Origin: an uncultured Candidatus Saccharibacteria bacterium
GTDB lineage: Bacteria > Patescibacteriota > Minisyncoccia > Portnoybacterales > UBA2143
Direction of reading: 5' to 3'
DNA: 64,000 nucleotides
NCBI GenBank assembly: GCA_964629675.1
Contig: CAZVUG010000016.1
Span: forward strand, 43 to 64,042
Shown here piece after piece: positions 1 through 64,000 of the stretch. Numbering within the stretch: the first letter of the stretch is position 1; each line of letters begins with the position of its first letter. The translations under genes were made by a program, and so were the position numbers. The notes below the pieces were generated by a model. It ran no database searches. It had not been told where the DNA came from and saw only the letters and a list, made by a program, of their open reading frames with translations.

Positions 1-106
1 CTATACAATATTTTAAAAAATGTGTAAAAAAATCATTATCAAAATTAGACTAAATCATAAAACTGTGTTAAAATTATATTTAATCTAAAATGATTATTCC
101 TACTAT

Positions 107-1255
107 ATGAATATTATCATAGCTACTACTTTATACCCTCCAGAAATAGAAAATTTAGCAATTTACACTAAAGAGCTTAGCCAAAAATTAAAAAATGAAC
201 ATAACATTTCCGTCATTGCCTATTCTAATATGGCCGAAGATATTCCTGGGGCAAGAATTATAACAGTCAGCAAAATGCTGCCGATTCCTTTAAGGATATT
301 AAAATATTCAATTACTCTCCTAAAGACAGCTCGCCAGGCTGATCTTATTTATGTGCAAAATGCTGTTGCTGCCGGCTTGCCAGCAATTATAGCCCAAAGC
401 TTATTAAAAATTCCGGTTATTCTTAATTTTGCCGAGGATGAATCTTGGAAAAATGCCCGAAGATTAAATTTAACCGATAATGATCTGCCGGATTTTCTTA
501 AAAAACCTAGAGGAAATTTAAAAATTCGCTTAATATCATTTATCCAAAAATTTGTTTTAAAAAGAGCTAAGATAATAACGGTTCCCTCTCAAAAATTTGC
601 TGAAATAATTACTGATTCATATCATTTGCCAAAAAACAGAATTTTTGTTAATTATAGTCCGCCAAAAAAAGAAATAATTATTCCCTTTTCCAGCCAATTC
701 AAGAAACATCAAATAGTAACTATTGCTCCTTTAAATAGGTGGAGTGGCTTAACTGAAATTATTCAGTCAATCAATCTCTTGGCAAAGAAATTTGATAATC
801 TGCACTTGGTCATTATTGGCGAAGGGCCGGAAGAAAACAATTTAAAAGAATTAGTTAACAAATTAAAGTTAGATGATAAGATAATTTTTCTTGGCTATGC
901 CTCATTAGCTGAAGCTTGGCATATTTGCAAATCATCTGATGTTTATCTTTTGAATTCTTCTAGTGAATATTATCCTGATTTAATCCAAAAAGGATTTGCA
1001 GCTGGCATTCCTGTTGTTGCTCCTGATAAGGCTTGTTTTAATGAAATAATAAAGGACAAAGATTCTGGCCTTTTATTTAAGCCAGATGACCAAAACAGTA
1101 TTGTTGAAGCAATATCTTTTTTACTTACTCATCAGGATTTTAGAAAAAAAATTATCCAAAAGGCGCAAGAATCATTAGTCAAAGATTTTTCCTGGTCAGC
1201 GCATATCAAAAAATTAAACTATCTTTTTAATTTAGCTACAACAAGCAAAAAATAA
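107..1255 (+). CDS. Group-1 (GT4-like, GT-B fold) glycosyltransferase
   Basis: 382-aa ORF. The C-terminal half (LLNSSSEYYPDLIQKGFAAGIPVVAP...SGLLF) resembles the donor-binding half of Glycos_transf_1 proteins. Only a 1-nt gap separates it from the next gene. Confidence 0.75.
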   Translation: MNIIIATTLYPPEIENLAIYTKELSQKLKNEHNISVIAYSNMAEDIPGARIITVSKMLPIPLRILKYSITLLKTARQADLIYVQNAVAAGLPAIIAQSLLKIPVILNFAEDESWKNARRLNLTDNDLPDFLKKPRGNLKIRLISFIQKFVLKRAKIITVPSQKFAEIITDSYHLPKNRIFVNYSPPKKEIIIPFSSQFKKHQIVTIAPLNRWSGLTEIIQSINLLAKKFDNLHLVIIGEGPEENNLKELVNKLKLDDKIIFLGYASLAEAWHICKSSDVYLLNSSSEYYPDLIQKGFAAGIPVVAPDKACFNEIIKDKDSGLLFKPDDQNSIVEAISFLLTHQDFRKKIIQKAQESLVKDFSWSAHIKKLNYLFNLATTSKK

Positions 1256-1256
1256 G

Positions 1257-2366
1257 ATGAATCTGATTACAAATAAGGCTCAGCAAGAGTGGGAACAATA
1301 TAAAAAGGAAGAACTTAATAAAATGCTGCCGATTATCGAAAAGCTTGGTTTTAAGCTCTGCCAAAAGCAAGTCCATATAAGCGGAGAAAGATATTTAATG
1401 AGCGGGCCTAAGCTTGTTTTAAATGGTTTTTCCGAGCAGACACATGAACATGTTATTATTAAAGCAAGCAGCCAAGCAAAAGGAATGCAAGAGATTGAGC
1501 ACGAAAGGAAATGCCGAGTTACTCTGCAGCAAAAAATAGACTTTGCCTACAGAACCTTCTTTTCGCCAACAGAAATTTTATTTATAAAAAAAAGAGATTA
1601 CCTTATCTTTATCACCTCTTATATTGAACAAAAAAAATCATTTACTGATCATTCTCTTAGTGATCAGTTTTTTATTGCTTTGCGCGCTTTTGAAACTCAG
1701 GAAGGTGTTCATGCTACAGCTTATTCTCACGACAAAATTATTCATAATGTTTTTGGCATTTTTACGCCGCAAAATTATATTGATTCCTTTAAGAAATTCA
1801 GAGAAGTCGCTATAAATAATGATTATCAGAATAATTACTTATCTTCTGTTTTAGATAAATCGCTTAATTTCTTTATTGCTAACAAAAAGACAATTGAGCT
1901 TTACGCTAATTTTCTTACTCATGCTGATTTTGTTCCGCATAATTTTTGCCTTGTTGGCCGAAATATCTACTTGCTTGATCATTCGTCTGTTTATTTCGGC
2001 AATAAATATGAAAGCTGGGCCCGCTTTCTCAATTATATGATTATTTACAATCTTAAACTGCAGTCAATTTTAGCTGACTATGTCAGGCAAAACCGAGCTC
2101 CAGAAGAATATCTTTCTTTAAGGCTGATGCGCTTATATAAAATAGGGTTCCTTTTGCAATATTATGCAGGAACCCTTAGAAAAACAGCTGGTAATCTTTA
2201 TAATTTAAATAAAGAAAGGATATCTTTTTGGACTAATATTCTTGAATTAATTCTCGCCGATAAAAAAATAAATGAAGATATTGTTGAAGAATACTGCCAT
2301 AAACGCGATTCTCTCCGCAGTCCGGAAGAAAAAGAAAGACAGAAAGAGCTTAAGCAAATTTCTTAA
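1257..2366 (+). CDS. Kinase-like (APH/choline-kinase fold) phosphotransferase, substrate unknown
   Basis: Catalytic-loop-like HADFVPHNF followed by YLLDHSS (metal-binding Asp), as in aminoglycoside, choline and sugar kinases. Sits inside a glycosyltransferase cluster. Confidence 0.5.
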   Translation: MNLITNKAQQEWEQYKKEELNKMLPIIEKLGFKLCQKQVHISGERYLMSGPKLVLNGFSEQTHEHVIIKASSQAKGMQEIEHERKCRVTLQQKIDFAYRTFFSPTEILFIKKRDYLIFITSYIEQKKSFTDHSLSDQFFIALRAFETQEGVHATAYSHDKIIHNVFGIFTPQNYIDSFKKFREVAINNDYQNNYLSSVLDKSLNFFIANKKTIELYANFLTHADFVPHNFCLVGRNIYLLDHSSVYFGNKYESWARFLNYMIIYNLKLQSILADYVRQNRAPEEYLSLRLMRLYKIGFLLQYYAGTLRKTAGNLYNLNKERISFWTNILELILADKKINEDIVEEYCHKRDSLRSPEEKERQKELKQIS

Positions 2367-2369
2367 AAA

Positions 2370-3143
2370 TTAAATAATTTCTAAAATTGATTTCAATATT
2401 TTCTTATTATTCGCTGTAAATATTTTTTTCGGCTCAGATGAAAAATCAAGAGGAACGCCTTTATTGCCGACAGCTAAGCCTCCGGCCTCGATTAAAATGC
2501 CAATAGCTGGAGCAATATCAAGAGTTGAAAGGGTTCCGTAAATATTAGCTTCAATCCTTCCGCAGGCAACAAAACAAATATCAAGGGAAGAACAAGCAAA
2601 ATTATTTGTTTTGCAAGCTTTGCCTAAAAGTTTTTGATAAGATCTGCCTCCCCATTCTTGCAATTCTTTCTTCCGGCCAGCATGAAAAAAAACATGCGCT
2701 TGAGATAAATTAGATATTTTCGAAACGCAAATTGGTTTATTATTCAGAAAGGCTCCTTGGCCTTTTTTAAAACTGAACAATTCTTTAGTAAGCGGATTAT
2801 AGACTGCTCCAGTAAAAGGTTCTCCAGATTTAAGCAAGCCAAAGCAAATAGCAAAATGAGGAATGCCTCGGGAGAAATTAGCTGAGCCGTCTATTGGATC
2901 AATAACCCATTTGAATTTATCCGCTTCTTTAATAATGCCTTCTTCTTCTGAATAAATCCCGTGATTAGGAAAAGATTTTTTAATTTCTTTATTTAAAAAA
3001 TCATTCACTTTTAAATCAGCGCTTGTTGTTATGTCGCGTAAATCTTTACTTTTCTTTATTCTCTTAAAACCTTTTTCTTGCTCTGTTAAAAGAATTTCTC
3101 CAGCTTCTTTTATTTTTTCAATAACAAAATCGTAAGGAGTCAT
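2370..3143 (-). CDS. Inositol monophosphatase family (SuhB/IMPase-like) phosphatase
   Basis: Signature motifs SEEEG and WVIDPIDGSANF, plus the C-terminal WDIAP-like LDIAPAIGILIEAGG. Confidence 0.85.
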   Translation of the reverse strand: MTPYDFVIEKIKEAGEILLTEQEKGFKRIKKSKDLRDITTSADLKVNDFLNKEIKKSFPNHGIYSEEEGIIKEADKFKWVIDPIDGSANFSRGIPHFAICFGLLKSGEPFTGAVYNPLTKELFSFKKGQGAFLNNKPICVSKISNLSQAHVFFHAGRKKELQEWGGRSYQKLLGKACKTNNFACSSLDICFVACGRIEANIYGTLSTLDIAPAIGILIEAGGLAVGNKGVPLDFSSEPKKIFTANNKKILKSILEII

Positions 3144-3158
3144 TATAATTTAATTAGA

Positions 3159-4367
3159 TTAATTATTTAAGCGAGCAAAAATTTTCTTTTGCATCTCTTC
3201 AGCAATTTTATCCCAATTATATTTTTCAAATGCTAAATGGCGAGCGGTTTGAGTAATTTTCTTAACTTCTTCCGGATGAGATATAATATATTTTACTGCA
3301 TTTGCTATTTGTTCTGGATTATTTTTATCTACCACCCAGCCAGTCGTCGGCTTATCTGGGTTTTTTTGAGCATCAAAAAGAAATTCTTTTATTCCTCCTT
3401 CATGAGTGCCAATCACAGGAAGATTAGCTGCCATAGCTGAAATAAAAGAAATGCCTAATCCTTCTGAACGGCTAGGGCGAACAAATATATCAGATATCCT
3501 TCTATACTTTGGCGTTTCTGTCCGATCAACTTGACCAATAAATTTAACTCTTTGCTCTACTTTTAATTTAGAGGCTAAATTTCTAAGATTTTGCTCTTCC
3601 GGACCTCCGCCGACTACGAGAAAATAAACAAAAGGAGGTAAAAAAGTTAGCGCTTTAATAACATCATCAACAGCATTTTTGTCAACAAGCCTTGATGTAG
3701 TGACAAGATAAAGATCCCCTTCTTGTTTGCCGACTTTTTTCTTTAATTCCGCTAATTCTTCTTCGCTGTAAATATCTTTAAAATCTCTTTCATTAGCTCC
3801 ATTATAAATAATTTCTAAGGGTCCTCGAAAACCGCGTTTTCTTGCCCACTGGCTTAAATATCCCGAAATAGCTTGAATTACATCCGCTTTAGTAAAAGCT
3901 CTAGTAAATAAAGGCCAAAGCGGCCGGACAGTCCGTTCAATACTTTTAATAGGATCTCCTTCCTGCAATGTCAAAATATAAAAAATGCGCGGGTAGAATA
4001 TTTTAAAGATAGCTGCCGGAACTCCGCAAGAATGGGCCATCATTGCCCAAATCCCCTGGTATTGATTATGACGGTGAAGCTTAATTGCTTTCCAAGCAGC
4101 CGAAAATTGAAAAAGATATTTATTAAGAGAAAGAGGAAATCTTTGCAAGTCTTCAATTGCCGGATTATTTTTACTAAAGCCAATTCGGTGCACAGTAACA
4201 TTGCCAATTTTTTCAACTTTAGGCAAACTTGCGTCAAAACGAAGGGTAATCATATGAAATTCATAATCATTCGGATTAATTCTATCAGTAACTTCTTTAA
4301 TGGACACTTCGGCGCCACCAATAAATTTTGGATAATAAACAAGTGAAAAAATTAAGATTTTCTTCAT
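3159..4367 (-). CDS. Group-1 (GT4-like) glycosyltransferase
   Basis: 402 aa. N-terminal GGAEV motif (YYPKFIGGAEV) and C-terminal RPSRSEGLGISFISAMAANLPVIGT...G, typical of GT4 enzymes. Confidence 0.8.
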   Translation of the reverse strand: MKKILIFSLVYYPKFIGGAEVSIKEVTDRINPNDYEFHMITLRFDASLPKVEKIGNVTVHRIGFSKNNPAIEDLQRFPLSLNKYLFQFSAAWKAIKLHRHNQYQGIWAMMAHSCGVPAAIFKIFYPRIFYILTLQEGDPIKSIERTVRPLWPLFTRAFTKADVIQAISGYLSQWARKRGFRGPLEIIYNGANERDFKDIYSEEELAELKKKVGKQEGDLYLVTTSRLVDKNAVDDVIKALTFLPPFVYFLVVGGGPEEQNLRNLASKLKVEQRVKFIGQVDRTETPKYRRISDIFVRPSRSEGLGISFISAMAANLPVIGTHEGGIKEFLFDAQKNPDKPTTGWVVDKNNPEQIANAVKYIISHPEEVKKITQTARHLAFEKYNWDKIAEEMQKKIFARLNN

Positions 4368-4375
4368 AAATTTTA

Positions 4376-5263
4376 TTACTTTTTTTGATTTGCTGATAAA
4401 AAATTATCTATATATTCTTTCAATGATTCTTTTTCTTGCCAGCCCAATTTTTCCATTTTAGCTACATTATAATTTGGTGATGGCCGGCTAGTTGTCCGCG
4501 CTGGCAGCATTTTTATCTTATAATTAAAAAGTTTAGCTACTTCTAAAGTAGAATAGCTTTTTTTAGAACTAATTATATAACCGTCGCCTTTTCCTTTTTG
4601 GCCGACCAAAATTAATCCTCTGACAGTATCATCAACATGAGTATAATTTCTTTGCTGATTACCTGGTTTTCTAGCTGTTAGCGGTTCGCTTTTAAGATAT
4701 TGCTGCTTAAAAATTTCTACGACTGTACCGTATTCACCAGCTAATTCACGCGGGCCGTAAACATTAGAAAAATATGCAATAGCATAGGAAAGCCCATACC
4801 ATTTACCATAATTTTTAACTAGTTCTGTATTGACAGCTTTTGCCCAGGTATAAGGAGATAAATCTTTTCCGGCAATACCATCTAAACGAGCTTTAGCATA
4901 TTTTGTTGATGATCCGACATAAACAAGCTTACATTTATGCTTAAGGCAGAATTCAGTCACTGCTAAAGTGCCCAAGATATTCAAATCCCAGACAATTGCC
5001 GGCTCCTCAATACTTTTAGCCACTCGGGAATATTCACCTAGGTGATAGATTATTTCTGGAGTCTCTTTGATATAATTTTCTATATCTTTAGTATGCCCGC
5101 GGCGATAATCTACTCCAGGAAGATGATTTTTTTCTGATCCAGTAAAATAATTATCAAGAGAAATTAATCTATTTCCTTTTTTTAATAATTTCTCGCATAA
5201 ATGCGAACCAATAAAACCAGCTCCGCCAGTTACTAAAATAGTTTTTTTCTTTTTCTTTAGCAT
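4376..5263 (-). CDS. NAD-dependent nucleotide-sugar epimerase/dehydratase (extended SDR)
   Basis: N-terminal Rossmann motif VTGGAGFIGSHL and a catalytic YxxxK-type region (SPYTWAK). Confidence 0.8.
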   Translation of the reverse strand: MLKKKKKTILVTGGAGFIGSHLCEKLLKKGNRLISLDNYFTGSEKNHLPGVDYRRGHTKDIENYIKETPEIIYHLGEYSRVAKSIEEPAIVWDLNILGTLAVTEFCLKHKCKLVYVGSSTKYAKARLDGIAGKDLSPYTWAKAVNTELVKNYGKWYGLSYAIAYFSNVYGPRELAGEYGTVVEIFKQQYLKSEPLTARKPGNQQRNYTHVDDTVRGLILVGQKGKGDGYIISSKKSYSTLEVAKLFNYKIKMLPARTTSRPSPNYNVAKMEKLGWQEKESLKEYIDNFLSANQKK

Positions 5264-5364
5264 ATTATTAATTAATTTCTACAATCTTAAATTCTAAAAT
5301 ATTAAATTAATTAGAGTATTTTAATTAATATAATAGAAGAAGCAAAAGGTCAATAAATATTAGA

Positions 5365-8007
5365 TTAAGCTTGATGCCGGCTGATAAAATAATATTTAGT
5401 TAACTCAATTAAACCAACATTTAAAATGCCTAAGCTTAAGATTAAGCTCCAATCAAATAAATTTAAAGATCTTAAAGAAAGGATTGACTGAAGAGGTGGA
5501 AAATAAAGAGCTCCCAAAAGCATTATTATGCCAAACAGCCATGAACCAATTAAAAATTTATTAGAGAAAAGATTAGTATGCCAGATGTTCTTTCTTAAAC
5601 TCTGACAAGAAAAAATATAAAAAATTGAATCAATTGTTAAACTGGCAAAAATAACTGAGCGAATATGAATAATTTGATATCCAGAATATTTTATTAGCCA
5701 AAAAAATAATCCTAATAACAAAAAGTCTGTAATTAAGCCAATGACAAAAATTAAGACTTTCATTTCTCTGTTTAATAAATAAACATTATAGTTTTCTGGG
5801 CGTTGTTTGATAACGTCTTTTTCTTTTTTTTGGAAAGCTAGAGAAATTCCTAATGGACCGTCTTCAATTAAATTAACCCACAAAATTTGTGTAGCTAGAA
5901 CTGGCAAAGGCAAACCCAAAAATAAACTGACACCGATTAAAACTACTTCCGTAAAACTATCCGAAAGCAAATAAGTAATTACTTTCCTAATATTATCAAT
6001 AATAGCCCTTCCTTCCTGAATAGCTGTAACAATTACATTAAAATTATCATTCAGAAGAATTATGTCTGAGACTTCTTTGGCTACGTCAGTTCCTGAGTTT
6101 AAGGCTACGCCAATATCTGCCTGCCTTAAAGCTGGCGCATCATTAATACCATCTCCAGTCATTGCTACTATTTTGCCCTTTTTCTGCCAGCCTTGGATAA
6201 TTCTTGATTTTTGCGAAGGCTCTACTCGAGCATAAAGATGAATCTTATCTATTATTTTATCAAATTCTTTGTCTGATATTTGATCTAATTTTTTCCCTTC
6301 CAGAATATTTTCTGGTTTTGTCTTAAAACCTAATTCTTTAGCAATTTCTTGGGCAGTTAATTTATGATCGCCAGTTACGATAATTGGCCTAATTCCCCCT
6401 TGGCGGCAAATTCTCATAACTTTTTTGGCATTTTTTCTGATTGGATCATGTAGAGCAAATAAGCCTACTAAGGTTAATTCATTTACTAAATTATTAATAG
6501 GCGATTTTTCTTCTTTAGAAATTTTACGGTAAGCTACGGCAACAACTCTTTTTCCTTTTTTGGTTAAATTATTAATTTTTTCATTTATTTTTTTCAGATC
6601 TTTTAAAAGAATTTTTTCTTCTTGGCCATTATTTTCTAAATAAACAGATGACGACAAAGTTTTTTCCGGAGAGCCAACTATGTATAAGATATTATTCTTC
6701 GAGTCAAATTGATGGATAGAAGCACTGAATTTATAGATAGGATCAAATAAAAATTGATCAATTTTTGGCTGTTCTTTTTCTAGTTTTTGTTGGGAAAGCC
6801 CAGACTTAATTCCAGCAACCAGCAAAGCTTTTTCCGTAGCTCTTCCTCTGACGGTCCATTTTTCCGGTGGCTCCTGAAAGTTTTCAATAAAGGCTTCCGT
6901 AGCCATCATCCCTATTTTTAAAGCTAACTTTTTACTACCATTCTCTGATTGAGAATTATTTAGCAAAGCTTTTTTACCAGCAAAAATATCACTAACTGTC
7001 ATTTTTGCTTTTGTTAAAGTACCCGTTTTGTCAGTTAAGATTATTGAAGCGCTTCCTAAAGTTTCTGCTGAAGCAAGTCTTCTGACTAAACCTTTCTTTT
7101 TTAAAATTCTTTGCATGCCTAAAGCTAAAATAACTGTCATTGCTACTGGCAATCCCTCTGGAATAGCCGCTACAGCAACAGCCACAGAAGTCGTAAACAT
7201 CTTAATAAAATCTTTCCCACTTAAAATTCCTTCAAAAAAAATAGCCAAACAAATAATCGAAATAACAATACCAACAATTTTGCTAAAACGGAATAATTTT
7301 TTCTGGTAAGGCGTTTTGTTTTCTTTCTTTTCTTTAACCATTTCTGCTACTTGGCCAATTTCTGCTTTGATTCCAGTTTTAATAACAATAGCTTTTCCCC
7401 AACCATTATCAACAATAGTCCCCATATAGACCATATTATCACGATCGGCCAAAGGAGTTCTTTTGGCCAAAATATTATTATGTTTATTAGATGACAGCCA
7501 TTCGCCAGTTAAAGCAGATTCGTTAATTTTTAGATTATGGCTTTCAATAATTCGACTGTCTGCTGGAACTCTATTCCCCGCTCGCAAAAAAATAACATCT
7601 CCTCTGACTAAATATTTTTGATTTACTTCTTCTTGGTTTCCATCTCGAAAGACTAATGCTTTTATCTCTAGAATTTTCTTAAGCTTTTCTAGCACTTGGT
7701 TAGCCTTATTCTCTTGAAGATAACCAACAACAGTATTTAAAAAAACAGCGCCAAAAATAACTATTGCTTCAGCGCTTTCTTTTAGAATCAAGGTAATAAT
7801 TCCGGCTATTAGCAGAATATATACCAAAGGGCTTTTAAATTGTTCTAAAAAAACTCTTAATTTGGAAAAAGTTTTTCCGCTTGGCAATTCATTAAAACCA
7901 AATTTATTTAATCTTTTTTTAGCTTCCTCCTTAGTTAATCCTTCAGCCCGTGAATTTAATTCTTTATATATTCTTTGTAGAGAAAAAGTATGCCAATTAT
8001 TTTTCAT
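5365..8007 (-). CDS. Cation-transporting P-type ATPase (P2-type, Ca2+-ATPase-like)
   Basis: 880 aa. Motifs: TGEW (TGES-like), PEGLPVAMTVILALG, phosphorylation site DKTGTLT, hinge TGDGINDAPAL. Ten predicted TM segments. Confidence 0.9.
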   Translation of the reverse strand: MKNNWHTFSLQRIYKELNSRAEGLTKEEAKKRLNKFGFNELPSGKTFSKLRVFLEQFKSPLVYILLIAGIITLILKESAEAIVIFGAVFLNTVVGYLQENKANQVLEKLKKILEIKALVFRDGNQEEVNQKYLVRGDVIFLRAGNRVPADSRIIESHNLKINESALTGEWLSSNKHNNILAKRTPLADRDNMVYMGTIVDNGWGKAIVIKTGIKAEIGQVAEMVKEKKENKTPYQKKLFRFSKIVGIVISIICLAIFFEGILSGKDFIKMFTTSVAVAVAAIPEGLPVAMTVILALGMQRILKKKGLVRRLASAETLGSASIILTDKTGTLTKAKMTVSDIFAGKKALLNNSQSENGSKKLALKIGMMATEAFIENFQEPPEKWTVRGRATEKALLVAGIKSGLSQQKLEKEQPKIDQFLFDPIYKFSASIHQFDSKNNILYIVGSPEKTLSSSVYLENNGQEEKILLKDLKKINEKINNLTKKGKRVVAVAYRKISKEEKSPINNLVNELTLVGLFALHDPIRKNAKKVMRICRQGGIRPIIVTGDHKLTAQEIAKELGFKTKPENILEGKKLDQISDKEFDKIIDKIHLYARVEPSQKSRIIQGWQKKGKIVAMTGDGINDAPALRQADIGVALNSGTDVAKEVSDIILLNDNFNVIVTAIQEGRAIIDNIRKVITYLLSDSFTEVVLIGVSLFLGLPLPVLATQILWVNLIEDGPLGISLAFQKKEKDVIKQRPENYNVYLLNREMKVLIFVIGLITDFLLLGLFFWLIKYSGYQIIHIRSVIFASLTIDSIFYIFSCQSLRKNIWHTNLFSNKFLIGSWLFGIIMLLGALYFPPLQSILSLRSLNLFDWSLILSLGILNVGLIELTKYYFISRHQA

Positions 8008-8031
8008 AATTTCATTATATCATATCCATAC

Positions 8032-8793
8032 TCAAAACAAAAAGTTATTTTTTCTGCTTTTTACTAAATAAAAAACGGCTAAAATTAAGAGGACAAGTAA
8101 ACTTATCCATTGGCTAATAGTTAGTCCATAATAATGAGGATCAGATAATTGAGTATTAGTTGATCTAGTAAAATCTAAAAGAAAACGAGATAAAGGATAC
8201 CACCAAATAAATAAACGAAATTTCCCTAAGCGATTAATTTTATCTCCGCCGTATTTTAAAATTAAAAATAGCAAAAGGCCATTCAAAGATAAGTATTCTG
8301 CAACAGGATGCCTTAGGCTGCCATCAGGCCACTCAATTGCCCAAGGTAAACTAGTAATAGCTCCTTGGTGATCATTAATTAAAGAACAGCCAATTCTAGC
8401 AATAAAGATTCCTAAAGCAAGAGAAGGAGCAATAATATTGGCAATTTGGGAAAAATTTAAATGCGCTTTTTTAATATAAAATGTGCCAGCAGCCAAAGCG
8501 CCGAAAAATCCTCCATAAATCATTAGCCCGCCTGACCAAAATTGGAAAATTTCCCAAGGGTGGTAAAAATAATACGAAGGAAATTGCATAGCATAAGCTA
8601 AACGAGAGCCAAAAATACCTCCGCAGATAACAAAAAGAGTCAGCCAGAATATTTTAATTTCTTTAATTGATTGTTTTTTAGCTTCTCTTAAAATTAAGTA
8701 ATAACCAATTAAAAAAGCTAACGCCAGAAGCGTTCCCCAGGTATAAAACGATAATGGTCCTATTTGTATCTGAGGATAAGAAAAATAAGGCAT
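8032..8793 (-). CDS. lgt: Prolipoprotein diacylglyceryl transferase
   Basis: 253-aa polytopic membrane protein with Lgt-like blocks (YGGFFGALAAG, ARIGCSLINDHQG). TGA stop. Confidence 0.8.
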   Translation of the reverse strand: MPYFSYPQIQIGPLSFYTWGTLLALAFLIGYYLILREAKKQSIKEIKIFWLTLFVICGGIFGSRLAYAMQFPSYYFYHPWEIFQFWSGGLMIYGGFFGALAAGTFYIKKAHLNFSQIANIIAPSLALGIFIARIGCSLINDHQGAITSLPWAIEWPDGSLRHPVAEYLSLNGLLLFLILKYGGDKINRLGKFRLFIWWYPLSRFLLDFTRSTNTQLSDPHYYGLTISQWISLLVLLILAVFYLVKSRKNNFLF

Positions 8794-8795
8794 AA

Positions 8796-9737
8796 TTAAT
8801 ATTGATTTCTCAACTTTGGCGAATATTTAAACATTAATTCTTTAATTTTTTCCAAGCTTTCTTTTCCAATTTTCGGCTTTTCCTCAGCGACAGATTTAGC
8901 CATTGCCCGAGAAGGTTTTGTCCTAACAAGAATAGTCGGTCCAGGGAATTTTTTTGGCTCTACAATTAAATCTCCTTTTAAGCTTAATTTTTTAATTTTC
9001 TCATTTTCTTCTTCATTTCTGCCAACAATAATTTTATTATTTTCAACCCAAAAATGGCGGCCTAGCTTTAATAATTTAATTTCTTCTCCGCCAGAATCAG
9101 GCCATTTAGAAAAAAGTTCCCTTAAACGCTTTCCAAATTCTAAATCTGTTAATAGACAACCTCCAGCAGGATTTGGATAATCTTTAATCCTTAATTTTTT
9201 AGCCAAAGAGATTTGTTCTTTTCTGCTACGCCCCTTAAGAGAAAGCAATTTTTTTCTTTCAACTAATCCTTTTTTCTCTGGAATAGTTGGTTCTAATAAT
9301 TGAGCTGATAAAGGTCTTAAAAGATAGCCCTTTAAGCCTGATTTTTCTTCAGTTAATTTTAGAGCATTTTTATTCTGTGAAAGAGGCCTTTCGCCTAATA
9401 CTTCGCCAGTAGCTATAAAGTCAAAAAAATTCATCATTTTTTTAGCTTCCCGCAGCATTAGAATTCGGCAGTCAAGGCAAGGATTCATTGATTTCCCATA
9501 ACCATATTTAGGATTTTTAACAACAGCTAGGTGTTTATTAGATATATCAACTAACTTAATTTTGATTTTTAAATAATCAGCTGCTTTCTGAGCTAATTTA
9601 GCATTAAAAAAATAACTGACAAAACATATGCCAGTCACCTCGATCCCTTGTTTTAATAATAATTTAGCAGTCAAAATAGAATCTAGCCCACCAGATAAAA
9701 GTACGAGGGCCTTAATTTTTTTCTTTTTCTTTAACAT
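8796..9737 (-). CDS. PP-loop ATP pyrophosphatase (tRNA thiolase-like, ThiI/MnmA superfamily)
   Basis: N-terminal PP-loop LLSGGLDS, conserved Cys pair (NPCLDCR) and a C-terminal GGCLLTD motif. Confidence 0.6.
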   Translation of the reverse strand: MLKKKKKIKALVLLSGGLDSILTAKLLLKQGIEVTGICFVSYFFNAKLAQKAADYLKIKIKLVDISNKHLAVVKNPKYGYGKSMNPCLDCRILMLREAKKMMNFFDFIATGEVLGERPLSQNKNALKLTEEKSGLKGYLLRPLSAQLLEPTIPEKKGLVERKKLLSLKGRSRKEQISLAKKLRIKDYPNPAGGCLLTDLEFGKRLRELFSKWPDSGGEEIKLLKLGRHFWVENNKIIVGRNEEENEKIKKLSLKGDLIVEPKKFPGPTILVRTKPSRAMAKSVAEEKPKIGKESLEKIKELMFKYSPKLRNQY

Positions 9738-9746
9738 CTAAAAATA

Positions 9747-10013
9747 CTATTCTACTTTATAAACTTCATCACCTTCCCTTACTTGTTGATCTACTTTTAA
9801 GCCAATCATTTGTCCTTTTTTAGCTGATTCTACATTTTCATGCTCTATCTGCATCGAATCAACATTTTGTTCAAAATCACTGTTTACACCTCTAACATGT
9901 ATTTTATCGTTCACTTTTAATAAACCTTGATTAATTTTAATCACCGCTACGCCAATATTAGTAAAATAGTGGGTTACTTCACCAATTAGTTTTTCTTCTG
10001 CCATTTTTTTCAC
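9747..10013 (-). CDS. Small beta-barrel protein resembling EF-Tu domain II (translation elongation factor-like)
   Basis: 88 aa. Pattern GEVTHYFTNIGVAVIKI...GDKIHVRG...GQMIGLKV...GDEVYK resembles the EF-Tu domain-2 barrel. TAG stop. Confidence 0.45.
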   Translation of the reverse strand: MKKMAEEKLIGEVTHYFTNIGVAVIKINQGLLKVNDKIHVRGVNSDFEQNVDSMQIEHENVESAKKGQMIGLKVDQQVREGDEVYKVE

Positions 10014-10057
10014 CCCCTTTCAGTTAAATAAACTTGATTTTGAATCTGCTCAATTTG

Positions 10058-10129
10058 TAGCCCCACGGGGAGTCGAACCCCGGTTACCAGCTTGAGAAGC
10101 TGACGTCCTAACCACTAGACGATAGGGCC
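10058..10129 (-). tRNA. tRNA-Glu (anticodon CUC)
   Basis: The reverse complement folds as a cloverleaf: acceptor GGCCCUA/UGGGGCU, anticodon loop UUCUCAA, T-loop GGTTCGACTCC. CCA is not encoded. Confidence 0.9.
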
Positions 10130-10170
10130 TTTTCTTTTAATTTAACACAAAAACACCCTTTTTGTCTATA

Positions 10171-11460
10171 TTAAGACTGCACTAATAACTTATCTGCTTT
10201 TTGCGGCTTTCCCATTATTTCTTTAACTATTTTCTCCAAATGCATAACTCGAGAACCTTTAATCAAAATAATATCTCCTTTTTTAATCTTTTTTTGAACT
10301 TTTAAGCCAGCCTCATCTGCCTGAGAAAAGGAAAAGATCTTTTCTTGCGGAAAACCATTTTTTTGCGCTTCATCTGCTATAAATCTAGCTCTGTCACCTA
10401 TAGTGAAAAGCATATCTAAAATAGCTGCTGCTTTTTTGCCAACTGCCCGATGACCTTCTTCAGTGTATTGGCCTAATTCCATCATATCTCCCAAAACAGC
10501 TATTTTCTTGCCTCCTTCTAAAGAAATGCCTTCTAAAATTTCTAAAGCAGCTATTGTTGCCAGAGGAGAAGCATTATAGCTATCATCAATAATCCAAGTC
10601 TTTTTAATGCCTTCAATTAAATTAGCTCTTCCTGGCAAAGATCGATATTTTTTAAGAGCTGAAGCAATATTAACTAAATTCATGCCAAAATTTAATCCGA
10701 CAGCCGCTCCGGCAGTTGCTGCAAAAGCATATTGTTTGCATAAAATTCTTTCCAGCTTTATTGGAACAATACTTCCTTTGTGCTCTAATTTAAAATTCAA
10801 GCTAAAATCCTTATCATTTAATCTTGAAATTGGCAAGGGGTTATTAATAAAATCAGGCCAATTTATAATCTGCAGATCTGCTCCTTCTCCAAAACCATAA
10901 TAAAAAGAACCTATTCCGTCAGGTAATTCATCCCCAATCATTCTTACTGTTAAATCATCGTAATTCAAAATAGCTAACCCGCCTTTTGGTAATTTTTTGA
11001 CTAACTGGGCTTTCTCTTCCGTAAGCTTGCCTTTTTCTGGAAAAAATTCTATATGAGAGGGAAATTCTCCAATAGCTGTAATTATTCCTATTTTAACGGG
11101 AACAAAACTTAAGAGATACTTCATGTCGCCTGGCCGGTCAATGCCCATTTCCAAAACTAAAATACGCGGATATTTTTTTCTAAATAAAATTAAACTAATT
11201 GCTTTGACAAAAACTTTTAGCCAGCCGTAAAAAGATTTTCCGCCTGTTTGGCTGCCAATAATAGTTAGCGGAACACCAATTTGATTGTTATAGTTTTTTA
11301 AATTTCGCCTAACTTTAAATTGTTTTTTCAAAACTCTGTAAATTGCTTCTTTAGTGCTTGTTTTGCCAACACTGCCAGTAATACCAATAATTTCTGGCTG
11401 GTACTTCCAGATTATCATTTGCGAAAAAACTTTTAAGATATATTGTAAAATTTTAAGCAT
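10171..11460 (-). CDS. murF: UDP-N-acetylmuramoyl-tripeptide--D-alanyl-D-alanine ligase
   Basis: Mur ligase P-loop GITGSVGKTSTKE and a DDSYNASP motif. Positioned in the dcw cluster downstream of ftsI. Confidence 0.9.
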   Translation of the reverse strand: MLKILQYILKVFSQMIIWKYQPEIIGITGSVGKTSTKEAIYRVLKKQFKVRRNLKNYNNQIGVPLTIIGSQTGGKSFYGWLKVFVKAISLILFRKKYPRILVLEMGIDRPGDMKYLLSFVPVKIGIITAIGEFPSHIEFFPEKGKLTEEKAQLVKKLPKGGLAILNYDDLTVRMIGDELPDGIGSFYYGFGEGADLQIINWPDFINNPLPISRLNDKDFSLNFKLEHKGSIVPIKLERILCKQYAFAATAGAAVGLNFGMNLVNIASALKKYRSLPGRANLIEGIKKTWIIDDSYNASPLATIAALEILEGISLEGGKKIAVLGDMMELGQYTEEGHRAVGKKAAAILDMLFTIGDRARFIADEAQKNGFPQEKIFSFSQADEAGLKVQKKIKKGDIILIKGSRVMHLEKIVKEIMGKPQKADKLLVQS

Positions 11461-11468
11461 ATTAATAA

Positions 11469-13187
11469 TTATTCTGGTTTTATTTCTAAATAATTAAGCA
11501 AATATTGAGACAATTCTTTAAATACTGGACTAACTGAATCAGCGGCAAAGCGGGTTTCCTGAGGTTTGTCTAATTTGACCAGAATAATGAATTGCGGATT
11601 AAAGGCAGGGGCAAAACCAACAAAAGTATGAATAGTCTCTTCTGAATAGCCGCCTTTTTCCGGAACTTGAGCAGTTCCAGTCTTACCGGCTATTTGATAA
11701 CCTTCTATAGCAGCTGGTTTGCCAAATCCATTCTCAACTACGCTTACTAACATTTTAGTTATTTCGTGAGCAGTTTCTTTAGAAATAATTCTTTCAATTA
11801 TTTCCGGTTCCGTTATTTTTTCCGTGCCGTCTGCTTCAATTGTTTTCTCAACAATAAAAGGACGTATTAAATTTCCTTCATTGGCGATAGCTGCCAATCC
11901 CCTAATTAAGCCTAAAGGAGTTACTGAAATTCCCTGGCCAAAAGAAATGTTAGCTAAATTAATTTCTCGATTAGTAAACAAATTGTTAATGTCTCCGCCA
12001 ATTTCTCCGCTTAAGCTTATGCCTGTCGGTTCACCCATCCTAAAATCAGAAATATATTCTTGGAAAATTTTTGTTCCGACTTCTTTTTGGACAAAAACTG
12101 CGCCAGTATTAATAGATTTTTCCAAAACTTCGGTCATTGTCGGATGGCCGTAAGCTTTACCATCTACATTCTTGATAGTATATTCTCCTATTTGAAGAAA
12201 TCCTTTGTCAAGATAAGTAGTCTCTGTATTTATTTTTCCGCTGTCTATACCAACAGCCATTGTAATTGGTTTAAAAACAGATCCTGGCTCATATAATTTC
12301 TGAATAGCCGGATTTAAAAAAACATCAATATTCTCTACTTCATTATAATTATTAGGGTCAAAATAAGGATAACTTGCCATTGCTCTAATAGCACCGCTTT
12401 TTGGCTCCATAATTATAATGGTGCCGCTTTCAGCTTTTTGTTCTTCAATTGCTTTTTGCAGCTCTTTTTCTGCTTTGAATTGAATATTTTCTTCGATAGT
12501 CAAGACAATATCTACGCCATCTTTAGCTGGCTTAAGCTCTTGATCAAAGGAGGGTATTTCATAGCCAGAAGTATCTTTTTCGCCGATAAAAATTCCCGCC
12601 TCGCCCTTTAATTGATTTTCAAAATAATTTTCTAAGCCGTACTGGCCAACTTTTTCATTATCTTTCTGCCCCAGGAATCCTGTTATATGGCAAGCTAAAG
12701 AGTCATAGGGATAATATCGATGATATTCCGGCATAATACCTATTCCGGCAAACTCTAGTTTACTAATTTCTTCTGCTTTTTCTTCATTAACTTTATAAGC
12801 TAAAGGTTCATAAGGATCATCTTTTTTGCTAGCTCTCACAGAGATGTCTTCTTCTTTTAAATCAAGAATTTTAGATAATTGATTAACTAATTCTTCTTTT
12901 TCTTTAGCTAAAACATTCTTTGGGACTAAATAAATATGATAAAATTTTTTATTAGCAGCCAGTAAAGACAATCTATTTTCTAAAGAAGAATTAGAAAAAT
13001 CCTGAATATATATTTCTCCTCTTTCCGGAAGTATTTCTTGATTCAAATTATGCTGATTTTGAGCTTGGGCATAATAATCATCATAATTTAAAATTTGGAG
13101 AGAAAATAAGCGGGCTATAATTATCCCGCCAATAAGAAAAAACGAAATCATTAAAAAGTTAATTCGCCATTCTTGATTATCCTTCAT
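11469..13187 (-). CDS. ftsI: Penicillin-binding protein 2/FtsI-type transpeptidase
   Basis: N-terminal TM segment. Transpeptidase motifs SVFK (SxxK), SIN (SxN) and KTGTA. Confidence 0.9.
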   Translation of the reverse strand: MKDNQEWRINFLMISFFLIGGIIIARLFSLQILNYDDYYAQAQNQHNLNQEILPERGEIYIQDFSNSSLENRLSLLAANKKFYHIYLVPKNVLAKEKEELVNQLSKILDLKEEDISVRASKKDDPYEPLAYKVNEEKAEEISKLEFAGIGIMPEYHRYYPYDSLACHITGFLGQKDNEKVGQYGLENYFENQLKGEAGIFIGEKDTSGYEIPSFDQELKPAKDGVDIVLTIEENIQFKAEKELQKAIEEQKAESGTIIIMEPKSGAIRAMASYPYFDPNNYNEVENIDVFLNPAIQKLYEPGSVFKPITMAVGIDSGKINTETTYLDKGFLQIGEYTIKNVDGKAYGHPTMTEVLEKSINTGAVFVQKEVGTKIFQEYISDFRMGEPTGISLSGEIGGDINNLFTNREINLANISFGQGISVTPLGLIRGLAAIANEGNLIRPFIVEKTIEADGTEKITEPEIIERIISKETAHEITKMLVSVVENGFGKPAAIEGYQIAGKTGTAQVPEKGGYSEETIHTFVGFAPAFNPQFIILVKLDKPQETRFAADSVSPVFKELSQYLLNYLEIKPE

Positions 13188-13197
13188 GTTAAGAAAA

Positions 13198-13527
13198 TTA
13201 ATTTCTAACAGCTACCTCTTGATCATTTACCAGATAAATTGCTTTATCCACTTTAACCATTCCTAAATTCTCTATTGCCTTTTCTAAATTATTCGGCGAT
13301 TGGGCTTTAACTATTTGCATTTCTAATTCTTGATTCATTTCGGCAAGCTCTTTCGCTTTCTCCTTGTAATCTCTAATTTCATAACTAGCTCCGACTAAGC
13401 TATTAGCTTGGACAAGATAAAAAAATCCTAAAGTCAGAATAGCTAAAACAGTTAAGGTGCTTATTAAGGTTAAACCTCTTTCGCAATTTCGATAATAATT
13501 TTTTTGTGATTTAATATAATCGGTCAT
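13198..13527 (-). CDS. ftsL: FtsL/DivIC-like cell-division protein
   Basis: 109 aa with a single TM segment followed by a coiled coil. Canonical position between rsmH and ftsI, with a 4-nt overlap with rsmH. Confidence 0.65.
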   Translation of the reverse strand: MTDYIKSQKNYYRNCERGLTLISTLTVLAILTLGFFYLVQANSLVGASYEIRDYKEKAKELAEMNQELEMQIVKAQSPNNLEKAIENLGMVKVDKAIYLVNDQEVAVRN

Positions 13528-14402
13528 ATTTTTTGAATAGCCCTTAATTTAGAACTTCTGCTTCGGCGATTCATTTCAATTTCTTCTAAATTAGGGCTTA
13601 TTGGTTTTTTAGTTAAAATTTTTATTAAATTATCTTTAGCTTTTTGCCGAAATAAATTTTTAACAATTCTATCTTCTAAAGAGTGAAAAGAAATAATAAC
13701 TAATCTTCCTTGTGGCTCTAAAATCTCTATAGCTTGCGGAATAGCTTTCTCAAGACTTGCTAATTCATCGTTAACTGCTATTCTCAATGATTGAAAAACT
13801 CTTGTAGCTGGATGAATTTTGCTCCTGCGAACAGATCTCTTTATTAAATCTGCTAATTGTTGAGTATTTTGAATCCGGCCTTGTTTTCTTTCCTGGACAA
13901 TCTTTCTAGCAATTTTTCTAGAAAATCTTTCCTGGCCGTATTCTTGAAATATTTCAGCTAATTTTTCTTCCGGCCATTGATTAATTATCTCTGCAGCAGT
14001 TATTTCTCCTTTACCAAAACGCATGTCCAATGGTTCATCTCGCAAAAAAGAAAATCCTTTGCCGCTTTGCTCAATTTGCCAAGAAGATAGGCCCAGATCA
14101 AACAAGATTCCATTAATTGGAAAAAAGTTATTATCTTCAACTATTTCTTTTAAATTTTTAAAGTTTCCGTTAACTAAGGTTAAATTATCTTTTAAATGAT
14201 GATCTTTGATTATTGATTTAAAATGTTCTATATCTTTCAGATCTGCGTCAATGCCTAAAATTTTACCATTCGGTTTAATTTTTTCTAAAATTTTTAAACT
14301 ATGTCCGCCAAAACCAACAGTACAATCAATAAAATTCTCATTAGAAGAAGGATTTAAATAACTAATGACTTCTTCTAATAAAACTGGTTCGTGGTTAATC
14401 AT
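13524..14402 (-). CDS. rsmH: 16S rRNA (cytosine1402-N4)-methyltransferase
   Basis: HEPVLLEEV and DCTVGFGGHS motifs. Follows mraZ. Confidence 0.92.
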   Translation of the reverse strand: MINHEPVLLEEVISYLNPSSNENFIDCTVGFGGHSLKILEKIKPNGKILGIDADLKDIEHFKSIIKDHHLKDNLTLVNGNFKNLKEIVEDNNFFPINGILFDLGLSSWQIEQSGKGFSFLRDEPLDMRFGKGEITAAEIINQWPEEKLAEIFQEYGQERFSRKIARKIVQERKQGRIQNTQQLADLIKRSVRRSKIHPATRVFQSLRIAVNDELASLEKAIPQAIEILEPQGRLVIISFHSLEDRIVKNLFRQKAKDNLIKILTKKPISPNLEEIEMNRRSRSSKLRAIQKI

Positions 14403-14830
14403 ATTCCTAATTCATTCATTTTTTCGGCAATATCTTCTGCTCGGCCAGTAGTTTTTTTCTTATATGATTCCCATTTTACCTCATCCCAAATTTCAATGCG
14501 GTTATAAAGTCCAGTGATAACTGCTCTTTTATTAAGCTGAGCATATGTTTTTAAATAATCAGGAAGCAATACCCTGCCTAGCCTGTCTAAACTAACATCC
14601 ATTGCTCCAGCTAGCATTAAACGGGCAAAAGCTCTGCTATCAGAACTGCTAATAGGTAAATTAGCTAATTTTTCGGCTAATTTTTTCCATTCTTCCATCG
14701 GATAAAGATAAAGACAATTATCTAATCCCCTAGTTAAGACTGCTTTTTTGCCTAATTGATTTCTAAATTTAGCTGGAACAGCCAGTCTTTTTTTAGTATC
14801 TATAGAGTGATAGTATTCGCCGATGAACAT
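14399..14830 (-). CDS. mraZ: Transcriptional regulator MraZ
   Basis: 143 aa. Duplicated SpoVT/AbrB-like halves with DxxxR motifs (IDTKKRLAVP and LDRLGRVLLP). Confidence 0.92.
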   Translation of the reverse strand: MFIGEYYHSIDTKKRLAVPAKFRNQLGKKAVLTRGLDNCLYLYPMEEWKKLAEKLANLPISSSDSRAFARLMLAGAMDVSLDRLGRVLLPDYLKTYAQLNKRAVITGLYNRIEIWDEVKWESYKKKTTGRAEDIAEKMNELGI

Positions 14831-14834
14831 TTAT

Positions 14835-14875
14835 TTATCCACAGAAAGTAGGACTTATCCCCACTTTTATCCACA
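14835..14875 (-). promoter_or_regulatory. Three GTGG-containing direct repeats in the mraZ leader (putative MraZ operator; also DnaA-box matches)
   Basis: Plus-strand TTATCCACA at 14835-14843 and 14867-14875, and TTATCCCCA at 14855-14863. On the mraZ strand the GTGG cores lie 10 and 22 nt apart, between the -10 element and the ATG. Confidence 0.5.
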
Positions 14876-14893
14876 TATTTCTACTTAATTAAC

Positions 14894-14922
14894 ATTATAT
14901 TCCACTAGACTGCCTCTGTCAA
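14894..14922 (-). promoter_or_regulatory. Sigma-70 type promoter of the mraZ/dcw operon
   Basis: On the minus strand: TTGACA (14922-14917), a 17-nt spacer, then TATAAT (14899-14894). Both hexamers match consensus perfectly. Confidence 0.7.
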
Positions 14923-14943
14923 ACACTCTTAAACATTCTTTTC

Positions 14944-14974
14944 TAAAATAAAAAAATGGCTTTATTAAGCCATT
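14944..14974 (-). terminator. Intrinsic terminator downstream of tRNA-Val
   Basis: 8-bp stem AATGGCTT/AAGCCATT (14955-14974) with a 4-nt loop, followed on the minus strand by TTTTTTTATTTT. Confidence 0.65.
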
Positions 14975-15017
14975 TTTCTTAAAAAACATAGATTATATCC
15001 ACAAATTATCCCCATAA

Positions 15018-15089
15018 TGGGCGGTATCCGATTCGAACGGATGACTCCTACAATGTGAATGTAGTGCTCTTCCGCTGAGCTAACCGCCC
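15018..15089 (-). tRNA. tRNA-Val (anticodon CAC)
   Basis: Reverse complement starts GGGCGGTTAGCTCAGCGG. Anticodon stem-loop CTACA-TTCACAT-TGTAG; T-arm CCGTTCGAATCGG. No encoded CCA. Confidence 0.9.
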
Positions 15090-15695
15090 TTAAATCCTTA
15101 ATCGATTGATTAGTTTTTCATGAGGTTTTTCTAGAATATCCCTAATGAATCTATCAAACATTCCGTAACGATATTTAAAATCTTTGGTCGAAAGAACGAC
15201 ATAATCTATTTCTCTGCCTACTTCTGATTCTAATTCTTTAAAAAAATTAGATAATTTCTTATTTTTATCACTATCAATTCTATCCCCAACTATTAAAAGA
15301 TCTACCCGCGAATTTTCGGTATTAGTAAATACTCCAGAAAGAACGACCAGTTTAATCTGGCTAAGGCTCTTCAGACGTTTGAGTATTTTTTCTTTAGAAG
15401 CTGGGCTAGACTTAAGCACCAAGGTTTTAAGTTCAGGATAAAAATCAAAATCGCTATTTATTGCATAAACTTTTCTATTTTTCCTTAATCTGTTTTTCAG
15501 AAGTTTAATGCTTTCAAGTTTTTTTATCTGAGCAGAACAAGCCGAAGAATTAGCTTTAGTTCTTTTAATTACCTCTTTTAATTCAAAAGCTTCTTCGGGA
15601 TGGCGAAAGAAAAGCTTAAGAATCTTAAGTTTGACTGGCGAGTCAAAAAGATATTCTAAAATCTCCTTAGGCATATTATTAATTGCCCTCCGCAA
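15090..15695 (-). CDS. Winged-helix DNA-binding protein with a C-terminal nucleotidyltransferase-like domain
   Basis: 201 aa. The N-terminal ArsR-like wHTH pattern and the C-terminal half (RVDLLIVGD...) are weak, fold-level resemblances only. Confidence 0.35.
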   Translation of the reverse strand: MRRAINNMPKEILEYLFDSPVKLKILKLFFRHPEEAFELKEVIKRTKANSSACSAQIKKLESIKLLKNRLRKNRKVYAINSDFDFYPELKTLVLKSSPASKEKILKRLKSLSQIKLVVLSGVFTNTENSRVDLLIVGDRIDSDKNKKLSNFFKELESEVGREIDYVVLSTKDFKYRYGMFDRFIRDILEKPHEKLINRLRI

Positions 15696-15699
15696 CTTT

Positions 15700-16149
15700 T
15701 TATTTTAATTCTACTGTTGCGCCGGCTTCTTCTAGTTTTTGCTTAATTTCTTCTGCTTCTTCTTTTTTAACGCCTTCTTTAATTACTTTAGGAGCTCCAT
15801 CCACTAATTCTTTTGCTTCTCTTAACCCTTTGCCAGTAATCTCTTTAACTAATTTAACTACGGCAATTTTTTGCGCGCCAGCATCTTTAATTTCTATGTC
15901 AAATGAGCTCTTCTCTTCTCCGCCTTCAGCGCCTTGCCCTTCGCTACCGCCTTGCGCGCCAGCTGCTGGAGCAGCTGCCATCATTGGGCTTACACCGAAT
16001 TTTTTCTCCAGAACTTCAACTAACTTAGCTAAATCAGCTACATTGAGCTTTTCAATTTTTTCAACTAAATCTTTAAATTTTTCTGGGATTTCTTCTTCTT
16101 TAACAGAAGTTTCTTCCTCAGGATTATTTTTCTTATTTTCTTCGGTCAT
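15700..16149 (-). CDS. rplL: Ribosomal protein L7/L12 (atypically long)
   Basis: C-terminal domain [56 protein letters not shown]. Has an extra acidic N-terminal extension and a Gly/Ala/Gln-rich hinge. Confidence 0.92.
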
Positions 16150-16187
16150 AATTTATTTTACAACTAAAAATAAACTAAAACAATATT

Positions 16188-16712
16188 TTATTGTTTGCAG
16201 TTTATCATCCGTTGCTTTAATATTAAAGTTAATTTTATTAAATTTCCAGAAAGAACACCGACTAAACCGCTTAAAGGAGATGAAACGCTTCCAACTAATT
16301 TAGCCAGCAATTCTTCTCGAGAAGGCAGCTGAGATAATTTTGTAATTCCCTCCTGGTCAAAATATTCTCCGTTAATTAATCCGCCCATCATTTGAATTAC
16401 TTGTTCTTTCTTTGAAAAATTATACAAAATTTTAGTTGGAATAACTTCGTCTTGATAACCTAAAGCTAAAGCAAGCTGGCCAGGCATTTTTTCGGTTTTA
16501 ACTTTTGTAAAACCAGCTTTTTCTAAAGCTAAATCAGCAAGCGTCTTTTTAACTACTTGGCAGTTTATTTCTTTTTCTCGTAAATCTTCTCTTAATTTTC
16601 GAAATTGATTAACTTTCAAACCAGCGTAGTCAAAAAAGACAACTGTTTTTTGTTTAGAAAATTCTTTGGCTAAACTATCAATTATTTCTTTTTTATCTTT
16701 TTTATTAAGCAT
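16188..16712 (-). CDS. rplJ: Ribosomal protein L10
   Basis: 174 aa. The N-terminus (KEIIDSLAKEFSKQKTVVFFDYAGLKVNQFRKLR) is typical of L10. Sits directly upstream of rplL. Confidence 0.9.
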   Translation of the reverse strand: MLNKKDKKEIIDSLAKEFSKQKTVVFFDYAGLKVNQFRKLREDLREKEINCQVVKKTLADLALEKAGFTKVKTEKMPGQLALALGYQDEVIPTKILYNFSKKEQVIQMMGGLINGEYFDQEGITKLSQLPSREELLAKLVGSVSSPLSGLVGVLSGNLIKLTLILKQRMINCKQ

Positions 16713-16804
16713 GTTTTAAAATAAAAAACTACGGAAAGCCGTAGATAAAAAAACAAAAAAATTGTGCCTCAACAGGTCTTAAGTAATGCCTGTTATCTAC
16801 AGCT
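16713..16804 (-). promoter_or_regulatory. Candidate L10-leader-type attenuator upstream of rplJ
   Basis: Roughly 90-nt leader with two hairpins. The first is ACAGG...CCTGT. The second is CTACGGCTTTCCGTAG (16744-16729), followed by TTTTTTATTTT and ending 10 nt before the ATG. No SD is visible. Confidence 0.35.
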
Positions 16805-16810
16805 ATCTTT

Positions 16811-16839
16811 AGGATAATCTATTCTGTTTATCTAGTCAA
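16811..16839 (-). promoter_or_regulatory. Putative promoter of rplJL
   Basis: Minus strand: TTGACT (16839-16834), 17 nt, TATCCT (16816-16811). Confidence 0.45.
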
Positions 16840-16862
16840 CCCCCTTTTTAAAAAAATATAGT

Positions 16863-17846
16863 TTAATACAAATATTTGGCCTTATTTTGATTATGCTCTT
16901 CTAATGTTTTACTAAAGACAGTCTCTCCGTTAACTCCGGACAGAAAGAAATAATAATCGCTTTCTTGCGGATAAACAGCAGCTTTAATTGAAGATAATCC
17001 TGGATTGCAGATTGGTGTTGGCGGCAAACCAATGTTTCTATAAGTATTATAAGCAGAATCTATTTCCGTATCTTCTTGAGAATAGCGCCATTTATCAATT
17101 TCTAGAGCGTAAGCTATTGTCGCGCAAGATTCCAAAGGATAATTATCTGCCAATCTTCTCCAAAATATTCCAGAGACAATTTTCCTGTCCTGATCATTAT
17201 TTACTTCTTTTTCGATAATGCTGGCCATAATAATTATTTCTTCAATATCTTTTCCTTGATCCTCAATGTCAGCTTTTATTTTACTATCTAATTGGTCGGC
17301 AAAATTTTCTTTCATCTTTGATATTATTTTTTCTAAACTCTCGCCTTTTTCAAAATTATAAGTGTCGGGGAATAAATAGCCTTCTAATTCTTCTTTGTTA
17401 GCCAGCTCGCCCTCTTCGATTAAGCCATATTTTGCTAGACGGGCATCAATTTTTTTTAAATTGAATCCCTCTGGAATAGTTATTTTAATATCAACAGAGT
17501 TAGTTTCTCCTTGGATTATTTTATTTGCTATTTCTTTAACATTTAATCCGGGATTTATCAAATACTCGCCTGCTTTTAATTGAGCGCCCCAGCCCTTTAA
17601 TAAGATATATGACATAAACCAGATATCATTTTTAATTAAATTGTCTTTTTCTAAATTAGCCGCGATTTTTTTTAGCCCTTCACCTTCTTTGACTACAAAA
17701 ATCTGGTTATAGTTATTTCCTGAAGATAAAGGTTCAGAAAATTGATTTTTAATATAAAAATAGCTTATGCCGGTTAAAAAAATGACCAAAAGCATAATAA
17801 CTGATAATAAAAATAAGATAAATCTTGTTTTATTAATTATGATCAT
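16863..17846 (-). CDS. mltG: Endolytic murein transglycosylase MltG (YceG family)
   Basis: N-terminal TM segment plus a YceG-like domain (motifs EGYLFPDTY and ASIIEKE). Confidence 0.85.
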   Translation of the reverse strand: MIIINKTRFILFLLSVIMLLVIFLTGISYFYIKNQFSEPLSSGNNYNQIFVVKEGEGLKKIAANLEKDNLIKNDIWFMSYILLKGWGAQLKAGEYLINPGLNVKEIANKIIQGETNSVDIKITIPEGFNLKKIDARLAKYGLIEEGELANKEELEGYLFPDTYNFEKGESLEKIISKMKENFADQLDSKIKADIEDQGKDIEEIIIMASIIEKEVNNDQDRKIVSGIFWRRLADNYPLESCATIAYALEIDKWRYSQEDTEIDSAYNTYRNIGLPPTPICNPGLSSIKAAVYPQESDYYFFLSGVNGETVFSKTLEEHNQNKAKYLY

Positions 17847-18481
17847 AATTTTTTGGATACTAAAGGCACGAAAGAAAAGCCGGGATATTCTTTTTCAACA
17901 AAATCATTCTCTCCTTCTTTAGTTAATAACCAAAGGCTGTTTTTTATTGGTGCTACTAAACGCCCCCCTATTTTTAATTGATCTTTCCATGTTATAAAAA
18001 TTTTTTCAGCAGTAGCAGATACTACAATTTTATCAAAAGGAGATTGATCCGGAAGACCATCTGCTCCATCACCGCAAATAAAATTAGCTCGCCCTTTTTT
18101 AACAAAACTGTATTTAGACACATTATCTTGGCCGAAATTTTTTAATTCTGGTATTATTTCAACAGCATAAACAATACCCTTCTCTCCTATTATTTCACAA
18201 AGTAAGGCAGTTTGCCAGCCAGAGCCAGAGCCAATATCTAAAATTTTGTCTCCCTCTTGCGGTTTAAGTAATTCTAGCATAAAAGCAACTGTCAGCGGCT
18301 GAGAAATAGTTTGTCCATAATCAATTGATATCGGAGCATTATATTCATTAATAAAATCATCTCCTTGCTCTCTTTTAATTTCGTCAGATATAAAATCAGC
18401 CCGCTTGATTTTGCGAAAAGCATCAATAATCGGCGGGCTTTTTAAGTATCCTTGTTGAATTAATTGTTCAATTAGCTTCAT
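17843..18481 (-). CDS. pcm: Protein-L-isoaspartate O-methyltransferase
   Basis: GQTISQPLTVAFMLELL and SAM motif ILDIGSGSGWQTALL. Confidence 0.85.
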   Translation of the reverse strand: MKLIEQLIQQGYLKSPPIIDAFRKIKRADFISDEIKREQGDDFINEYNAPISIDYGQTISQPLTVAFMLELLKPQEGDKILDIGSGSGWQTALLCEIIGEKGIVYAVEIIPELKNFGQDNVSKYSFVKKGRANFICGDGADGLPDQSPFDKIVVSATAEKIFITWKDQLKIGGRLVAPIKNSLWLLTKEGENDFVEKEYPGFSFVPLVSKKL

Positions 18482-18496
18482 TTAATTTTCTCTAAT

Positions 18497-19219
18497 TTAT
18501 CTGCCAATTCTTCTTTCTCTTTTTTGATAATCTTTAACGGCTTTTATAAAATTCTCTTTATAAAAATCAGGAAATAATTCTTTAGGAAAATAAAGCTGCG
18601 TGTTAACACAATCCCACATCATAAATCCCCCGCTTAAATGAGGATCTTGACTGCTGCCTGTTCTGATTAAAAAATCAACCTCTGGCAAATCATGCGTCCA
18701 GAGATTATCTTTTAAAATTTGCGGAGTTATTTTTAAATCTTTATCTTCCCTTGCTTTCTTAGCTACTTTTTTAACAGCTTCGATCATTTCATTATTGCCG
18801 TCATAAGCAATAAATAAATTTAATAAATATTGATTGTAATTTTTCGTAGCTTCAATTAATTCCTGAGCTGCTTTTTTAACTTTTTCCGGCAATACTTCTA
18901 TCCATTGGCCGATAATGTTTACTTTCACTTCATGCTGATGAATTTCCTTACTCTTTGCTAATTTGCGAAAGTAACGTTCATATATTTTAAAGAGAACATG
19001 AACTTCTGGCTTAGGACGCTGAGTTAAATTATTCAGCGAACCGCCCCACCAAGAAAAACATTTAATATTCAAATTAAGAGCTGTCTGGGATATTTCTTCC
19101 ATTCTCTTAGCTCCTTCTAAATGGCCCTCCCAAGGAGACATTCCCTTTGCTTTAGCCCATCGACGGTTGCCGTCAGGAACAATAACTATATGTTGAGGAA
19201 TTTTTTCTTCATTTTTCAT
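18497..19219 (-). CDS. uppS: Undecaprenyl (isoprenyl) diphosphate synthase
   Basis: HIVIVPDGNRRWA and DFLIRTGS motifs of cis-prenyltransferases. Confidence 0.9.
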   Translation of the reverse strand: MKNEEKIPQHIVIVPDGNRRWAKAKGMSPWEGHLEGAKRMEEISQTALNLNIKCFSWWGGSLNNLTQRPKPEVHVLFKIYERYFRKLAKSKEIHQHEVKVNIIGQWIEVLPEKVKKAAQELIEATKNYNQYLLNLFIAYDGNNEMIEAVKKVAKKAREDKDLKITPQILKDNLWTHDLPEVDFLIRTGSSQDPHLSGGFMMWDCVNTQLYFPKELFPDFYKENFIKAVKDYQKRERRIGR

Positions 19220-19247
19220 AATTGATATGATCTCAAATGATAGACAG

Positions 19248-19319
19248 CAGGCGCGGAGGGACTCGAACCCCCAGGACTGCTTTTGGAGAGCAGCCGTTTG
19301 CCAATTAACGGACGCGCCC
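19248..19319 (-). tRNA. tRNA-Trp (anticodon CCA)
   Basis: Reverse complement starts GGGCGCGTCCGTTAATTGG. Anticodon stem-loop CTGCT-CTCCAAA-AGCAG; T-arm GGGGGTTCGAGTCCCTC. Confidence 0.9.
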
Positions 19320-19349
19320 TTGCTATTCCTTGTTTCAAAATGAAATTAT

Positions 19350-20315
19350 CTAATTTTTATTCTGCTTAACCGATTTCCTATTATGAACGCTTACTTGCTC
19401 AATAGTCAAGTTTTGGCTTTTTAAAAGCTCTTTGTTGTAATCCCAGGCAGCTTTCAGAAATTTAAGACCACTTTTAATAAGTTTTTTATCAGGATTATCT
19501 TTAGGTAATTTTTTTTCTAATTTTTGACCGAAAGAGATAAAAGCTGCTGTGTCTTTAGGAAAACAAGCACCGCCAAATCCACGATAATTTCCATGATAAA
19601 CATCAAGCCAGGCGCCACCAATTCTTCCATCATAAGAAATTGCTTTTCTGACATTTTCATAGTCTACTTCTTCATTTATTCCTTCTTTTGCTAAAATTTG
19701 GCTTAAAGCTCTGCAAAAATCAGCTAGGATATTACCATAAACAACTTTTAATGAGCCGAAAACGTTACCAGCGTATTTCCCTAATTCAGCTTCACTAGAA
19801 TTCAAAGAAACAGAATTATAGGTATCTACATATCCCGGGGAAGAAAAAAATGCTTGAGGTAAAATCCCTAAGACATCTCTTGTTTGGCTTTTGCTTTTTT
19901 CGGTATAACCGACAATTTGCCTGTCTGGCTTAACAAAATCCTCCCAGGCCTGAGACTCAGTTAAAAATTCTGGATTAAAAATAAGAGGACAGCTATATTT
20001 CTTTTGCAATTTAGCTACTGTGCCAGGCTCAACAGTTGATTTTACTACAATAACTTTATTTTCATCCTGATTCTGCTTAATTGCTGAATCAACAAAACCA
20101 ATATCGCAAGAACCATCTTTTCTGCTAGGTGTTGGCACACAAATAAAAACAATATTTGCCTTACTGGTATCATCGTTAAAATTCTTACGAGGATCATTAT
20201 CATAACAAAAAAGGTTAACCCCTTTTTTAAATCCTTTTTTGCTAAAATATTTCCTTAAAGAACTTCCAACTGCGCCTATGCCAACAATGCCTATTTTAAT
20301 TTTTGCCTTTGCCAT
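19350..20315 (-). CDS. UDP-glucose/GDP-mannose dehydrogenase family protein, short form
   Basis: N-terminal Rossmann IGIVGIGAVGS and catalytic-Cys motif GGACFPKD. At 321 aa it ends about 80-100 aa earlier than typical family members. Confidence 0.65.
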   Translation of the reverse strand: MAKAKIKIGIVGIGAVGSSLRKYFSKKGFKKGVNLFCYDNDPRKNFNDDTSKANIVFICVPTPSRKDGSCDIGFVDSAIKQNQDENKVIVVKSTVEPGTVAKLQKKYSCPLIFNPEFLTESQAWEDFVKPDRQIVGYTEKSKSQTRDVLGILPQAFFSSPGYVDTYNSVSLNSSEAELGKYAGNVFGSLKVVYGNILADFCRALSQILAKEGINEEVDYENVRKAISYDGRIGGAWLDVYHGNYRGFGGACFPKDTAAFISFGQKLEKKLPKDNPDKKLIKSGLKFLKAAWDYNKELLKSQNLTIEQVSVHNRKSVKQNKN

Positions 20316-20322
20316 AATATTT

Positions 20323-20391
20323 TTATTTCTTAATCTCTTTATACACCGTATGCTTTTTGCACCATTTGCAAAATTTCTTCAAATCAATCAT
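20323..20391 (-). pseudogene. Displaced 3' fragment of rpmG (L33 C-terminus remnant)
   Basis: Minus-strand translation (MID)[19 protein letters not shown] matches the last 19 residues of the intact L33 at 20994-21155. The remnant stop lies 7 nt from the ugd-like gene's ATG. Confidence 0.75.
20344..20382. repeat. Direct repeat copy 1 (39-bp perfect core)
   Basis: caccgtatgctttttgcaccatttgcaaaatttcttcaa is identical to 21015-21053. Similarity continues 21 nt further (20323-20343 vs 20994-21014) with 4 mismatches. Confidence 0.95.
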
Positions 20392-20419
20392 TGACAACCG
20401 TTAACAGTTATGTTATACA
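20391..20419 (+). promoter_or_regulatory. Promoter of the cassette gene
   Basis: TTGACA (20391-20396), 17 nt, TATACA (20414-20419). SD AAGGAGG ends 8 nt before the ATG at 20471. Confidence 0.55.
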
Positions 20420-20470
20420 TAATTACAGTTCTTAACAATTCACTCTTTTTCTATTAAGGAGGTGTTTCTG

Positions 20471-20941
20471 ATGAAAATTGTACTTGGATTTTCTTTCGGG
20501 CATAGAGGGCAAGAGCCTGGATTAAGCAATGAAGCAATAGCGGAGGCGATTCAACAGTTTAAACCTGATATAATCTCTACTCAGTGGGAAATTGGGAAAG
20601 CGCTTAGAAAACTTGATATTATACCCGAGCACGAAGTACTTATTCACCGCGAGAAAGGACACTATTTAGATACTGAAGAAGTTGCCCGCCAAATGGTTGA
20701 ATTTATCAAAAACAACGATTTAACAGACAAGGATATCTACCTTGCGGCGTATCGCGATCACGTGACTCGATGCATAAAAATTTTCAGGAAAAAATTCGGA
20801 ATCGACACAAAACCTATGCCATCAGAAATTGAAATTCCCTGCGATCCTAAATCTCGTCAAATTTGGACACGATCCCCCTTTCTTTTTCGACTTCGGGAAG
20901 CTATCGCTTTTCCAATCTACGTCTTCAAGGGTTACTACTAA
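20471..20941 (+). CDS. Hypothetical protein (weak YdcF/DUF218-like Rossmann pattern)
   Basis: The ORF track starts at GTG 20462. ATG 20471 is preferred because of the AAGGAGG spacing. The product (MKIVLGFSFGHRGQEPGLSNEAIAEA...) has no motif I can assign confidently. Confidence 0.6.
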   Translation: MKIVLGFSFGHRGQEPGLSNEAIAEAIQQFKPDIISTQWEIGKALRKLDIIPEHEVLIHREKGHYLDTEEVARQMVEFIKNNDLTDKDIYLAAYRDHVTRCIKIFRKKFGIDTKPMPSEIEIPCDPKSRQIWTRSPFLFRLREAIAFPIYVFKGYY

Positions 20942-20952
20942 TAACCTCTTCA

Positions 20953-20995
20953 ACGCCTAAATTCTGTATTAAGTTATAGATTTTGGGCGTTTTTT
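20953..20995 (+). terminator. Intrinsic terminator of the cassette gene
   Basis: Stem ACGCCTAAA/TTTGGGCGT (20953-61 and 20982-90) plus inner stem TCTGTA/TATAGA, followed by TTTTT. It overlaps the rpmG stop codon on the other strand. Confidence 0.6.
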
Positions 20996-21155
20996 ACTTC
21001 TTTATCTCCTTATGCACCGTATGCTTTTTGCACCATTTGCAAAATTTCTTCAATTCTAATTTTTTTTGAACTTGTTTTTTGTTTTTGTGAACGCGGTAGT
21101 TTATTCTTCCGCATTCAGTACATTGTAATTTAACTATATTTTCTTTATTATTCAT
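20994..21155 (-). CDS. rpmG: Ribosomal protein L33 (absent from the supplied ORF track because it is under 60 aa)
   Basis: My manual translation: [53 protein letters not shown] (53 aa). It has two CxxC zinc-ribbon pairs and the NY..KN.K....LELKK.C..C.KHT.HKE pattern of L33. Confidence 0.9.
21015..21053. repeat. Direct repeat copy 2 (inside intact rpmG)
   Basis: Identical 39-mer to 20344-20382. Confidence 0.95.
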
Positions 21156-21167
21156 ATTTTTTTATTG

Positions 21168-21240
21168 AGCCGACGGTCGGATTCGAACCGACGACCTACT
21201 CCTTACCATGGAGGTGCTCTACCAACTGAGCTACATCGGC
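21168..21240 (-). tRNA. tRNA-Thr (anticodon GGU)
   Basis: Reverse complement starts GCCGATGTAGCTCAGTTGGTAGAGC. Anticodon loop ATGGTAA; T-arm GTCGGTTCGAATCCGAC; acceptor GCCGATG/CGTCGGC. Confidence 0.88.
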
Positions 21241-21252
21241 TTAGATATTATG

Positions 21253-21336
21253 TGGGCGGTGCAGGACTCGAACCTGCGAAGTCCTTTCGGACGCTGGGTT
21301 TACAGCCCAGTGCAATAGCCGCTATGCGAACCACCC
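21253..21336 (-). tRNA. tRNA-Tyr (anticodon GUA), long variable arm
   Basis: Reverse complement starts GGGTGGTTCGCATAGCGGC. Anticodon stem-loop CTGGG-CTGTAAA-CCCAG; variable arm CGTCCGAAAGGAC; T-arm GCAGGTTCGAGTCCTGC. Confidence 0.88.
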
Positions 21337-21360
21337 CCATTGATAGGCGCATTTGCCGAG

Positions 21361-21432
21361 AGCCGACGGGGTGATTCGAACACCCGGCCAATGGTTTACA
21401 AAACCATTGCTCTACCACTGAGCTACGTCGGC
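21361..21432 (-). tRNA. tRNA-Thr (anticodon UGU)
   Basis: Reverse complement starts GCCGACGTAGCTCAGTGGTAGAGC. Anticodon stem-loop ATGGT-TTTGTAA-ACCAT; T-arm GGGTGTTCGAATCACCC. Confidence 0.9.
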
Positions 21433-22110
21433 TTATTCTATCCCCATCTCTTTTAATTTTTTGAGAACATCTCTTACTTTTCTATCTTTAGAGCCTAGCT
21501 TAATTGACATTTCTAGAGAATTTTTAGCATCATTATAATTATGCTGTTTCCAATAAAGAAGGCCTAGAAATTTATAGGCAGTAATATTCTTAGGATTTTC
21601 GACAATTAAGTCAATCCATTTCTGCTCCTCTTTGATTGGTTTTTCTAATTCATTCAAAGAAAGATCATCAGATTCTTCCTCTTCTATCATTTCTTCTTTT
21701 TCCGTTTCGTCATTGTTTATTTTAACAGATATTTCTTCTTCTGGCCTCTTTTTCAAAAGACTAAGATGCTTGCGCCGGCTTTCTCTTTCTTTAATCCACT
21801 CTTTTGATCTTTGAGATATAATCTGAGAACGGGTCCTTAACCATCTAATGCACTTTCTTAAAATATTATCTAATTTGAGAAAGATAATCTCTATTCTTCT
21901 TAAAAACTTTTCCAAAGAAACAACTAAATTAAACCAATAGCGTCCCCAATTAATTTCTTTAACTCTCTGGAAAAAACTTTTCTTCCTGGATAAAATTATT
22001 ATTTCTTCTTCAGAAAGATTAGCTAAAGATGGAATTTTACGGTAGATAATAACAACTAAGCCAGCTATCCCTAGTCCAGCTAGAATATAAAGTACAAGGT
22101 TAATACTCAT
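21433..22110 (-). CDS. Membrane-anchored protein with acidic linker and C-terminal TPR-like repeat
   Basis: N-terminal TM segment (LVLYILAGLGIAGLVVIIY). The C-terminus AYKFLGLLYWKQHNYNDAKNSLEMSIKL is TPR-like. 4-nt overlap with tsf. Confidence 0.5.
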   Translation of the reverse strand: MSINLVLYILAGLGIAGLVVIIYRKIPSLANLSEEEIIILSRKKSFFQRVKEINWGRYWFNLVVSLEKFLRRIEIIFLKLDNILRKCIRWLRTRSQIISQRSKEWIKERESRRKHLSLLKKRPEEEISVKINNDETEKEEMIEEEESDDLSLNELEKPIKEEQKWIDLIVENPKNITAYKFLGLLYWKQHNYNDAKNSLEMSIKLGSKDRKVRDVLKKLKEMGIE

Positions 22111-22556
22111 ATACTTAATTTTACAAATTTACCAATTTTAATATTTTCTCCCAGTTTAGTAATCTTTTCTCTAATTAATTCTTCTATTGTCTGCTTTTCA
22201 TTTTTAATAAACGGCTGTGAAAGAAATTCTTTTTTGTCAGCTGGATTCATTGCTGCAATCTGCATAGCTAGATCATGAGCCAGCTGCTTAAATTCATCAT
22301 TTTTAGCGACAAAATCACTTTCGCAAAGCAAAACCACAAGAGCGCCGCTCTTTTTATTGCTGTGGATATATGATTCTACTATCCCCTGACGGGTTTCTCT
22401 TTCAGCTTTTTTTAATGCTTTTTCGGCTCCTCTTTTTTCTAAAATTTCCGAAGCCTTTTTTTGATCACCAGCTGATTCTTCTAGAGCTTTTTTACACTCC
22501 ATAATAGAGAATCCGCTTTTTTGTCGAAGTTCTTTAACTTGTTCTGATAATATCAT
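22107..22556 (-). CDS. tsf: Elongation factor Ts, minimal 149-aa form
   Basis: N-terminal UBA-like EF-Ts domain (VKELRQKSGFSIMECKKALEES.GD..KASEIL) followed by a short core. Sits downstream of rpsB. Confidence 0.85.
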   Translation of the reverse strand: MILSEQVKELRQKSGFSIMECKKALEESAGDQKKASEILEKRGAEKALKKAERETRQGIVESYIHSNKKSGALVVLLCESDFVAKNDEFKQLAHDLAMQIAAMNPADKKEFLSQPFIKNEKQTIEELIREKITKLGENIKIGKFVKLSI

Positions 22557-23278
22557 TTTAATATTTTAGCCACACTTTCTAAAATTAATTTTAGCGAAGA
22601 GATGGCATCATCATTAGCCGGAATAGGAAAATCCACTGTTCCGGGATCGCCGTTGCTATCGCATAGGCCAATGCTAGGTATTTCCTTTATTTTAGACTCT
22701 TTAACAGCTAATTTCTCATTAGCAATGTCTACAATGAATAAAGCATCAGGCAATTTAGTAAGATTTTTAATGCCGCCGAATCTTCTTTCTAATTTAGACA
22801 GCTCAACATTAAATTCATGCTGCTCCTTTTTAGTATATTTTTTTAATTCACCAGTCTTTTTCTGTTTTTCTAAATCACGAAAATGCTCTAATCTTTTCGC
22901 AATAACGTCAAAATTACTCAGAGTTCCTCCTAGCCACCTTTCGGTTACGTAAGGCATTTTACAATCTTGAGCAACTTCTTTAACAATATCTTTGGCAACA
23001 ACTTTAGTTCCAATAAAAAGGATTTTTCCTTCCTCTTTTTTGATTTTTTCTAAAAATTTTAATGCTTCTTTTAGCTTTTCTAAAGTTTTTTCTAAATCAA
23101 TAACATGGACACTGTCCCGAACAGCAAAAATGTAAGGTTTCATTTTTGGATTGCTGCGGGATTTCTTGTGGCCAAAATGAACTCCGGCTTTTAACATTTC
23201 CTCTAAGCTAGGAACTGCTGAGGAAATTTTAGCAGAAGGCTTTATTTTCTTTTCTTTATTTTTTTCTTCTTTAATCAT
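22553..23278 (-). CDS. rpsB: Ribosomal protein S2
   Basis: LEEMLKAGVHFGHKKSRSNPKM and a conserved core. I start it at ATG 23278 (MIKEEK...). The longer track ORF (to 23401) would run through the rpmE promoter and start. Confidence 0.9.
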   Translation of the reverse strand: MIKEEKNKEKKIKPSAKISSAVPSLEEMLKAGVHFGHKKSRSNPKMKPYIFAVRDSVHVIDLEKTLEKLKEALKFLEKIKKEEGKILFIGTKVVAKDIVKEVAQDCKMPYVTERWLGGTLSNFDVIAKRLEHFRDLEKQKKTGELKKYTKKEQHEFNVELSKLERRFGGIKNLTKLPDALFIVDIANEKLAVKESKIKEIPSIGLCDSNGDPGTVDFPIPANDDAISSLKLILESVAKILK

Positions 23279-23345
23279 AGTGGAAGTATAACATATTACA
23301 AAATTTAAGCAACCCCATTTATTAACAACTATATTATACATAAAC

Positions 23346-23374
23346 TTGCTTTTAATCTTCAAGACTGATATAAT
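23346..23374 (+). promoter_or_regulatory. Promoter of rpmE-prfA-trpS; implies a near-leaderless rpmE mRNA
   Basis: TTGCTT (23346-51), 17 nt, TATAAT (23369-74). Only 9 nt separate the -10 element from the ATG (23384), and there is no SD. Confidence 0.6.
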
Positions 23375-23383
23375 AACAACATT

Positions 23384-23620
23384 ATGAAAAAAGATATTCA
23401 TCCTAAATATTATCCTAAGGCTAAAGTAAAATGCGCTTGCGGCAATATTTTTGAGGTTGGTTCAACTCAACCAGAAATAGAAATAGAAATTTGTTCTGCT
23501 TGCCATCCTTTTTATACTGGCAAAGAAAAAATTATCGAAACTGGCCAGGTGGAAAAGTTTAGAGCAAAATTATCTAAAAAAGAAACAAAATTTGGACCTA
23601 AGAATAAAAAAACCAAATAA
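23384..23620 (+). CDS. rpmE: Ribosomal protein L31
   Basis: [10 protein letters not shown]...CACG...[11 protein letters not shown]: the Zn-ribbon form of L31. Confidence 0.92.
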
Positions 23621-23626
23621 GCTAGT

Positions 23627-24346
23627 ATGCAAGGTATTATTATGGAAATTAGGTCAGGAGCAGGAGGAGAAGAAGCATCTATTTTCGTAGGTGATCTTTT
23701 TCGAATGTACTCACGCTTTGCTGAAAAACAAAATTGGTCTATTAACCTTATCGAAAGCCACCCGAGCGGTCCCAAGGGATACCGCGAAATAACTTTTGAA
23801 ATTAAAGGAGAAGATGTTTATGATAAGCTTAAGCAAGAAGGCGGAGTACACCGAGTTCAAAGAGTGCCAGTTACAGAAAAAGCTGGCCGAGTTCATACTT
23901 CGACTGTTTCCGTTGCTGTTTTACCTAAAGCTAGCCAAACTGAAATTAAGATTAATCCGCAAGATATAAGGGTTGATACTCTTCGTGCCTCTGGTCCAGG
24001 AGGCCAGCATGTTAATCGCAGAGAATCAGCAATTAGAATCACCCATTTATCTACCGGCATTACTGTTTCTTGCCAAGAAGGCAGAAATCAGCAGCAAAAT
24101 AAGGAGAAAGCTATGGAAGTTCTAAGAGCTCGCCTTCTGCAAAGAAAGATATTAAAAGAAATGGCTGCCAGAGGCAATGAAAGAAGAGAACAAATTGGCG
24201 AAGCAATGCGCGCAGAAAAAATTCGCACTTATAATTTCCCCCAAAACAGAATTACAGATCATCGCCTTAATAAATCTTGGCATAACTTAGATAAAATAAT
24301 TGACGGCGATTTAAAACAAATTATCAAAACTTTTAAAAAATTATGA
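23627..24346 (+). CDS. prfA: Class-I peptide chain release factor, RF1-like, lacking the N-terminal domain 1
   Basis: GGQ motif (SGPGGQHVN) and tripeptide P-V-T (RVPVTEKAGRVHTS, RF1-type PxT). The protein starts at the equivalent of about residue 105 of full-length RF1. The gene begins 6 nt after the rpmE stop. Its TGA stop overlaps the trpS ATG (ATGA). Confidence 0.8.
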   Translation: MQGIIMEIRSGAGGEEASIFVGDLFRMYSRFAEKQNWSINLIESHPSGPKGYREITFEIKGEDVYDKLKQEGGVHRVQRVPVTEKAGRVHTSTVSVAVLPKASQTEIKINPQDIRVDTLRASGPGGQHVNRRESAIRITHLSTGITVSCQEGRNQQQNKEKAMEVLRARLLQRKILKEMAARGNERREQIGEAMRAEKIRTYNFPQNRITDHRLNKSWHNLDKIIDGDLKQIIKTFKKL

Positions 24347-25329
24347 AGCGTATCTTTAGCGGTATTCAGCCAAGTGGCAATCTCCATATTGGCAATTACT
24401 TAGGGGCAATTAAGAACTGGGTTAACCTGCAGGAAGAATACAATTCTGTTTTTTGCATTGTTGATTTGCATTCTTTAACTGTTCAGCAAGATCCAAAAGT
24501 CCTAAGGAAAAGAACGCTGGAAGTAGCTGCTATTTATTTAGCTGCTGGCATAGATCCAAAAAAATCTATTATTTTCGTCCAGTCTCATTTAACCCAGCAC
24601 ACTGAATTATCCTGGTTATTAAACACAATTACTAAAATTTCCGAATTAGAGAGAATGACTCAATTTAAAGAAAAAGCCAAAAAGTTTAAACAAAATATTA
24701 ATATGGGCCTTTTCGCCTATCCGGTTTTAATGGCCGCTGATATTCTTCTTTATAATACTGATGCTGTTCCTGTTGGAGAAGATCAAAGACAACACGTAGA
24801 AATAGCCAGAATTATTGCCCGGCGATTTAATCAAATTTATGGAAAAGTCTTTACTGTTCCCGAAGCTTTAATTGAAAAAGAAGGCGCCCGGATTAAAGGA
24901 TTAGACGATCCAAGCAAGAAAATGTCAAAAACATCTGATAATCCTTATAACTATATTGCCTTAAATGATTCTCCTGAACAAATTAGAGAGAAAATAAAAA
25001 AAGCTGTTACTGATTCTGGAAAAGAAATAAAATACACTTCAACTAAGCCAGCTATTTCTAATTTAATTACTATTTTTTCTCTTTTTTCCGGAATTTCTCC
25101 ATTGGCAATTGAAAAAAAATATCAGCATAAAGGGTATGCTGAGTTTAAAAAAGATTTAGCAGAAACTATTATTAAAGGATTAAAAGATTTTCAGAAAAAG
25201 AAAAAGGATTTTGAGAGAAACCCGCAGAAGATTCAAAGAATTTTAGCAGAAGGCGCTCGGCAAGCAGAGTCAATTGCTAAAGAAACTTTAGAGAAAGCTA
25301 AAGAGAAGATGGGCCTATTAATTTTTTAA
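24343..25329 (+). CDS. trpS: Tryptophanyl-tRNA synthetase
   Basis: HIGH-type motif (PSGNLHIGNYLGA) and KMSKT motif. 328 aa. Confidence 0.93.
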   Translation: MKRIFSGIQPSGNLHIGNYLGAIKNWVNLQEEYNSVFCIVDLHSLTVQQDPKVLRKRTLEVAAIYLAAGIDPKKSIIFVQSHLTQHTELSWLLNTITKISELERMTQFKEKAKKFKQNINMGLFAYPVLMAADILLYNTDAVPVGEDQRQHVEIARIIARRFNQIYGKVFTVPEALIEKEGARIKGLDDPSKKMSKTSDNPYNYIALNDSPEQIREKIKKAVTDSGKEIKYTSTKPAISNLITIFSLFSGISPLAIEKKYQHKGYAEFKKDLAETIIKGLKDFQKKKKDFERNPQKIQRILAEGARQAESIAKETLEKAKEKMGLLIF

Positions 25330-25342
25330 AGAATTACATTTT

Positions 25343-26689
25343 TTATCTATTTTGAATTAACTGACTAATTTCGTCAGTTTTTTCTTTGCCTATTTTTTCA
25401 TCATCAGCTTCTAGATTAAGCCTGATTAAAGATTCTGTATTAGATGGGCGCAAATTAAACCACCAATTAGCATATTCTATAGTTAATCCATCTAAGTGGG
25501 AAATTTTGCCATCTTGGTATTCTTTTTCTATCTTTTCCAATATTTTCCCTTTATCTTCTACGGAAAAATTAGTTTCTTCAATATTATAATATTTTCTAAA
25601 AGGCTTGATCATCTCTGAGAATTTTTTATCTTGCTTAGAAAAAACAGAGATAATAAACAAAGATGCAATTAAGCCGCTGTCTGCCCTAAAATTATCTCTA
25701 AAATAATAATGTCCGGAATGTTCGCCAGCAAAGAAAGCGTCAGTTTCTTTCATTCTCTTTTTAATAAAAGAATGGCCAACTCTTTCTCTTAAAGGAATAC
25801 CTCCGTAATCTTTAATCGTCTCCGGAACAATGTGGCTGCAAACTGCATTATAAATTATCTTTTGCCCTGATTCTTTTTCTAAAATTTCTTTGGCTATTAA
25901 AGACATAATCAAAGAGCTGCTGATAGTTTGCGCTTTTTCATCTATAAAGAAAACTCTGTCGCCATCTCCATCAAAAGCCATGCCAAAATCAGCTTTTTCC
26001 GATAAAACTTTTTTCTGCAATTCTGCCAGATTCTTCTTCTCAATTGGATTTGCTAGATGATTAGGGAAAGAGCCGTCCAGCTCGAAGTATAAAGGAATAA
26101 TTGTGCAAGGAATTTTTTCAAAAACCAGCGGGATTATTTTACCAGCCATACCATTTCCAGCATCAACAACTATCTTTAATTCTTTCAAATGGGAGATATT
26201 AATAAAAGACAAAGCGTGCTCGACATAATCATTTAAAATGTCTTTTTTAATAATTTTTCCTAATGATTTTTCTCTATTTGCCGAAAGGCAATTATTTGAT
26301 AATTCAGCAATTTCTGGAAGGCCATTTATTTCTCCGACAGGAATAGCATCTTTCTGGCAAATTTTTAATCCATTATATTGAGATTCCAGATGAGAAGCAG
26401 TAATCATTATTCCCGGCAAATTTAATTTACCGGAAGCAAAATATAATGAATCAGAGCTTACTTTTCCAATATCAATTACATCTACACCTTGTTTAATAAT
26501 AGATTCAGACAAAGCTTTGAATAAATCATCTGAAGAAAGACGCATATCCCGGCCAACTAAAATCTGCTTAGCTTTTAGAAAAATCGCCAAGGCGCAACCA
26601 ATTTGCGATATGGCTTCTTCATTAATTTCCCGAGGATAAATTCCTCGGATATCATAAGCTTTAAAGATTTTTTTATTTATTCCCATCAT
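25343..26689 (-). CDS. Phosphomannomutase/phosphoglucomutase family
   Basis: Active-site loop TASHLESQYNG, metal site FDGDGDR and sugar-binding GEHSGH. Confidence 0.88.
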   Translation of the reverse strand: MMGINKKIFKAYDIRGIYPREINEEAISQIGCALAIFLKAKQILVGRDMRLSSDDLFKALSESIIKQGVDVIDIGKVSSDSLYFASGKLNLPGIMITASHLESQYNGLKICQKDAIPVGEINGLPEIAELSNNCLSANREKSLGKIIKKDILNDYVEHALSFINISHLKELKIVVDAGNGMAGKIIPLVFEKIPCTIIPLYFELDGSFPNHLANPIEKKNLAELQKKVLSEKADFGMAFDGDGDRVFFIDEKAQTISSSLIMSLIAKEILEKESGQKIIYNAVCSHIVPETIKDYGGIPLRERVGHSFIKKRMKETDAFFAGEHSGHYYFRDNFRADSGLIASLFIISVFSKQDKKFSEMIKPFRKYYNIEETNFSVEDKGKILEKIEKEYQDGKISHLDGLTIEYANWWFNLRPSNTESLIRLNLEADDEKIGKEKTDEISQLIQNR

Positions 26690-27776
26690 CTTTTAAAATT
26701 CCCCCTCCTAAACAAACATCTTTTTGGTAAAAGACCGCCCATTGGCCAGGAGTAATTGAATATTGCGGTTTGTTAAAAAATAGCTTTCCCCTATTTTGTT
26801 TTTTTTCTATACTTAATTTTGCTAATACTGGTTTCTGGACAAAGCGAGTTTTAACCTGAATTTTCATTGCTTTCTGGGGAAATTTTCCTGAAATAAAATG
26901 GACATCTGATAAAAATGCTTCTTTTGTTGAAAAATCAGCATCATTTTTTTGATTAGTAACTACTAATTGATTCTTTTGGCTATCTTTTTTAACTACTTTC
27001 CACGGACCACCAGAAAGCTTGATCCCCTTTCTCTGCCCCAAAGTATAAAAATGGAGCCCTTGATGCTTTCCCAAGATATTTCCTTGGTTATCAACAATAT
27101 CACCTTCCTTAATCCCTATTTTATTTTCTAAATATGCTTTTAAAGATTTAGCTGAGACAAAACAAAGATCCTGGCTTTGCTTCTTTTTTGTAAAAAAATT
27201 AATTCCGGCCTTCTTGGCTATTTGATAAACTTCTTTTTTAAAGTAATTTCCTAAAGGAAAAATTATTTTCTTCAATTCTTTTTCTTCTAAGAGGCAAAGA
27301 AAATAGCTTTGGTCCTTTTCTTTATCTTTAGCTTTTAATAATTGATATTTCCCGTCTTTAGCTTTTTTTATTCTAGCATAATGCCCTGTGGCAAGATACT
27401 CTGCTTTCATTTTTTTTGCGAATTGGGATAAATGGTTAAATTTCATTAAACGATTGCAGATTATGCAAGGATTAGGAGTTTCATTCTTTTGTAAAGATAA
27501 AAGAAAATATTCCATCACCTTTTTCTTAAAATCTAACTTTTTATCAATAATGTAATGAGGAACTTTGAGCTTTTGGCAAACTTTTTTTGCAATAGCTAAT
27601 GATTCAGCTGAACAGCAAGCATTTTGTTTTAGCTGATTTTTGCTGCTTTTCCAAATATTGTATTTAAAAGAAACTCCAATTGGCTGATATCCTTGTTTTT
27701 TTAAAAGCACGAGAGCTACCGAAGAATCTACTCCGCCAGAAAGGCCAACAACTATTTTCCCCTTATTATTCTTCAT
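26673..27776 (-). CDS. mnmA: tRNA 2-thiouridine(34) synthase MnmA (CxxC 'C-type' variant)
   Basis: PP-loop GLSGGVDSSV, CCS and PNPCIICN Cys motifs, and a C-terminal barrel. Confidence 0.88.
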   Translation of the reverse strand: MKNNKGKIVVGLSGGVDSSVALVLLKKQGYQPIGVSFKYNIWKSSKNQLKQNACCSAESLAIAKKVCQKLKVPHYIIDKKLDFKKKVMEYFLLSLQKNETPNPCIICNRLMKFNHLSQFAKKMKAEYLATGHYARIKKAKDGKYQLLKAKDKEKDQSYFLCLLEEKELKKIIFPLGNYFKKEVYQIAKKAGINFFTKKKQSQDLCFVSAKSLKAYLENKIGIKEGDIVDNQGNILGKHQGLHFYTLGQRKGIKLSGGPWKVVKKDSQKNQLVVTNQKNDADFSTKEAFLSDVHFISGKFPQKAMKIQVKTRFVQKPVLAKLSIEKKQNRGKLFFNKPQYSITPGQWAVFYQKDVCLGGGILKDDGNK

Positions 27777-28050
27777 TTTTTTCGTTGATTCTAATTGCCT
27801 TACCGTGAATTAACGCGTCAGCTATTTTTCTTCTAGCTATGCATAAATTTCTTTGCAAGGTACTTTGAGAAACGCCCATTTTTTTAGCTGCTTCCGTTTG
27901 GCATTGATCTTTTAAATCACAAAGGCGGAGAGTCTCTATTTCATATCTTTCTAAAATTACTTCCTCCAATTCAAAAAGAGGAACCGCCCTTGGTTTAAAA
28001 TAAGTAGCTTTTGGGTCAATTTGAATTAATCTTTTTTTAACTGGCCTCAT
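27766..28050 (-). CDS. DUF134 (UPF0251) family putative DNA-binding protein
   Basis: 94 aa. YFKPRAVP...LE.YEIETLRLCDL...QTEAAKKMGVSQSTLQRNL..ARRKIADALIHGKAIRI is a sigma-70 region-4-like HTH characteristic of DUF134. Confidence 0.8.
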   Translation of the reverse strand: MRPVKKRLIQIDPKATYFKPRAVPLFELEEVILERYEIETLRLCDLKDQCQTEAAKKMGVSQSTLQRNLCIARRKIADALIHGKAIRINEKNEE

Positions 28051-28937
28051 ATTATTTCTTCCCTTAGATTTTGATAAATTTCTGTTAATTCCTTTTTTGC
28101 CTGAAGGTCGGTCTCTAAGATAGGCTTCAGGTTAGCAATAGCCTTAAAAATTCCTTGGTCATAAGAAATCTTTCCTAAGAAAAATTCTTTAAATTCTTTC
28201 TCTATTTGCTGGCTTATTTTAGGATTAATATCCCATTTATTAATAATTGTTTTAAAGGGAATACCGAAATGCTTAATAACTTTTAAAACTTTTTTAAAAT
28301 CAGCTAAACCAGAAGGTGTTGGTTCAGTGACCAGAACTGCTAAATCAACATCTTGAATTGAAGCAATAACCGGACAGCCTGTTCCAGGAGCTGAATCAAT
28401 CAACATTAATTCATAATCTTCATTTTCTTCGGCATATTTCTTAATTTCGCTGACTATTTTCCCCGAACCAGTTTCTCCAACAAAGAGATGTCCAGAAATA
28501 AGAGTAAAATAATTTTGCGAATTAAGATTAACTTTTTTGACTTTTATTTCTCCGTTTTGCACTGGTTTTAACTGGATAGCCTTTTTAGGACAAACTAATT
28601 CGCAAACACCGCAACCCTCACACAAGAAGCGGTTTAATTTAGGTTTGCCATTTTCCATCTTTATTGCTGAAAATTGGCATTTTTGGGCACAAATCCCGCA
28701 GCCATCGCATTTCTGATAATTAATTTCCGGCCGGTAAGAAGTAGTTACCGGAATAGTCTTTTGCCAATTTTCGAATTCGTTCAGCCAGATAGCCAAATTA
28801 GGCGCATCAACATCAGCATCGACAGCTATTATTTTCTTTTCTTGAGCAAATAAAGTAGCTAGAGCAGAGCTTAGCATTGACTTGCCGACGCCGCCTTTTC
28901 CTGAAACAATAGCTAATTTAAAATTTTTTTTTGTCAT
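28047..28937 (-). CDS. MinD/ParA-superfamily P-loop ATPase with inserted 2x[4Fe-4S] ferredoxin domain
   Basis: Deviant Walker A SGKGGVGKS. Two CxxCxxCxxxC(P) motifs (CDGCGICAQKC and CEGCGVCELVCP). Confidence 0.85.
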   Translation of the reverse strand: MTKKNFKLAIVSGKGGVGKSMLSSALATLFAQEKKIIAVDADVDAPNLAIWLNEFENWQKTIPVTTSYRPEINYQKCDGCGICAQKCQFSAIKMENGKPKLNRFLCEGCGVCELVCPKKAIQLKPVQNGEIKVKKVNLNSQNYFTLISGHLFVGETGSGKIVSEIKKYAEENEDYELMLIDSAPGTGCPVIASIQDVDLAVLVTEPTPSGLADFKKVLKVIKHFGIPFKTIINKWDINPKISQQIEKEFKEFFLGKISYDQGIFKAIANLKPILETDLQAKKELTEIYQNLREEII

Positions 28938-29524
28938 AAGACCTCTTTCAATTTATTAAAATCATTTTTCAAAAATTCTTTCATATTTTGATTATAGACT
29001 GCAACAGCTGGATGATAAAAAGGAATAATTTTTATTTTTCCATAATCTGCCTGTGAATCAAAAAATTGGCCATGAATTTTGCTAATTCCTTGGATTTCAT
29101 CCTTTAAATTAAATTTTTCTAAAAGATAAGCGGAAGCATAATTTCCTAAAGCGCCAATTACTTTAGGCTTAATAATATTAATTTGCCTTATTAAATAAGG
29201 AACGCAAGCTTCAATTTCTTCCTGCTGAGGATTACGATTATGAGGCGGCCGGTCTTTTAAAATATTAGTGATATATATTTCCTCTCTTTTAATGCCGGCT
29301 GATTCTAATAATTCATCTAAAACTTTTCCGGCTTGTCCGCAGAAAGGCCGGCCGGTTTTTGATTCGGAAGCACCCGGAGCTTCACCGACCAAAACTATTT
29401 TAGTTTGATGGTTGCCTTCGCCAATAACTGGCAAAATCCTTGTTTTGTATAAAGGACATTTTTGGCAGGCAATTACCTCTTCTTTGATTTTTTTTAGTTT
29501 TGTTTCTATTTCTTTTATTTGCAT
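28934..29524 (-). CDS. Uracil-DNA glycosylase, family 4 (Fe-S type)
   Basis: CQKCPLYKTR...GEGN...VLVGEAPGASE...GRPFCGQAG...HP are motifs of family-4 UDGs. Confidence 0.85.
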   Translation of the reverse strand: MQIKEIETKLKKIKEEVIACQKCPLYKTRILPVIGEGNHQTKIVLVGEAPGASESKTGRPFCGQAGKVLDELLESAGIKREEIYITNILKDRPPHNRNPQQEEIEACVPYLIRQINIIKPKVIGALGNYASAYLLEKFNLKDEIQGISKIHGQFFDSQADYGKIKIIPFYHPAVAVYNQNMKEFLKNDFNKLKEVL

Positions 29525-30285
29525 GATGAGAAGACAAGAGAGATTAAAAAGATCAAAGTAGCTGACAAAATGACCAAAGGACCTGCTGGTAGAGAAAAAG
29601 ATTCAAAAGCAATAATGCCAATAACAGAAGCAAGACTACCAATTAATAAAGCACCATAAGAATATTGGGATAAATTACGGGCGAAATTGCGCGCGGCTGC
29701 CGCTGGCGTAATAACTAAAGCGCCCATCAGGAGAGAACCAGTTACTTTTATTCCCAAAGCAACAACAACAGCAATGCAAGCTAAATAAATAAAATTATAT
29801 TTTTTGACCTTGATGTGCTCTACCTTAGCTAAATTTTCTGAAAGGTTAGCCAAAATTATCTTAGAAAAAATCTTTTTTAAAACCAGCCAAGTTAAAACAC
29901 ATAATATTATTGAAATTAAGGCATCCCAAAATCCGACTTGCGATATATCTCCAATTAAAGCAGTCGAGACTTCTTCTTCTGGCAAGAACAAAAAAGCAAT
30001 AGCTACAGAAGCTGTAAAAACGATGCCAGTTAATGCTTCCATTGGCAATTTTGTTCTCATTTCAAAAAGCCAAATTAAAATAATGCCTAAGATTAAGATT
30101 GGCAGCGCCCCTAGAGAAACATTAAATTCATAAATTAAAGCCAAAGCTACTCCAGGCAAAGCAACATGCCCTAAGGCATCGCCGACTAGCGCCATTCTTT
30201 TAGTTACCATTAGAGATCCTAGATAGCCTGCTAGCCCGCCGACAAAAACACCTATTATTAAACTATATAGAAATTGAACCTCCAT
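29515..30285 (-). CDS. Metal (Zn/Mn/Fe) ABC transporter permease, ABC-3/ZnuB-TroCD family
   Basis: 256 aa, about 8 TM segments, with ABC-3 family-like blocks (VGDALGHVALPGVALA). Confidence 0.8.
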   Translation of the reverse strand: MEVQFLYSLIIGVFVGGLAGYLGSLMVTKRMALVGDALGHVALPGVALALIYEFNVSLGALPILILGIILIWLFEMRTKLPMEALTGIVFTASVAIAFLFLPEEEVSTALIGDISQVGFWDALISIILCVLTWLVLKKIFSKIILANLSENLAKVEHIKVKKYNFIYLACIAVVVALGIKVTGSLLMGALVITPAAAARNFARNLSQYSYGALLIGSLASVIGIIAFESFSLPAGPLVILSATLIFLISLVFSSCK

Positions 30286-30940
30286 AAATTTTAGCTAAAT
30301 TTTTAGGATTAATTACTTTTTCCGGAGAACCAAAAAACAATTTTTCTTTGTTTAAGGCTAAAACTCTATCTGCCTTTTTAACAACTTCTCCTATTTCATG
30401 AGAGACTAGAATAATTGATTGATTCTTTTGCTGCCAAAGCTTAATTAAAGAGTCGTAAATAGTTTCCCGGCCATGAATATCAATACCGACCATCGGCTCG
30501 TCTAAAAGTAAAACATCTGGCTCATCTATTAAAACCCAGGCAATAGTTACTCTTTTTAGCTGCCCTGTAGAAAGGGTGCCTAATCTTTTATTTAAAAATT
30601 TAGTTGTATCTTTTATGCCTATCCAGCCAAGAGCTTCTGCTGCTCTTAATAATTTCTTATCCTTGAATTTGAAAAAATCCTTAACACTTAAAGGCAGATT
30701 CGGAGAAACATCAAAATTTTCAGGAACATAACCAACATGGATATCTTTTTTCCACTGAATTTTTCCTTTAAAGGGATGGAGGTTTAACAAAGTTCTTAAT
30801 AAGACGCTTTTGCCGGCTCCGTTCGGACCTAAGACAACCAGAACTTCTTTGCTTTTTAAATTAAAGCTTAAATTTTCTAGGACTTTTTCTTTGCCTAGCT
30901 CTACATTTAAATTTTCTACTTTAAGAATGCTTTCTGGCAT
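30263..30940 (-). CDS. Metal ABC transporter ATP-binding protein (ZnuC-like)
   Basis: Walker A GPNGAGKS, signature LSTGQ and Walker B LLLDEP. 23-nt overlap with the permease gene. Confidence 0.85.
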   Translation of the reverse strand: MPESILKVENLNVELGKEKVLENLSFNLKSKEVLVVLGPNGAGKSVLLRTLLNLHPFKGKIQWKKDIHVGYVPENFDVSPNLPLSVKDFFKFKDKKLLRAAEALGWIGIKDTTKFLNKRLGTLSTGQLKRVTIAWVLIDEPDVLLLDEPMVGIDIHGRETIYDSLIKLWQQKNQSIILVSHEIGEVVKKADRVLALNKEKLFFGSPEKVINPKNLAKIYGGSISI

Positions 30941-30942
30941 AA

Positions 30943-31869
30943 TTATTTATTTTGCTTTAAATAAGCAAAAATACTGCTAGCAGCAATAGCTCCTTCGGCG
31001 CAAGCAGTAATAATTTGGCGGAAATTATTAGATCCGTTAGTAATATCGCCAGCTGCCCAAACACCCTTAACATTAGTTGAGCCGCCGCTATCAATTTTAA
31101 TAAATCCATTCTGGTCTTTATCCAGATTCAATTCTTCGGCCATTTCTAAATGAGGAGCAATCCCCATTTCAACAAAAATACCATCTAAAGCTAAATTATT
31201 TTTTCCTTGGTGTTCTTTTTCTAAAACTGCCTCTTCCAAAAAATCATTTCCTTTTAATTCAGTAATTTTGTTTTCTAAAACTAATTCAATTTTAGGATTA
31301 CTTTTTACTTTTTTCTGCCAAATTTTATCTGCTTTCAATTCGCTTTCATGAATAAGATAAACTTTTTTAGCTATTTCTGCTAAATAATCGGCTGTAGTTG
31401 CTGCTGCACTGCTTCCGCCAATAACAGCAACAATTTTATCAGTAAATAATTTACCGTCACAGGTAGCGCAATAAGAAACGCCTTTGCCAAAAAATTCATT
31501 TTCGCCTGAGATGTTAAGTTTTTGCCTTTCGGCCCCCATAGCCAAAAGAATATTTTCGCTAAAATATTTTTGGCCAGTTATTGTTTCTAGCAAGAAACTA
31601 TCTTCTTGCCGGGAAATTTTAACTACTTTATCTGAAATTATTTCCGCGCCTAGCTTGCTAGCTGAATTTTCCATCTTTTTTACTAAATCTTCTCCTTTAA
31701 TTTCCTCTTCACTAGGGAAATTGCCAACTTTATGCGCTTCTGCCATTCGACCGTCAATTAAAGAGCCAATCATCAAATGATTTAAGCCGAATCGCGAAAG
31801 ATAAATTGAAGCCGTCATGCCTGCTGGGCCGCTACCAACAATTATTAAATTATATTTTTTTTCATTCAT
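30943..31869 (-). CDS. trxB: Low-Mr thioredoxin reductase homologue lacking the NADPH-binding HRRxxxR motif
   Basis: FAD motif VGSGPAGMTA and redox CATC (SYCATCDG). Where E. coli TrxR has VHLIHRRDGFRA, this protein reads VYLIHESELKA. Confidence 0.8.
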   Translation of the reverse strand: MNEKKYNLIIVGSGPAGMTASIYLSRFGLNHLMIGSLIDGRMAEAHKVGNFPSEEEIKGEDLVKKMENSASKLGAEIISDKVVKISRQEDSFLLETITGQKYFSENILLAMGAERQKLNISGENEFFGKGVSYCATCDGKLFTDKIVAVIGGSSAAATTADYLAEIAKKVYLIHESELKADKIWQKKVKSNPKIELVLENKITELKGNDFLEEAVLEKEHQGKNNLALDGIFVEMGIAPHLEMAEELNLDKDQNGFIKIDSGGSTNVKGVWAAGDITNGSNNFRQIITACAEGAIAASSIFAYLKQNK

Positions 31870-32914
31870 TATTTTTAAACAAAAAGCTTTTAATAGTCTT
31901 AATTAAGACTATTAAGCTAATTGCTATTAAGATTAAATAAACGCCAAAACCGCAATAGGCTAAAAAAGACTGATTAGTCAGCAGAGACTGATTTAAAGAA
32001 GCAATTGAAACAGAAGCTGTTGGAAAAACAAAAGCCCACCAGCTAATTCCATAAGGAAGCTCTATTTTTTTAAAATAATAGCCAGTTAATAAGATAAGTA
32101 AGATTAGCAACCAAAGGCCTATGCCAATTAACATTGGATTAATTAAAATTGGCAAAGCCATTAAAGATTCTTTAAATTCAGGCAAATATTTGCCAGTCTT
32201 TTCAGCAAATAAAGATAGAGACAAAGACATTAAAGAGAAAGGAACCAAAATAATCCAAAAGGAAGGAAAGATTTTTGGATTTAATTTCTCAAAGAAAAAA
32301 ACTTTGCTGAATAAAGATATGGCTATTAGCAAAAAAACAAAAGCGCCCGCACCAAAGAAAAAATAATTAATAAACAATATTATTTTAGCAACAGGAAGAT
32401 TAGAAATAAAAAAATTAATTATTTCCAATCCGGCAATTGGCGTCAGTAAAGCAGCTACTGGCGGCACTAACCACCCCCCATTAATAAAATTAATATTCAT
32501 TTCCTCGTTAATAATCAATGAATAAACAGCTAAGGTCAGTAGGATAAATTCAAAGATAGCGCCAACAAACCAAAAGATAATTGAAATATCTTGATAATTC
32601 CAAAGAGACAAATTAAAGCCCAGCTTAGAAAAGTTGATAGCAATCATGATCATTGCTGCCGGCATTAATGAATGAAAGCCAGCCATTATTGGGCTTTTTA
32701 ACTCTTCGGCCAAAAGATCAGCGTAAACTACAGCTTTTAAAATCCAGAAAATAAACAAGAAAACAAATAAAAACAAATTAAAGTAAACTAATAAGGAAGT
32801 AAAAGGAATTAGCCAAGGAAAATTAAAAATCTTTGCGACTAAGAAAGAAGCAATAGCTATCCCACCAAAACCTAATACTGTTGCAAACCAAATTGGACTA
32901 AATTTTTTAATCAT
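31862..32914 (-). CDS. TDT-family (TehA/Mae1/Ssu1-like) anion transporter
   Basis: 350 aa, about 10 TM segments. N-terminal PIWFATVLGFGGIA resembles TehA/C4-dicarboxylate-malate transporter family openings. Overlaps trxB and trx by 8 nt each. Confidence 0.6.
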   Translation of the reverse strand: MIKKFSPIWFATVLGFGGIAIASFLVAKIFNFPWLIPFTSLLVYFNLFLFVFLFIFWILKAVVYADLLAEELKSPIMAGFHSLMPAAMIMIAINFSKLGFNLSLWNYQDISIIFWFVGAIFEFILLTLAVYSLIINEEMNINFINGGWLVPPVAALLTPIAGLEIINFFISNLPVAKIILFINYFFFGAGAFVFLLIAISLFSKVFFFEKLNPKIFPSFWIILVPFSLMSLSLSLFAEKTGKYLPEFKESLMALPILINPMLIGIGLWLLILLILLTGYYFKKIELPYGISWWAFVFPTASVSIASLNQSLLTNQSFLAYCGFGVYLILIAISLIVLIKTIKSFLFKNNE

Positions 32915-33251
32915 TTTTTAATTGAAGCTCTGTTTCTAATTCCCCCTTAAACATTTCAAAAGGCCTTAGCCCGATAAATTCTTGAGCTACTTGGCCATTC
33001 TTAAAAAGCTTTATATTAGGAATGCTTCTAATATCATATTGAATAGCTAAATTTTGATTCTCTGGAATTTCTGTGTTTAACTTGCAAATTTTTAATTGTC
33101 CGTCAAACTCTTCCGAAAGACTTTCTAAAACTGGCGCCATCATCAAGCAAGGCTGACACCAAGGAGCCCAGAAATCTACTAAAGTAGGAATTTCTGATTC
33201 CAAAACTTCTTCTTGAAAATTTTCACTTGTAACTTCGATTATTTTTGACAT
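32907..33251 (-). CDS. trxA: Thioredoxin with WCQPC active site
   Basis: 114 aa. VDFWAPWCQPCLMMAP in a thioredoxin fold (the canonical motif is WCGPC). Confidence 0.88.
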   Translation of the reverse strand: MSKIIEVTSENFQEEVLESEIPTLVDFWAPWCQPCLMMAPVLESLSEEFDGQLKICKLNTEIPENQNLAIQYDIRSIPNIKLFKNGQVAQEFIGLRPFEMFKGELETELQLKND

Positions 33252-33268
33252 ATTTTTATTTTATTTAA

Positions 33269-33652
33269 TTATTTTCTGCCACCGCCACCCATTCCTTGAC
33301 CTCGGCCATCTCGAGGGCCTAGTCCCATGCCTCTGCCTTGGCCAGCGCCCATTCCCCGACCTCCTCTTAAACCTCGACCAAATTCTATTCCTTGGTTAGA
33401 TCTTTCCGGCTCAAATGAAGATTTATCCGCTGGCTCTTCATTTTTTTCCGCAGAAGATTCTTTCTGGCTTTCTTCCTCAGAAATTTTTTCTATAGCCCCC
33501 ATTGGACAAACGCTTTCTCCGCCGCATTCTGCCAGTTTCTCCTGACTTATTATGTCAACTTTTCCGTTAGAGTTGAACTCAGTCGCCCCCGGGCAAGACT
33601 GCAGACAAACGCCACAACCAATGCATTTCTCTTGATTTACCTTATATTTCAT
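33269..33652 (-). CDS. [4Fe-4S] ferredoxin with acidic linker and C-terminal Gly/Arg-rich tail
   Basis: CIGCGVCLQSCP plus a distal CP (SVCPMGAI), then EEESQKESSAEKNEE, then GRGLRGGRGMGAGQGRGMGLGPRDGRGQGMGGGGRK. Confidence 0.8.
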   Translation of the reverse strand: MKYKVNQEKCIGCGVCLQSCPGATEFNSNGKVDIISQEKLAECGGESVCPMGAIEKISEEESQKESSAEKNEEPADKSSFEPERSNQGIEFGRGLRGGRGMGAGQGRGMGLGPRDGRGQGMGGGGRK

Positions 33653-33741
33653 AACTTTTAAGATAAAAACCTTTATATTTGCGACAGCAAATTAATTTAC
33701 TATCGTAAAAATAAAAGCTATTTTTTATTAATTTAAATTTA

Positions 33742-35088
33742 TTACATTATTTTTCCCAAAGCTGACTGTGCTGCTGTAATTAACGGGTAGACAGTTGGCG
33801 CAGAAGTTAGCAGCGGATGCGTTGAAATTTGCAAAGAATCAAAATCATATAAAGTTGCCCGCCGCTGGATAGCCAAAGAAATTACATTGACTAATTCGCC
33901 AGCACTTTTTCCGCCAATTACTTGGCCGCCCAAGAGATTACCAGAGTCTTTAGAAAAAATAAGCTTAACTTTAATCTTTCTGGTATGAGGTAAGGTTCCT
34001 GGATGATGATCAGGAGCTTCACTCTCACCAACAATTGTTTCAAATCCTTCGTTTCGAGCTGTTTCCTCGCTGAAGCCAACACCGCCAAACATTGAATCTT
34101 TCAGATATGTTGAAAAGGCACCTAAAGTCCCTTTGTTTTCCCTGAAAATTTCTAATTGATAAAGGCTAGCTCCGGCTATTCTGGCTTCTGAGCAAGCTGT
34201 TGAAGCAAGCATCACTAGAATGGATTTACTAGTAAAGAAATCTTTCGTTTGCGCGCAATCACCGACAGCAAAAACGTCATCATAATTAGTTCTCATATAT
34301 TCATCAACTAGGATATTACCGTTTTCTTCTATCCTAATCCCGGCTTCTTTAGCTAATTCTATATTAGCTTTTGCTCCAATTGATAGAATAACTAAATCAG
34401 TTTCAATCTCTTTCTTGTCATCCAAAATTACTTTTTCAACTTTATCATTACCAGCAATTTCTTCAATCATTCTGCCAGTATGAATTTTAACTCCTTTTTC
34501 TTCTAGTTTCTTTTGTGCCTCCAAAGCAAATTCTTTATCAAAATTTGCCATTAAGCAAGTATCCATTTTTTCGACAATGTTTATTTCTTTGCCTTCTAGG
34601 CTACTGATTTCTTCTGCCATTTCTACGCCAATAAAACCGCCGCCAATAATAACTATTTTCTTAGCTTCCATGACTGCTTCTCTCATTTTTTTCAAATAAT
34701 CAACTTCTTTTTTAACTAGCCAAACTCCTTCTTTCTCAATTCCTTTAATAGGAATTTTAGTTGAGCTAGAACCAGTTGCTAAAACAAGCTTTTCGTATTC
34801 AATCTCTCCTTTTTTGGCCAAGGAAACTTTTTTGATTTTAGGATCAATTTTTTTAGCTTCATCTATAATTAAATCAATTTTATTCTTTGTTAATGGATCA
34901 TCTGGCGTAATATTTTTATCTACTGAATCTAAGCGATGAAAAATATATGGAATACCGCAAGGAACAACTGATTTTTGCTCTTTACGGACCAAGGTAATTT
35001 TTTTATCCGGGTTATGTTTTCTGGCAGTAATTGCCGTCACTATGCCGGCTGGACCTCCGCCAATAATTAAAATGTCTGTTTTGTTCAT
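33742..35088 (-). CDS. FAD-dependent pyridine nucleotide-disulfide oxidoreductase (NADH oxidase/CoA-disulfide reductase family)
   Basis: GGGPAG FAD motif, single redox Cys in KSVVPCGIPY, a second Rossmann motif IIGGGFIGVE and AVGDCA. Confidence 0.8.
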   Translation of the reverse strand: MNKTDILIIGGGPAGIVTAITARKHNPDKKITLVRKEQKSVVPCGIPYIFHRLDSVDKNITPDDPLTKNKIDLIIDEAKKIDPKIKKVSLAKKGEIEYEKLVLATGSSSTKIPIKGIEKEGVWLVKKEVDYLKKMREAVMEAKKIVIIGGGFIGVEMAEEISSLEGKEINIVEKMDTCLMANFDKEFALEAQKKLEEKGVKIHTGRMIEEIAGNDKVEKVILDDKKEIETDLVILSIGAKANIELAKEAGIRIEENGNILVDEYMRTNYDDVFAVGDCAQTKDFFTSKSILVMLASTACSEARIAGASLYQLEIFRENKGTLGAFSTYLKDSMFGGVGFSEETARNEGFETIVGESEAPDHHPGTLPHTRKIKVKLIFSKDSGNLLGGQVIGGKSAGELVNVISLAIQRRATLYDFDSLQISTHPLLTSAPTVYPLITAAQSALGKIM

Positions 35089-35915
35089 AAAATTGTCTCC
35101 TTAATATTTAATAATTTACTTTGCGAATAAGCTTTAACAATTTCCTTAGAATAAGGAAGTTCTTTTTCTATTTCTACCTTGTATTTTTTAGCTGTTTCTT
35201 CAACCATCTTTTTATCGCCTAGATTAGCTTGATTAAGAATTATTTTAACCGGCAGTTTCAACTGCTGACATAAATCTAAAATCAAACCTAGATCAACTGA
35301 CCCCATTGGCGTTGGCTCAGTTACTGCGTAAACTGAATCAACTCCCAAAAGAGCGTTGATAACTGGACAATGAGTCCCAGCCGCTGTATCTAAGATAACA
35401 AGATCTGCCTTATTTTTATCAGCAAATTCTAAAGCAAATTCTTTAACTTGGTTTACAATTGGCCCAGTTTCTTCTAATCCTGGCTTAGCCAAACCAGTAA
35501 TTAGATGAAAGCCTTTTTCAATTTGATTAAGATATATTTCCCCGACTTCTTTCTTCTCCGGCTTGATTGCTCCGTAAGGGCAAACATTCCAGCAAGCGCC
35601 ACAGCCTGAGCATAGATCCATAACAAAAATTGGATATTGTCCAGGAGCTTGGAAAATGGCATTTTCCCGGCAAGCTTTGACGCAAATTCCGCATTTTTGG
35701 CATTTGCTTTTATCTAATTTCGGGAAAGAAGCTGTTGCTTTCGCTACTGGTTTTTGCAACTTTTTGCCGATTAATAAATAATCATTTGGGCATTCTACAT
35801 CGCAGTCGACAAGAACAACCTTTTTATCTTTTTTAAAATAATTATTAGCTAGAATAACTGAGACAGTGGATTTCCCTGTCCCGCCTTTCCCTCCACTAAT
35901 GGCTATTTTCTCCAT
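35085..35915 (-). CDS. MinD/ParA-superfamily ATPase with inserted 2x[4Fe-4S] ferredoxin domain (second copy)
   Basis: Walker A GGKGGTGKS; CQKCGICVKAC and CSGCGACWNVCP. Confidence 0.85.
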   Translation of the reverse strand: MEKIAISGGKGGTGKSTVSVILANNYFKKDKKVVLVDCDVECPNDYLLIGKKLQKPVAKATASFPKLDKSKCQKCGICVKACRENAIFQAPGQYPIFVMDLCSGCGACWNVCPYGAIKPEKKEVGEIYLNQIEKGFHLITGLAKPGLEETGPIVNQVKEFALEFADKNKADLVILDTAAGTHCPVINALLGVDSVYAVTEPTPMGSVDLGLILDLCQQLKLPVKIILNQANLGDKKMVEETAKKYKVEIEKELPYSKEIVKAYSQSKLLNIKETIL

Positions 35916-35916
35916 A

Positions 35917-37155
35917 TTAAATCTTCTCCCTAGTAGGCTCTTTTAATGGCTTTAGCTTATTTTTTTGAAATTGGGCAATAATATTTCTAATATCTCCATC
36001 TTCTCCCCAATAGATATCAACAATGTTGTCCCTTAAGGCATGCAGAGAAATCGGCCCCATTTCTTTGCTAATTACTGAATCAATTTTTTCATTAATGACT
36101 AATTGAACTGTGCTCAAACCAGCCCTTATTTTTTTCCCTTGATAAATATTATTTTTAACATAATATCCCTGAATCCCCTGGCTGTCTAAATTAATAAAAA
36201 TAAAGTTCTTAGCTCGGCCAAAATGCTCAGAGATTATTGAATCAAGGCCTTGATCTTCTTCAATTGGTATGCAAATCTTTTGCTTGTGGACCATAAAAGG
36301 CAAAACAGTAACTGTAAAAGTATCAATTGCCTTTATTTTTCTTTTAATTTCCTTTTCAATATTTTCCGAGATTTCATAAGCTCTTTTAACATCTATGCTC
36401 TTGCCAATTTTAATTTTGACTTCGCCAAAAATAAGGGGGCCTGATTTTCTTAATCTTAAATTTTCAAATTCGCGGACGCCAGAAATATTATTTAAAATTT
36501 TCTCAATTTTTTCCTCATTTTCCTTTGACGGCGAGACATCCATCAAGGCAAAAATAGAATCTTTAGCTGAACTTAAACCAGCTTCAAAAATAAACAAAGA
36601 GATCAAAATTCCCATGACTCCTTCTAAATAAGAAATTTCCAGCCAAGCAGCAAATAAGCCGATTAAGACTAAGGAAGAAGAAAGCAAATGTAAACGAGAT
36701 TCCCGGCCGTCAGCAACTAAACTTTGCGAATTGATCTTTTTGCCTATTTTAACTTCGTAAGTGCCAATTGAAAACATGACAATGGCGTCTAAAATAGCTG
36801 CGCCAATTGCCACTAAGGGAATATTTAATTCTGGCTTAACAAATAATTCAGAAAAGCTTTCTCTAATAATTGTTACGCCGGCAAAAATAATTAAAACTGA
36901 AATCAAAAAAGCAGTTAGATTTTCTGCTTTGTAATAACCATAGGAAAATTTTTTAGTCGGCCTTTTCTGGGAAATTTTTAAGCCGAACCAAGCAGCAAAA
37001 CTAGAAAGAGAATCAGCTGCGCTATGAATAGCATCACCCATCAGAACAACACTTCCGGAAATAAGGCCAATTATTCCCTTAAGGACCGCTAAACTTATTG
37101 TTGCCAAGGCCGAAATAATAGTAGTTCTTTGGCCTTTTTTAAAAATTTCCGCCAT
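35917..37155 (-). CDS. Cation diffusion facilitator (CDF) transporter fused to a C-terminal NifX/NifB-like (Nitro_FeMo-Co) domain
   Basis: TM2 metal site GDAIHSAADSLSS, six TM segments and a cytoplasmic CDF domain. The last roughly 110 aa (KICIPIEEDQGLDSIISEHFGRAKNFIFINL...) match the NifX-like fold pattern of the next gene. Confidence 0.75.
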   Translation of the reverse strand: MAEIFKKGQRTTIISALATISLAVLKGIIGLISGSVVLMGDAIHSAADSLSSFAAWFGLKISQKRPTKKFSYGYYKAENLTAFLISVLIIFAGVTIIRESFSELFVKPELNIPLVAIGAAILDAIVMFSIGTYEVKIGKKINSQSLVADGRESRLHLLSSSLVLIGLFAAWLEISYLEGVMGILISLFIFEAGLSSAKDSIFALMDVSPSKENEEKIEKILNNISGVREFENLRLRKSGPLIFGEVKIKIGKSIDVKRAYEISENIEKEIKRKIKAIDTFTVTVLPFMVHKQKICIPIEEDQGLDSIISEHFGRAKNFIFINLDSQGIQGYYVKNNIYQGKKIRAGLSTVQLVINEKIDSVISKEMGPISLHALRDNIVDIYWGEDGDIRNIIAQFQKNKLKPLKEPTREKI

Positions 37156-37528
37156 ATCTTCTTCCCATGCCTAAATGGGATGGGCCAGTTGGCCCTTTAA
37201 TTTCTTTTAATTCTCCCTGACTATATTTTTTTAAAGCTTCTCTGGCAGAAATGCCAGCAACTCCAGTAAATATTTTTAGACCGCTGCTACTTAAAACAGC
37301 AAAAGCTCGCGGGCCAACATTGCCCGTAATAATAACTTTTGCTCCTGAAGAAGCAACTGCCTGAGCAGCCGTAATACCGGCTCCGCCCATTGCTTCTATT
37401 CCTGGATTATTGATCACTTCTACTTTTTTCCCTTCTTGATCAGTGACTAAAAAATAATTAGCCCTACCAAAACGAGGGTCTATCGGCGAATCTAGATTAG
37501 GAGAACTAACGCTTAGACAAATCTTCAT
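37139..37528 (-). CDS. NifX/NifB-like (dinitrogenase FeMo-cofactor-binding family) protein with Gly/Pro/Arg tail
   Basis: MKICLSVSS..LDSPIDPRFGRANYFLV...GGAGITAAQAV...GAKVIITGNVGPRAF. C-terminal tail GPTGPSHLGMGRRYGG. Confidence 0.8.
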   Translation of the reverse strand: MKICLSVSSPNLDSPIDPRFGRANYFLVTDQEGKKVEVINNPGIEAMGGAGITAAQAVASSGAKVIITGNVGPRAFAVLSSSGLKIFTGVAGISAREALKKYSQGELKEIKGPTGPSHLGMGRRYGGNF

Positions 37529-37530
37529 AA

Positions 37531-37800
37531 TTAATTGTTTTTATTTAGCTCCTCAAGGCGATTTTTAATTCCTTCCGTATCTTTTTTTAAAAGATTCAAT
37601 TCTTCATTAAGAATTTTCTTTTCTTCTTCTTTGGCTGGCTGAGATTCTTCAGAATAATAACGTCTGAATCCATAGCCTCTACCAAATCCTAAACCGCGGC
37701 CATAGCCGTAACGAGAAGTATAACCTGGAAAGCAGTTACCCATTCCCCGTCCAGTTCTTGGACCTAGTCCTTGAGGGCCTCTTCCATTTAAAGCAGGCAT
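37531..37800 (-). CDS. DUF5320-family protein
   Basis: N-terminus MPALNGRGPQGLGPRTGRGMGNCFPG..., followed by a Gly/Arg/Tyr-rich stretch and a C-terminal coiled coil. This is the architecture typical of DUF5320. Confidence 0.75.
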   Translation of the reverse strand: MPALNGRGPQGLGPRTGRGMGNCFPGYTSRYGYGRGLGFGRGYGFRRYYSEESQPAKEEEKKILNEELNLLKKDTEGIKNRLEELNKNN

Positions 37801-37823
37801 TTTATTTGTTTATAAGGATAAAT

Positions 37824-37888
37824 CCTCATAATATTATTATATCAGATAACTACGACTTTTAACACTGTTAATAGTTATCTATTATGAG
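37824..37888. promoter_or_regulatory. Nested palindromes overlapping the putative promoter of the DUF5320 operon
   Basis: Three nested inverted repeats: CTCATAAT (37824-31) / ATTATGAG (37881-88); AGATAACTA (37844-52) / TAGTTATCT (37872-80); inner TTAACA-C-TGTTAA (37859-71). Minus-strand TGTTAA, 17 nt, TATAAT (37841-36) would make the inner palindrome overlap the -35 element. Confidence 0.4.
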
Positions 37889-37911
37889 TATATACCCATA
37901 ACAAACCATTG

Positions 37912-38946
37912 TCAAGCTCTATTCCACTCTTTCAGATTATCCATTAATTTCTGCTCGAGCAGAATTTCTTCCAGTCTTTCCTTGTATTCAGGCTTTTTAA
38001 TTTGGTCCGTTACTTTTTGGTATCCTTGATATTGTTTTAAAAGCTGATCTCGCTTTTCATCAATTTCTTTATCGTTTACTTTAATCTCCCCTTTTTTAAG
38101 AATTTCCCTGAGAATTAAAGAGATTTTCACTCTTTTTTCAGCAACTGGGGAAAATTCTTTTTTAAGATCTGCTTCACTTTTTTTAGCATTTTGCAAGTAA
38201 TCCTCAAATTTTCCTCCTTGAGAAACAATATTTTTCTTAAGATTAGCCAGCATTGATTCTATCTCTTGATTAACAATTGCTTCCGGGATTTCTCCAAACT
38301 GTGAATTCTTTATTATTTTTTCCAAAATATCTGATTCAAATTTTTCTTTGGCTGCCTGCTTTTTTTGTTCTAAAAGATATTTTTCTAAATCTTCTTCTAA
38401 TTTTTTCAGGCTTTCGAAATTCAATCCTTTAGCAAAATTATCATCTATTGGCTTTTTCTCTTCTTCTTTCTTTTCTTCATCTTTTTTCCCATCAACTTTC
38501 ATCTTTTTCAGAAATTCCAATTGTTTTTTGATTTCTTCTTTATTAACTTCTGCTTTATCTTCTTTGACTTTTAGATTCTTGTATTCGCCTAAAGTTATTT
38601 CCGGCAAAATGTTTAAAATAATCTTATATTCTAAATCATTGCCAGAAGCTATTTTAGTTATCTCAACTTCCGGCTGACCAAGAAAAGAGGCTTTTGCTTT
38701 TTTTAAAACCTCGGGAAGATTGCTTCGGATAGCTAAAGAAGCAGCTCTTTCTAAAACAGCCATCTCACCGACTCTTTGTTTAACTACTTCAAAAGATGCT
38801 TTCCCTTGGCGAAATCCCTTTATTTTAATTTCTTGAGATATTTCCGCAGCACCTTTATCAAAATATTTTTTAAAATCAGCAAAAGGCAAAACAACTGCTA
38901 AAGCGATTCTCCCCTTTCCCAATTCTTTCTTCTCTATTTTTATCAT
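37912..38946 (-). CDS. tig: Trigger factor lacking the PPIase domain
   Basis: N-terminal ribosome-binding signature GFRQGKAS and a C-terminal TF arm domain. The central FKBP domain is replaced by a Lys/Glu-rich linker (344 aa). Confidence 0.75.
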   Translation of the reverse strand: MIKIEKKELGKGRIALAVVLPFADFKKYFDKGAAEISQEIKIKGFRQGKASFEVVKQRVGEMAVLERAASLAIRSNLPEVLKKAKASFLGQPEVEITKIASGNDLEYKIILNILPEITLGEYKNLKVKEDKAEVNKEEIKKQLEFLKKMKVDGKKDEEKKEEEKKPIDDNFAKGLNFESLKKLEEDLEKYLLEQKKQAAKEKFESDILEKIIKNSQFGEIPEAIVNQEIESMLANLKKNIVSQGGKFEDYLQNAKKSEADLKKEFSPVAEKRVKISLILREILKKGEIKVNDKEIDEKRDQLLKQYQGYQKVTDQIKKPEYKERLEEILLEQKLMDNLKEWNRA

Positions 38947-38952
38947 ATTTTA

Positions 38953-40947
38953 TTAAAGCAAGGGAGCAATAATCAAAGAAACAATAGCCATTAGTTTCAG
39001 TAAAATGTTCAGCGAAGGACCAGCAGTATCCTTAAAAGGATCACCAACGGTATCGCCAACTACTGCTGCTTTATGAGCATCAGAACCCTTACCACCTAAA
39101 TTACCAGATTCAATATATTTTTTAGCATTATCCCAGGCGCCCCCTGAATTAGCCATTGTTACCGCTAAAAGGAAGCCAGAAACTAGAGATCCGGCTAGAA
39201 ATCCAGCTAAAGGAGCTGCTCCCAGGGAAAAGCCGACAATTATCGGCGCCACAATCGTTAAAACAGCCGGAAAAATCATTTCTCGCAAAGCGCTCTTCGT
39301 CACAATATCAATACAGCGATTATAATCAGGTTTGCCAGTTCCCTGCATAATTCCTTTGATAGTCTTAAATTGATGGCGAACTTCTTCTACCATTGCCATA
39401 GCTGCCCGGCTGACAGCCTGCAAAGCGAAAGAGGAAAAGATAAATGGCATTAAGCTGCCTAAGAATAAGCCAATGATAACTTTGTAATTCATTAAATCGA
39501 CAAAAGGCAAGCCGACAATTGTACTAAAACTGACCATTAAAACTAAAGCCGTCATAGCTGCTTCACCAATTGCAAATCCTTTGCCAATGGCTGCTGTTGT
39601 GTTGCCAACAGCGTCTAAATCTTCCGCCTTTTCTCTAATATCGCTTCCCATGCCAGCCATTTCCGCAATACCAGCAGCATTATCAGTCACTGGACCAAAA
39701 GTATCTGTAGCCAGAACTATTCCTAAAGTGGAGAGCATGCCGACAGCCGCTAAAGTAATACCAAAAAGTTGACTCCAGGTATATGAAAGGAAAATGACTA
39801 AAGCTATTGTCAAGACAGGAACAACTGTACTTGTTAAGCCTAAGGCAAAACCAGCAATAACATTAGTCCCTGCCCCAGTTTGAGCAGCCTGGGCTACTTT
39901 TCTCGTAAATCTGTACTGATGCGAAGTAAAATATTCCGTAATCAAGCCAATAACAAATCCAGCCAAGAGACCGGAGATAATACAGTAGAAAATATCCAGG
40001 CCAAAACCTAAATATTTGACTAAACCATAAGCAGCAAAAGCCATTAGAATAGTAGCTCCCCAAATACCGCGGTTTAGTATTTTCTGTCCCAATCCCTTTT
40101 CTTCTTCTTTCCTTCTTGAACTGCCTTTCTTTTCGCGAGAACTCATTTTAATAAAAATATTGCTAATTAAACTAACTAAGATACCGGTTGCCGCAATAGT
40201 CATTGGCAGAAAGATTCCTTTATCTCCTGCAATAACCAAAGAGCCAATTACCATCGCTGCTGTAATATTTTCAACATAGGTCTCAAAAAGATCCGAGCCC
40301 ATTCCAGCAACATCTCCGACATTATCACCGACATTATCAGCAATCGTTGCCGGATTCCTTGGGTCATCTTCCGGAATCCCCTTTTCTACTTTGCCGACTA
40401 AGTCAGCACCGACATCTGCTGCTTTAGTATAAATACCGCCGCCGACTCTGGTAAAAAGAGCGACCGCTGAAGCTCCAAAGCCAAAACCATAAATAATGGT
40501 TGGCTCTTTAAAAATTAAATAAAAAATAGCTACGCCTAAAAGACCAAAGCCAACAACACTTAGAGCCATTACGCTGCCACTATTAAAAGCAACATTAAGG
40601 CCCGATCCTAAGCTTTTTTTCAAGCTTTCAGCCGTTCTAACATTAGCCATCGTTGCTATCCTCATACCAATCTGCCCAGCTAAAGCGCTTAGAAAAGCTC
40701 CGCCAATAAAAGCAAAAGCTGTTTCCGGCTTTAAGAAATAGTAGATTAAGACAAAAACAATTAAAGCAAAGATAATGAGAATCTTATATTCTCTATTAAG
40801 AAAAGTCATTGATCCGCGATGGATCATATCGCTGATTTCTTTCGCTTTGCCTTCAGCTACTTTTTGTTTTTTTATCCGCCAGGCTAAAAGGCCAGCGAAT
40901 AATAAAGCAATTAATGGAATTGCTAAGATATAGTAAGTTTGTAACAT
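38953..40947 (-). CDS. hppA: Membrane-bound ion-translocating pyrophosphatase (K+-dependent type by the GNTTAA motif)
   Basis: 664 aa, about 16 TM segments. Motifs: [49 protein letters not shown]. Confidence 0.92.
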
Positions 40948-41012
40948 ATTTTTAAGAAGGGCCTCAAACCCCTTTAATTATTATTCCATTCTATAGAAAA
41001 ACTGAAACAATT

Positions 41013-42275
41013 TCAAGAGTTTTTCCTGATTGCTTCAACAGGACTCATTTGCGCAGCCTTGCGGGCAGGATACATACCAAAAGAAATTCCTATTGCTAAG
41101 GTGACTAAAAAAGCAGCGACAATTGCCGGCCAAGAAACAACTAAAGGCCAAGACAAACCTTGGCTCTGCGCTATTATTCCCCCAACAAAAGCTCCAGCTA
41201 CGCCTAGAATTGCTCCAGTAATGCCTCCTAAGCTAGTCATTATTAAGCTTTCTAACAAAAATTGTCGCAGGATATCTTTGCGGTTAGCTCCTAATGATTT
41301 GCGCAAGCCAATTTCCCTAGTTCGCTCGCTGACTGAAACTAACATAATATTCATAACGCCTATTCCGCCGACTAACAAGGAAATGCCAGCTAAAAATCCT
41401 AAAAGCAAATCTAAGATAATTGTAATATCTTCAACTTGTTCTAATATTTCCTGCATAGTTGTAATCATAAAATCATCTTTGCTTGGATCTTTGATATTAT
41501 GATTTTGTCGAAGCATTCGGGAAATTTCTTCTTCAGCTCGAGGAAAGTAGCTTGGATCTTTAACAGTTAAGGCAATTTCTGATAAATAATCTATGCCTAA
41601 AACTTCTTTGAGAGTTGTATTTAAAGGCAAGAAAATAAAATCATTCATATCTATTCCGCCAAAACTAATTCCGCCATAAGGCTCTAATACGCCAACCACT
41701 TTAAAACTTTGTCCCTTTAATTTAATTTTTTTATCTAAAGGATCTTCTTCGGCAAAAAGCTCTTTTTTTAAATTATTTCCCAAAACAGCTACCCTGGCTA
41801 AGCTTTGATTATCGTTTTCTATAAAAAAGCGGCCTTCTTCTATTTTCATTGTCCGGAAAATTTTCAAAAAGTCAGGACTTCCGCCGTAGATCAAAACTCT
41901 TTTCTCGTTATTTCGGTAAGTTGCCCAATCTTGAGCAAAAGCTTGTCCAGTGACTGCTTCTATATAAGGAAATTTCTCTTTATCTTGGAGCGCTTCAATA
42001 TCTCTAGTTTTTAAGGTGGTAATTTTTATTCCCTGGGCCATTGAGACCATTGAGCCTACTTCGTCTTGATCAGGTATTTTAACTGCTATATCCATCACAT
42101 TATACCCAAAAGATTCTATTTCGCTTGTTACTAGCTCTTTTAAGCTTTGGCCCAAAGAAAGAATCATGACAACTGCGCCGACACCAATAACAATACCAAG
42201 CATAGACAATAAGCTACGCAATTTGTTAGCCTTTAAAGCAATAATTGATTGTTTGATAGTAGCTGATAAATTCAT
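41013..42275 (-). CDS. MacB-type ABC transporter permease (MacB_PCD + FtsX)
   Basis: N-terminal TM segment, a roughly 220-aa extracytoplasmic domain and a C-terminal FtsX region with ERTREIGLRKSLGA. Confidence 0.85.
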   Translation of the reverse strand: MNLSATIKQSIIALKANKLRSLLSMLGIVIGVGAVVMILSLGQSLKELVTSEIESFGYNVMDIAVKIPDQDEVGSMVSMAQGIKITTLKTRDIEALQDKEKFPYIEAVTGQAFAQDWATYRNNEKRVLIYGGSPDFLKIFRTMKIEEGRFFIENDNQSLARVAVLGNNLKKELFAEEDPLDKKIKLKGQSFKVVGVLEPYGGISFGGIDMNDFIFLPLNTTLKEVLGIDYLSEIALTVKDPSYFPRAEEEISRMLRQNHNIKDPSKDDFMITTMQEILEQVEDITIILDLLLGFLAGISLLVGGIGVMNIMLVSVSERTREIGLRKSLGANRKDILRQFLLESLIMTSLGGITGAILGVAGAFVGGIIAQSQGLSWPLVVSWPAIVAAFLVTLAIGISFGMYPARKAAQMSPVEAIRKNS

Positions 42276-43510
42276 TATTCGTATCTTAAAGCTTCAATTG
42301 GATTCAACTTAGCTGCTTTATTGGCCGGCCACAGGCCAAAAAGCAAGCCAATTCCAATAGCCATTAACAAAGAGACAATGATTGAGGTAGGCGTAATAAT
42401 AAAATTCCAGTCAAATCCATACCAGTTAACCCCTAAACTGACTGATAAAGAAATTAAAATTCCTAAAATGATTCCAAGCAATCCGCCTATTAAAGTCATT
42501 GTTGAGCTTTCCATTAAAAATTGGATCATAATATCTTTTCTTTGCGCGCCCAAAGCTTTTCTTAAGCCAACTTCCCTAGTCCGCTCATTAACAACAACGA
42601 ACATAATATTCATAATGCCTATGCCGCCGACAATTAAAGATATAGCAGCAACAACAGTTAGGAACATTTTTAAAGCTTGCGTTATTACGCCCAGAATATC
42701 TAAAGCCTGAGCAATGTTTCTGACAGAAAAATCATCTTTTTTGGGATCTTTAATATTATGCCGAAAGCGAAGGTTTTCTTTGATTTGATTAATTGTTAAA
42801 TCAATATTTTCCGCTTCATCTACTTTAACTCTAATAAAAGTTAAATGATCTATTCCTAGAAGCATTTTCTGAGCAGTTTTGACTGGCAGAAAAACTTGCT
42901 TATCTTGATTCTGGAAAAGGACAACTCCCCTTTCTTCCATGACGCCGATAACTTTAAAGCTTACTTGGCCAATTTTGACTCTCTGGTTAATTGGATTATC
43001 TGTTCCGAAAAGCTCTTCTTTCACTTTGCTGCCTAAGACAACTACCCGGGCTAAACTGCTTACCTCGTCTGGCTTAATAAAACGGCCTTCTTGCACAGAA
43101 GCGTCTTCTATTTCAAGATAATCAGCATCTACTCCCAAATAATCATAATTGCGGCTCTGGTTAAAAAAACTGACAGTTCCTCGGCCATTAACGTAGGGAC
43201 AAGCAGCAGTAACATGATTTAAATTTTCAAGGGCTATCTCATCTTCGTGGGTTAAAGTTGTTACTTCAATGCCAAAAGCCGATGCCGGAGCTCCCATTTC
43301 ATCTGAAGCCCCTGGCAAAATCCCTATGAGATTGCTTCCCATAGCGCGGACTTGGGATAAAAGTAAATCCTGAGCACCTGCGCCAGCTGACATAATTGAG
43401 ATTACCGCAGCTACGCCGATAATAATGCCCAGCATAGTTAAAAAAGACCGCCCTTTCCGCAGCATTAAGTTTTTAAGCGAATATTTAAAAATGCTTAATA
43501 AACGCATCAT
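42275..43510 (-). CDS. MacB-type ABC transporter permease, second paralogue
   Basis: Same architecture, with ERTREVGLRKALGA. Its stop overlaps the start of the downstream permease. Confidence 0.85.
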   Translation of the reverse strand: MMRLLSIFKYSLKNLMLRKGRSFLTMLGIIIGVAAVISIMSAGAGAQDLLLSQVRAMGSNLIGILPGASDEMGAPASAFGIEVTTLTHEDEIALENLNHVTAACPYVNGRGTVSFFNQSRNYDYLGVDADYLEIEDASVQEGRFIKPDEVSSLARVVVLGSKVKEELFGTDNPINQRVKIGQVSFKVIGVMEERGVVLFQNQDKQVFLPVKTAQKMLLGIDHLTFIRVKVDEAENIDLTINQIKENLRFRHNIKDPKKDDFSVRNIAQALDILGVITQALKMFLTVVAAISLIVGGIGIMNIMFVVVNERTREVGLRKALGAQRKDIMIQFLMESSTMTLIGGLLGIILGILISLSVSLGVNWYGFDWNFIITPTSIIVSLLMAIGIGLLFGLWPANKAAKLNPIEALRYE

Positions 43511-43514
43511 AGCT

Positions 43515-44234
43515 TTATTTATTTAATCCATTTTTAGCTATTCTCTGATTTTCTACTTTCCAATCACTAATTAATTTACCGTCCTTTAGACCTAAAACCC
43601 GATGAGCACATTCAGCTAGATATTTTTCGTGGGTAACCATTAAAATTGTATGGCCTTCTTCTTGATTGAGCTTTTGTAGGACCTCCATAACCTCTTGCCC
43701 AGAATGGCTGTCCAGATTGCCAGTTGGTTCATCAGCCAGAATCAGGCTAGGCTGATTGACCAAAGCCCTAACGATAGCTGCTCTTTGCTGTTCTCCGCCA
43801 GAAAGCTGATTAGGCAAATGATTAATTCGATGAGAAATACCAACTTTTTGCAAAAGATCTTTGGCTCTTTTTTCAACTGCTTGCCGGTCAACATGCGGCG
43901 TATAGATAGTTGGCAGCAAAATATTATCCCAAACGGAAGTTCTAGATAAAAGATTGTAGTTCTGAAAAACAAAGCCAATCTTTTGGTTTCTAATTTGGGC
44001 TAATCTTTCATCTTGAAATTTACTAACTTCTTCTCCTTCTAAGAAATATTTTCCTGAAGTGGGCTTGTCTAAAAATCCAATAATATGCATCAATGTTGAT
44101 TTGCCTGATCCAGAAGAGCCCATGATAGCAATAAATTCGCCTTTTTCAACTTCAAAAGTAACCCCGCTCAAAGCCGGGGTTACTAAATTATCATTAACAT
44201 AATTTTTCCCGATATTTTCTAATTTAATCAGCAT
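43515..44234 (-). CDS. ABC transporter ATP-binding protein (MacB/LolD-type)
   Basis: Walker A GSSGSGKST, signature LSGGEQQR and Walker B ILADEPTGNLD. Confidence 0.9.
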   Translation of the reverse strand: MLIKLENIGKNYVNDNLVTPALSGVTFEVEKGEFIAIMGSSGSGKSTLMHIIGFLDKPTSGKYFLEGEEVSKFQDERLAQIRNQKIGFVFQNYNLLSRTSVWDNILLPTIYTPHVDRQAVEKRAKDLLQKVGISHRINHLPNQLSGGEQQRAAIVRALVNQPSLILADEPTGNLDSHSGQEVMEVLQKLNQEEGHTILMVTHEKYLAECAHRVLGLKDGKLISDWKVENQRIAKNGLNK

Positions 44235-45864
44235 AAATTACTTTTTCCCCTTCTTTTAATCCTTCTAAAATTTCCACCTCATTTTCTCCTTCTAAGCCAA
44301 TTTTAACTTTTCTTTCCTCGGTTTCATTATTATCCTTTAGAACTAAAACATATTTATAGCTATCCTTATTTTTAATAAGATAATAAGGCAGGCAGAGGAC
44401 GTTTTCTTTTTGATTAGTTTTAATATTTAGATTAACTGTCATGCCTGATTTAATTCGGCTATTTTCGCTGTCAAAAAGAACTTTAATTTGGTAATAAATT
44501 ACTCCGGAAACTATTGTTTCTGACGGATCAATTTTAATAACTTTTCCAGAGAATTCTTCTTCAGGACCTAAAGAATCTAAAGTCATTCCCACCTCATTGC
44601 CTAATTTAACTTTATCAATTTCCGTTTCTGAAACATTAGCTTCAATTTGGAATTTGCCTTCGTTGATTATCGATAGAATAGTCTGGTTAGCTTGAGCCGT
44701 TTCCCCTGTTTCTTTTTCTACGGCAATGACTATCCCATCGCTTGACGATTTTAAGATCGATTTATTTATTTTTTCTTGAATTTCCCAAAACCTTGCCTGG
44801 GATTCCCTTAATTCAGCTTGAGCTAATTCAATATCTACTTGGCGAGGAGCTGATTTTTTTAAAGTCAATTCTTCTTTAGCTTTAGCCAAACTTGATTTAG
44901 CAGCTTCTAAATTAGCTTGAGCGGTATTAATATTACTTTGGTTAGTTAATTTAGTACTGGAAATATCATAAATTTGGTCGTTAATATCATTTAAGGCGCT
45001 ACCAACATTAGTCCGAGCGGTATCAACTGAAGCTTTGTAGGTACTTAAGGTAGAAGCACTAACAGCAATTGCATTATTAAGCAAGCTGGTTAAGTCAATT
45101 AGGAAATTACTGACATATGTTAAATAAGTTTTTGCGTTTTCCAATGATTGGATTAAGCTATCACGGTCATTGTTATTTAGATTATCTATTTCTTCTTTAA
45201 AATCATCTAAATAATTACCAGAAGCTGATCTTTGATTTTTGACGGTAATCTCCAATTTTGAATTACTAGTTTTAAAAGTTAAATCAGGATTACTAGTATT
45301 TTCACTTGAAAAAAGATCGTCAACTTGTTTACTCAAAGCATCATCCATTTCTCGATAAGCATCGATTAAAATATATGGAATTTCTTCATATTCGTTATTT
45401 AAATCATTTTGAGCAGTTTCCTGGATATCTTCTAAAATCTGTTCTTTGTTCTTAACATCAGTTTCAGCAATTTCAACAGCTGCTTTATAAACCTCGATTT
45501 CTTCTGGCTGGGTGCCAGCTAAAGTTTTTTCCAATTTAGCCTGAGCTAATTCCAAACTAGCTTGGCTAGCTGCTAATTGAGCATTTAATTCGCCTGTTTC
45601 CAGCTTAATTAATTCTTGCCCGTCATTAACCTTATCTCCTTTTTCAACTAAAACTTCTTTTATTTTGCCTGATTTTTCAAATTCTAAGTCTATTTCTTTA
45701 GCCGGAACGACTGTTCCAATAACGGAGACTAATTGATTAACTTCTCCTTTTTTGACTAAAGTAATTTCATAATCTGAATTTTTGTCGCCAAAAAAACCTT
45801 GATAGGCAAAAAATCCTCCAAAAATGAGTGTGATAAAACTAAAAATAATAATTAAATTTTTCAT
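44224..45864 (-). CDS. HlyD/MacA-family membrane-fusion (periplasmic adaptor) protein, extended coiled coil
   Basis: N-terminal TM segment, biotinyl-lipoyl-like domain (GQELIKLE), a very long alpha-hairpin region and a C-terminal barrel. 546 aa. Confidence 0.8.
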   Translation of the reverse strand: MKNLIIIFSFITLIFGGFFAYQGFFGDKNSDYEITLVKKGEVNQLVSVIGTVVPAKEIDLEFEKSGKIKEVLVEKGDKVNDGQELIKLETGELNAQLAASQASLELAQAKLEKTLAGTQPEEIEVYKAAVEIAETDVKNKEQILEDIQETAQNDLNNEYEEIPYILIDAYREMDDALSKQVDDLFSSENTSNPDLTFKTSNSKLEITVKNQRSASGNYLDDFKEEIDNLNNNDRDSLIQSLENAKTYLTYVSNFLIDLTSLLNNAIAVSASTLSTYKASVDTARTNVGSALNDINDQIYDISSTKLTNQSNINTAQANLEAAKSSLAKAKEELTLKKSAPRQVDIELAQAELRESQARFWEIQEKINKSILKSSSDGIVIAVEKETGETAQANQTILSIINEGKFQIEANVSETEIDKVKLGNEVGMTLDSLGPEEEFSGKVIKIDPSETIVSGVIYYQIKVLFDSENSRIKSGMTVNLNIKTNQKENVLCLPYYLIKNKDSYKYVLVLKDNNETEERKVKIGLEGENEVEILEGLKEGEKVIYAD

Positions 45865-45936
45865 TGTTTTATCATAACATATTAAAAAAAATAGTAAATA
45901 GTAGTAAGAGTTTTAATTATTTGCTAAAATATATTT

Positions 45937-47205
45937 ATGGACCATCTTGATCAAGTTAAAATTCAAGCAAAAGATTTTAGAGAATATCAGAAAATCACTC
46001 CGGAGATATGCGAGAAAAGCATCAAAATATCCCAAAAGCTGAAAGGCAAAAAAATTATTCATATTAACTCTACTCAATTAGGCGGTGGCGTTTCAGAATT
46101 ACTTAAAAACCAATTGCCTCTAGAACGTTCTTTAGGAATTAATTCAAGTTGGTATATTATTAAAGCGCCTGAAAACTTCTTTAAAATAACTAAAAAAATA
46201 CATAATCTTTTACAAGGAGAGCCAGGATTTTTATCAGCTGCCGAAAAATATTTCTATTTAGAATGGCTTTACCAGAAAATAGCTGTTTCTTTCAAGGAGC
46301 TTTTAGCAAAAGAAAAGCCGGATATAGTAGTTATTCACGATCCTCAACCCCTGCCCTTAATAGACTATTTCGGCAAAAAAACTCTTTCAATTCTCCGCTT
46401 GCATATTGATTTATCGCAGCCCAACCAGCATATCTTAGAATTTCTTCAGCCATTAATAGAAAAATACATGATGATTATTTTAAGTCATCCTAGCTATCGG
46501 CCCGATTGGCTTAATAAGGAAAAATCAAAAATTATTATGCCGGCAATTGATCCTTTCACAGAAAAGAATAAAGAAATGAGCCATATTGAAGCAGAAAGAA
46601 TTATTTCTAATTACGGAGTTAAAATTAACCAACCGATCATTTCTCAAGTTTCCCGCTTTGATCCGTGGAAAGATCCCCTAGGTGTTTTAAAAGCATATTA
46701 TTTAGCCAAAAAAGATTTTCCTAAATTACAGCTTATTCTAGCCGGCCTTTCACAAGCTTGCGATGATCCCCAAGCTTTAAAAATATTTAAAGAAGTTAAA
46801 AAGCAGTCTGGTCAAGATCCAGATATTCATATTTTTTTCAAACCATCAGATCTTCGGGGAATAACTAATGATTCTTTCATTAACTCAGTTTATACTGTTA
46901 GCTCTGTTGTTATGCAAAAATCTATCAAAGAAGGTTTTGGCCTGACAGTTACTGAAGCAATGTGGAAGAAAAAACCGGTTATTGGCGGCCAGACTAAAGG
47001 GATTAGCCTGCAGATTAAAGATAATCAAAACGGATTTTTGGTTTCCAGTCCTGAAGAAGCAGCTGAAAAATTAATCCAGCTTTTGAAAAATCCTAATTTA
47101 ATAAAAAAGATGGGCCAAGCTGCCCATCAATCAGTTAAAAACAATTTTTTAATTTCTCGCTTTGTCTTAGACAATTTAGAAGCTTACCAATTCCTCACTT
47201 CTTAA
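45937..47205 (+). CDS. GT4 glycosyltransferase, trehalose-synthase (TreT)-like
   Basis: The N-terminus (IIHINSTQLGGGVSELL...W.II......FF.ITKKIHNLLQG) resembles TreT-type enzymes. C-terminal E..GLTVTEAMWKKKPVIGG. Confidence 0.6.
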   Translation: MDHLDQVKIQAKDFREYQKITPEICEKSIKISQKLKGKKIIHINSTQLGGGVSELLKNQLPLERSLGINSSWYIIKAPENFFKITKKIHNLLQGEPGFLSAAEKYFYLEWLYQKIAVSFKELLAKEKPDIVVIHDPQPLPLIDYFGKKTLSILRLHIDLSQPNQHILEFLQPLIEKYMMIILSHPSYRPDWLNKEKSKIIMPAIDPFTEKNKEMSHIEAERIISNYGVKINQPIISQVSRFDPWKDPLGVLKAYYLAKKDFPKLQLILAGLSQACDDPQALKIFKEVKKQSGQDPDIHIFFKPSDLRGITNDSFINSVYTVSSVVMQKSIKEGFGLTVTEAMWKKKPVIGGQTKGISLQIKDNQNGFLVSSPEEAAEKLIQLLKNPNLIKKMGQAAHQSVKNNFLISRFVLDNLEAYQFLTS

Positions 47206-47704
47206 ATTTCTTCAAAATCTGCCAAGCTTCTTTAGCTATCGGGAAAACTGCTTTCCCTTTTTTTATTTTTATTTTCTTTAATAAGGCAAAAGGATGCTCA
47301 TTATTAAAATCGCCTTCAAAGAATGATTTAGCTTTTCTTTGAACTGCTTCTTTCAGTGTTCTTTTTATCTCGTTTTTAATATAGCTAGGACAAAAAATGT
47401 ATAAATCATCTATCTCATCATCATTTAACACTTCTTTAATATTTTTTTCGAATTCCCTTTTGAATTCTTGCCTGATTCTTTCTTTCTTCGGCTCATAAAC
47501 TGATCCCGAGCCATATATTTTACCGCTGCCTTTTGAGGCAAAAAATCCTTCTCGATCAGAATAAGTCGGCCGGGTAAATTTAAAATCTTTAATTTTATTA
47601 ATTTTGCCTTGGTAAGCTAAATAAAAATCAGTTTCAAAACGGCTGGCAACAATTAGCAAGCTTTTCTCTTCTTTAAATTGAGGAAGCTCTTTTGTTATCT
47701 TCAT
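47195..47704 (-). CDS. 'Host attachment protein'-like, eRF1-fold (bacterial aeRF1-related) protein
   Basis: 169 aa. LLIVASRFETDFYL...SDREGFFASKGSG...YEPKKE...EFKREFEKNI...DDLYIFCPSYIKNEIKRTL parallels the host-attachment family layout (VADG.kARif ... DrPGR..d ... F.r.ia..L ... l.l.ApP..LG.lR). Confidence 0.5.
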   Translation of the reverse strand: MKITKELPQFKEEKSLLIVASRFETDFYLAYQGKINKIKDFKFTRPTYSDREGFFASKGSGKIYGSGSVYEPKKERIRQEFKREFEKNIKEVLNDDEIDDLYIFCPSYIKNEIKRTLKEAVQRKAKSFFEGDFNNEHPFALLKKIKIKKGKAVFPIAKEAWQILKKFKK

Positions 47705-47749
47705 ATTTTTATTTTAGCATAAAACATTTTTTAAATCAAAGAAATATCT

Positions 47750-47801
47750 AAAAATAAAAAGGAGCTTGATTAGACATAATTTGCCTTTTGCAAGCTCCTT
47801 T
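47750..47801 (-). terminator. Intrinsic terminator after the 147-aa orphan gene
   Basis: 11-bp stem AAAGGAGCTTG/CAAGCTCCTTT (47758-68 and 47791-801), followed on the minus strand by a T-rich run. Confidence 0.5.
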
Positions 47802-47819
47802 ATTTTTATGGATATAATT

Positions 47820-48263
47820 TTAGGAGGCAATATATATTTCTCCTTCAAGACAACTATCAAGATAATTAACAATTTTATCGCAAAATGAATATAATTTATC
47901 GAGACTCTCCTGAGAAGATTTTCCTCCAATAATTTCGCTGCAAGTTGCTTTATTGTCTTCAATTATTTTTTTTCCTTCTTCAATATTTTCCGGCAAGATA
48001 CGAGAAATAGATTTATAGGCTCGTTCAATTTTAATTGAGCTATACGGATTAGTTGCAGTAGAAAATTTATCTTCTTCTTTCTCCATTATAAATTCAAACC
48101 CGTTAAGAATAGTATCAAAAAAATCTTTTAAATCGAGAATAATTTCTTTTTTCATCGGATTCATCTCTTTCGAAATTCCTGTGCTGATAATATTCTGGGC
48201 TGAAACGCAAAGTAATTGCAAGCTAATAAGCTCAAGACCTCTCTGAGAATTTATATTTTCCAT
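47820..48263 (-). CDS. Hypothetical cytoplasmic protein (147 aa)
   Basis: Start moved to ATG 48263 (MENINSQ...), which is preceded by GGAGGA 7 nt upstream. No recognisable motif. Confidence 0.55.
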   Translation of the reverse strand: MENINSQRGLELISLQLLCVSAQNIISTGISKEMNPMKKEIILDLKDFFDTILNGFEFIMEKEEDKFSTATNPYSSIKIERAYKSISRILPENIEEGKKIIEDNKATCSEIIGGKSSQESLDKLYSFCDKIVNYLDSCLEGEIYIAS

Positions 48264-48430
48264 GACTAATTCCTCCTTTCTTTTCCTAAAATTTATACTA
48301 TATATTTGTAAAGGGACAATAACGAACAATTCAATTTATTTCGTTGATATTACACAAAAGAGAAAAATCTGTCAAATAAATATAAAAGCCGCTTTTTAAA
48401 AAACGGCTTGAAAAATAATTTCTATTTAAA

Positions 48431-48550
48431 CTATGCCTGATCTTTCTTAATTACTTTATCTTTAACCAAAGCTAAAGCAATTAAATAAAACATTGATAAA
48501 ATTATTAAGCCGGCATAAATGCAACCTTCTAAAATGAAAATAACAACCAT
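48431..48550 (-). CDS. Possible small membrane protein (39 aa from the first ATG)
   Basis: Minus-strand reading MVVIFILEGCIYAGLIILSMFYLIALALVKDKVIKKDQA*, followed by hairpin AAGCCG/CGGCTT (48385-48408). The start codon and SD are unclear. Confidence 0.25.
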   Translation of the reverse strand: MVVIFILEGCIYAGLIILSMFYLIALALVKDKVIKKDQA

Positions 48551-48686
48551 TAGCAGCAATAAGATCAAGCCTAAAATGAAAAGTTTGTTTTTCTTTTCTC
48601 TCCTGCCTTTAAGAAGATACCACTATCTTAGCAAAGTAGCAAATTCTGTCAAGTTATTATTTAAAATTAAGCAAAACAAAAAAATT

Positions 48687-49421
48687 TTATTGCAAGATTT
48701 TTTTAAGCATTAAGGCATTTTCTGTTGCGTAACCTTTTTGGTCATTATCAAAATAACAAAAGACTTCTTTCCCCTGATTAGCTAATCTTTTAAGAAAAGC
48801 TGCCCAATCTTTTAATTCTTTCTGCGAATATTTTCCTTGATAAGCTAATTTTTCCGGGCCGTGAAGGCGGATATAAGAAAAATTGGCTGTAATCCATTTA
48901 GGCGAAAGATTATTTTCTAAATCATAAATACAAAAAGCTGCCTGATGTTTTTTTAAAATTTCTTTTATCTCTTCTTCAAACCAGCTTTGATTTCTGAATT
49001 CAAAAGCATAGCGGTAACTCTTCGGCAGAGCTTTTAAAAAATTATCCAGTCTTTCTGCATTGACATTCCATCTAGGCGGAAGCTGAAAAAGAATAGGCCC
49101 CAACTTATCTTTCAACAAGCTGACTCGATCAATGAATTTCTCCAAAGATTGCTGGGAATCTTTTAATTTTTTCATGTGGGTAAGATAACGACTTGCTTTA
49201 ACAGCAAAGAGGAAATCAGCCGGAACTGTTTTTTGCCAATTGATAAATGTTTTTGCGGCTGGCAATTGATAAAAAGAATTATTTATTTCTGTTGTTGAAA
49301 AATTTCTAGAATAATAATTTAAGAAATCTCTGCTTTTCATTTCTGGCGGATAAAAACTGCCCAGCCAATGCTGATAATACCAGCCGGAAGTTCCAATATG
49401 AATTTTTTTATCTTTAGACAT
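48687..49421 (-). CDS. DUF72 (UPF0759) family protein
   Basis: IHIGTSGWYYQHW...FYP and EFRNQSW motifs. Start set at ATG 49421, because the longer track ORF runs through the upstream terminator hairpin. Confidence 0.8.
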   Translation of the reverse strand: MSKDKKIHIGTSGWYYQHWLGSFYPPEMKSRDFLNYYSRNFSTTEINNSFYQLPAAKTFINWQKTVPADFLFAVKASRYLTHMKKLKDSQQSLEKFIDRVSLLKDKLGPILFQLPPRWNVNAERLDNFLKALPKSYRYAFEFRNQSWFEEEIKEILKKHQAAFCIYDLENNLSPKWITANFSYIRLHGPEKLAYQGKYSQKELKDWAAFLKRLANQGKEVFCYFDNDQKGYATENALMLKKILQ

Positions 49422-49472
49422 TTGTTTAAATTCTAAAACATTTCTTGGCAAAAATGAAGGCAAAGACAAATC

Positions 49473-49497
49473 AAAAACCCCCATTGAGGGGGTTTTT
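49473..49497 (-). terminator. Intrinsic (bidirectional-looking) terminator after the RRM gene
   Basis: AAAAACCCCC-ATTGA-GGGGGTTTTT: a perfect 10-bp stem with A and T runs on both sides. Confidence 0.8.
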
Positions 49498-49520
49498 GCT
49501 CTTACTTACTTTTCTGTTTA

Positions 49521-49823
49521 TTAATGATTGTATCTGCTTCCGCCATCTCTGTTGAAATTGTTTCTTGGACGATCTTCCAAGGGGCGGGCTTCATTAACAG
49601 TTATTTTACGCCCTTCGAAATCTTGGCCATTTAAGGCTTCGATTGCTTTTTGGGCTTCTTTTTCGCTGCTCATTTCTACAAAACCAAAACCTTTTGAGCG
49701 ACCAGACATTTTATCTGTGATAATAACGGCTGACTCAACGGTTCCCTGTTGGGAAAAAAGATCTTTTAAAGAATCTTCTGTGGTTTCATAAGGCAACCCA
49801 CCTACGTATAACTTTTTTGACAT
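49521..49823 (-). CDS. RRM-type RNA-binding protein
   Basis: RNP-2 LYVGGL and RNP-1 KGFGFVEM, with a short C-terminal tail rich in R, N, D and G. Confidence 0.9.
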   Translation of the reverse strand: MSKKLYVGGLPYETTEDSLKDLFSQQGTVESAVIITDKMSGRSKGFGFVEMSSEKEAQKAIEALNGQDFEGRKITVNEARPLEDRPRNNFNRDGGSRYNH

Positions 49824-49824
49824 A

Positions 49825-49911
49825 TTTTTCCTTACATAATTTATTTGATAAGGAGTAAGCCGACCTTCTTATTCAATATTTTAACCTAACACTAATTTAT
49901 GTAAGGAAAAA
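49825..49911 (-). promoter_or_regulatory. Structured 5' UTR of the RRM gene: 15-bp perfect inverted repeat enclosing the SD
   Basis: Plus-strand TTTTTCCTTACATAA (49825-39) and TTATGTAAGGAAAAA (49897-911). In the mRNA the 3' arm is UUAUGUAAGGAAAAA and ends 1 nt before the AUG. Confidence 0.6.
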
Positions 49912-49969
49912 CGAATAAGTTACTTACTATTAATATAGAATATACCTTATTATAGAAATAAAGTCAATC

Positions 49970-50920
49970 CTAATTCTCTTTATTGAGCATATTTTGTACT
50001 CTTGTCCTTATTTTCTCTTCAATCTTTTCTTTTTGCTGAATAATTTCTGCCTGAATTTGAGGAACTTCCTCTAATTTATTTTTTAAATTATTTAAGATTT
50101 TTACATGCCCTTCTTCTTCTCCGGATATTTTTTCAGTATAATCTTTAAATTCTTCTAATTTTTCTGCTGTCATCCCTTCAATTCTTACTTGTAAGCGAGA
50201 CACTGAATTTTCTTTAACTTCTTCAATAATTTCCTTTATCTTTTCCGGAACTTTTTCTTGCAAGTTTTCTAAAAATTCTACATTTTTAAATTCTTTAAAC
50301 TGGCTTCCTTCTATTTTCTGAATATTTTCTTCCAAAGCTTCTTTGATTTTTTCCGGATCTTCTTCCAGCTTTGTCATTACTTCGCTAAATCTTTCTAAAT
50401 GCCTTTCTCTAGCCTCTTTAATTTTTGCAAAAGCTTCTTCTGGAACTTGCTCTTCTAATTTCTGTAATATTCTTTGATGAAGCGCTTGATGCTGGATAAG
50501 CTTATCCAGAAAAGTATCTATTTGTCCATCTTCTCCTAGCTTTTCTTTAGCTTTTTCTGCTGCTTCTTTTAATTTCGCCAGTTCATCCTGATAACCCTCA
50601 GCTGCCTTTTGAATATCTTCAGTGCTTTTTCCTTCTTTATTCATCTTCCTTAACTCTATTAATCTCTGATTGGTAAATCTTTCTTTTAATTCAAGCTTTT
50701 TCATTGGATCAAAAGTAAAAAAGCTTTGGATGCTGCGCTGCATATTTTTAAAAAAATAAAAAGGGCTGTCCGGCAAAAGATTCGGTTCTGTTATGTCTAA
50801 ATCTTCAGGCAGGACATCTTCGTCTAGTAGCGCTTCCGCTGTCCCGTTTTCCTGAGCCAGTACAACTGCTCCAGAAAATAATAGGAGGAAAGCTAAAATA
50901 AAAATTGATGTTTTTTGCAT
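49970..50920 (-). CDS. Secreted coiled-coil protein (DUF5667-like)
   Basis: Signal peptide (ILAFLLLFSGAVVLAQE), LPDSPFYFFKN motif, then a long Glu/Lys-rich helical region. Confidence 0.45.
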   Translation of the reverse strand: MQKTSIFILAFLLLFSGAVVLAQENGTAEALLDEDVLPEDLDITEPNLLPDSPFYFFKNMQRSIQSFFTFDPMKKLELKERFTNQRLIELRKMNKEGKSTEDIQKAAEGYQDELAKLKEAAEKAKEKLGEDGQIDTFLDKLIQHQALHQRILQKLEEQVPEEAFAKIKEARERHLERFSEVMTKLEEDPEKIKEALEENIQKIEGSQFKEFKNVEFLENLQEKVPEKIKEIIEEVKENSVSRLQVRIEGMTAEKLEEFKDYTEKISGEEEGHVKILNNLKNKLEEVPQIQAEIIQQKEKIEEKIRTRVQNMLNKEN

Positions 50921-50990
50921 ATTTTTATCCTTTCTTTACTATTTTTATTATTATAACAAATTTATTCTAAAAAAGACAGTTAGAACAATC

Positions 50991-52076
50991 TTAATAGAAA
51001 GCTGTTCTCAATTCCGGCTTCTCTTTAACTTCAACTACTTCAAATTTTGAACTGCCTAAAACTTGCCCTCTTTCTGTCATGACTTCCACTTTCCATTTGC
51101 CGGGAGAAAAATTACTTTTAAAGCTGTAACCGCGGTAACCGCCATCACGACCACCGGCCATCTGGTATTTTAAGGTATTCCTTATTTCCCATTCTCCAGT
51201 CTCTTGGTTGAAATAAGACCAGCGATGGACAATAGTTGTTTTAATTTCTGTCGGTGCAAAAACAGAGCTATAGCTGTAAATTGGCGTTCCCGGAACCCAG
51301 TGAAAAACAGGATTAAAATCTTTAAAAAATAGATACCAAGGAGCTGGTTCATAAAGAACTTGATATTTATTTCCAGCAACTCTTTGCACCTGATGGTAAA
51401 TACCGCTTTCTTGAAGAGCTAAAGGAATTGGCGGCAGGATATTAGTAAAATAAAGAACGTTAAACACAAGATAGATAGATCCAATGCTGGAAAAAAGAGA
51501 AATTCGATTCGGCTTTAATCTTTCCGGGATAAAACGGAAAAGAGCCCAGGAAAAAAGAGAAATTAAAAGCAAAGAGATAATCCCGCTAATAATAAAGATT
51601 GAATCGCCCATCTTATTTAAAAGGACTGGCAAAGCAAAAATAGAATAAGAAAAAACAGAAATAAAGAAGATGCTCATCTGAAAAATTAAACGAGAATAAC
51701 GCTGGCGGAAAACTTCATTGCCTATCAATAACCCGGCTAAGGCAAGGAGAAAAGGCCAGCTGGTTAAAAGAGAGGCGCTTTTGAAATAAAAGATAACGAA
51801 AGCGCTAAAAAGCCCACCAAAAGCAAATTGCAGGACAAAAGGCATGATAATAACAACTTTTTCAAAAAATCGTCCTCTGATCTTTTCATAAACATTTATT
51901 AATAAGATAGCTATGGCAGCTATTATTAAATAAGTAATAATAACTATATTATCATAAAGCAGATCAATCCGGCTTAAAGTAAGATTATCCCAAACAAAAC
52001 CAGCTAAAAGAGCTGCTGGAGATATGTAGCGCTCATATTTTTCGTAAAATTCCCTTAGTTTTTCTGTTTTCATCAT
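50991..52076 (-). CDS. Polytopic membrane protein with C-terminal beta-sandwich (DUF2914-like)
   Basis: About 8 TM segments, then a soluble C-terminal domain ending GKWKVEVMTERGQVLGSSKFEV. Confidence 0.4.
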   Translation of the reverse strand: MMKTEKLREFYEKYERYISPAALLAGFVWDNLTLSRIDLLYDNIVIITYLIIAAIAILLINVYEKIRGRFFEKVVIIMPFVLQFAFGGLFSAFVIFYFKSASLLTSWPFLLALAGLLIGNEVFRQRYSRLIFQMSIFFISVFSYSIFALPVLLNKMGDSIFIISGIISLLLISLFSWALFRFIPERLKPNRISLFSSIGSIYLVFNVLYFTNILPPIPLALQESGIYHQVQRVAGNKYQVLYEPAPWYLFFKDFNPVFHWVPGTPIYSYSSVFAPTEIKTTIVHRWSYFNQETGEWEIRNTLKYQMAGGRDGGYRGYSFKSNFSPGKWKVEVMTERGQVLGSSKFEVVEVKEKPELRTAFY

Positions 52077-52085
52077 TAATTCAAA

Positions 52086-52113
52086 AAACGGTCAAGATTA
52101 TCCTCAACCGTTT
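52086..52113 (-). terminator. Intrinsic terminator
   Basis: AAACGGT/ACCGTTT stem. On the minus strand it is followed by a T-rich run ending in GAA. Confidence 0.45.
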
Positions 52114-52176
52114 AATCAAACATTATCTTTGCAACAAAAATATCATTTATGATTAATTTGTCAATAATGCTTTCCT

Positions 52177-52824
52177 TTATTTTTCTAAAATAAAACATCC
52201 TTCGCTGTCTTTTTTTAAGTTCTTAAAAAAATCTTCCGACTTCATGACAAAGCCAAAATTTTCTTCAGTTTCTAGAAGAGTTGTCTTATAAAAATCAGGC
52301 TCTAAGGAAGCAGTTGCGTCAGATAGAAGAATTACGTCCCAACCCCTATTGAAAGCATCTCTTAATGAAGACTCCACACAGATAGCTGTATCTACGCCAG
52401 TAAAAATTAAAGTATCGGCCTTTAAAGATCTTAGCCAGATTTCTAATTCAGTATGCTGGAAAATAGAGTCTCTTCTTTTGTTAATAACTAAATCATGGCT
52501 GTCCGGAGTCAATTCATCAACCATTTTTGCATCTTGACTTCCTCGGGTACAAAGCGGTATTTTTTTAATTCTTTCCCGGCGTTTTTGCGGCAATATCTGA
52601 TGTTCTTTCTCTAATAAATCAACTCCTGATTCTTCGCGGATTGCCTGGGAAAATATTATTGGTATTTCCATTGACTTTGCTTTTTGGTAAGTTGATTTAA
52701 GCACTGGCGTTATTTTCTGATAAAGAGAAACATCATAACCGAGCTTAGCAAAAGAACCGTTTGTTGAAACAAAACAATTCTGAAAATCAATAATTAACAA
52801 AGCCGGCCTAATTTTATAGCCCAT
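52177..52824 (-). CDS. Isochorismatase-family cysteine hydrolase
   Basis: ALLIIDFQNCF, catalytic Cys in TGVDTAICVESSLRDA, and a conserved Lys region. Confidence 0.8.
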   Translation of the reverse strand: MGYKIRPALLIIDFQNCFVSTNGSFAKLGYDVSLYQKITPVLKSTYQKAKSMEIPIIFSQAIREESGVDLLEKEHQILPQKRRERIKKIPLCTRGSQDAKMVDELTPDSHDLVINKRRDSIFQHTELEIWLRSLKADTLIFTGVDTAICVESSLRDAFNRGWDVILLSDATASLEPDFYKTTLLETEENFGFVMKSEDFFKNLKKDSEGCFILEK

Positions 52825-52827
52825 AGA

Positions 52828-53529
52828 TTAGAGGTAGGTCTTAATATTCGCTTTCGCGCGAAGTTCTTCAATTATTTCTTCTAAAACATTATTGATTTTA
52901 TCGTTGATAACCTGCTCTTCAATAATTTCGTAAATATCTTCAAGCGAAGCTAAATCTTCCGGCTCTTCAGCTTTTAATCTTTCATAATAATCATTAACTT
53001 CTGTTTCATTTGCTGTAAATTCTCTGCTGTTTTCAACATATTCAAGATATTTCTGGAGAATAATTTGGTCAGCAATATCTAATTTTACGCTTTCCTCAGT
53101 TAAATTATTATCAACTAAGGCTTCGGTTAATTGCTCTCTTGATTCAAATTGCTGGACAATCTCGTCATATTGGCTGTTAATTTCTTCTGAGCCTGCCGAA
53201 ATTCCGCGTTTCTGAGCATCTTGAAGAAAAAGTTCATTATTAATCATCTGATTAAGGATAAATTGGCGCTGTTCCTCATTAATTTCTTCGCCTGATTCAA
53301 ATAAGCCAACCTGTCTTTCAAAATCAGCCCGAGAAATTTTTGTCTTATTTACTTCAGCTACTATCTCTGTTTGATTGTTTTCAGCTACTTGTGTTTCCTC
53401 ATTATTATCTATAGGTGAATTAATATATGAAAACACCAACCAGGCAGCAACAGCTAAAACAACCAGGCTAATCGTAAAATAGAGTTCAGATGATGATTTT
53501 TTTAAATTAACTTTTTTTTCTTTTATCAT
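52828..53529 (-). CDS. Membrane-anchored SurA-N-terminal-like chaperone domain protein (no PPIase)
   Basis: N-terminal TM segment. The helical region (VNKTKISRADFERQV...) resembles the SurA_N/PrsA N-terminal chaperone module. Confidence 0.45.
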   Translation of the reverse strand: MIKEKKVNLKKSSSELYFTISLVVLAVAAWLVFSYINSPIDNNEETQVAENNQTEIVAEVNKTKISRADFERQVGLFESGEEINEEQRQFILNQMINNELFLQDAQKRGISAGSEEINSQYDEIVQQFESREQLTEALVDNNLTEESVKLDIADQIILQKYLEYVENSREFTANETEVNDYYERLKAEEPEDLASLEDIYEIIEEQVINDKINNVLEEIIEELRAKANIKTYL

Positions 53530-53633
53530 AAATTTATTTGTTTAATTATTTTTTACTTATTTATATATTTTATTTATATTAACATATTAACATAAATTGA
53601 ACAATAAAACAAAAAACTGTAAATAAAAAGAAA

Positions 53634-53676
53634 AATCTTAGATATCTTTTATTTGATAAAAAGAATATCTAAGATT
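53634..53676 (-). terminator. Intrinsic terminator
   Basis: 12-bp stem AATCTTAGATAT/ATATCTAAGATT, followed on the minus strand by TTTCTTTTTATTT. Confidence 0.6.
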
Positions 53677-53698
53677 CTCTTCATGTTCAAACATTCTG

Positions 53699-54154
53699 CT
53701 AGTCCAGGCTGATACCAAGTTTTTTACCATAGCCTCTTTGATAAAAACCCATTCTTTCTCCGTTTTCGCCAAATTTGTTTTTCATTGATTCTAAGCGCTG
53801 ATCGGCCTGTTCTTGATTGATAACTTCATTATCTACCAAAATCTGTAGGCGATTTCTCATTTGTTCTCCTGCTTTTTCGGCAAAATGTTCTCTAATCTGT
53901 TCTTGTGTAATACCTTGCTCTTCGGCAATTTCATGAAAATTTTTACCTTCAACCCAAGCATTTTTCAGATCTTCTATGCTTAGACCTAAAAATTCAGCTT
54001 GATTGTTAAACATTTCTTCATGCCTTTGGACACATTCTTCAGGATTAACACTGTTTAAGCCTCTAAACCAGCCTTGAGCAGAAGCTATACTTGTACTTGC
54101 GACAATTAAGGCTAAAGCTGGTAAAATAGCATAAGCAAAATATTTCTTTTTCAT
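53699..54154 (-). CDS. Secreted small helical protein of unknown function
   Basis: Signal peptide ending SIASAQG. Helical and Gln/Glu-rich. Lies downstream of the ECF sigma/anti-sigma pair. Confidence 0.5.
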   Translation of the reverse strand: MKKKYFAYAILPALALIVASTSIASAQGWFRGLNSVNPEECVQRHEEMFNNQAEFLGLSIEDLKNAWVEGKNFHEIAEEQGITQEQIREHFAEKAGEQMRNRLQILVDNEVINQEQADQRLESMKNKFGENGERMGFYQRGYGKKLGISLD

Positions 54155-54290
54155 ATAAAATTTCCCCTTTAAATTTATTTTTTCGACCTTGCCCTGCAGC
54201 AGTTTTCTTAGAGAGGATAACAGAATTGGTGCTTGGGGTCTTTATTTATTAATACAAGAAAAAATTAAATTTATTTCATTTTTTATATAA

Positions 54291-54340
54291 AAAGAAGGCT
54301 AAAGACGAGCAAATTCCTCTCTTCTCGTTTAGCCTTCTTT
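54291..54340 (-). terminator. Strong hairpin terminator after the putative anti-sigma gene
   Basis: 13-bp stem AAAGAAGGCTAAA/TTTAGCCTTCTTT plus inner CGAG/CTCG. Confidence 0.6.
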
Positions 54341-54373
54341 TATTAAATACAGAAAAAAAATTATTTTATTTCA

Positions 54374-55108
54374 TTATCTATTGAAATGCATTTGTTTATG
54401 AAGGGGCCGTTTTTGAAAAATCTCAAAATTTTCTTCAATTTTACGAATATTAGCAGAATAAATATTATTATTATCTTTCTTGCCTATAATTATGATATTA
54501 TCGCCTTCTTTAAATTCTTTCATATTTTCCTGATTAATTAATTCAGTTGAAACCGTTATTTTTTCTCCTTGAGGATTTTCTAATATAAAACCATTATCTA
54601 ATTTTTCTGAGATAATACCATAATGTACTTGCGGAAGTTTAGGCATTCCAAAATTACGATAGATTTTTCCCACCATCGGCAGTTTCTTTTCTTGAGCTTG
54701 CCAAAAAAGATTAGGATGTATTTGGGCTTTGCCAATAACAAAACTGCTTAAAAGGGCGAAAAGAACAATGCCTATTACTGAATAAATTATTGGCCGGCGA
54801 TAGGCAAAAGAGAATCTTTTGATAAAAATTTCTAATATAATTACTGAAACAACAACTGTTAGGATAAGCAGCCAAGGCAAGGACTTAATTAAAATACCTG
54901 TGGCAGAAAAGCCAAATTTGGGCAGAAACCAAACTCCGCTCATTTTTAAATGGAAGAATAAAAAGCTAAAAAGATAAATAACAAAAATTATTAGTAATAA
55001 AGTTAATAAAGAAAACAAAAAAGTCTTTAGAGCAAAGAAAATCTTAGGACGCATTTTTATTTTGTCCTCTTTTATTTTATTGAAAACTTTTTTACTTATT
55101 GAAACCAT
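54374..55108 (-). CDS. Multi-pass membrane protein co-transcribed with ECF sigma (putative anti-sigma/sensor)
   Basis: 17-nt overlap with the sigma gene and about 4 TM segments. No canonical zinc anti-sigma motif was seen. Confidence 0.35.
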   Translation of the reverse strand: MVSISKKVFNKIKEDKIKMRPKIFFALKTFLFSLLTLLLIIFVIYLFSFLFFHLKMSGVWFLPKFGFSATGILIKSLPWLLILTVVVSVIILEIFIKRFSFAYRRPIIYSVIGIVLFALLSSFVIGKAQIHPNLFWQAQEKKLPMVGKIYRNFGMPKLPQVHYGIISEKLDNGFILENPQGEKITVSTELINQENMKEFKEGDNIIIIGKKDNNNIYSANIRKIEENFEIFQKRPLHKQMHFNR

Positions 55109-55664
55109 ATTTTTTTAGAAGGAATTTCATATTTTCCTTACCTCTTTTTAATCTAATTCCTACCGTAGCAATTGGAATATGCATAATATCAGCAATTTCT
55201 TGATAACTTAATTCTTCGAAATAATATAAAATTAATGTCTCGCGATATTTTGGGCTTATTTTATCTAAACATTTATTCAGCATCTTCTGAAGTTCTTTTA
55301 GGTTGACTTCTCTATCGGCTTTTTCTTTAGAAATATGATAAGGCCATAAAATATCTAAATTAAAAATAGGCAACGGTTCCTTGCCTTTCTTCTTAATAGC
55401 ATTAATAAATTCGTTATGAGCAATTCGATAAATCCAAGCAGAGAATTTTCTTGAGAGGTCAAAGCTTTGAATATTAGTATAAGCCTTAATGAATATCTCC
55501 TGCACCATATCTTCAATATCATTATAATTGGCCAGGAACTTTCTTCCGTAACGCAACATCTTTTTCTCGTATCTTTCAACTATTATTTCGAAAAAATCAA
55601 TTTTGCCTGATTGAATCATACGAATTACTCGCTCATCCGTATATTTATTTACCGAATAAGGCAT
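55092..55664 (-). CDS. ECF-type RNA polymerase sigma factor (sigma-70 family group 4)
   Basis: Region 2 (DMVQEIFIKAY...W.YRIAHNEFINAIKK) and region 4 HTH (LSYQEIADIMHIPIATVGIRLKRGK). Confidence 0.88.
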   Translation of the reverse strand: MPYSVNKYTDERVIRMIQSGKIDFFEIIVERYEKKMLRYGRKFLANYNDIEDMVQEIFIKAYTNIQSFDLSRKFSAWIYRIAHNEFINAIKKKGKEPLPIFNLDILWPYHISKEKADREVNLKELQKMLNKCLDKISPKYRETLILYYFEELSYQEIADIMHIPIATVGIRLKRGKENMKFLLKKYGFNK

Positions 55665-55710
55665 AATAACTCCTAAATACTAATACAATAAAAAATCCTT
55701 TTTATTTCAA

Positions 55711-56778
55711 TCAAGCATTATGCTTAATTTCGATAACATCTCCGTCACGAACAACATAATCCCGCCCCTCAGTCCTAATTAAGCCTTTCTCTCTAGCTTG
55801 AGCGAAACCGCCAGCTCTCAAAAGATCTTCGCAGCTAATAACATCAGCTTTAATAAAATGAGATTCGAAATCGCTATGGATTGTTCCGCCAGCCTGCGGA
55901 GCTTTTTCGCCCTTGCGCAAAGTCCAAGCTCTTGTTTCATCAGAGCCAGTTGTTAAAAAAGTAATCAGATTAAGCAAGGAATAAGATTCTTTAATCAATT
56001 TATCTATTTTTAAATCCTGCGGCAAATCAAATTCTTTTCTTTCTTCCGGACTAAGCTCGGTAGAATCAAATTCTGATAAAACATCAAGGATTAAAAAAGA
56101 TAAATTATTTTTTTTGAATTCTTCAATTATTTCTGGAGAAATTTCTTCTTCTTTGCCGTTAAGTAAATAAAGCCTAGGCTTAAAAGTTAATAATTGGTAG
56201 CTGTTAAGTATCTGTCTTTCTTTTTCTTCCCAATCTTCGTTAGCCAGAATTTCTCCTTTTTGCAAAAACTGGCAAGCTTTTTTTAAAACTTCTAGTTCTT
56301 TAACAGCTTCTTTGCTGCCTGATTTAGATTCTTTTGTTAAATCAAGAATTCTTTTTTCTAAAGTTGCCAGATCTTTTAGAGCCATCTCTGTTTCTAAAAT
56401 TTCTTTGTTTTTAATTGGATCTATCTCTGATTCAGTATTGATAATCTGATTATTTTGAAAACAGCGCAAAACATAGACAATGATGCTAACTTCCCTAATA
56501 TTTGCCAAAAATTTATTCCCCAGACCTTCTCCCTGGCTAGCCCCTTTAACTAAACCAGCAATATCAACAAAGTCTATAGTTGTATAGATTTTTTTAGCCG
56601 AATTAGTTAATTCAGCCAGCTGGTCAACTCTTTTATCCGGGACAGCCACTACGCCAATATTAGGATCAATAGTGCAAAAAGGATAATTTTGGCGGTCAAC
56701 TTGTTTTCTCGTGATAGCTTGAAATAAAGTTGATTTGCCGACATTTGGCAAACCGACTATTCCGATCGAAAGATGCAT
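55711..56778 (-). CDS. ychF: Ribosome-binding ATPase YchF (Obg-like)
   Basis: G1 motif GIVGLPNVGKSTLF, DIAGLVKGAS, and a C-terminal TGS domain (FIKADV...). Confidence 0.92.
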   Translation of the reverse strand: MHLSIGIVGLPNVGKSTLFQAITRKQVDRQNYPFCTIDPNIGVVAVPDKRVDQLAELTNSAKKIYTTIDFVDIAGLVKGASQGEGLGNKFLANIREVSIIVYVLRCFQNNQIINTESEIDPIKNKEILETEMALKDLATLEKRILDLTKESKSGSKEAVKELEVLKKACQFLQKGEILANEDWEEKERQILNSYQLLTFKPRLYLLNGKEEEISPEIIEEFKKNNLSFLILDVLSEFDSTELSPEERKEFDLPQDLKIDKLIKESYSLLNLITFLTTGSDETRAWTLRKGEKAPQAGGTIHSDFESHFIKADVISCEDLLRAGGFAQAREKGLIRTEGRDYVVRDGDVIEIKHNA

Positions 56779-56779
56779 T

Positions 56780-57247
56780 TTAGTTTAAATACCAAATATA
56801 ATAATTAAGTATACTAGCAAAGCTTACCCAGATAAGATATGGAATTAGCAGATAAGCCGCCCAACTGCTTATTTTCCAGAATTTTACTATTAAAATAACA
56901 ATCAAGATCCACAGAATAATTATATTTAAGAAAGCTAAGCCGGGATTTTGCAAGCCAAAAAAAATTATTGACCAAAGAGCATTAAAAATTAAATGAGACC
57001 AGAAAAGCTTTAAGGCGCTTTTAGCTTTTTCTTGTTCAGCTGTCTTTTGCCAAATAAGGTAAGCGCTAATACCCATTAATAAATAGAGAGAAAGCCAAAC
57101 TGGGGCAAAAAGCCAATTAGGCGGACTAAAATTTGGTTTAGTTAGCGTGCTGTACCAAGCCGGAATAGCTGGCGCAGTAAAGAAAGAACCGATTACTCCG
57201 GCCAATTGAGGCATAATTAGAGAAATTACTAAACGTCTATAGTTCAT
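56780..57247 (-). CDS. tspO: TspO/MBR tryptophan-rich sensory protein
   Basis: Five TM segments with W-rich motifs (KPNFSPPNWLFAPVW and LFWSHLIFNALWS). ATG 57247 is chosen. An alternative start at 57268 would overlap the upstream gene. Confidence 0.8.
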   Translation of the reverse strand: MNYRRLVISLIMPQLAGVIGSFFTAPAIPAWYSTLTKPNFSPPNWLFAPVWLSLYLLMGISAYLIWQKTAEQEKAKSALKLFWSHLIFNALWSIIFFGLQNPGLAFLNIIILWILIVILIVKFWKISSWAAYLLIPYLIWVSFASILNYYIWYLN

Positions 57248-57249
57248 AT

Positions 57250-57579
57250 TTATAAAAAGCAACCGCACTTTTTATTTCTTAATATTATTTTTTGTTCAGC
57301 AATTGTATTAACAAATTTATCTTGCTTAGACTGGCCCTTAGCTTGTTTTTTGTCTAAAGCGGAACAGTGATTGAAACCGCGCCGGGACATTTCTTTAACT
57401 AATTTTTCATGCCTAGCATATAAAGCTTTTAATTTGCCTTGCCATCTTTTTGTTTCTGGATGGTAGCTAAAGCCTTTCTTGTTATTAACAATAACTGACC
57501 AAATAACGTGCAATTCGCCATGTTCGGCAATTAGATGCTTATTGCATAATTTTTTTGGATCAATATCCCAAATACGCAT
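57250..57579 (-). CDS. Pyrimidine-dimer DNA glycosylase (T4 endonuclease V/DenV-like family)
   Basis: MRIWDIDPKKLCNKHLIAEHGELH is the family N-terminus. Start set at ATG 57579. Confidence 0.75.
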   Translation of the reverse strand: MRIWDIDPKKLCNKHLIAEHGELHVIWSVIVNNKKGFSYHPETKRWQGKLKALYARHEKLVKEMSRRGFNHCSALDKKQAKGQSKQDKFVNTIAEQKIILRNKKCGCFL

Positions 57580-57583
57580 AAAA

Positions 57584-58318
57584 TTAAGGTTGGAAAAGAT
57601 AGTCTGGCTTAATAACAACCTCTTTAACATCCGCAAACTGCTTAGCTGTCTTTTCAATCTGCAAGTAAAGGATTGTTGTCCGGCAAGCTCCGCCAGTTGT
57701 TTTACTGTAAGGATCTACAAAAGTCAGAGTTAAAACACCATTTTTATTTTCAGCTTCCTTTAATTCAAAACCCTCTAAAGGATATTCAGTGCTGACTCCT
57801 TCATTTTTAGCTCCCTCTGGAACATTGCCTTGGATCAATAATTGAATTGTTTCTTTAATAATATTATCACTAGGCAAAAAAGCTTTTATTGGAACTAATC
57901 CTTTTTCGCTGCAAAGGACATTACCCTGCTCATCTTTATCATTTTCCGAATTATAGTAGAATAAGCTGATTTCCGTTAAATTACTTTCTCCCGAATGATT
58001 AAAGCTTATTTCGCTTATATTAACCTTCTCTGCCATGTAGTATCCTTTAACCTCAACTAAATCGCCTTTTTTAAAAGTAATTTCCCGGCAAGGCTTTTCT
58101 TGGCTGTCTTTAAAACATTTAGTTTCATCAGTAAAATTAAGCTCTGCCGACAAAGCCGGCGCGCCTGGCTCTTCATAAAGAAGGCTGTATTCTCCTGAAT
58201 CATTTATTATCAAATGACCAGATTTAGAAAAATCTTCTTTGCCTTCCGGAGTAAGAGTCAGATAATAGACTCCGACAACAGCTGCGATAATAAATATTAG
58301 AATAATAATTTTCCGCAT
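57584..58318 (-). CDS. Secreted/anchored protein with C-terminal GerMN-like domain
   Basis: N-terminal TM or signal segment. The C-terminus (GVLTLTFVDPYSKTTGGACRTTILYLQIEKTAKQF..VKEVVI) resembles GerMN domains. Confidence 0.5.
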   Translation of the reverse strand: MRKIIILIFIIAAVVGVYYLTLTPEGKEDFSKSGHLIINDSGEYSLLYEEPGAPALSAELNFTDETKCFKDSQEKPCREITFKKGDLVEVKGYYMAEKVNISEISFNHSGESNLTEISLFYYNSENDKDEQGNVLCSEKGLVPIKAFLPSDNIIKETIQLLIQGNVPEGAKNEGVSTEYPLEGFELKEAENKNGVLTLTFVDPYSKTTGGACRTTILYLQIEKTAKQFADVKEVVIKPDYLFQP

Positions 58319-58346
58319 ATTTTTATTGGAAACTAAATTTTGAAAA

Positions 58347-58670
58347 TTAATTTATCTTAACTGCTGTTCCATAAGCAAGCATCTCAGCAGCGTTTCTCAT
58401 AACCATTGAAGTAGAAAATCTGACATTAATAATTGCGTCAGCCCCTAAGGCCAGCGCTTCATTAACCATTCTGTTATAAGCTTCGTCGCGGGCATTTTTA
58501 GTCATTTGCGTATAAGTCTTTATTTCTCCGCCAATAATGCTTTTAAGGCCAGCGCCAATATCCCGGCCGATATTTCTTGCCCTAACAGTAGCTCCTCTGA
58601 CTATGCCAAGAATTTGAACAACTTTTTTATCAGGAATTCTATTACCAGTTGTTACAATTATATTTTCCAT
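58347..58670 (-). CDS. YbjQ/UPF0145 family protein
   Basis: MENIIVTTGN.IP.KKV..ILGIVRG..V.ARNIGRDI.AGLK.IIGGEI..YT is the family pattern. Start moved to ATG 58670. Confidence 0.8.
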   Translation of the reverse strand: MENIIVTTGNRIPDKKVVQILGIVRGATVRARNIGRDIGAGLKSIIGGEIKTYTQMTKNARDEAYNRMVNEALALGADAIINVRFSTSMVMRNAAEMLAYGTAVKIN

Positions 58671-58671
58671 A

Positions 58672-58869
58672 TTATTTTTTTGCCTTTTTAATTTCTTCAA
58701 TATTATCTTCTTTTTGGTTAAAGATAATAATAAAGCCAAGAACCAAAAAGACAATTCCTGTAATAATGATCGGCAGATCGCCATTCTCTTGGCTATCAAA
58801 AATAACGCTAATTATCAGCCAGGCAGAAAAAGCGATAATGACTAAACCAGTGATAATTCTACTTAACAT
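58672..58869 (-). CDS. Small two-TM membrane protein
   Basis: 65 aa with two hydrophobic helices. Abuts the YbjQ gene start. Confidence 0.5.
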   Translation of the reverse strand: MLSRIITGLVIIAFSAWLIISVIFDSQENGDLPIIITGIVFLVLGFIIIFNQKEDNIEEIKKAKK

Positions 58870-58873
58870 TTTA

Positions 58874-59695
58874 TTAATTAATTTCGTAAGTGATATTAAC
58901 TGTCATTTCTATTTTATTCTCGCCGGTTTCTACCTGAGAAGCTTCTTCAATTCCGCCAGCACTCATAATATCGTAAGATGATTTTGCTAGGTTGTAAATA
59001 GACGGTCTTGAGCTAGATTCGTTAAAATTAACAATTCTGACTAAATCAATTCCTAATTGAGAAGCTAATTCTTTTGCTTTTTCTGTTGCTTCATTAATTG
59101 CTTTCTCTCTGGCTTGTTTTTCAAATTCATCCTGATTATCAATGGTGAATTGCAAATTTCCAATTTGATTAGCGCCAGCATTAGCCGCTTCTCTGATAAT
59201 TTCTCCAATCTGCTCCATATTTCTAATTTTAACCTGCAAAGACTGGCTTACTTCATAACCAACTAAAACTCTTCGCGAATTATCTTTTGTGATTAATTCA
59301 TCATGCCATTCATAGCGAGGATAAATATTAAAATTAAGCGTTTTTAGATCTTTCTCGTCAATTCCTTCGTTTTTCAAGGAATTAATAATTTCGTTCATTT
59401 TCTTTGTATTTTCACTCATGGCTTCAGCGACTGTTTTCGCTTCATTCTCAATTGCAAAATTAATTATAGCTAAATCAGGCTTGGCGTAAACTTCGCCAGT
59501 TCCTGAAACTGAAATAGTGTTTTTTGACTCAATTTCCTGGCCAATATATTTCCCTTCTTTTATTTTGTTCTGAATGCTAACACCAAAGAATAAGATAAGA
59601 ACGACAAAAAAGGCGCCAATAATGACCAAGAAAATATTTTTTTCATTCTGATTAATTTTTTTCAAACTTTGATTATCCATATTGTTAAAATTCAT
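58874..59695 (-). CDS. SIMPL/DUF541 family periplasmic-type protein
   Basis: N-terminal TM segment. ISVSGTGEVYAKPDLAIINFAIE...GYEVSQSLQVKIRN is the family pattern. Confidence 0.75.
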   Translation of the reverse strand: MNFNNMDNQSLKKINQNEKNIFLVIIGAFFVVLILFFGVSIQNKIKEGKYIGQEIESKNTISVSGTGEVYAKPDLAIINFAIENEAKTVAEAMSENTKKMNEIINSLKNEGIDEKDLKTLNFNIYPRYEWHDELITKDNSRRVLVGYEVSQSLQVKIRNMEQIGEIIREAANAGANQIGNLQFTIDNQDEFEKQAREKAINEATEKAKELASQLGIDLVRIVNFNESSSRPSIYNLAKSSYDIMSAGGIEEASQVETGENKIEMTVNITYEIN

Positions 59696-60131
59696 TATTA
59701 TTATCGACCTTTTTATTAGATAAAATCATATACGCAGTCCCAACCGCACCAATAATAAAAGCTATTGGAGAGACCAAAACAGCAAATAGGAAAAAGATAA
59801 CATGCATAATTTCAAAGAAATAATTTAAGAAGAAAAAGCTTCTTGTTATGACAGCTAATCCATAGAAAAGATTATGAAAAATAATTCCGACAAGAAAACT
59901 TGCGGCAGAAATACCAGTTATCAGCAATCTTCTTCGCAAAGAAAGATTTTTTTCTTTTTTTAAGGCAAAATAGATTAAAGCAATTCCTAAAAGGAAAAAC
60001 ATAATAAAAGGAACTAAAAATAATTCAGATCCTTTAACTAGATTTCTAATTGGCACAATAAAAACCTGGCCAACGACAAACAGGAAGATTAGAATTAAAG
60101 CTTCAAAAATTAATTTAGCAGATTTATCCAT
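59685..60131 (-). CDS. Integral membrane protein, unknown function
   Basis: 148 aa with four hydrophobic segments. Confidence 0.5.
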   Translation of the reverse strand: MDKSAKLIFEALILIFLFVVGQVFIVPIRNLVKGSELFLVPFIMFFLLGIALIYFALKKEKNLSLRRRLLITGISAASFLVGIIFHNLFYGLAVITRSFFFLNYFFEIMHVIFFLFAVLVSPIAFIIGAVGTAYMILSNKKVDNNNEF

Positions 60132-60147
60132 AAAGCTAAAATTACTT

Positions 60148-60348
60148 TTATTTTATTGCTTTTTTCGGAACAATGAAAATAGCAATTAAATAAGCAACTA
60201 TTCCTGGAATAAAACCGGTAAAAATTACAATTAAAATCCAAATTAACCTTAAAATAACTGGGTCGACATCAAAATACTCGCCTAATCCGCCTAGAATACC
60301 GGCAATAATTTTATTTTTTTCACTGCGATAAAGTTTTTTCACGGCCAT
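60148..60348 (-). CDS. PspC-domain membrane protein
   Basis: LYRSEKNKIIAGILGGLGEYFDVDPVILRLIWIL is a PspC domain. Confidence 0.85.
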   Translation of the reverse strand: MAVKKLYRSEKNKIIAGILGGLGEYFDVDPVILRLIWILIVIFTGFIPGIVAYLIAIFIVPKKAIK

Positions 60349-60437
60349 AATATTAATATATATATTTTACCAAGGAAATAAATTGTTGGCAATTAATATT
60401 TTAAAAAATTTACTTTTATGAATTTAACAATAAAAAT

Positions 60438-60464
60438 ACCGCCATTCTATTTTAAAATGGCGGT
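60438..60464 (-). terminator. Intrinsic terminator after the PEP-CTERM gene
   Basis: 9-bp stem ACCGCCATT/AATGGCGGT, then ATTTTTA on the minus strand. Confidence 0.55.
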
Positions 60465-60477
60465 TTTAAATTAATAA

Positions 60478-61267
60478 TCAATTTTTTCTCCTTATTTTTC
60501 TTCGGAAACCGGCGAAAGCTAATAAGCCCGATCCCAACAAAAACATTGTTGCTGGCTCAGGTACAGGAGCAGCCGAGCCTTCAATAACATCATTAGCGCA
60601 TGTCGCTGTACCCCAAACTAATCTCATTGACGCATCCAGATCATCTTCCCAGAATCCAGTTTCAATACTAATTCTATAGTCAGGAGAACCTCCAGGAAGA
60701 GAATTCCAAGTAACTTTCCCGCCTGGTAAACAGTCATAGCCATAATTATTACCTAAAGAACTTATTCTTACCGGAACGTCATGATTGTAACTATATGATC
60801 CAGGAGACGGATCAAAATCATCTGAAGTTAGATAGTTACCAACGGCATAGAGGCCTCCGGCAAAAAAAGTTCCATGATTTATTAAAGGAATTGCCCAAAG
60901 GTATTCATTCCCATAGAAATTCTCATACATGAAAAGATCGGCCGGCTCAGTTATCCAGCTTGCCGACAGTAACTCCTGATTGCGGATAGTCGGTATATAA
61001 ATCAAAGATGATATTGCCGCTGTTATGTCCTGGGGTAAAGTTCTTAATGTCAATGCCATAGCCTTCAAAACCTGTTCCAATCTGATCTCCAATTGGATCA
61101 TTTATGCTATATGCCATAACCGTTCCACTTATTAAAAAAGGAAATAATAAGATAGAAATAAATAGTATTTTTTTCATCAAAGACACTCCTTTCGCATAAG
61201 CCTTAGTTGTTTCTTCCATTATTATGGCAGCTAATAAGACAACTATAAATAATATCTTCTTTCCCAT
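60478..61267 (-). pseudogene. PEP-CTERM-anchored secreted protein, interrupted by a frameshift
   Basis: Two overlapping ORFs (61267-60947 and 61101-60478). The upstream ORF encodes signal peptide(s) and ends ...SGVTVGKLDN*. The downstream frame continues ...SWITEPADLF... and ends with VPEPATMFLLGSGLLAFAGFRRKIRRKN, i.e. PEP motif, TM segment and Arg-rich tail. A best start at ATG 61177 is preceded by AAGGAG. Confidence 0.7.
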
Positions 61268-61343
61268 TAGACACCCCCTTGCTGCTTTAATTAAATCTAA
61301 AAATCAGTTTTCACCTCCTTCCTTTTTTTAAAAGAACAATAAT

Positions 61344-61372
61344 ATCATAAATCTTTAAAATTATTCTGTCAA
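61344..61372 (-). promoter_or_regulatory. Promoter of the PEP-CTERM gene
   Basis: Minus strand: TTGACA (61372-67), 17 nt, TATGAT (61349-44). Confidence 0.55.
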
Positions 61373-61442
61373 TCTTTCAATTTTAAAAAGACCGTTTAGG
61401 ATTTCTCCATGGCTAATCGGTCTTAATAAAGCCAGTTTACTG

Positions 61443-61577
61443 TTAAATTCCTAAATACTTAGCTAAGTATTTATCCGGATCTGATCTCATTAAATTTGGA
61501 ATATATTTAGTATATTCCGAGACAGTTCCGTTTTGCAAAGAAACAGCGACAAGATTTAAGAAATGAGCAATAAACAT
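61443..61577 (-). CDS. 44-aa ORF downstream of the riboswitch-like leader
   Basis: MFIAHFLNLVAVSLQNGTVSEYTKYIPNLMRSDPDKYLAKYLGI*. AGGAGG lies 4 nt upstream of the ATG. Not in the ORF track (under 60 aa). Confidence 0.5.
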   Translation of the reverse strand: MFIAHFLNLVAVSLQNGTVSEYTKYIPNLMRSDPDKYLAKYLGI

Positions 61578-61610
61578 AATTCCTCCTTTTAAAATTTAGA
61601 AATTAAAGAA

Positions 61611-61800
61611 CAAAAAATCCCTCTTTGAGGGAATAAAAAAATATTAATACTCTCAAGCCTCGAAGAGATAATACTTAAAAGAAAATAATTAAGCGACCTG
61701 GCTTATTTCTTGCCCTTAGGCAAAAACATCACAGTTGCGGGTCAGCCGAGGATTCTCACCTCAGTTCGTTAATCATTATCTGCTTATTTTAAAATTACTT
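61611..61800 (-). promoter_or_regulatory. Cobalamin-riboswitch-like leader with terminator expression platform
   Basis: Minus-strand core GAACUGAGGUGAGAAUCCUCGGCUGACCCGCAACUGUGA closely parallels the conserved cobalamin aptamer core (GGUGnGAAUCC...GCnGnCCCGCnACUGUGA). Further elements: a closing helix AUUAACGA/UCGCUUAAU, a small hairpin UUGCC-UAAG-GGCAA, an AAGCCAGG B12-box-like element, and terminator UCCCUC-AAA-GAGGGA plus U6 (61632-61612). Confidence 0.6.
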
Positions 61801-61804
61801 TAAT

Positions 61805-61834
61805 AGTATATCACAATTCTATTAAATATTCCAA
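61805..61834 (-). promoter_or_regulatory. Promoter of the riboswitch transcript
   Basis: Minus strand: TTGGAA (61834-29), 18 nt, extended -10 TGaTATACT (61813-05). Confidence 0.5.
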
Positions 61835-61857
61835 AATAAGAATGTGGATAACAAATA

Positions 61858-62394
61858 TTAGTTTATTGATAAGAGCTCAATTTCAAAAATAAGGTTAGCA
61901 TTAGCCGGGATTTTACCATTTGCTGAGCCTTTTTCTCCATAAGCAAATTCAGCCGGAATATATAATCTGATTTTTTCTCCTAGCTTCATCCCAGCAACAC
62001 CAGTATCCCAACCTTTGATTACTTGGCCATTGCCAACAATAAAGGAAAAAGGAATTCCTCGATCTAAACTAGAGTCAAACTTCGTTCCATCTTCCAAAAA
62101 GCCTTCATAATCAACAGTTACTTTATCACCTTTCTCTGCTTTTTGCCCTGTGCTTTCTTGTAATATTTCTTTCTCTAAATTTTCAAATGTTACTTCTAAA
62201 AAAGATTCTTTTTTAGCTTGTTTTTCTTCTTCTGTCTGTTTAACTGTTTCTGTTGGTTCTTCAGAAGTTAATTCTTCTGAATTAACTGTATCGCCTATTT
62301 CTGTATTACCTTCGTTTTCTTGCTTTAAAGAAAGAAGATAGAAAACCAGGCTAGTTGCTATTAAAATAATGATTGCTTGAATAATTTTTTTCAT
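61858..62394 (-). CDS. FKBP-type peptidyl-prolyl cis-trans isomerase, membrane-anchored
   Basis: N-terminal TM segment, acidic linker, and an FKBP domain ([21 protein letters not shown]...[22 protein letters not shown]). Confidence 0.88.
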
Positions 62395-62473
62395 TTTATT
62401 ATCTTTATTATATTATATTCAACATTCTATCATTAAGACAAAAGAAAAATCAATAATAAAAAGAGTAATAATT

Positions 62474-62498
62474 AAAAGCCTGCATTAAACAGGCTTTT
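62474..62498 (-). terminator. Intrinsic terminator after the PKD-domain gene
   Basis: AAAAGCCTG-CATTAAA-CAGGCTTTT. Confidence 0.55.
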
Positions 62499-62518
62499 TA
62501 ATATTATCTATTTATTTT

Positions 62519-64000
62519 TTAAAAAGGAAAGATTTCTCGCCAATTAATAATCCAGCTGCCCTCTGCTAGATGTATTTGTTTAGTACACAAGCAAGGACCG
62601 CAACCATAACCATCAGTTACACTTAAGGTAACATTGTAATATCCTTCTGCAGGTACTGTCGAAAAAGTATGCGTTACTTCTTCTCCACTTTCTGCCGGCG
62701 AACCATCGCCAAAATCCCAACTACGTATTCTCGGATCAGGACCGCTATCATGAAAAGTACTTTTATCTCTAAAAGTAATTGGTTCTCCTGTTTCAAACTC
62801 TGGTATTTGACAATCTTCTTCTATCCCCCCAACGATACAAACAAAATCAGGTTCTGGCCAAATATGCTCTTCTGTTGTAAAAGTACTAGGACCATTATAG
62901 AAAGCAGATTCTCCGCTATAGCTATCCCAAACTTTTAAACGCCAATAATAATCTGTACTTCCTAATTGAATACCGCTTCCTTCAGGTAAGCTATGGAAAT
63001 AAGAAGTATTACCTGAAGTACAAGTATTAACTCCTAACCCATTATTGCAACTATCCCAAGTAATTGGATTATTAAAACCGTTTTCATCATCTATTTGTAA
63101 TTGATAAGATTCTTGATAATCTCCACCAGTAAAATCTATATCATCGTCTTTAAATTCCCAGGGAAAAACATACCCAAAAACATTATCACAACCATTAGTT
63201 AAAACAGGATTATCAAGTTCAGCAGTTGGTAAACGGTTTTCAACAGTCAAAGAATAAATATCCGTTTCATAAGAATTATCCCTTTTATCAATTGCCTGAA
63301 CTTTATATTCAATAACTGTATTAGGTTCATAAGAACCAATATTGATTGAGCAGCTAGTCGTATTGCAAACTTTTGTCTGCCAGTTAGTTTCCCCGGCTAA
63401 GCGATAATTAATAATCTGAGAATCCAATCCGCTTTGATTAGGATCTTGATCATTTGCTAAAGAACATAAAGTAATTTCATTATTATTATAAATATCTCCG
63501 CTATAAGCATCGATACAATTGCCAGTAATTGATTTCCAAACAGAAATTTCTGGCGGAGTTGTGTCAACAAAATAATTTAATTCCCAATAATCTAATGAAG
63601 GCGTTGATGAAGGGGTAGTTGTCAATAATTTTGCTTTAATTTTAAGCGAACGATGAGTTTCTGGATCAATACCTGATATATTAAATGAATGAGTTTGATT
63701 TTCACCTACAGAACTATGATCATAAGAACGAATAACTGAAATTTGATTATCAGTCTCGCCATCTAGGATATAATAAGCAATGTCTGTATTTTGATAAATG
63801 TTTTCTTTAATCACTAAATTATTCCAAGAAAGGATTTTAGAAGAAGCAAATCCAGGAATTGGCTCAATTTTAACGCTAGTTACCATACCTTCAGCACTTG
63901 CTGCATTAATACCGATTTCAAAACCATTATAATAATGAACTCCTCCGGTACCTACTCCTTCAAAATCATCTATTTCTAAAATATCATTTGGAACAACTAT
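62519..64000 (-). CDS. Large secreted/surface protein with PKD-like domain(s); 5' end lies outside the window
   Basis: The reading frame stays open from 63886 to the window edge (my translation ...IVVPNDILEIDDFEGVGTGG...). The C-terminal region has PKD signature WDFGDGS...H.F...G.Y.V.L.V.D. Cys-rich. Confidence 0.7.
   Translation of the reverse strand: MVVPNDILEIDDFEGVGTGGVHYYNGFEIGINAASAEGMVTSVKIEPIPGFASSKILSWNNLVIKENIYQNTDIAYYILDGETDNQISVIRSYDHSSVGENQTHSFNISGIDPETHRSLKIKAKLLTTTPSSTPSLDYWELNYFVDTTPPEISVWKSITGNCIDAYSGDIYNNNEITLCSLANDQDPNQSGLDSQIINYRLAGETNWQTKVCNTTSCSINIGSYEPNTVIEYKVQAIDKRDNSYETDIYSLTVENRLPTAELDNPVLTNGCDNVFGYVFPWEFKDDDIDFTGGDYQESYQLQIDDENGFNNPITWDSCNNGLGVNTCTSGNTSYFHSLPEGSGIQLGSTDYYWRLKVWDSYSGESAFYNGPSTFTTEEHIWPEPDFVCIVGGIEEDCQIPEFETGEPITFRDKSTFHDSGPDPRIRSWDFGDGSPAESGEEVTHTFSTVPAEGYYNVTLSVTDGYGCGPCLCTKQIHLAEGSWIINWREIFPF

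What the first reader, a model, noticed from the sequence alone, without database searches (positions are those of the whole stretch)
23627..24346. Class-I release factor (RF1-type, PVT tripeptide) that lacks the entire N-terminal domain 1
Seen:
- The ORF is 239 aa. It starts 6 nt after the rpmE stop with MQGIIMEIRSGAGGEEASIFVGDLFRMY....
- That opening aligns to roughly residue 105 onward of full-length RF1 (about 360 aa in E. coli).
- The codon-recognition tripeptide (P-V-T in RVPVTEKAGRVHTS) and the GGQ loop are intact.
- The TGA stop overlaps the trpS ATG, and TAG and TGA both serve as stops in the window. The protein is therefore expected to function in a standard-code cell.

Established knowledge: domain 1 contacts the L7/L12-L11 stalk region and RF3. 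Naturally domain-1-less relatives such as PrfH and ArfB are specialised rescue factors, not the housekeeping RF.

Inference: there are two possibilities. One is a streamlined housekeeping RF1, perhaps co-evolving with the unusually long L7/L12 at 15700-16149 and reflecting the absence of RF3. The other is a specialised paralogue, with the full-length RF1 encoded elsewhere.
Basis: partly seen in the sequence, partly recalled or inferred. Interest (0 to 1): 0.55.

Follow-up and report, generated by a model that had tools for sequence, protein, structure and literature searches.

The report
Housekeeping RF1 lacking its N-terminal domain
This tiny-genome (Patescibacteria) bacterium and hundreds of its relatives carry, at the usual place of the release factor 1 gene, a well-conserved version that lacks the whole N-terminal domain, so they probably end protein synthesis at UAA/UAG with a naturally minimised factor that nobody seems to have described.

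Summary
ORF 23627-24346 (+) encodes a 239-aa class-I release factor. It aligns without gaps to residues 107-341 of Thermus thermophilus RF1 and 111-342 of E. coli RF1. All RF1 decoding residues, the P-V-T tripeptide and GGQ are kept, and domain 1 is entirely absent.

It is not an assembly or gene-calling artefact. Two large families of 235-252-aa orthologues exist in Parcubacteria/Paceibacteria-type MAGs. They lie in the same tsf-rpsB <> rpmE-prfA arrangement that holds the full-length prfA in other Patescibacteria. dN/dS is 0.04-0.12. It scores as RF1 (370 bits), not RF2 (241) or PrfH (104).

The best reading is a secondarily truncated, positionally orthologous housekeeping RF1. It would work without the L11-stalk and RF3 contacts, like the engineered N-terminally truncated E. 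coli RF1 that supports growth.

Close relatives keep a two-helix remnant of domain 1. Trees do not recover a single origin of the short forms.

I could not scan a whole genome. Absence of a second, full-length prfA, and the state of RF2, RF3, PrmC and L11, therefore remain untested. I found no published description. It is a new variant of a known kind, of moderate to high interest.

The parts
23627..24346 (+). prfA-short: a 239-aa RF1 made only of domains 2, 3 and 4, with no domain 1
23663..23674 (+). G13-G-E-E16, equivalent to Gly116...Glu119 of T. thermophilus RF1 (tip of helix alpha5, which reads U1 of the stop codon)
   Evidence: Gap-free alignment with query residue i = Tth residue i+103. 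The role of these residues comes from established RF1-ribosome structures (4V63), cited from knowledge.
23858..23875 (+). Q78-R-V-P81-V-T83: Gln181 equivalent plus the PxT 'anticodon' tripeptide
   Evidence: P and T are invariant and x is variable in 51 family members.
23894..23899 (+). H90-T91, equivalent to His193/Thr194 (third stop-codon base pocket)
   Evidence: Invariant in the family.
23999..24007 (+). GGQ (residues 125-127), the peptidyl-tRNA hydrolysis motif in domain 3
24170..24211 (+). Switch-loop region (residues 182-195), predicted disordered in the free protein
   Evidence: pLDDT below 50 for residues 182-195. Aligns to the T. thermophilus RF1 switch loop.
23384..23620 (+). rpmE (ribosomal protein L31), directly upstream with a 6-nt gap. 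It is the conserved upstream partner of prfA in Patescibacteria.
24343..25329 (+). trpS, whose start overlaps the prfA stop (ATGA). Probably the last gene of an rpmE-prfA-trpS operon. A terminator-like hairpin lies at 25359-25379.
22107..23401 (-). Divergent tsf and rpsB genes that complete the conserved tsf-rpsB <> rpmE-prfA block. The real rpsB start is probably the internal Met near 23278.

Best explanation
**Claim.** This is the organism's ordinary housekeeping release factor 1 (prfA). It has secondarily lost the N-terminal helical domain 1 by deletion in place.

**Expression.** It is expressed from an rpmE-prfA-trpS operon. The 6-nt gap and the ATGA overlap suggest translational coupling.

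**Mechanism.** The protein starts two residues before the first beta-strand of domain 2.
- The 2/4 superdomain reads UAA and UAG in the 30S decoding centre, using the same residues as canonical RF1.
- The switch loop then lets domain 3 swing its GGQ into the peptidyl-transferase centre, and the peptide is released.
- Missing are the contact of domain 1 with the L11 N-terminal domain and the 30S beak, and the docking site for RF3.
- The factor must therefore bind and leave the ribosome on its own, or be displaced by RRF/EF-G.

**Shown here:** the domain composition, residue conservation, positional orthology, purifying selection and breadth of the family.

**Inferred:** that it is the only RF1 of the cell, that it is RF3-independent, and that RF2 (needed for the 18 TGA stops seen in the window) is encoded elsewhere.
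For: 1. RF1 identity.
- NCBIfam RF1 equivalogs give 370.6 and 368.7 bits over model positions 105-338 and 113-346. RF2 gives 241, PrfH 104 and ArfB 43.
- The protein is 50-55% identical, without gaps, to T. maritima, T. thermophilus and E. coli RF1.
- G116, E119, Q181, P184-x-T186, H193, T194 and GGQ (T. thermophilus numbering) are all kept and invariant in 51 relatives.

2. A real family.
- 118 of the 120 best hits in a 5.8-billion-protein collection are 234-251 aa at 67-100% identity.
- A second family around L072 has 120 of 120 hits at 235-252 aa. It includes contigs of 556 kb and 662 kb.
- 30 of 80 GTDB species loci carry the short form.

3. Positional orthology.
- In every short locus, and in 22 full-length Patescibacteria loci, prfA lies directly downstream of rpmE, usually opposite rpsB-tsf. 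The spacing differs by the size of domain 1.

4. Function is maintained. dN/dS is 0.04-0.12 for pairs with dS of 0.26-0.78.

5. Fold. The AF2 model has pLDDT 79 and superposes on free compact RF1 (1RQ0) with TM 0.84 and rmsd 2.4 A.

6. Precedent. In E. coli, domain 1 is not needed for stop-codon specificity or for peptide release, and N-terminally truncated RF1 functions in vivo. The truncation only abolishes stimulation of nucleotide exchange on RF3 (Mora et al. 2003, as summarised in PMC1586002). Domain 1 is the part that touches the L11 N-terminal domain and RF3 (PMC3677378).

7. An intermediate exists. P0086 (287 aa, 70% identical, same synteny) keeps only helices alpha1-alpha2 of domain 1.
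Against: - No complete genome could be scanned, so a second, full-length prfA elsewhere is not excluded. Only 64 kb of this genome and 6-20 kb around relatives were seen.
- RF2, RF3, PrmC and L11 of these lineages were not found or examined.
- RF3 is absent from 72 of 191 genomes, including Bacillus, Mycoplasma and Chlamydia (PMC1780047). The RF1 genes I saw from such groups still have domain 1; for example the Mycoplasma locus L083 is 364 aa. Domain 1 therefore has some RF3-independent value, and its dispensability here is unexplained.
- In E. coli, RF1 is reported inactive on L11-lacking ribosomes (reviewer comment in PMC1586002). This shows that the stalk contact can matter.
- No activity data exist for any short form.
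Confidence: 0.8

Rival explanations
1. It is a specialised paralogue, for example a rescue or stress factor in the manner of PrfH or ArfB. The true full-length RF1 would be encoded elsewhere in the genome.
For: - The known natural class-I RF relatives without domain 1 (PrfH, ArfB/ICT1) are rescue factors (PMC6514570; PMC1586002).
- No whole genome was checked.
- The protein falls below the NCBIfam RF1 trusted cutoffs (370.6 against 400, and 368.7 against 423.25).
Against: - It occupies the ancestral prfA slot after rpmE, and no full-length gene is there.
- All RF1 decoding residues are kept, whereas PrfH has altered ones. The PrfH model gives 104 bits against a cutoff of 166.65, and there is no rtcB neighbour.
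- The shortfall in RF1 score is what losing about 105 model positions would cost.
- dN/dS of 0.04-0.12 is typical of a core gene.
- No second RF gene occurs in the window or in the stretches held around the roughly 35 short-form loci, which reach 3 to 10 kb on each side where the contig allows.
Confidence: 0.1
2. Domain 1 is not lost but is supplied in trans. It would be encoded as a separate small gene (a split prfA), or replaced by another protein that docks on the short RF1.
For: - Split genes occur in reduced genomes.
- Small PCRF-only proteins of 87-157 aa exist in the protein collection.
Against: - Those small proteins are ends of contigs or frameshift halves of ordinary full-length RF1s. 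For example, P0352 is followed directly by the 211-aa remainder of the gene.
- No domain-1-like sequence is found in the 64-kb window or near any short locus.
- That profile search had low sensitivity, with only 10 hits in all, so this is a weak negative.
Confidence: 0.05
3. It is an artefact: a misassembly, a wrong start codon, or a decaying pseudogene.
For: A single MAG contig can carry deletions or chimeric joins.
Against: - The same rpmE/prfA junction and the same N-terminus (M-x-x-G-I-I-x-E-I-R-A-G) recur in more than 100 independent assemblies from NCBI, JGI, ENA and Logan.
- The rpmE stop codon lies in the prfA frame, two codons before the ATG, so the ORF cannot extend upstream.
- ORFs are intact everywhere and under purifying selection.
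Confidence: 0.02

Closest known systems
Canonical bacterial RF1 (prfA; TIGR00019 / PRK00591; structures 1RQ0, 4V63, 2B3T)
   Same: - Domains 2, 3 and 4 are 50-55% identical, without gaps.
- The PxT tripeptide, GGQ, switch loop and all stop-codon-reading residues are kept.
- The predicted fold is the compact free-RF form.
- It occupies the same genomic slot next to rpmE as in other Patescibacteria (and, from memory, in Bacillus).
   Different: - It lacks the whole domain 1 of about 105 residues, which contacts the L11 N-terminal domain, the 30S beak and RF3.
- It scores below the curated equivalog cutoffs, so NCBI names such proteins only 'PCRF domain-containing protein'.
Engineered N-terminally truncated E. 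coli RF1 (Mora, Zavialov, Ehrenberg & Buckingham 2003, Mol Microbiol 50:1467; read here only through PMC1586002)
   Same: - Same architecture, domains 2-4 only.
- That construct keeps codon specificity and release activity and functions in vivo. It is the best functional model for the natural protein.
   Different: - The E. coli version is a laboratory deletion in an organism that has RF3.
- The present one is a natural form, fixed and conserved across lineages, whose ribosome and partner factors are uncharacterised.
PrfH (RFH), the RtcB-linked release factor homologue
   Same: It lacks domain 1 and keeps a codon-recognition-like domain and GGQ.
   Different: - PrfH has diverged decoding motifs, sits in an operon with rtcB, and has a sporadic, horizontally transferred distribution.
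- The present protein has canonical RF1 motifs and ribosomal-gene synteny, and gives only 104 bits against the PrfH model (cutoff 166.65).
ArfB / ICT1 / C12orf65 stand-alone GGQ proteins
   Same: GGQ domain without domain 1.
   Different: - They also lack the codon-recognition superdomain and use a C-terminal basic helix in the empty mRNA channel.
- Only residues of about 105-139 of the present protein match the ArfB model (43 bits).

Membership tests
Bacterial class-I release factor RF1 (prfA) | Codon-recognition superdomain (domains 2/4, PCRF) and GGQ domain 3 (RF-1) | tested here: met
   Pfam PCRF 1.8e-42 (C-terminal half of the model only) and RF-1 9e-39. AF2 model against 1RQ0: TM 0.84.
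Bacterial class-I release factor RF1 (prfA) | RF1-type decoding elements: PxT tripeptide, Gly116/Glu119, Gln181, His193/Thr194 (T. thermophilus numbering) | tested here: met
   Gap-free alignment to T. thermophilus RF1. These residues are invariant in the family.
Bacterial class-I release factor RF1 (prfA) | GGQ hydrolysis motif | tested here: met
   SGPGGQHVN at residues 122-130.
Bacterial class-I release factor RF1 (prfA) | N-terminal helical domain 1 (the site that interacts with the GTPase RF3 and with L11) | tested here: not met
   The protein starts at model position 105/347. The rpmE stop lies in frame two codons upstream. No domain-1 similarity is found in the window.
Bacterial class-I release factor RF1 (prfA) | Score above the curated equivalog cutoff (TIGR00019 423.25; NF001859 400) | tested here: not met
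   368.7 and 370.6 bits. The shortfall corresponds to the missing domain. RF1 is still far ahead of RF2 (241 bits).
Bacterial class-I release factor RF1 (prfA) | Orthology with housekeeping prfA (same locus as in related genomes) | tested here: met
   rpmE-prfA adjacency, opposite rpsB-tsf, is shared by short and full-length Patescibacteria loci.
Bacterial class-I release factor RF1 (prfA) | UAA/UAG-dependent peptide release on the ribosome | not testable with these tools
   Needs biochemistry or genetic complementation.
Bacterial class-I release factor RF1 (prfA) | Single copy: the only RF1 of the genome | not testable with these tools
   No tool gives whole genomes. There is no second RF gene in the 64-kb window or in the stretches held around the relatives' genes, up to 3-10 kb on each side.
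PrfH (RFH) | PrfH-specific decoding motifs, equivalog score, and an rtcB neighbour | tested here: not met
   TIGR03072 gives 104.2 bits against a cutoff of 166.65. The neighbours are rpmE and trpS.
RF2 (prfB) | SPF tripeptide and RF2 equivalog score | tested here: not met
   The tripeptide is PVT, not SPF. TIGR00020 gives 241 bits against a cutoff of 370.
ArfB | GGQ domain alone, with a C-terminal basic tail | tested here: not met
   Only residues 105-139 match, at 42.7 bits against a cutoff of 100.

The most novel reading that the evidence does not exclude
Whole lineages of Parcubacteria/Paceibacteria (Minisyncoccia) use a domain-1-less RF1 as their only UAA/UAG release factor. The domain was lost in place more than once, through intermediates that keep only helices alpha1-alpha2.

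These ribosomes would then terminate with no contact between the release factor and the L11 stalk or RF3. That state is not seen even in Mycoplasma or in other RF3-less bacteria. It implies either a changed factor-binding site on the CPR ribosome or a real dispensability of domain 1 in slow-growing episymbionts.
Probability: 0.55. Interest if true: 0.7.

Novelty: new variant of a known kind. Interest (0 to 1): 0.6.

Why it matters
1. It is a natural experiment on what domain 1 of class-I release factors is for.
- The domain is kept in every full-length RF1 seen here, including in a Mycoplasma (L083, 364 aa).
- RF3 is missing from many bacteria that still keep domain 1 (PMC1780047).
- Large Patescibacteria lineages nevertheless seem to live without it.
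- How termination and factor recycling work without RF3 is called unresolved in PMC1780047. These proteins make that question directly testable with natural proteins and, eventually, CPR ribosomes.

2. It adds a translation factor to the list of ribosome simplifications known for CPR bacteria (missing uL1, bL9 and uL30, and shortened rRNA).

3. It has a practical side.
- The short proteins fall below the curated RF1 model cutoffs.
- NCBI therefore labels them 'PCRF domain-containing protein'.
- Marker-gene pipelines that use TIGR00019 would probably count RF1 as missing in these genomes. This is my inference and was not tested.

4. A compact natural RF1 of about 240 aa could be useful for minimal or cell-free translation systems.

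Tried and rejected
**RF2 of the same lineages.**
- I scanned metagenome contigs for an AT-biased back-translation of SPFDxxxRRHTSF. This gave 120 RF2 loci.
- All complete genes had a full domain 1.
- None could be assigned to Patescibacteria. Neighbour similarity to the window or to Patescibacteria loci was low. Cluster names pointed to Sphaerochaetaceae, Hydrogenedens and Verrucomicrobia, or were absent.
- The state of RF2 therefore remains unknown.

**Stand-alone domain 1.**
- A profile of 12 Patescibacteria domain-1 sequences plus the P0086 remnant (A1) found only 10 proteins. All were fragments or frameshift halves of ordinary RF1s.
- The word-indexed search is insensitive for this low-complexity coiled coil, so this is only a weak negative.

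**Remnant of domain 1 in larger rpmE-prfA gaps.**
- In L041 the gap of about 340 nt is explained by a longer L31 and a G+C-rich intergenic stretch, not by a decayed domain.

**Partners in the window.**
This is uninformative for the genome as a whole.

**AlphaFold database fold search.**
- I wanted it for organism names, but it was not available.

**Single origin of the short forms.**
- Neighbour-joining with 100 bootstraps never recovered all short forms as one clade (0 of 100).
- Deep nodes are weak (10-36%), so the number of independent losses is unresolved.

**Group-specific residues.**
- Residues that distinguish short from full-length forms (K216, A193, N207 and others) look phylogenetic rather than compensatory. 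K216 also occurs in the nearest full-length sequences.

**Literature.**
- Six full-text searches and seven papers read gave no description of N-terminally truncated RF1 in CPR/Patescibacteria.
- The library does not cover most subscription journals.

Full report
**1. What is in the window**

The ORF at 23627-24346 (+) encodes 239 aa beginning MQGIIMEIRSGAGGEEA.
- It follows rpmE (L31, 23384-23620) after 6 nt.
- The rpmE TAA is in the prfA frame, two codons before the ATG, so the ORF cannot be extended upstream.
- Its TGA overlaps the trpS ATG (ATGA at 24343-24346).
- A terminator-like hairpin follows trpS at 25359-25379. No promoter or terminator signal above chance lies inside the three genes.
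- rpsB and tsf run divergently upstream.
- The window has 33.6% G+C. Its 70 non-nested ORFs of at least 100 aa end in TAA 47, TGA 18 and TAG 5. Its only tRNA-Trp reads UGG. The code is therefore standard, and an RF2 must exist somewhere.
- No second RF gene is in the 64 kb.

**2. What the protein is**

- Pfam finds only the C-terminal half of the PCRF domain (model positions 101-194 of 194) plus a complete RF-1 domain.
- The NCBIfam RF1 equivalogs score 370.6 and 368.7 bits over model positions 105-338 and 113-346. This is just below their full-length cutoffs of 400 and 423.25.
- RF2 scores 241 bits, PrfH 104 and ArfB 43.
- Against solved structures, the protein aligns without a gap to T. maritima RF1 89-318, T. 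thermophilus RF1 107-341 and E. coli RF1 111-342.
- With query residue i equal to T. thermophilus residue i+103, all stop-codon-reading residues are present: Gly116, Glu119, Gln181, Pro184-Val-Thr186, His193, Thr194 and GGQ 228-230. Ile192 is replaced by Val. The roles of these residues come from the published RF1-ribosome structures, cited from knowledge.
- An AlphaFold2 model built on 51 family members has mean pLDDT 79 and pTM 0.70. Only the switch-loop region (182-195) is disordered.
- The model superposes best on free, compact RF1 (1RQ0: TM 0.84, rmsd 2.4 A over 237 columns). It fits less well on ribosome-bound, open RF1 (TM about 0.6), as expected for a factor that opens on the ribosome.
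- The protein is therefore RF1 domains 2, 3 and 4. It begins two residues before the first strand of domain 2.

**3. It is real and conserved**

- In the 5.8-billion-protein collection, the best 120 hits (67-100% identity) are 234-251 aa, with two exceptions of 284 and 287 aa. They come from NCBI, JGI, ENA and Logan assemblies. Their names include Portnoybacteria, 'Parcubacteria group' and 'Patescibacteria group'.
- NCBI calls them 'PCRF domain-containing protein'.
- A second query, the short RF1 of locus L072 (53% identical to the window protein), has its own 120 of 120 short hits (235-252 aa, 63-98% identity). Names include Candidatus Pacebacteria, Minisyncoccia, bacterium HR35 and Candidatus Parcubacteria KatS3mg096. 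Some lie on contigs of 556,583 and 661,819 bp.
- Among 80 species-representative genomes fetched from GTDB, 30 carry a 229-250-aa form. All start 2-14 residues before the conserved (I/V)-I-x-E-I-R-A-G strand.
- Pairs within the window's clade with unsaturated dS (0.26-0.78) give dN/dS of 0.04-0.12.
- Misassembly, a wrong start and pseudogene decay are thereby excluded.

**4. It is the positional orthologue of housekeeping prfA**

- In every short locus, rpmE lies directly upstream, and rpsB-tsf usually lie divergently beyond it.
- The same arrangement holds for 22 full-length (344-373 aa) RF1 genes of other Patescibacteria, including Falkowbacteria, Nomurabacteria, Kerfeldbacteria, Doudnabacteria and Saccharibacteria-labelled MAGs.
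- In full-length loci, the distance from the end of the L31 match to the start of domain 2 is about 450-550 nt. In most short loci it is about 10-130 nt.
- A Dojkabacteria RF1 (P0126) is also full length, at 367 aa.
- The short gene is therefore what is left of the resident prfA after loss of its first 105 or so codons. It is not an extra copy.
- Close relatives (P0086 and P0114, 70% identical, same synteny) carry a 45-residue N-terminus that aligns to helices alpha1-alpha2 of domain 1. The alpha3-alpha4 hairpin is deleted. This is an apparent intermediate.
- No trace of domain 1 is detectable in the window or near any short gene.

**5. One loss or several**

- A neighbour-joining tree of the shared region places the short forms in several groups:
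  - the window's clade (100% bootstrap);
  - a second group with a full-length sequence (L022) among them;
  - the L061/L072 family;
  - L079/L084;
  - L041.
- All-short monophyly was recovered in 0 of 100 replicates. Deep nodes have only 10-36% support.
- All short forms share Lys216 with the nearest full-length sequences (L022, L028, L029, L031, L036). This places them inside one larger Parcubacteria-type group.
- Repeated loss is likely but not proven.

**6. How it most likely works**

[quoted passage not shown] It is the part touched by RF3 (PMC3677378).
- Work on E. coli showed that deleting the N-terminal domain does not affect codon specificity or in vitro release. [quoted passage not shown] 2003, as summarised in PMC1586002).
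- The natural protein should therefore decode UAA/UAG and hydrolyse peptidyl-tRNA as usual, and bind and leave without stalk or RF3 assistance.
- That these lineages lack RF3 is plausible for small genomes (PMC1586002; PMC1780047), but it was not tested.
- RF3 loss cannot be the whole story. RF3 is missing from 72 of 191 genomes, including Bacillus, Mycoplasma and Chlamydia. The Mycoplasma RF1 seen here is nevertheless full length, at 364 aa (L083).
- Something else makes domain 1 dispensable here: slow growth, a changed factor-binding site, or a change in the stalk.
- The window's L7/L12 has a 20-25-residue acidic N-terminal extension before its dimerisation domain. Any link to RF1 is speculation.

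**7. What could not be settled**

- No tool gives whole genomes. A second, full-length prfA elsewhere is made unlikely by the positional orthology, but it is not excluded.
- My attempt to find the RF2 of these lineages failed. 120 AT-rich RF2 loci from metagenomes all had domain 1, but none could be assigned to Patescibacteria.
- A profile search for stand-alone domain-1 proteins returned only fragments of ordinary RF1s, and it was insensitive.

**8. Comparison with the known, and verdict**

- The protein works like RF1 and descends from RF1. It fails one defining feature of the family (domain 1) and, as a consequence, the curated model cutoffs.
- It is not PrfH, ArfB or RF2.
- Its closest functional analogue is the engineered E. 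coli truncation.
- Six full-text searches, and reading of the main reviews on release-factor evolution and on CPR ribosomes, found no description of it. The library lacks most subscription journals.
- I rate it a new variant of a known kind, with interest 0.6. The main explanation has confidence 0.8. The chief open point is the whole-genome census.

Noticed in passing
window 15700-16149 (-): Ribosomal protein L7/L12 is 149 aa. An acidic stretch of about 20-25 residues ([25 protein letters not shown]...) precedes the dimerisation domain, and there is no internal start that would remove it.
   Followed up: partly
window 15700-17846 (-): rplJ-rplL is not preceded by rplK-rplA as in most bacteria. 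The upstream gene is a YceG-like protein. tblastn with E. coli L11 and L1 finds nothing in the 64 kb.
   Followed up: partly
L206 3001-3864 and L207 323-1186 (protein P0086; also P0114): Close relatives (70% identical, same rpmE-prfA synteny) have a 284-287-aa RF1. It keeps only helices alpha1-alpha2 of domain 1, with the alpha3-alpha4 hairpin deleted. This looks like an intermediate in the loss.
   Followed up: yes
L084 2983-3681 (Candidatus Shapirobacteria MAG, PFLE01000004.1): A 232-aa short RF1 next to rpmE has GGH in place of GGQ (SSHGGHNV). Its nearest neighbour L079 keeps GGQ. This is either a sequencing error or a catalytically altered factor.
   Followed up: no
window 61639-61794 (-): An AdoCbl (cobalamin) riboswitch scores 61.6 bits against a gathering score of 50. 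This is unexpected in a genome with so little metabolism. The downstream gene was not examined.
   Followed up: no
window 8796-9737 (-): A 313-aa protein combines a PP-loop tRNA-thiolase-like N-terminal part (tRNA_Me_trans / ThiI) with a C-terminal NFACT-R_2 RNA-binding domain.
   Followed up: no
window 20994-21432 (-): rpmG (L33) is followed by a tight tRNA cluster: Thr(GGT), Tyr(GTA), Thr(TGT). The long ORFs listed across 21165-21418 are just translations of these tRNA genes.
   Followed up: yes
window 23278-23401 (-): The mechanical rpsB ORF begins at 23401 and overlaps the rpmE start. Its first 41 residues look spurious. The real start is probably the Met of MIKEEKNKEKK near 23278.
   Followed up: partly
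L098 192-1199 (metagenome contig OJBN01012766.1): An RF2-type gene (SPF loop) has a C-terminus that switches to RF1-like sequence (GSGDRSERIRTYNYPQG) just before the contig end. This is either RF1/RF2 gene conversion or a chimeric assembly.
   Followed up: no
L209 9202-9885 (-): In one short-RF1 genome (JGI contig of 661,819 bp), a purine DNA glycosylase gene is inserted on the opposite strand between rpmE and prfA. The operon link is therefore not universal.
   Followed up: no

What the first reader, a model, noticed from the sequence alone, without database searches (positions are those of the whole stretch)
27766..37800. Ten-kb translationally coupled Fe-S / metal / thiol-redox super-operon built on the uncharacterised DUF134 - MinD/Fer4 ATPase - NifX-like - DUF5320 gene set
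Seen in the sequence: 14 consecutive minus-strand genes, mostly with overlapping stop and start codons (overlaps of 4-23 nt). The only real gap is at 33653-33741.

Gene order, 5' to 3':
- DUF5320
- NifX-like
- CDF::NifX-like fusion
- MinD-type ATPase with two 4Fe-4S motifs
- single-Cys flavoprotein disulfide reductase
- (gap)
- ferredoxin with Gly/Arg tail
- WCQPC thioredoxin
- TDT anion transporter
- TrxR homologue without the HRR motif
- metal ABC ATPase and permease
- Fe-S type UDG
- second MinD/Fer4 ATPase
- DUF134 HTH protein

The same transcription direction then runs on into a CxxC-type MnmA.

Established knowledge: DUF134, NifX-like, MinD/Fer4 and DUF5320 genes co-occur in anaerobic bacteria and archaea, but I know of no demonstrated function for the set.

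Inference: this version physically links that core to a metal transporter, a low-potential electron donor and a thiol-reduction chain. That suggests a dedicated metal or Fe-S cofactor trafficking and repair system in a genome that otherwise looks minimal. Several neighbours (UDG4, C-type MnmA, ferredoxin, the ATPases) are themselves Fe-S clients.
Basis: partly seen in the sequence, partly recalled or inferred. Interest (0 to 1): 0.8.

Follow-up and report, generated by a model that had tools for sequence, protein, structure and literature searches.

The report
DUF134-controlled orange-protein-like metal/Fe-S operon
A ten-kilobase block of 14 tightly packed genes in an ultra-small bacterium is an expanded version of the poorly understood 'orange protein' iron-sulfur gene set of anaerobes. 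It probably answers to one newly recognised DNA switch that recurs in front of related gene sets in both bacteria and archaea.

Summary
All 14 minus-strand ORFs sit at the stated coordinates, every family assignment passes Pfam, and 11 of 13 junctions are 2 nt or less, against 15 of 48 elsewhere in the window.

- **Conserved core:** DUF5320, an orange-protein/MTH1175-type NifX-like protein, a CDF::NifX fusion, two MinD/ferredoxin ATPases and DUF134. This core recurs in 80 species-level genomes of Patescibacteria and DPANN archaea.
- **Variable cargo:** the eight genes between the two ATPase genes differ between lineages. UDG4, thioredoxin, ferredoxin and the ZnuBC-like ABC pair recur. The flavoprotein reductase and the TrxR homologue are rare, and the TDT transporter was never seen.

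New findings:
- A 20-bp palindrome, TTATGGGTATATACTCATAA (37882-37901), overlaps the -10 box of the only strong promoter.
- It is the only such site in the window.
- It co-occurs with DUF134 (24/24 loci against 6/20).
- In a motif-anchored scan, 97 of 120 metagenome contigs carry it directly upstream of a core-family gene, mostly DUF5320 and DUF134.

Best reading: one DUF134-gated unit for handling Fe-S or metal-sulfide species and metal flux. This is a new variant of a known kind. No biochemistry has been done.

The parts
37887..37915 (-). Sigma-70-type promoter: TTGACA (37915-37910), 17-nt spacer, TATACT (37892-37887)
   Evidence: Best-scoring promoter-like site (11/12) in the 16-kb scan. 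The same TTGACA-N8-palindrome layout is the consensus of 84 oriented metagenome sites.
37882..37901 (.). 20-bp palindromic operator TTATGGGTATATACTCATAA overlapping the -10 box; proposed DUF134 binding site
   Evidence: Only match in the 64-kb window at 2 mismatches or fewer; 0.09 expected by chance. In the 80 fusion-anchored loci there are 32 sites in 1.16 Mb, and 30 of them lie just upstream of the first cluster gene. 24/24 loci with type-1 DUF134 carry it, against 6/20 without. 97/120 motif-anchored metagenome contigs have a core-family gene (DUF5320, DUF134, NifX-like, Cys4 or CDF::NifX) starting within 450 nt.
37844..37880 (-). Leader hairpin (arms AGATAACTA / TAGTTATCT) enclosing the conserved motif AAAAGTCG (consensus AAAGGTCG); function unknown
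   Evidence: Sequence; folds at -9.7 kcal/mol. The motif recurs 3-20 nt after the palindrome in 53 distinct instances. 24 of these are enclosed by a helix of 6 bp or more, against 10.0 +/- 2.4 in partner-swapped controls, with 25 different helix sequences. No Rfam family matches.
37531..37800 (-). DUF5320: conserved N-terminal MPxxxGxGPxGxGPxTGRGxGxC motif, a Gly/Arg/aromatic-rich cationic segment, then a coiled coil
   Evidence: Pfam PF17253, 8e-21. Alignment A2 shows an invariant Cys23. Residues 1-50 are 30% Gly and 18% aromatic, pI 10.9. It is always the first gene after the palindrome (50/86 units).
37139..37528 (-). Stand-alone NifX-like protein of the orange-protein/MTH1175 type with a short cationic Gly-rich tail
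   Evidence: Pfam PF02579, 1e-21. Best solved relatives are MTH1175 (1EO1, 1.4e-22) and ORP (2WFB, 1.6e-22). Orthologues in related loci carry 20-60-residue G/R-rich tails. It lies immediately upstream of the fusion in 56/80 loci.
35917..37155 (-). CDF transporter fused to a C-terminal cytoplasmic NifX-like domain
   Evidence: Pfam PF01545 + PF16916 + PF02579. AF2 model pLDDT 85.9: six TM helices, the CTD, then a NifX fold. Foldseek top hits are YiiP and ZnT. Site A residues are H44/D48/E152/H156; H44, E152 and H156 are invariant and D48 is at least 90% conserved across 75 homologues. More than 120 homologue clusters share this architecture.
35085..35915 (-). MinD/ParA-type P-loop ATPase A with an inserted 2x[4Fe-4S] ferredoxin domain (Orp3/Orp4-like architecture)
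   Evidence: Pfam CbiA, ParA and 2xFer4. Deviant Walker A GKGGTGKS. It lies immediately downstream of the fusion in 52/80 loci.
33742..35088 (-). CoADR/NADH-oxidase-class flavoprotein with one redox Cys (Cys44); lineage-specific cargo
   Evidence: Pfam Pyr_redox_2 + Pyr_redox_dim. Best NCBIfam hit is CoA-disulfide reductase, 247 bits, below the 458 cutoff. No CxxxxC motif. The family groups with the TrxR homologue and is present in about 5/80 loci.
33269..33652 (-). Single-cluster ferredoxin with an acidic linker and a 41-residue Gly/Arg tail
   Evidence: Pfam Fer4. The tail is 46% Gly, pI 12. Orthologues occur in about 11 of the 80 loci; the tail is present in L029, L013 and L010 and absent in the others. 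Ferredoxin-Trx adjacency recurs.
32907..33251 (-). Thioredoxin with WCQPC active site
   Evidence: Pfam 1e-27. TIGR01068, 103 bits against a cutoff of 96.8. Present in 22/80 loci.
31862..32914 (-). TDT/SLAC1-family anion transporter; window-specific cargo
   Evidence: Pfam PF03595, 1e-40. TIGR00816, 159 bits, below the cutoff. Found in none of the 80 related loci.
30943..31869 (-). Thioredoxin-reductase homologue with CATC but lacking both NAD(P)H motifs (non-NTR type)
   Evidence: TIGR01292, 304 bits against a cutoff of 343. Aligned with 3F8P, HRRD is replaced by HESE. GGSSAA stands in for GxGxxA. The motif criteria are taken from PMC10880999.
29515..30940 (-). ZnuC-like ABC ATPase (30263-30940) and ZnuB-like ABC-3 permease (29515-30285); no binding protein nearby
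   Evidence: Pfam ABC_tran and ABC-3. Best NCBIfam hits are ZnuC and ZnuB, both below cutoff. The ABC-3 permease recurs in 9 loci. None of the 48 window ORFs annotated is a ZnuA-type protein.
28934..29524 (-). Family-4 uracil-DNA glycosylase with an altered cluster-ligand set (KDRPP, GRPFCG)
   Evidence: TIGR00758, 222 bits against a cutoff of 125. Alignments to 4ZBX and 1L9G show the substitutions. UDG4 is on the same strand as the fusion in 33/80 loci and lies between the two ATPase genes in 22.
28047..28937 (-). MinD/ParA-type P-loop ATPase B with an inserted 2x[4Fe-4S] domain
   Evidence: Pfam CbiA, ParA and 2xFer4. Two or more such ATPases are present in 54/80 loci; they are adjacent in 14 and separated by 1-9 genes in 40.
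27766..28050 (-). DUF134 helix-turn-helix protein, proposed regulator of the unit
   Evidence: Pfam PF02001, 7e-22. AF2 pLDDT 87.7; the HTH core superposes on sigma-70 region 4, GerE and DeoR DNA-binding domains at 0.7-0.9 A. It co-occurs with the palindrome. A different palindrome accompanies a different DUF134 subtype.
25343..27776 (-). MnmA (26673-27776, CxxC type) and phosphoglucomutase (25343-26689); overlap the preceding genes and may be co-transcribed
   Evidence: Overlaps of 11 and 17 nt. NF001138 MnmA, 390 bits against a cutoff of 284. DUF134-MnmA adjacency is kept in L003-L005.

Best explanation
The block is most likely one main transcription unit. It starts at the sigma-70 promoter at 37915-37887 and runs at least to DUF134 (27766), possibly on through MnmA and PGM.

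**Regulation.** The unit is probably gated by DUF134, a sigma-region-4-like HTH protein encoded near the 3' end. DUF134 is proposed to bind the 20-bp palindrome that overlaps the -10 box, which would give autoregulated repression.

**Core proteins.** They form a Patescibacteria/DPANN version of the anaerobe-specific orange-protein (ORP)/IssA-type machinery.
- NifX-like domains hold labile inorganic Fe-S or metal-sulfide species non-covalently.
- Cationic Gly/Arg-rich segments help them do this. These segments are spread over three proteins here: the DUF5320 N-terminus, the NifX tail and the ferredoxin tail.
- Two Orp3/Orp4-like MinD ATPases, each with two [4Fe-4S] motifs, would supply ATP- and electron-dependent transfer.
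- The CDF::NifX fusion would couple divalent-metal flux across the membrane to that cytoplasmic pool.

**Cargo.** The eight genes between the two ATPase genes are lineage-variable and ride on the same promoter. Here they are:
- a low-potential ferredoxin
- a thioredoxin
- a TrxR homologue that lacks the NAD(P)H motifs and so is probably ferredoxin-linked
- a CoADR/Nox-class flavoprotein
- a ZnuBC-like metal importer
- an anion transporter
- a family-4 UDG

**Shown:** gene layout, family memberships, conservation of the core, and the position and co-occurrence of the operator.

**Inferred:** DUF134 binding, the direction of regulation, the signal sensed, the chemical species handled, the direction of CDF transport, and co-transcription.
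For: **Layout**
- Tight packing, with p = 0.001 against the rest of the window.
- One strong promoter at the 5' end.
- A single palindrome in 64 kb, at that promoter.

**Operator**
- 30 of 32 sites in related loci sit before the first cluster gene, in both bacterial and archaeal loci.
- 24/24 loci with DUF134 carry it, against 6/20 without (p = 3e-7).
- An unbiased motif-anchored scan found a core-family gene next to the site in 97/120 contigs.
- A second DUF134 subtype (MPRWRW, divergently transcribed) goes with a different palindrome, TGCACATAAT..ATTATGTGCA.
- DUF134 has a sigma-4/GerE-like HTH.

**Core proteins**
- The NifX protein matches ORP (2WFB) and MTH1175 at about 1e-22.
- Both ATPases have the Orp3/Orp4 architecture (PMC6345978).
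- The core order NifX - CDF::NifX - MinD ... MinD - DUF134 is kept across 80 genomes.
- The CDF transport-site residues are invariant or at least 90% conserved, and the fold is confirmed.

**Module shuffling that ties the parts together**
- A Cys4 zinc-ribbon module stands alone in many loci, is fused to NifX in L048, and is fused to DUF134 in seven DPANN loci.
- NifX is fused to a coiled coil in L064, L066 and L070.
- G/R tails occur on NifX, DUF5320 and the ferredoxin.

**Fe-S link**
- SufC-SufB-like genes lie beside or inside the cluster in four loci.
- In IssA, a NifX domain plus a cationic Gly/aromatic tail binds thioferrate (PMC5524996).
- MrpORP passes clusters to Orp3/Orp4 in vitro (PMC6345978).
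Against: - No experiment touches these proteins, and even the function of the ORP complex is called unclear by its own authors (PMC8359166).
- The co-occurrence statistics are not corrected for phylogeny.
- DUF5320 accompanies the palindrome as faithfully as DUF134 does, so it could be the binder or a co-factor.
- The window's DUF134 lacks the Cys4 module, so no sensing site is evident.
- In motif-anchored loci the commonest downstream genes are membrane transporters and a thiol-redox membrane protein rather than NifX or MinD genes. That fits metal homeostasis as well as, or better than, Fe-S trafficking.
- The cargo slot also holds unrelated genes in other genomes.
- Promoter-like sites inside the block (for example 31878-31849 and 29018-28991) and the 89-nt gap leave room for internal transcripts.
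- The window's NifX tail is short, about 20 residues against 70 in IssA.
- Gly/Arg-rich segments are also classic nucleic-acid binders (PMC7565180).
Confidence: 0.5

Rival explanations
1. This is a metal-ion homeostasis regulon (Zn, Fe or Mn) rather than an Fe-S trafficking system. DUF134, with DUF5320 as metal sensor or chaperone, controls importers (ZnuBC-like ABC, and ZIP elsewhere) and an exporter (CDF). On this reading the NifX-like domains are metal-sensing or buffering modules, and the rest is hitch-hiking cargo.
For: - In 86 motif-anchored units, the genes after DUF5320-DUF134 are mostly membrane proteins: a CPHC-thioredoxin-fold polytopic protein (13), YibE/F (7), ABC ATPase (6), ZIP (5) and ABC-3 (3).
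- ZIP occurs in 10 and ABC-3 in 9 of the 80 fusion loci.
- The CDF is closest to MamB/MamM/MntE/FieF, and its metal site is conserved.
- DUF5320 has an invariant Cys in a conserved motif.
Against: - NifX-like and MinD/ferredoxin genes are the most constant partners of the fusion (65 and 70 of 80 loci).
- Their characterised homologues bind Fe-S or Mo-Cu-S clusters, not free ions (PMC6345978, PMC5524996).
- SufBC-like genes are linked in four loci.
- Importers and an exporter under one operator is an odd design for single-ion homeostasis.
Confidence: 0.2
2. This is a redox or oxygen-stress repair regulon. The unit is switched by redox potential, as the Desulfovibrio orp operons are by OrpR. It gathers thiol repair (Trx, TrxR homologue, CoADR/NADH-oxidase-class flavoprotein), cluster repair (NifX, MinD-Fer4) and DNA repair (UDG4).
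For: - The orp operons are expressed only at low redox potential (PMC8359166).
- Related loci carry CMD/AhpD-like, rubrerythrin-like, thioredoxin and LigD-phosphoesterase genes, and DUF123/GIY-YIG nuclease genes, in the same slot.
- UDG4 is the commonest cargo gene (22 loci between the ATPase genes).
- Ferredoxin-dependent TrxB systems are stress-response genes in Clostridia (PMC10880999).
Against: - No redox-sensing cofactor site is evident in the window's DUF134.
- Metal transporters, which are prominent cargo, are not explained.
- The stress genes are the variable part, not the conserved part.
Confidence: 0.15
3. This is compaction without a shared function. The gene order reflects a streamlined, strand-biased genome. 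Only the ORP-like core is a functional unit, and the cargo genes are independently expressed neighbours.
For: - 63 of 73 window genes are on the minus strand, in a 22-gene co-directional run.
- Tight junctions continue into MnmA and PGM, which are housekeeping genes.
- Cargo content differs greatly between genomes and includes GDH, MBL and OFOR.
- There are internal promoter-like sites.
Against: - Junctions are significantly tighter inside the block than outside.
- The cargo always stays bracketed between the operator with its 5' core genes and the MinD-B and DUF134 genes, on the same strand.
- The cargo is thematically enriched for metal, thiol and Fe-S functions.
- UDG4 is retained in both bacterial and archaeal versions, at varying positions.
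Confidence: 0.12
4. The core serves cell-division or positioning, the role first proposed for the Desulfovibrio ORP complex because of its MinD-like ATPases and the morphological defects of the regulator mutant.
For: - The ATPases are MinD/ParA-class.
- The ORP proteins were described as 'putatively involved in cell division', and MrpORP localises to the cell pole (PMC6345978; PMC3897727).
Against: - No division genes are linked in any of the roughly 200 loci examined.
- The partners are metal, thiol and Fe-S proteins.
- The later ORP literature itself moved towards Fe-S maturation.
Confidence: 0.03

Closest known systems
Orange protein (ORP) complex and orp operons of Desulfovibrio vulgaris Hildenborough (Orp3, Orp4, Orp5, Orp7, Orp8, Orp9/MrpORP; regulator OrpR)
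   Same: - A single-domain NifX-like protein homologous to ORP (2WFB, 1.6e-22).
- Two paralogous MinD-like ATPases, each with two [4Fe-4S] ferredoxin motifs, like Orp3/Orp4 (PMC6345978).
- A second NifX-like domain fused to another protein.
- Restricted to anaerobes, with dedicated transcriptional control.
   Different: - The NifX fusion partner is a CDF membrane transporter, not an Mrp/NBP35 ATPase (MrpORP model scores 26-53 bits against a cutoff of 450).
- It is one co-directional unit with a sigma-70-type promoter and a DUF134 operator, not two divergent sigma-54 operons with OrpR and IHF.
- DUF5320 is present.
- An eight-gene cargo island splits the two ATPase genes.
- It is found in Patescibacteria and DPANN.
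IssA, the thioferrate iron-sulfur storage protein of Pyrococcus furiosus, and the uncharacterised 'IssX' clade
   Same: - A NifX/IPR003731 globular domain followed by an unstructured cationic, glycine-rich tail (PMC5524996).
- The window's NifX is closest to MTH1175, the structure used to model IssA.
- Orthologues carry 20-60-residue G/R tails.
- The DUF5320 N-terminal segments show the Gly/Arg/Trp/Tyr repeat character described for IssA tails.
   Different: - The tail on the window's NifX is only about 20 residues.
- The tail-like chemistry is spread over separate proteins: DUF5320, the ferredoxin and NifX.
- Clade membership was not tested, and there is no evidence of nanoparticles.
- IssA is not described with a CDF fusion or with DUF134.
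CDF transporters YiiP/FieF, MamB/MamM and ZnT
   Same: - Six-helix membrane domain plus an alpha-beta cytoplasmic domain.
- A four-residue transport site on TM2 and TM5.
- Best NCBIfam neighbours are MamB, MamM, MntE and FieF.
   Different: - The site is H-D / E-H rather than D-D / H-D (YiiP) or H-D / H-D (ZnT8).
[quoted passage not shown]
- All equivalog cutoffs are missed.
Ferredoxin-dependent flavin thioredoxin reductases (FFTR) and other non-NTR TrxBs
   Same: A low-molecular-weight TrxR fold with a CATC redox motif but without the GxGxxA and HRRxxxR NAD(P)H motifs. It is encoded close to a thioredoxin and a ferredoxin.
   Different: It is more similar in sequence to archaeal TrxB-3 (3F8P, 2e-66) than to clostridial FFTR structures (6GNA, 1e-32). 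The electron donor is untested.

Membership tests
ORP (orange protein) gene cluster / complex | Single-domain NifX-like protein homologous to the orange protein | tested here: met
   phmmer against PDB: ORP 2WFB at 1.6e-22 over residues 2-113. Pfam PF02579 at 1e-21.
ORP (orange protein) gene cluster / complex | Two paralogous MinD-like ATPases, each with two [4Fe-4S] ferredoxin motifs (Orp3/Orp4) | tested here: met
   Both 35085-35915 and 28047-28937 match CbiA/ParA plus two Fer4 stretches.
ORP (orange protein) gene cluster / complex | Mrp/NBP35::NifX fusion protein (Orp9/MrpORP) with a CXXC bridging-cluster motif | tested here: not met
   The NCBIfam MrpORP equivalog scores 26-53 bits against a cutoff of 450 for every protein in the block. 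The NifX fusion partner here is a CDF transporter.
ORP (orange protein) gene cluster / complex | Two divergent sigma-54 operons activated by the enhancer-binding protein OrpR | tested here: not met
   All genes are co-directional. The promoter is sigma-70-like. No EBP or sigma-54-type gene lies in the block. The regulator candidate is DUF134.
ORP (orange protein) gene cluster / complex | The proteins form a physical complex | not testable with these tools
   This needs pull-downs or multimer modelling. Only single-chain prediction was available.
IssA-type thioferrate storage proteins | IPR003731/NifX-like globular domain | tested here: met
   Pfam PF02579. Closest solved structure is MTH1175.
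IssA-type thioferrate storage proteins | Long cationic, glycine- and aromatic-rich unstructured C-terminal tail (about 70 residues, pI about 10.7) | tested here: inconclusive
   The window's NifX tail is about 22 residues, 27% Gly, pI 10.3. Orthologues have longer tails. Similar composition is found on the DUF5320 N-terminus and the ferredoxin C-terminus.
IssA-type thioferrate storage proteins | Placement in the IssA clade of the IPR003731 tree, and thioferrate nanoparticle formation | not tested
   No IssA sequence or tree was available, and the chemistry needs experiment.
Cation diffusion facilitator (CDF) transporters | Six TM helices plus a cytoplasmic alpha-beta dimerisation domain, with a tetrahedral transport site on TM2/TM5 | tested here: met
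   TIGR01297, 204 bits against a cutoff of 82. AF2 plus Foldseek give YiiP/ZnT hits. H44/D48/E152/H156 align to YiiP D45/D49/H153/D157 and are invariant or at least 90% conserved.
NADPH-dependent thioredoxin reductase (NTR) | GxGxxA and HRRxxxR NAD(P)H-binding motifs | tested here: not met
   The protein has GGSSAA and HESELKA. TIGR01292 scores 304 bits, below the 343 cutoff. The criteria are from PMC10880999.
[quoted passage not shown] | Non-NTR TrxB that clusters with characterised FFTRs and takes electrons from ferredoxin | tested here: inconclusive
   The motif loss is met. However, similarity to clostridial FFTR structures (1e-32) is lower than to archaeal TrxB-3 (2e-66). The donor cannot be tested here.
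Family-4 uracil-DNA glycosylase | Family-4 HMM match and four Cys ligands of the [4Fe-4S] cluster | tested here: inconclusive
   The HMM is met (TIGR00758, 222 bits against 125). Three canonical Cys are kept, but the KCRPP Cys is Asp and a new Cys appears in GRPFCG.
DUF134 (UPF0251) HTH proteins | PF02001 match with a sigma-region-4-like helix-turn-helix | tested here: met
   PF02001 at 7e-22. The AF2 model (pLDDT 87.7) has a core that superposes on sigma-4, GerE and DeoR domains at 0.7-0.9 A.

The most novel reading that the evidence does not exclude
DUF134 and DUF5320 form a previously unrecognised regulator/sensor pair shared by ultra-small bacteria (Patescibacteria) and archaea (DPANN). 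The pair acts through one conserved 20-bp operator, TTATG-N10-CATAA, placed over the -10 box in bacteria or just after the TATA box in archaea. It governs a regulon for inorganic Fe-S or metal-sulfide handling. Within that regulon the IssA principle is split across separate proteins: a NifX domain on one, a cationic Gly/Arg tail on others. A CDF::NifX transporter links this cytoplasmic mineral-like pool to the membrane.
Probability: 0.3. Interest if true: 0.85.

Novelty: new variant of a known kind. Interest (0 to 1): 0.66.

Why it matters
Patescibacteria and DPANN make up a large share of microbial diversity, yet little is known about how they handle metals and cofactors. NifX-like domains are among the strongest genomic markers of anaerobic life (PMC13386939). 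Even so, the orange-protein system built around them still lacks an agreed function.

This locus offers three testable handles:
- a precise operator sequence and a candidate regulator for two widespread domains of unknown function (DUF134 and DUF5320)
- a transporter fused to a NifX domain, which points to a membrane step
- modular Gly/Arg tails, which suggest that IssA-like binding of anionic iron-sulfide species may be widespread outside hyperthermophiles

The operator also gives a simple sequence tag for finding the regulon in any metagenome.

Tried and rejected
1. **Rfam scan.** The gathering-threshold scan of the whole window found no family in or before the block, only tRNAs and a distant AdoCbl riboswitch.
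2. **NifX::DUF5320 fusions.** I looked for these as direct proof that the DUF5320 N-terminus equals an IssA tail. The top 120 of more than 7800 DUF5320 hits carry only PF17253, so there is no support from that list.
3. **Fievet et al. 2011.** The primary ORP paper is not held, so Orp5 and Orp7 identities and Orp3/Orp4 orthology could not be checked.
4. **MAFFT alignment of the leader hairpins.** It put the 5' arms out of register, so the covariation tools were not used on it. A partner-swap permutation test was used instead.
5. **tblastn of the window** with SufB-like, CPHC-membrane protein, CMD, ZIP, MBL, LigD-PE, OFOR, radical-SAM, GDH, NrdD, rubrerythrin and Cys4 representatives found nothing.
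6. **A second operator.** None was found at the 89-nt gap or elsewhere in the window at 2 mismatches or fewer.
7. **Literature searches** for DUF134, DUF5320, UPF0251, the COG numbers, or NifX together with Patescibacteria/DPANN found no description of this cluster or of the fusion. The few hits were incidental.
8. **Recent horizontal acquisition** was considered and rejected as an explanation. GC content of the block (0.34-0.36) matches the window.
9. **The unnamed 377-residue CPHC membrane protein** common in related loci has no Pfam match. My reading of it as CcdA-like rests on motifs only.

Full report

Yes. The ORF list shows 14 minus-strand ORFs at exactly the coordinates given. Translating them gives junction spacings, 5' to 3', of +2, -17, +1, -4, +89, +17, -8, -8, +2, -23, -10, -4 and -4 nt.

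- DUF5320
- Nitro_FeMo-Co (NifX-like)
- a single 412-residue protein with Cation_efflux + ZT_dimer + Nitro_FeMo-Co
- two CbiA/ParA P-loop ATPases, each with two Fer4 motifs
- a Pyr_redox_2/Pyr_redox_dim flavoprotein
- a small ferredoxin
- thioredoxin
- SLAC1/TDT
- a TrxR-like Pyr_redox_2 protein
- ABC_tran and ABC-3
- UDG
- DUF134

The flanks are trigger factor and an H+-pyrophosphatase upstream, and MnmA and a phosphoglucomutase downstream.

The fine details also hold:
- WCQPC in the thioredoxin and NPCIIC in MnmA
- a Gly/Arg tail on the ferredoxin (46% Gly, pI 12)
- loss of HRR (HESELKA) and of GxGxxA (GGSSAA) in the TrxR homologue
- a flavoprotein with the Cys44 of the CoADR/Nox class and no CxxxxC

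**2. Is the layout more than chance?**

Partly. The co-directional run is not remarkable. 63 of 73 genes in the window are on the minus strand, and the run containing the block has 22 genes. The packing is remarkable: 11 of 13 junctions are 2 nt or less inside the block, against 15 of 48 elsewhere (Fisher p = 0.001). The tight run continues through MnmA and the phosphoglucomutase to 25343, so the 3' boundary of any transcript is not defined by spacing.

**3. Conservation.**

*The fusion.* The CDF::NifX fusion is not a one-off.
- A protein search found 884 relatives. The top 120 clusters all carry the same three Pfam domains. Source names include Wolfebacteria, Portnoybacteria and Patescibacteria, and also Aenigmatarchaeota.
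- A scan of one genome per species found 150 genomes with a relative. The best 80 are all full length. They include a complete Nealsonbacteria genome and DPANN archaea (Aenigmatarchaeota, Woesearchaeota, Iainarchaeum).

*The neighbourhood.* I called ORFs in those 80 loci and matched them to the window proteins and to each other.
- A NifX-like gene lies immediately upstream of the fusion in 56 loci.
- A MinD/ferredoxin ATPase gene lies immediately downstream in 52.
- 70 loci have at least one such ATPase and 54 have two.
- DUF134 was found in 32 loci and DUF5320 in 30. Both are undercounted because many contigs are short.
- The two ATPase genes are adjacent in 14 loci and separated by 1-9 genes in 40.

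*The cargo.* The separating genes vary. Between the two ATPase genes I found:
- UDG4 in 22 loci
- an unnamed CPHC thioredoxin-fold membrane protein in 17
- thioredoxin in 9
- a CMD/AhpD-like protein in 9
- ABC ATPase in 7 and ABC-3 permease in 6
- metallo-beta-lactamase in 6
- occasional ZIP, 2-oxoacid:ferredoxin oxidoreductase, LigD phosphoesterase, DUF123 nuclease, glutamate dehydrogenase and a SufC-SufB-like pair

The window has eight genes in this slot and so sits at the large end of the range. The flavoprotein reductase and the TrxR homologue together occur in about 5 loci, and the TDT transporter in none. The closest relatives (L003-L005, 68-73% identical fusion) carry a different, shorter cargo.

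So the core is conserved, some accessories recur, and the 14-gene order as such is specific to this lineage.

**4.

*In the window.* The best sigma-70-like promoter in a 16-kb scan is TTGACA-17-TATACT at 37915-37887, just upstream of DUF5320. Its -10 box lies inside a 20-bp palindrome, TTATGGGTATATACTCATAA (37882-37901). This is the only match in the 64-kb window at 2 mismatches or fewer; 0.09 are expected by chance.

*In the fusion-anchored loci.*
- The same palindrome appears 32 times in 1.16 Mb. 30 of those sites lie directly before the first cluster gene.
- Archaeal loci carry TTATGAATATATATTCATAA immediately after a TTTAAATA TATA box.
- Among loci with enough flanking sequence, all 24 with a type-1 DUF134 have the palindrome, against 6 of 20 without a detectable DUF134 (p = 3e-7, not corrected for phylogeny).
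- Loci whose DUF134 is a different, divergently transcribed subtype (N-terminus MPRWRW) instead carry TGCACATAAT..ATTATGTGCA.

*Independent test.* I scanned metagenome contigs for the bare motif TTATGRRTATATAYYCATAA.
- Of 120 contigs, 97 have a core-family gene (DUF5320, DUF134, NifX-like, Cys4 or CDF::NifX) starting within 450 nt and reading away from the site. Seven more have a core gene within 6 kb. Many of the remaining 16 have the site at a contig end.
- The commonest layout is palindrome, DUF5320, DUF134, then transporters or NifX/MinD genes.
- The consensus is ttgaca-N8-gTTATGggTATATAtTCATAATA.

*DUF134 as the binder.* DUF134 is the only DNA-binding-type protein in the set. Pfam notes weak sigma-70 region 4 similarity. 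An AF2 model (pLDDT 87.7) has an HTH core that superposes on sigma-4, GerE and DeoR DNA-binding domains at 0.7-0.9 A.

I therefore infer that DUF134 binds this palindrome. Because the site covers the -10 box, binding probably represses. In the window the operator is at the 5' end and the DUF134 gene is 10 kb away at the 3' end of the block. That arrangement is itself an argument that the block is one regulatory unit. None of this has been tested biochemically, and DUF5320 tracks the site as closely as DUF134 does.

**5. What the core proteins resemble.**

*The NifX-like protein.*
- The 129-residue protein matches the Desulfovibrio gigas orange protein (2WFB, 1.6e-22) and MTH1175 (1EO1, 1.4e-22).
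- The ORP complex of D. vulgaris contains two MinD-like proteins with two [4Fe-4S] motifs each (Orp3, Orp4), the orange protein (Orp8), an Mrp::NifX fusion (Orp9/MrpORP) and a small protein, Orp5.
- MrpORP binds Fe-S clusters and passes them to Orp3/Orp4 in vitro (PMC6345978).
- The orp operons are switched on only at low redox potential, and their role is still called unclear (PMC8359166).
- IssA of Pyrococcus furiosus is a NifX-like domain with a cationic, glycine- and aromatic-rich tail that binds thioferrate. An uncharacterised mesophilic 'IssX' clade with glycine-rich tails is mentioned in the same paper (PMC5524996).

*The Gly/Arg segments.*
- Orthologues of the window's NifX carry 20-60-residue tails such as GRGPGSGRGPGSGRG or GFGRGLGRGAGRG.
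- DUF5320 proteins share an N-terminal motif with an invariant Cys, followed by GWGRGWGRG-type repeats and a coiled coil.
- The ferredoxin tail recurs in some orthologues.
- In the window these segments have pI 10.3-12.

*Domain shuffling links the parts.*
- A Cys4 zinc-ribbon module (GFGLGPxGxCxCPxCG...CPxCG) is free-standing between DUF5320 and NifX in many bacterial loci.
- The same module is fused to NifX in L048 and to the C-terminus of DUF134 in seven DPANN loci.
- NifX is fused to a DUF5320-like coiled coil in L064, L066 and L070.
- The window lacks the Cys4 module.

*The CDF part of the fusion.*
- It models confidently (pLDDT 85.9) and matches YiiP and ZnT structures.
- Its transport-site residues H44, D48, E152 and H156 align to YiiP D45, D49, H153 and D157. 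H44, E152 and H156 are invariant and D48 is at least 90% conserved across 75 homologues.
- It is therefore probably an active transporter with an unusual H-D/E-H site.
- Its nearest named relatives are MamB, MamM, MntE and FieF, all below family cutoffs.

**6. The cargo in this window.**

- The TrxR homologue keeps CATC but lacks both NAD(P)H motifs, so it counts as a non-NTR TrxB by the criteria of PMC10880999. It falls just under the TIGR01292 cutoff.
- With a ferredoxin and a thioredoxin two genes away, a ferredoxin-to-thioredoxin chain is a reasonable inference. Ferredoxin-Trx adjacency recurs in seven related loci. However, the enzyme is closer to archaeal TrxB-3 than to solved clostridial FFTRs, so membership is inconclusive.
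- The ABC pair is ZnuC/ZnuB-like, below cutoffs. No binding-protein gene was found among the 48 window ORFs annotated.
- The UDG is family 4. The KCRPP cysteine is Asp and an extra Cys lies in GRPFCG. Ten of 30 cluster-linked UDGs with a readable motif share the Asp.

**7. Synthesis.**

The best-supported reading is a single DUF134-gated unit. Its conserved core is an ORP/IssA-type system for holding and passing on inorganic Fe-S or metal-sulfide species. In Patescibacteria and DPANN that core is extended by a NifX-tagged CDF transporter. Its interior has become a slot for lineage-specific metal, thiol-redox, electron-donor and Fe-S-client genes.

The main rival is that the DUF134/DUF5320 pair is primarily a metal-ion homeostasis switch. 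In motif-anchored loci the commonest downstream genes are transporters. A redox-stress regulon and plain genome compaction are lesser rivals. The cell-division idea from the early ORP literature finds no support in about 200 neighbourhoods.

I put about 0.5 on the main reading as a whole. Confidence is higher (about 0.6-0.7) that DUF134 acts at the palindrome. It is lower (about 0.2) that the Gly/Arg segments bind thioferrate-like polymers.

**8. Novelty.**

The gene-set nucleus is known from Desulfovibrio, so this is a new variant of a known kind. As far as the searched literature shows, the following are new:
- the CDF::NifX fusion family
- its cross-domain distribution
- the cargo-slot architecture
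- the operator, with its link to DUF134 and DUF5320
- the conserved leader motif

The organism is inferred to be a Parcubacteria/Paceibacteria-type Patescibacterium. This rests on the names attached to the closest homologues and on the housekeeping content of the window.

Noticed in passing
window 37844-37880 (minus strand); also L005, L082, L085, L087, L094, L101, L110, L117, L126, L139, L140, L187 and others: A conserved 8-nt motif, AAAGGTCG (AAAAGTCG in the window), lies 3-20 nt after the palindrome in bacterial loci. In 24 of 53 distinct instances it sits in the loop of a hairpin. The stem sequences differ between loci but stay complementary (25 different helices; partner-swapped control 10.0 +/- 2.4). 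No Rfam family matches, and the function is unknown.
   Followed up: partly
window 28934-29524; UDG genes in L002, L014, L017, L027, L029, L031, L033, L035, L040, L062: The cluster-linked family-4 UDG has Asp in place of the canonical cluster-ligand Cys (KDRPP instead of KCRPP) and a new Cys in the GRPFCG motif. This suggests a shifted or altered [4Fe-4S] ligand set. Ten of 30 linked UDGs with a readable motif share the Asp.
   Followed up: partly
L003, L007, L009, L011-L014, L016-L019, L023-L026, L034, L035 and others (between DUF5320 and NifX); L048; L036, L038, L046, L059, L075, L076, L079: A small protein family with no Pfam model. It has a Gly/Arg-rich N-terminus with a weak DUF5320-like motif, followed by a Cys4 zinc-ribbon (GFGLGPxGxCxCPxCG..PHQxGxPCY..CPxCG). 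It occurs free-standing, fused to NifX, or fused to the C-terminus of DUF134. It is absent from the window.
   Followed up: partly
L016:6906-8039 and 35 other loci: A roughly 377-residue protein with no Pfam match is one of the commonest neighbours of the cluster and of DUF5320-DUF134 pairs. It has a signal peptide, a CPHC thioredoxin-like domain and a polytopic membrane domain with conserved Cys. It may be a transmembrane thiol-electron conduit. It is not present in the window.
   Followed up: partly
L011:7298-8302, and also L023, L058, L080: A SufC-like ABC ATPase plus a SufB/D-core protein (PF01458) lie beside the cluster. In L023 they lie between the two MinD/ferredoxin genes.
   Followed up: partly
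L048, L049, L055, L063, L064, L066, L070: A DPANN subgroup has a divergently transcribed DUF134 subtype that starts MPRWRW. Its DUF5320 proteins have Trp-rich N-termini. In most of these loci (not seen in L064) a different palindrome, TGCACATAAT..ATTATGTGCA, lies next to the TATA box.
   Followed up: partly
window 61639-61794 (minus strand): An AdoCbl (cobalamin) riboswitch, 61.6 bits against a gathering score of 50, lies upstream of small ORFs at 60478-61267.
   Followed up: no
window 8796-9737 (minus strand): A second PP-loop protein (weak tRNA_Me_trans/ThiI matches) is fused to an NFACT-R_2 RNA-binding domain. It has no NCBIfam match and may be another tRNA thiolation enzyme.
   Followed up: no
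window 29515-30940: The ZnuBC-like ABC pair has no substrate-binding protein gene beside it, here or in related loci. In three related loci an unrelated 89-residue ORF precedes the pair.
   Followed up: partly
window 27766-37800, upstream 25 nt of each start: Shine-Dalgarno-like GGAG/GGGA motifs precede the starts of the CDF::NifX fusion, both MinD ATPases, the flavoprotein reductase and DUF134. They are absent before Trx, TDT, the TrxR homologue, the ABC genes and UDG.
   Followed up: no
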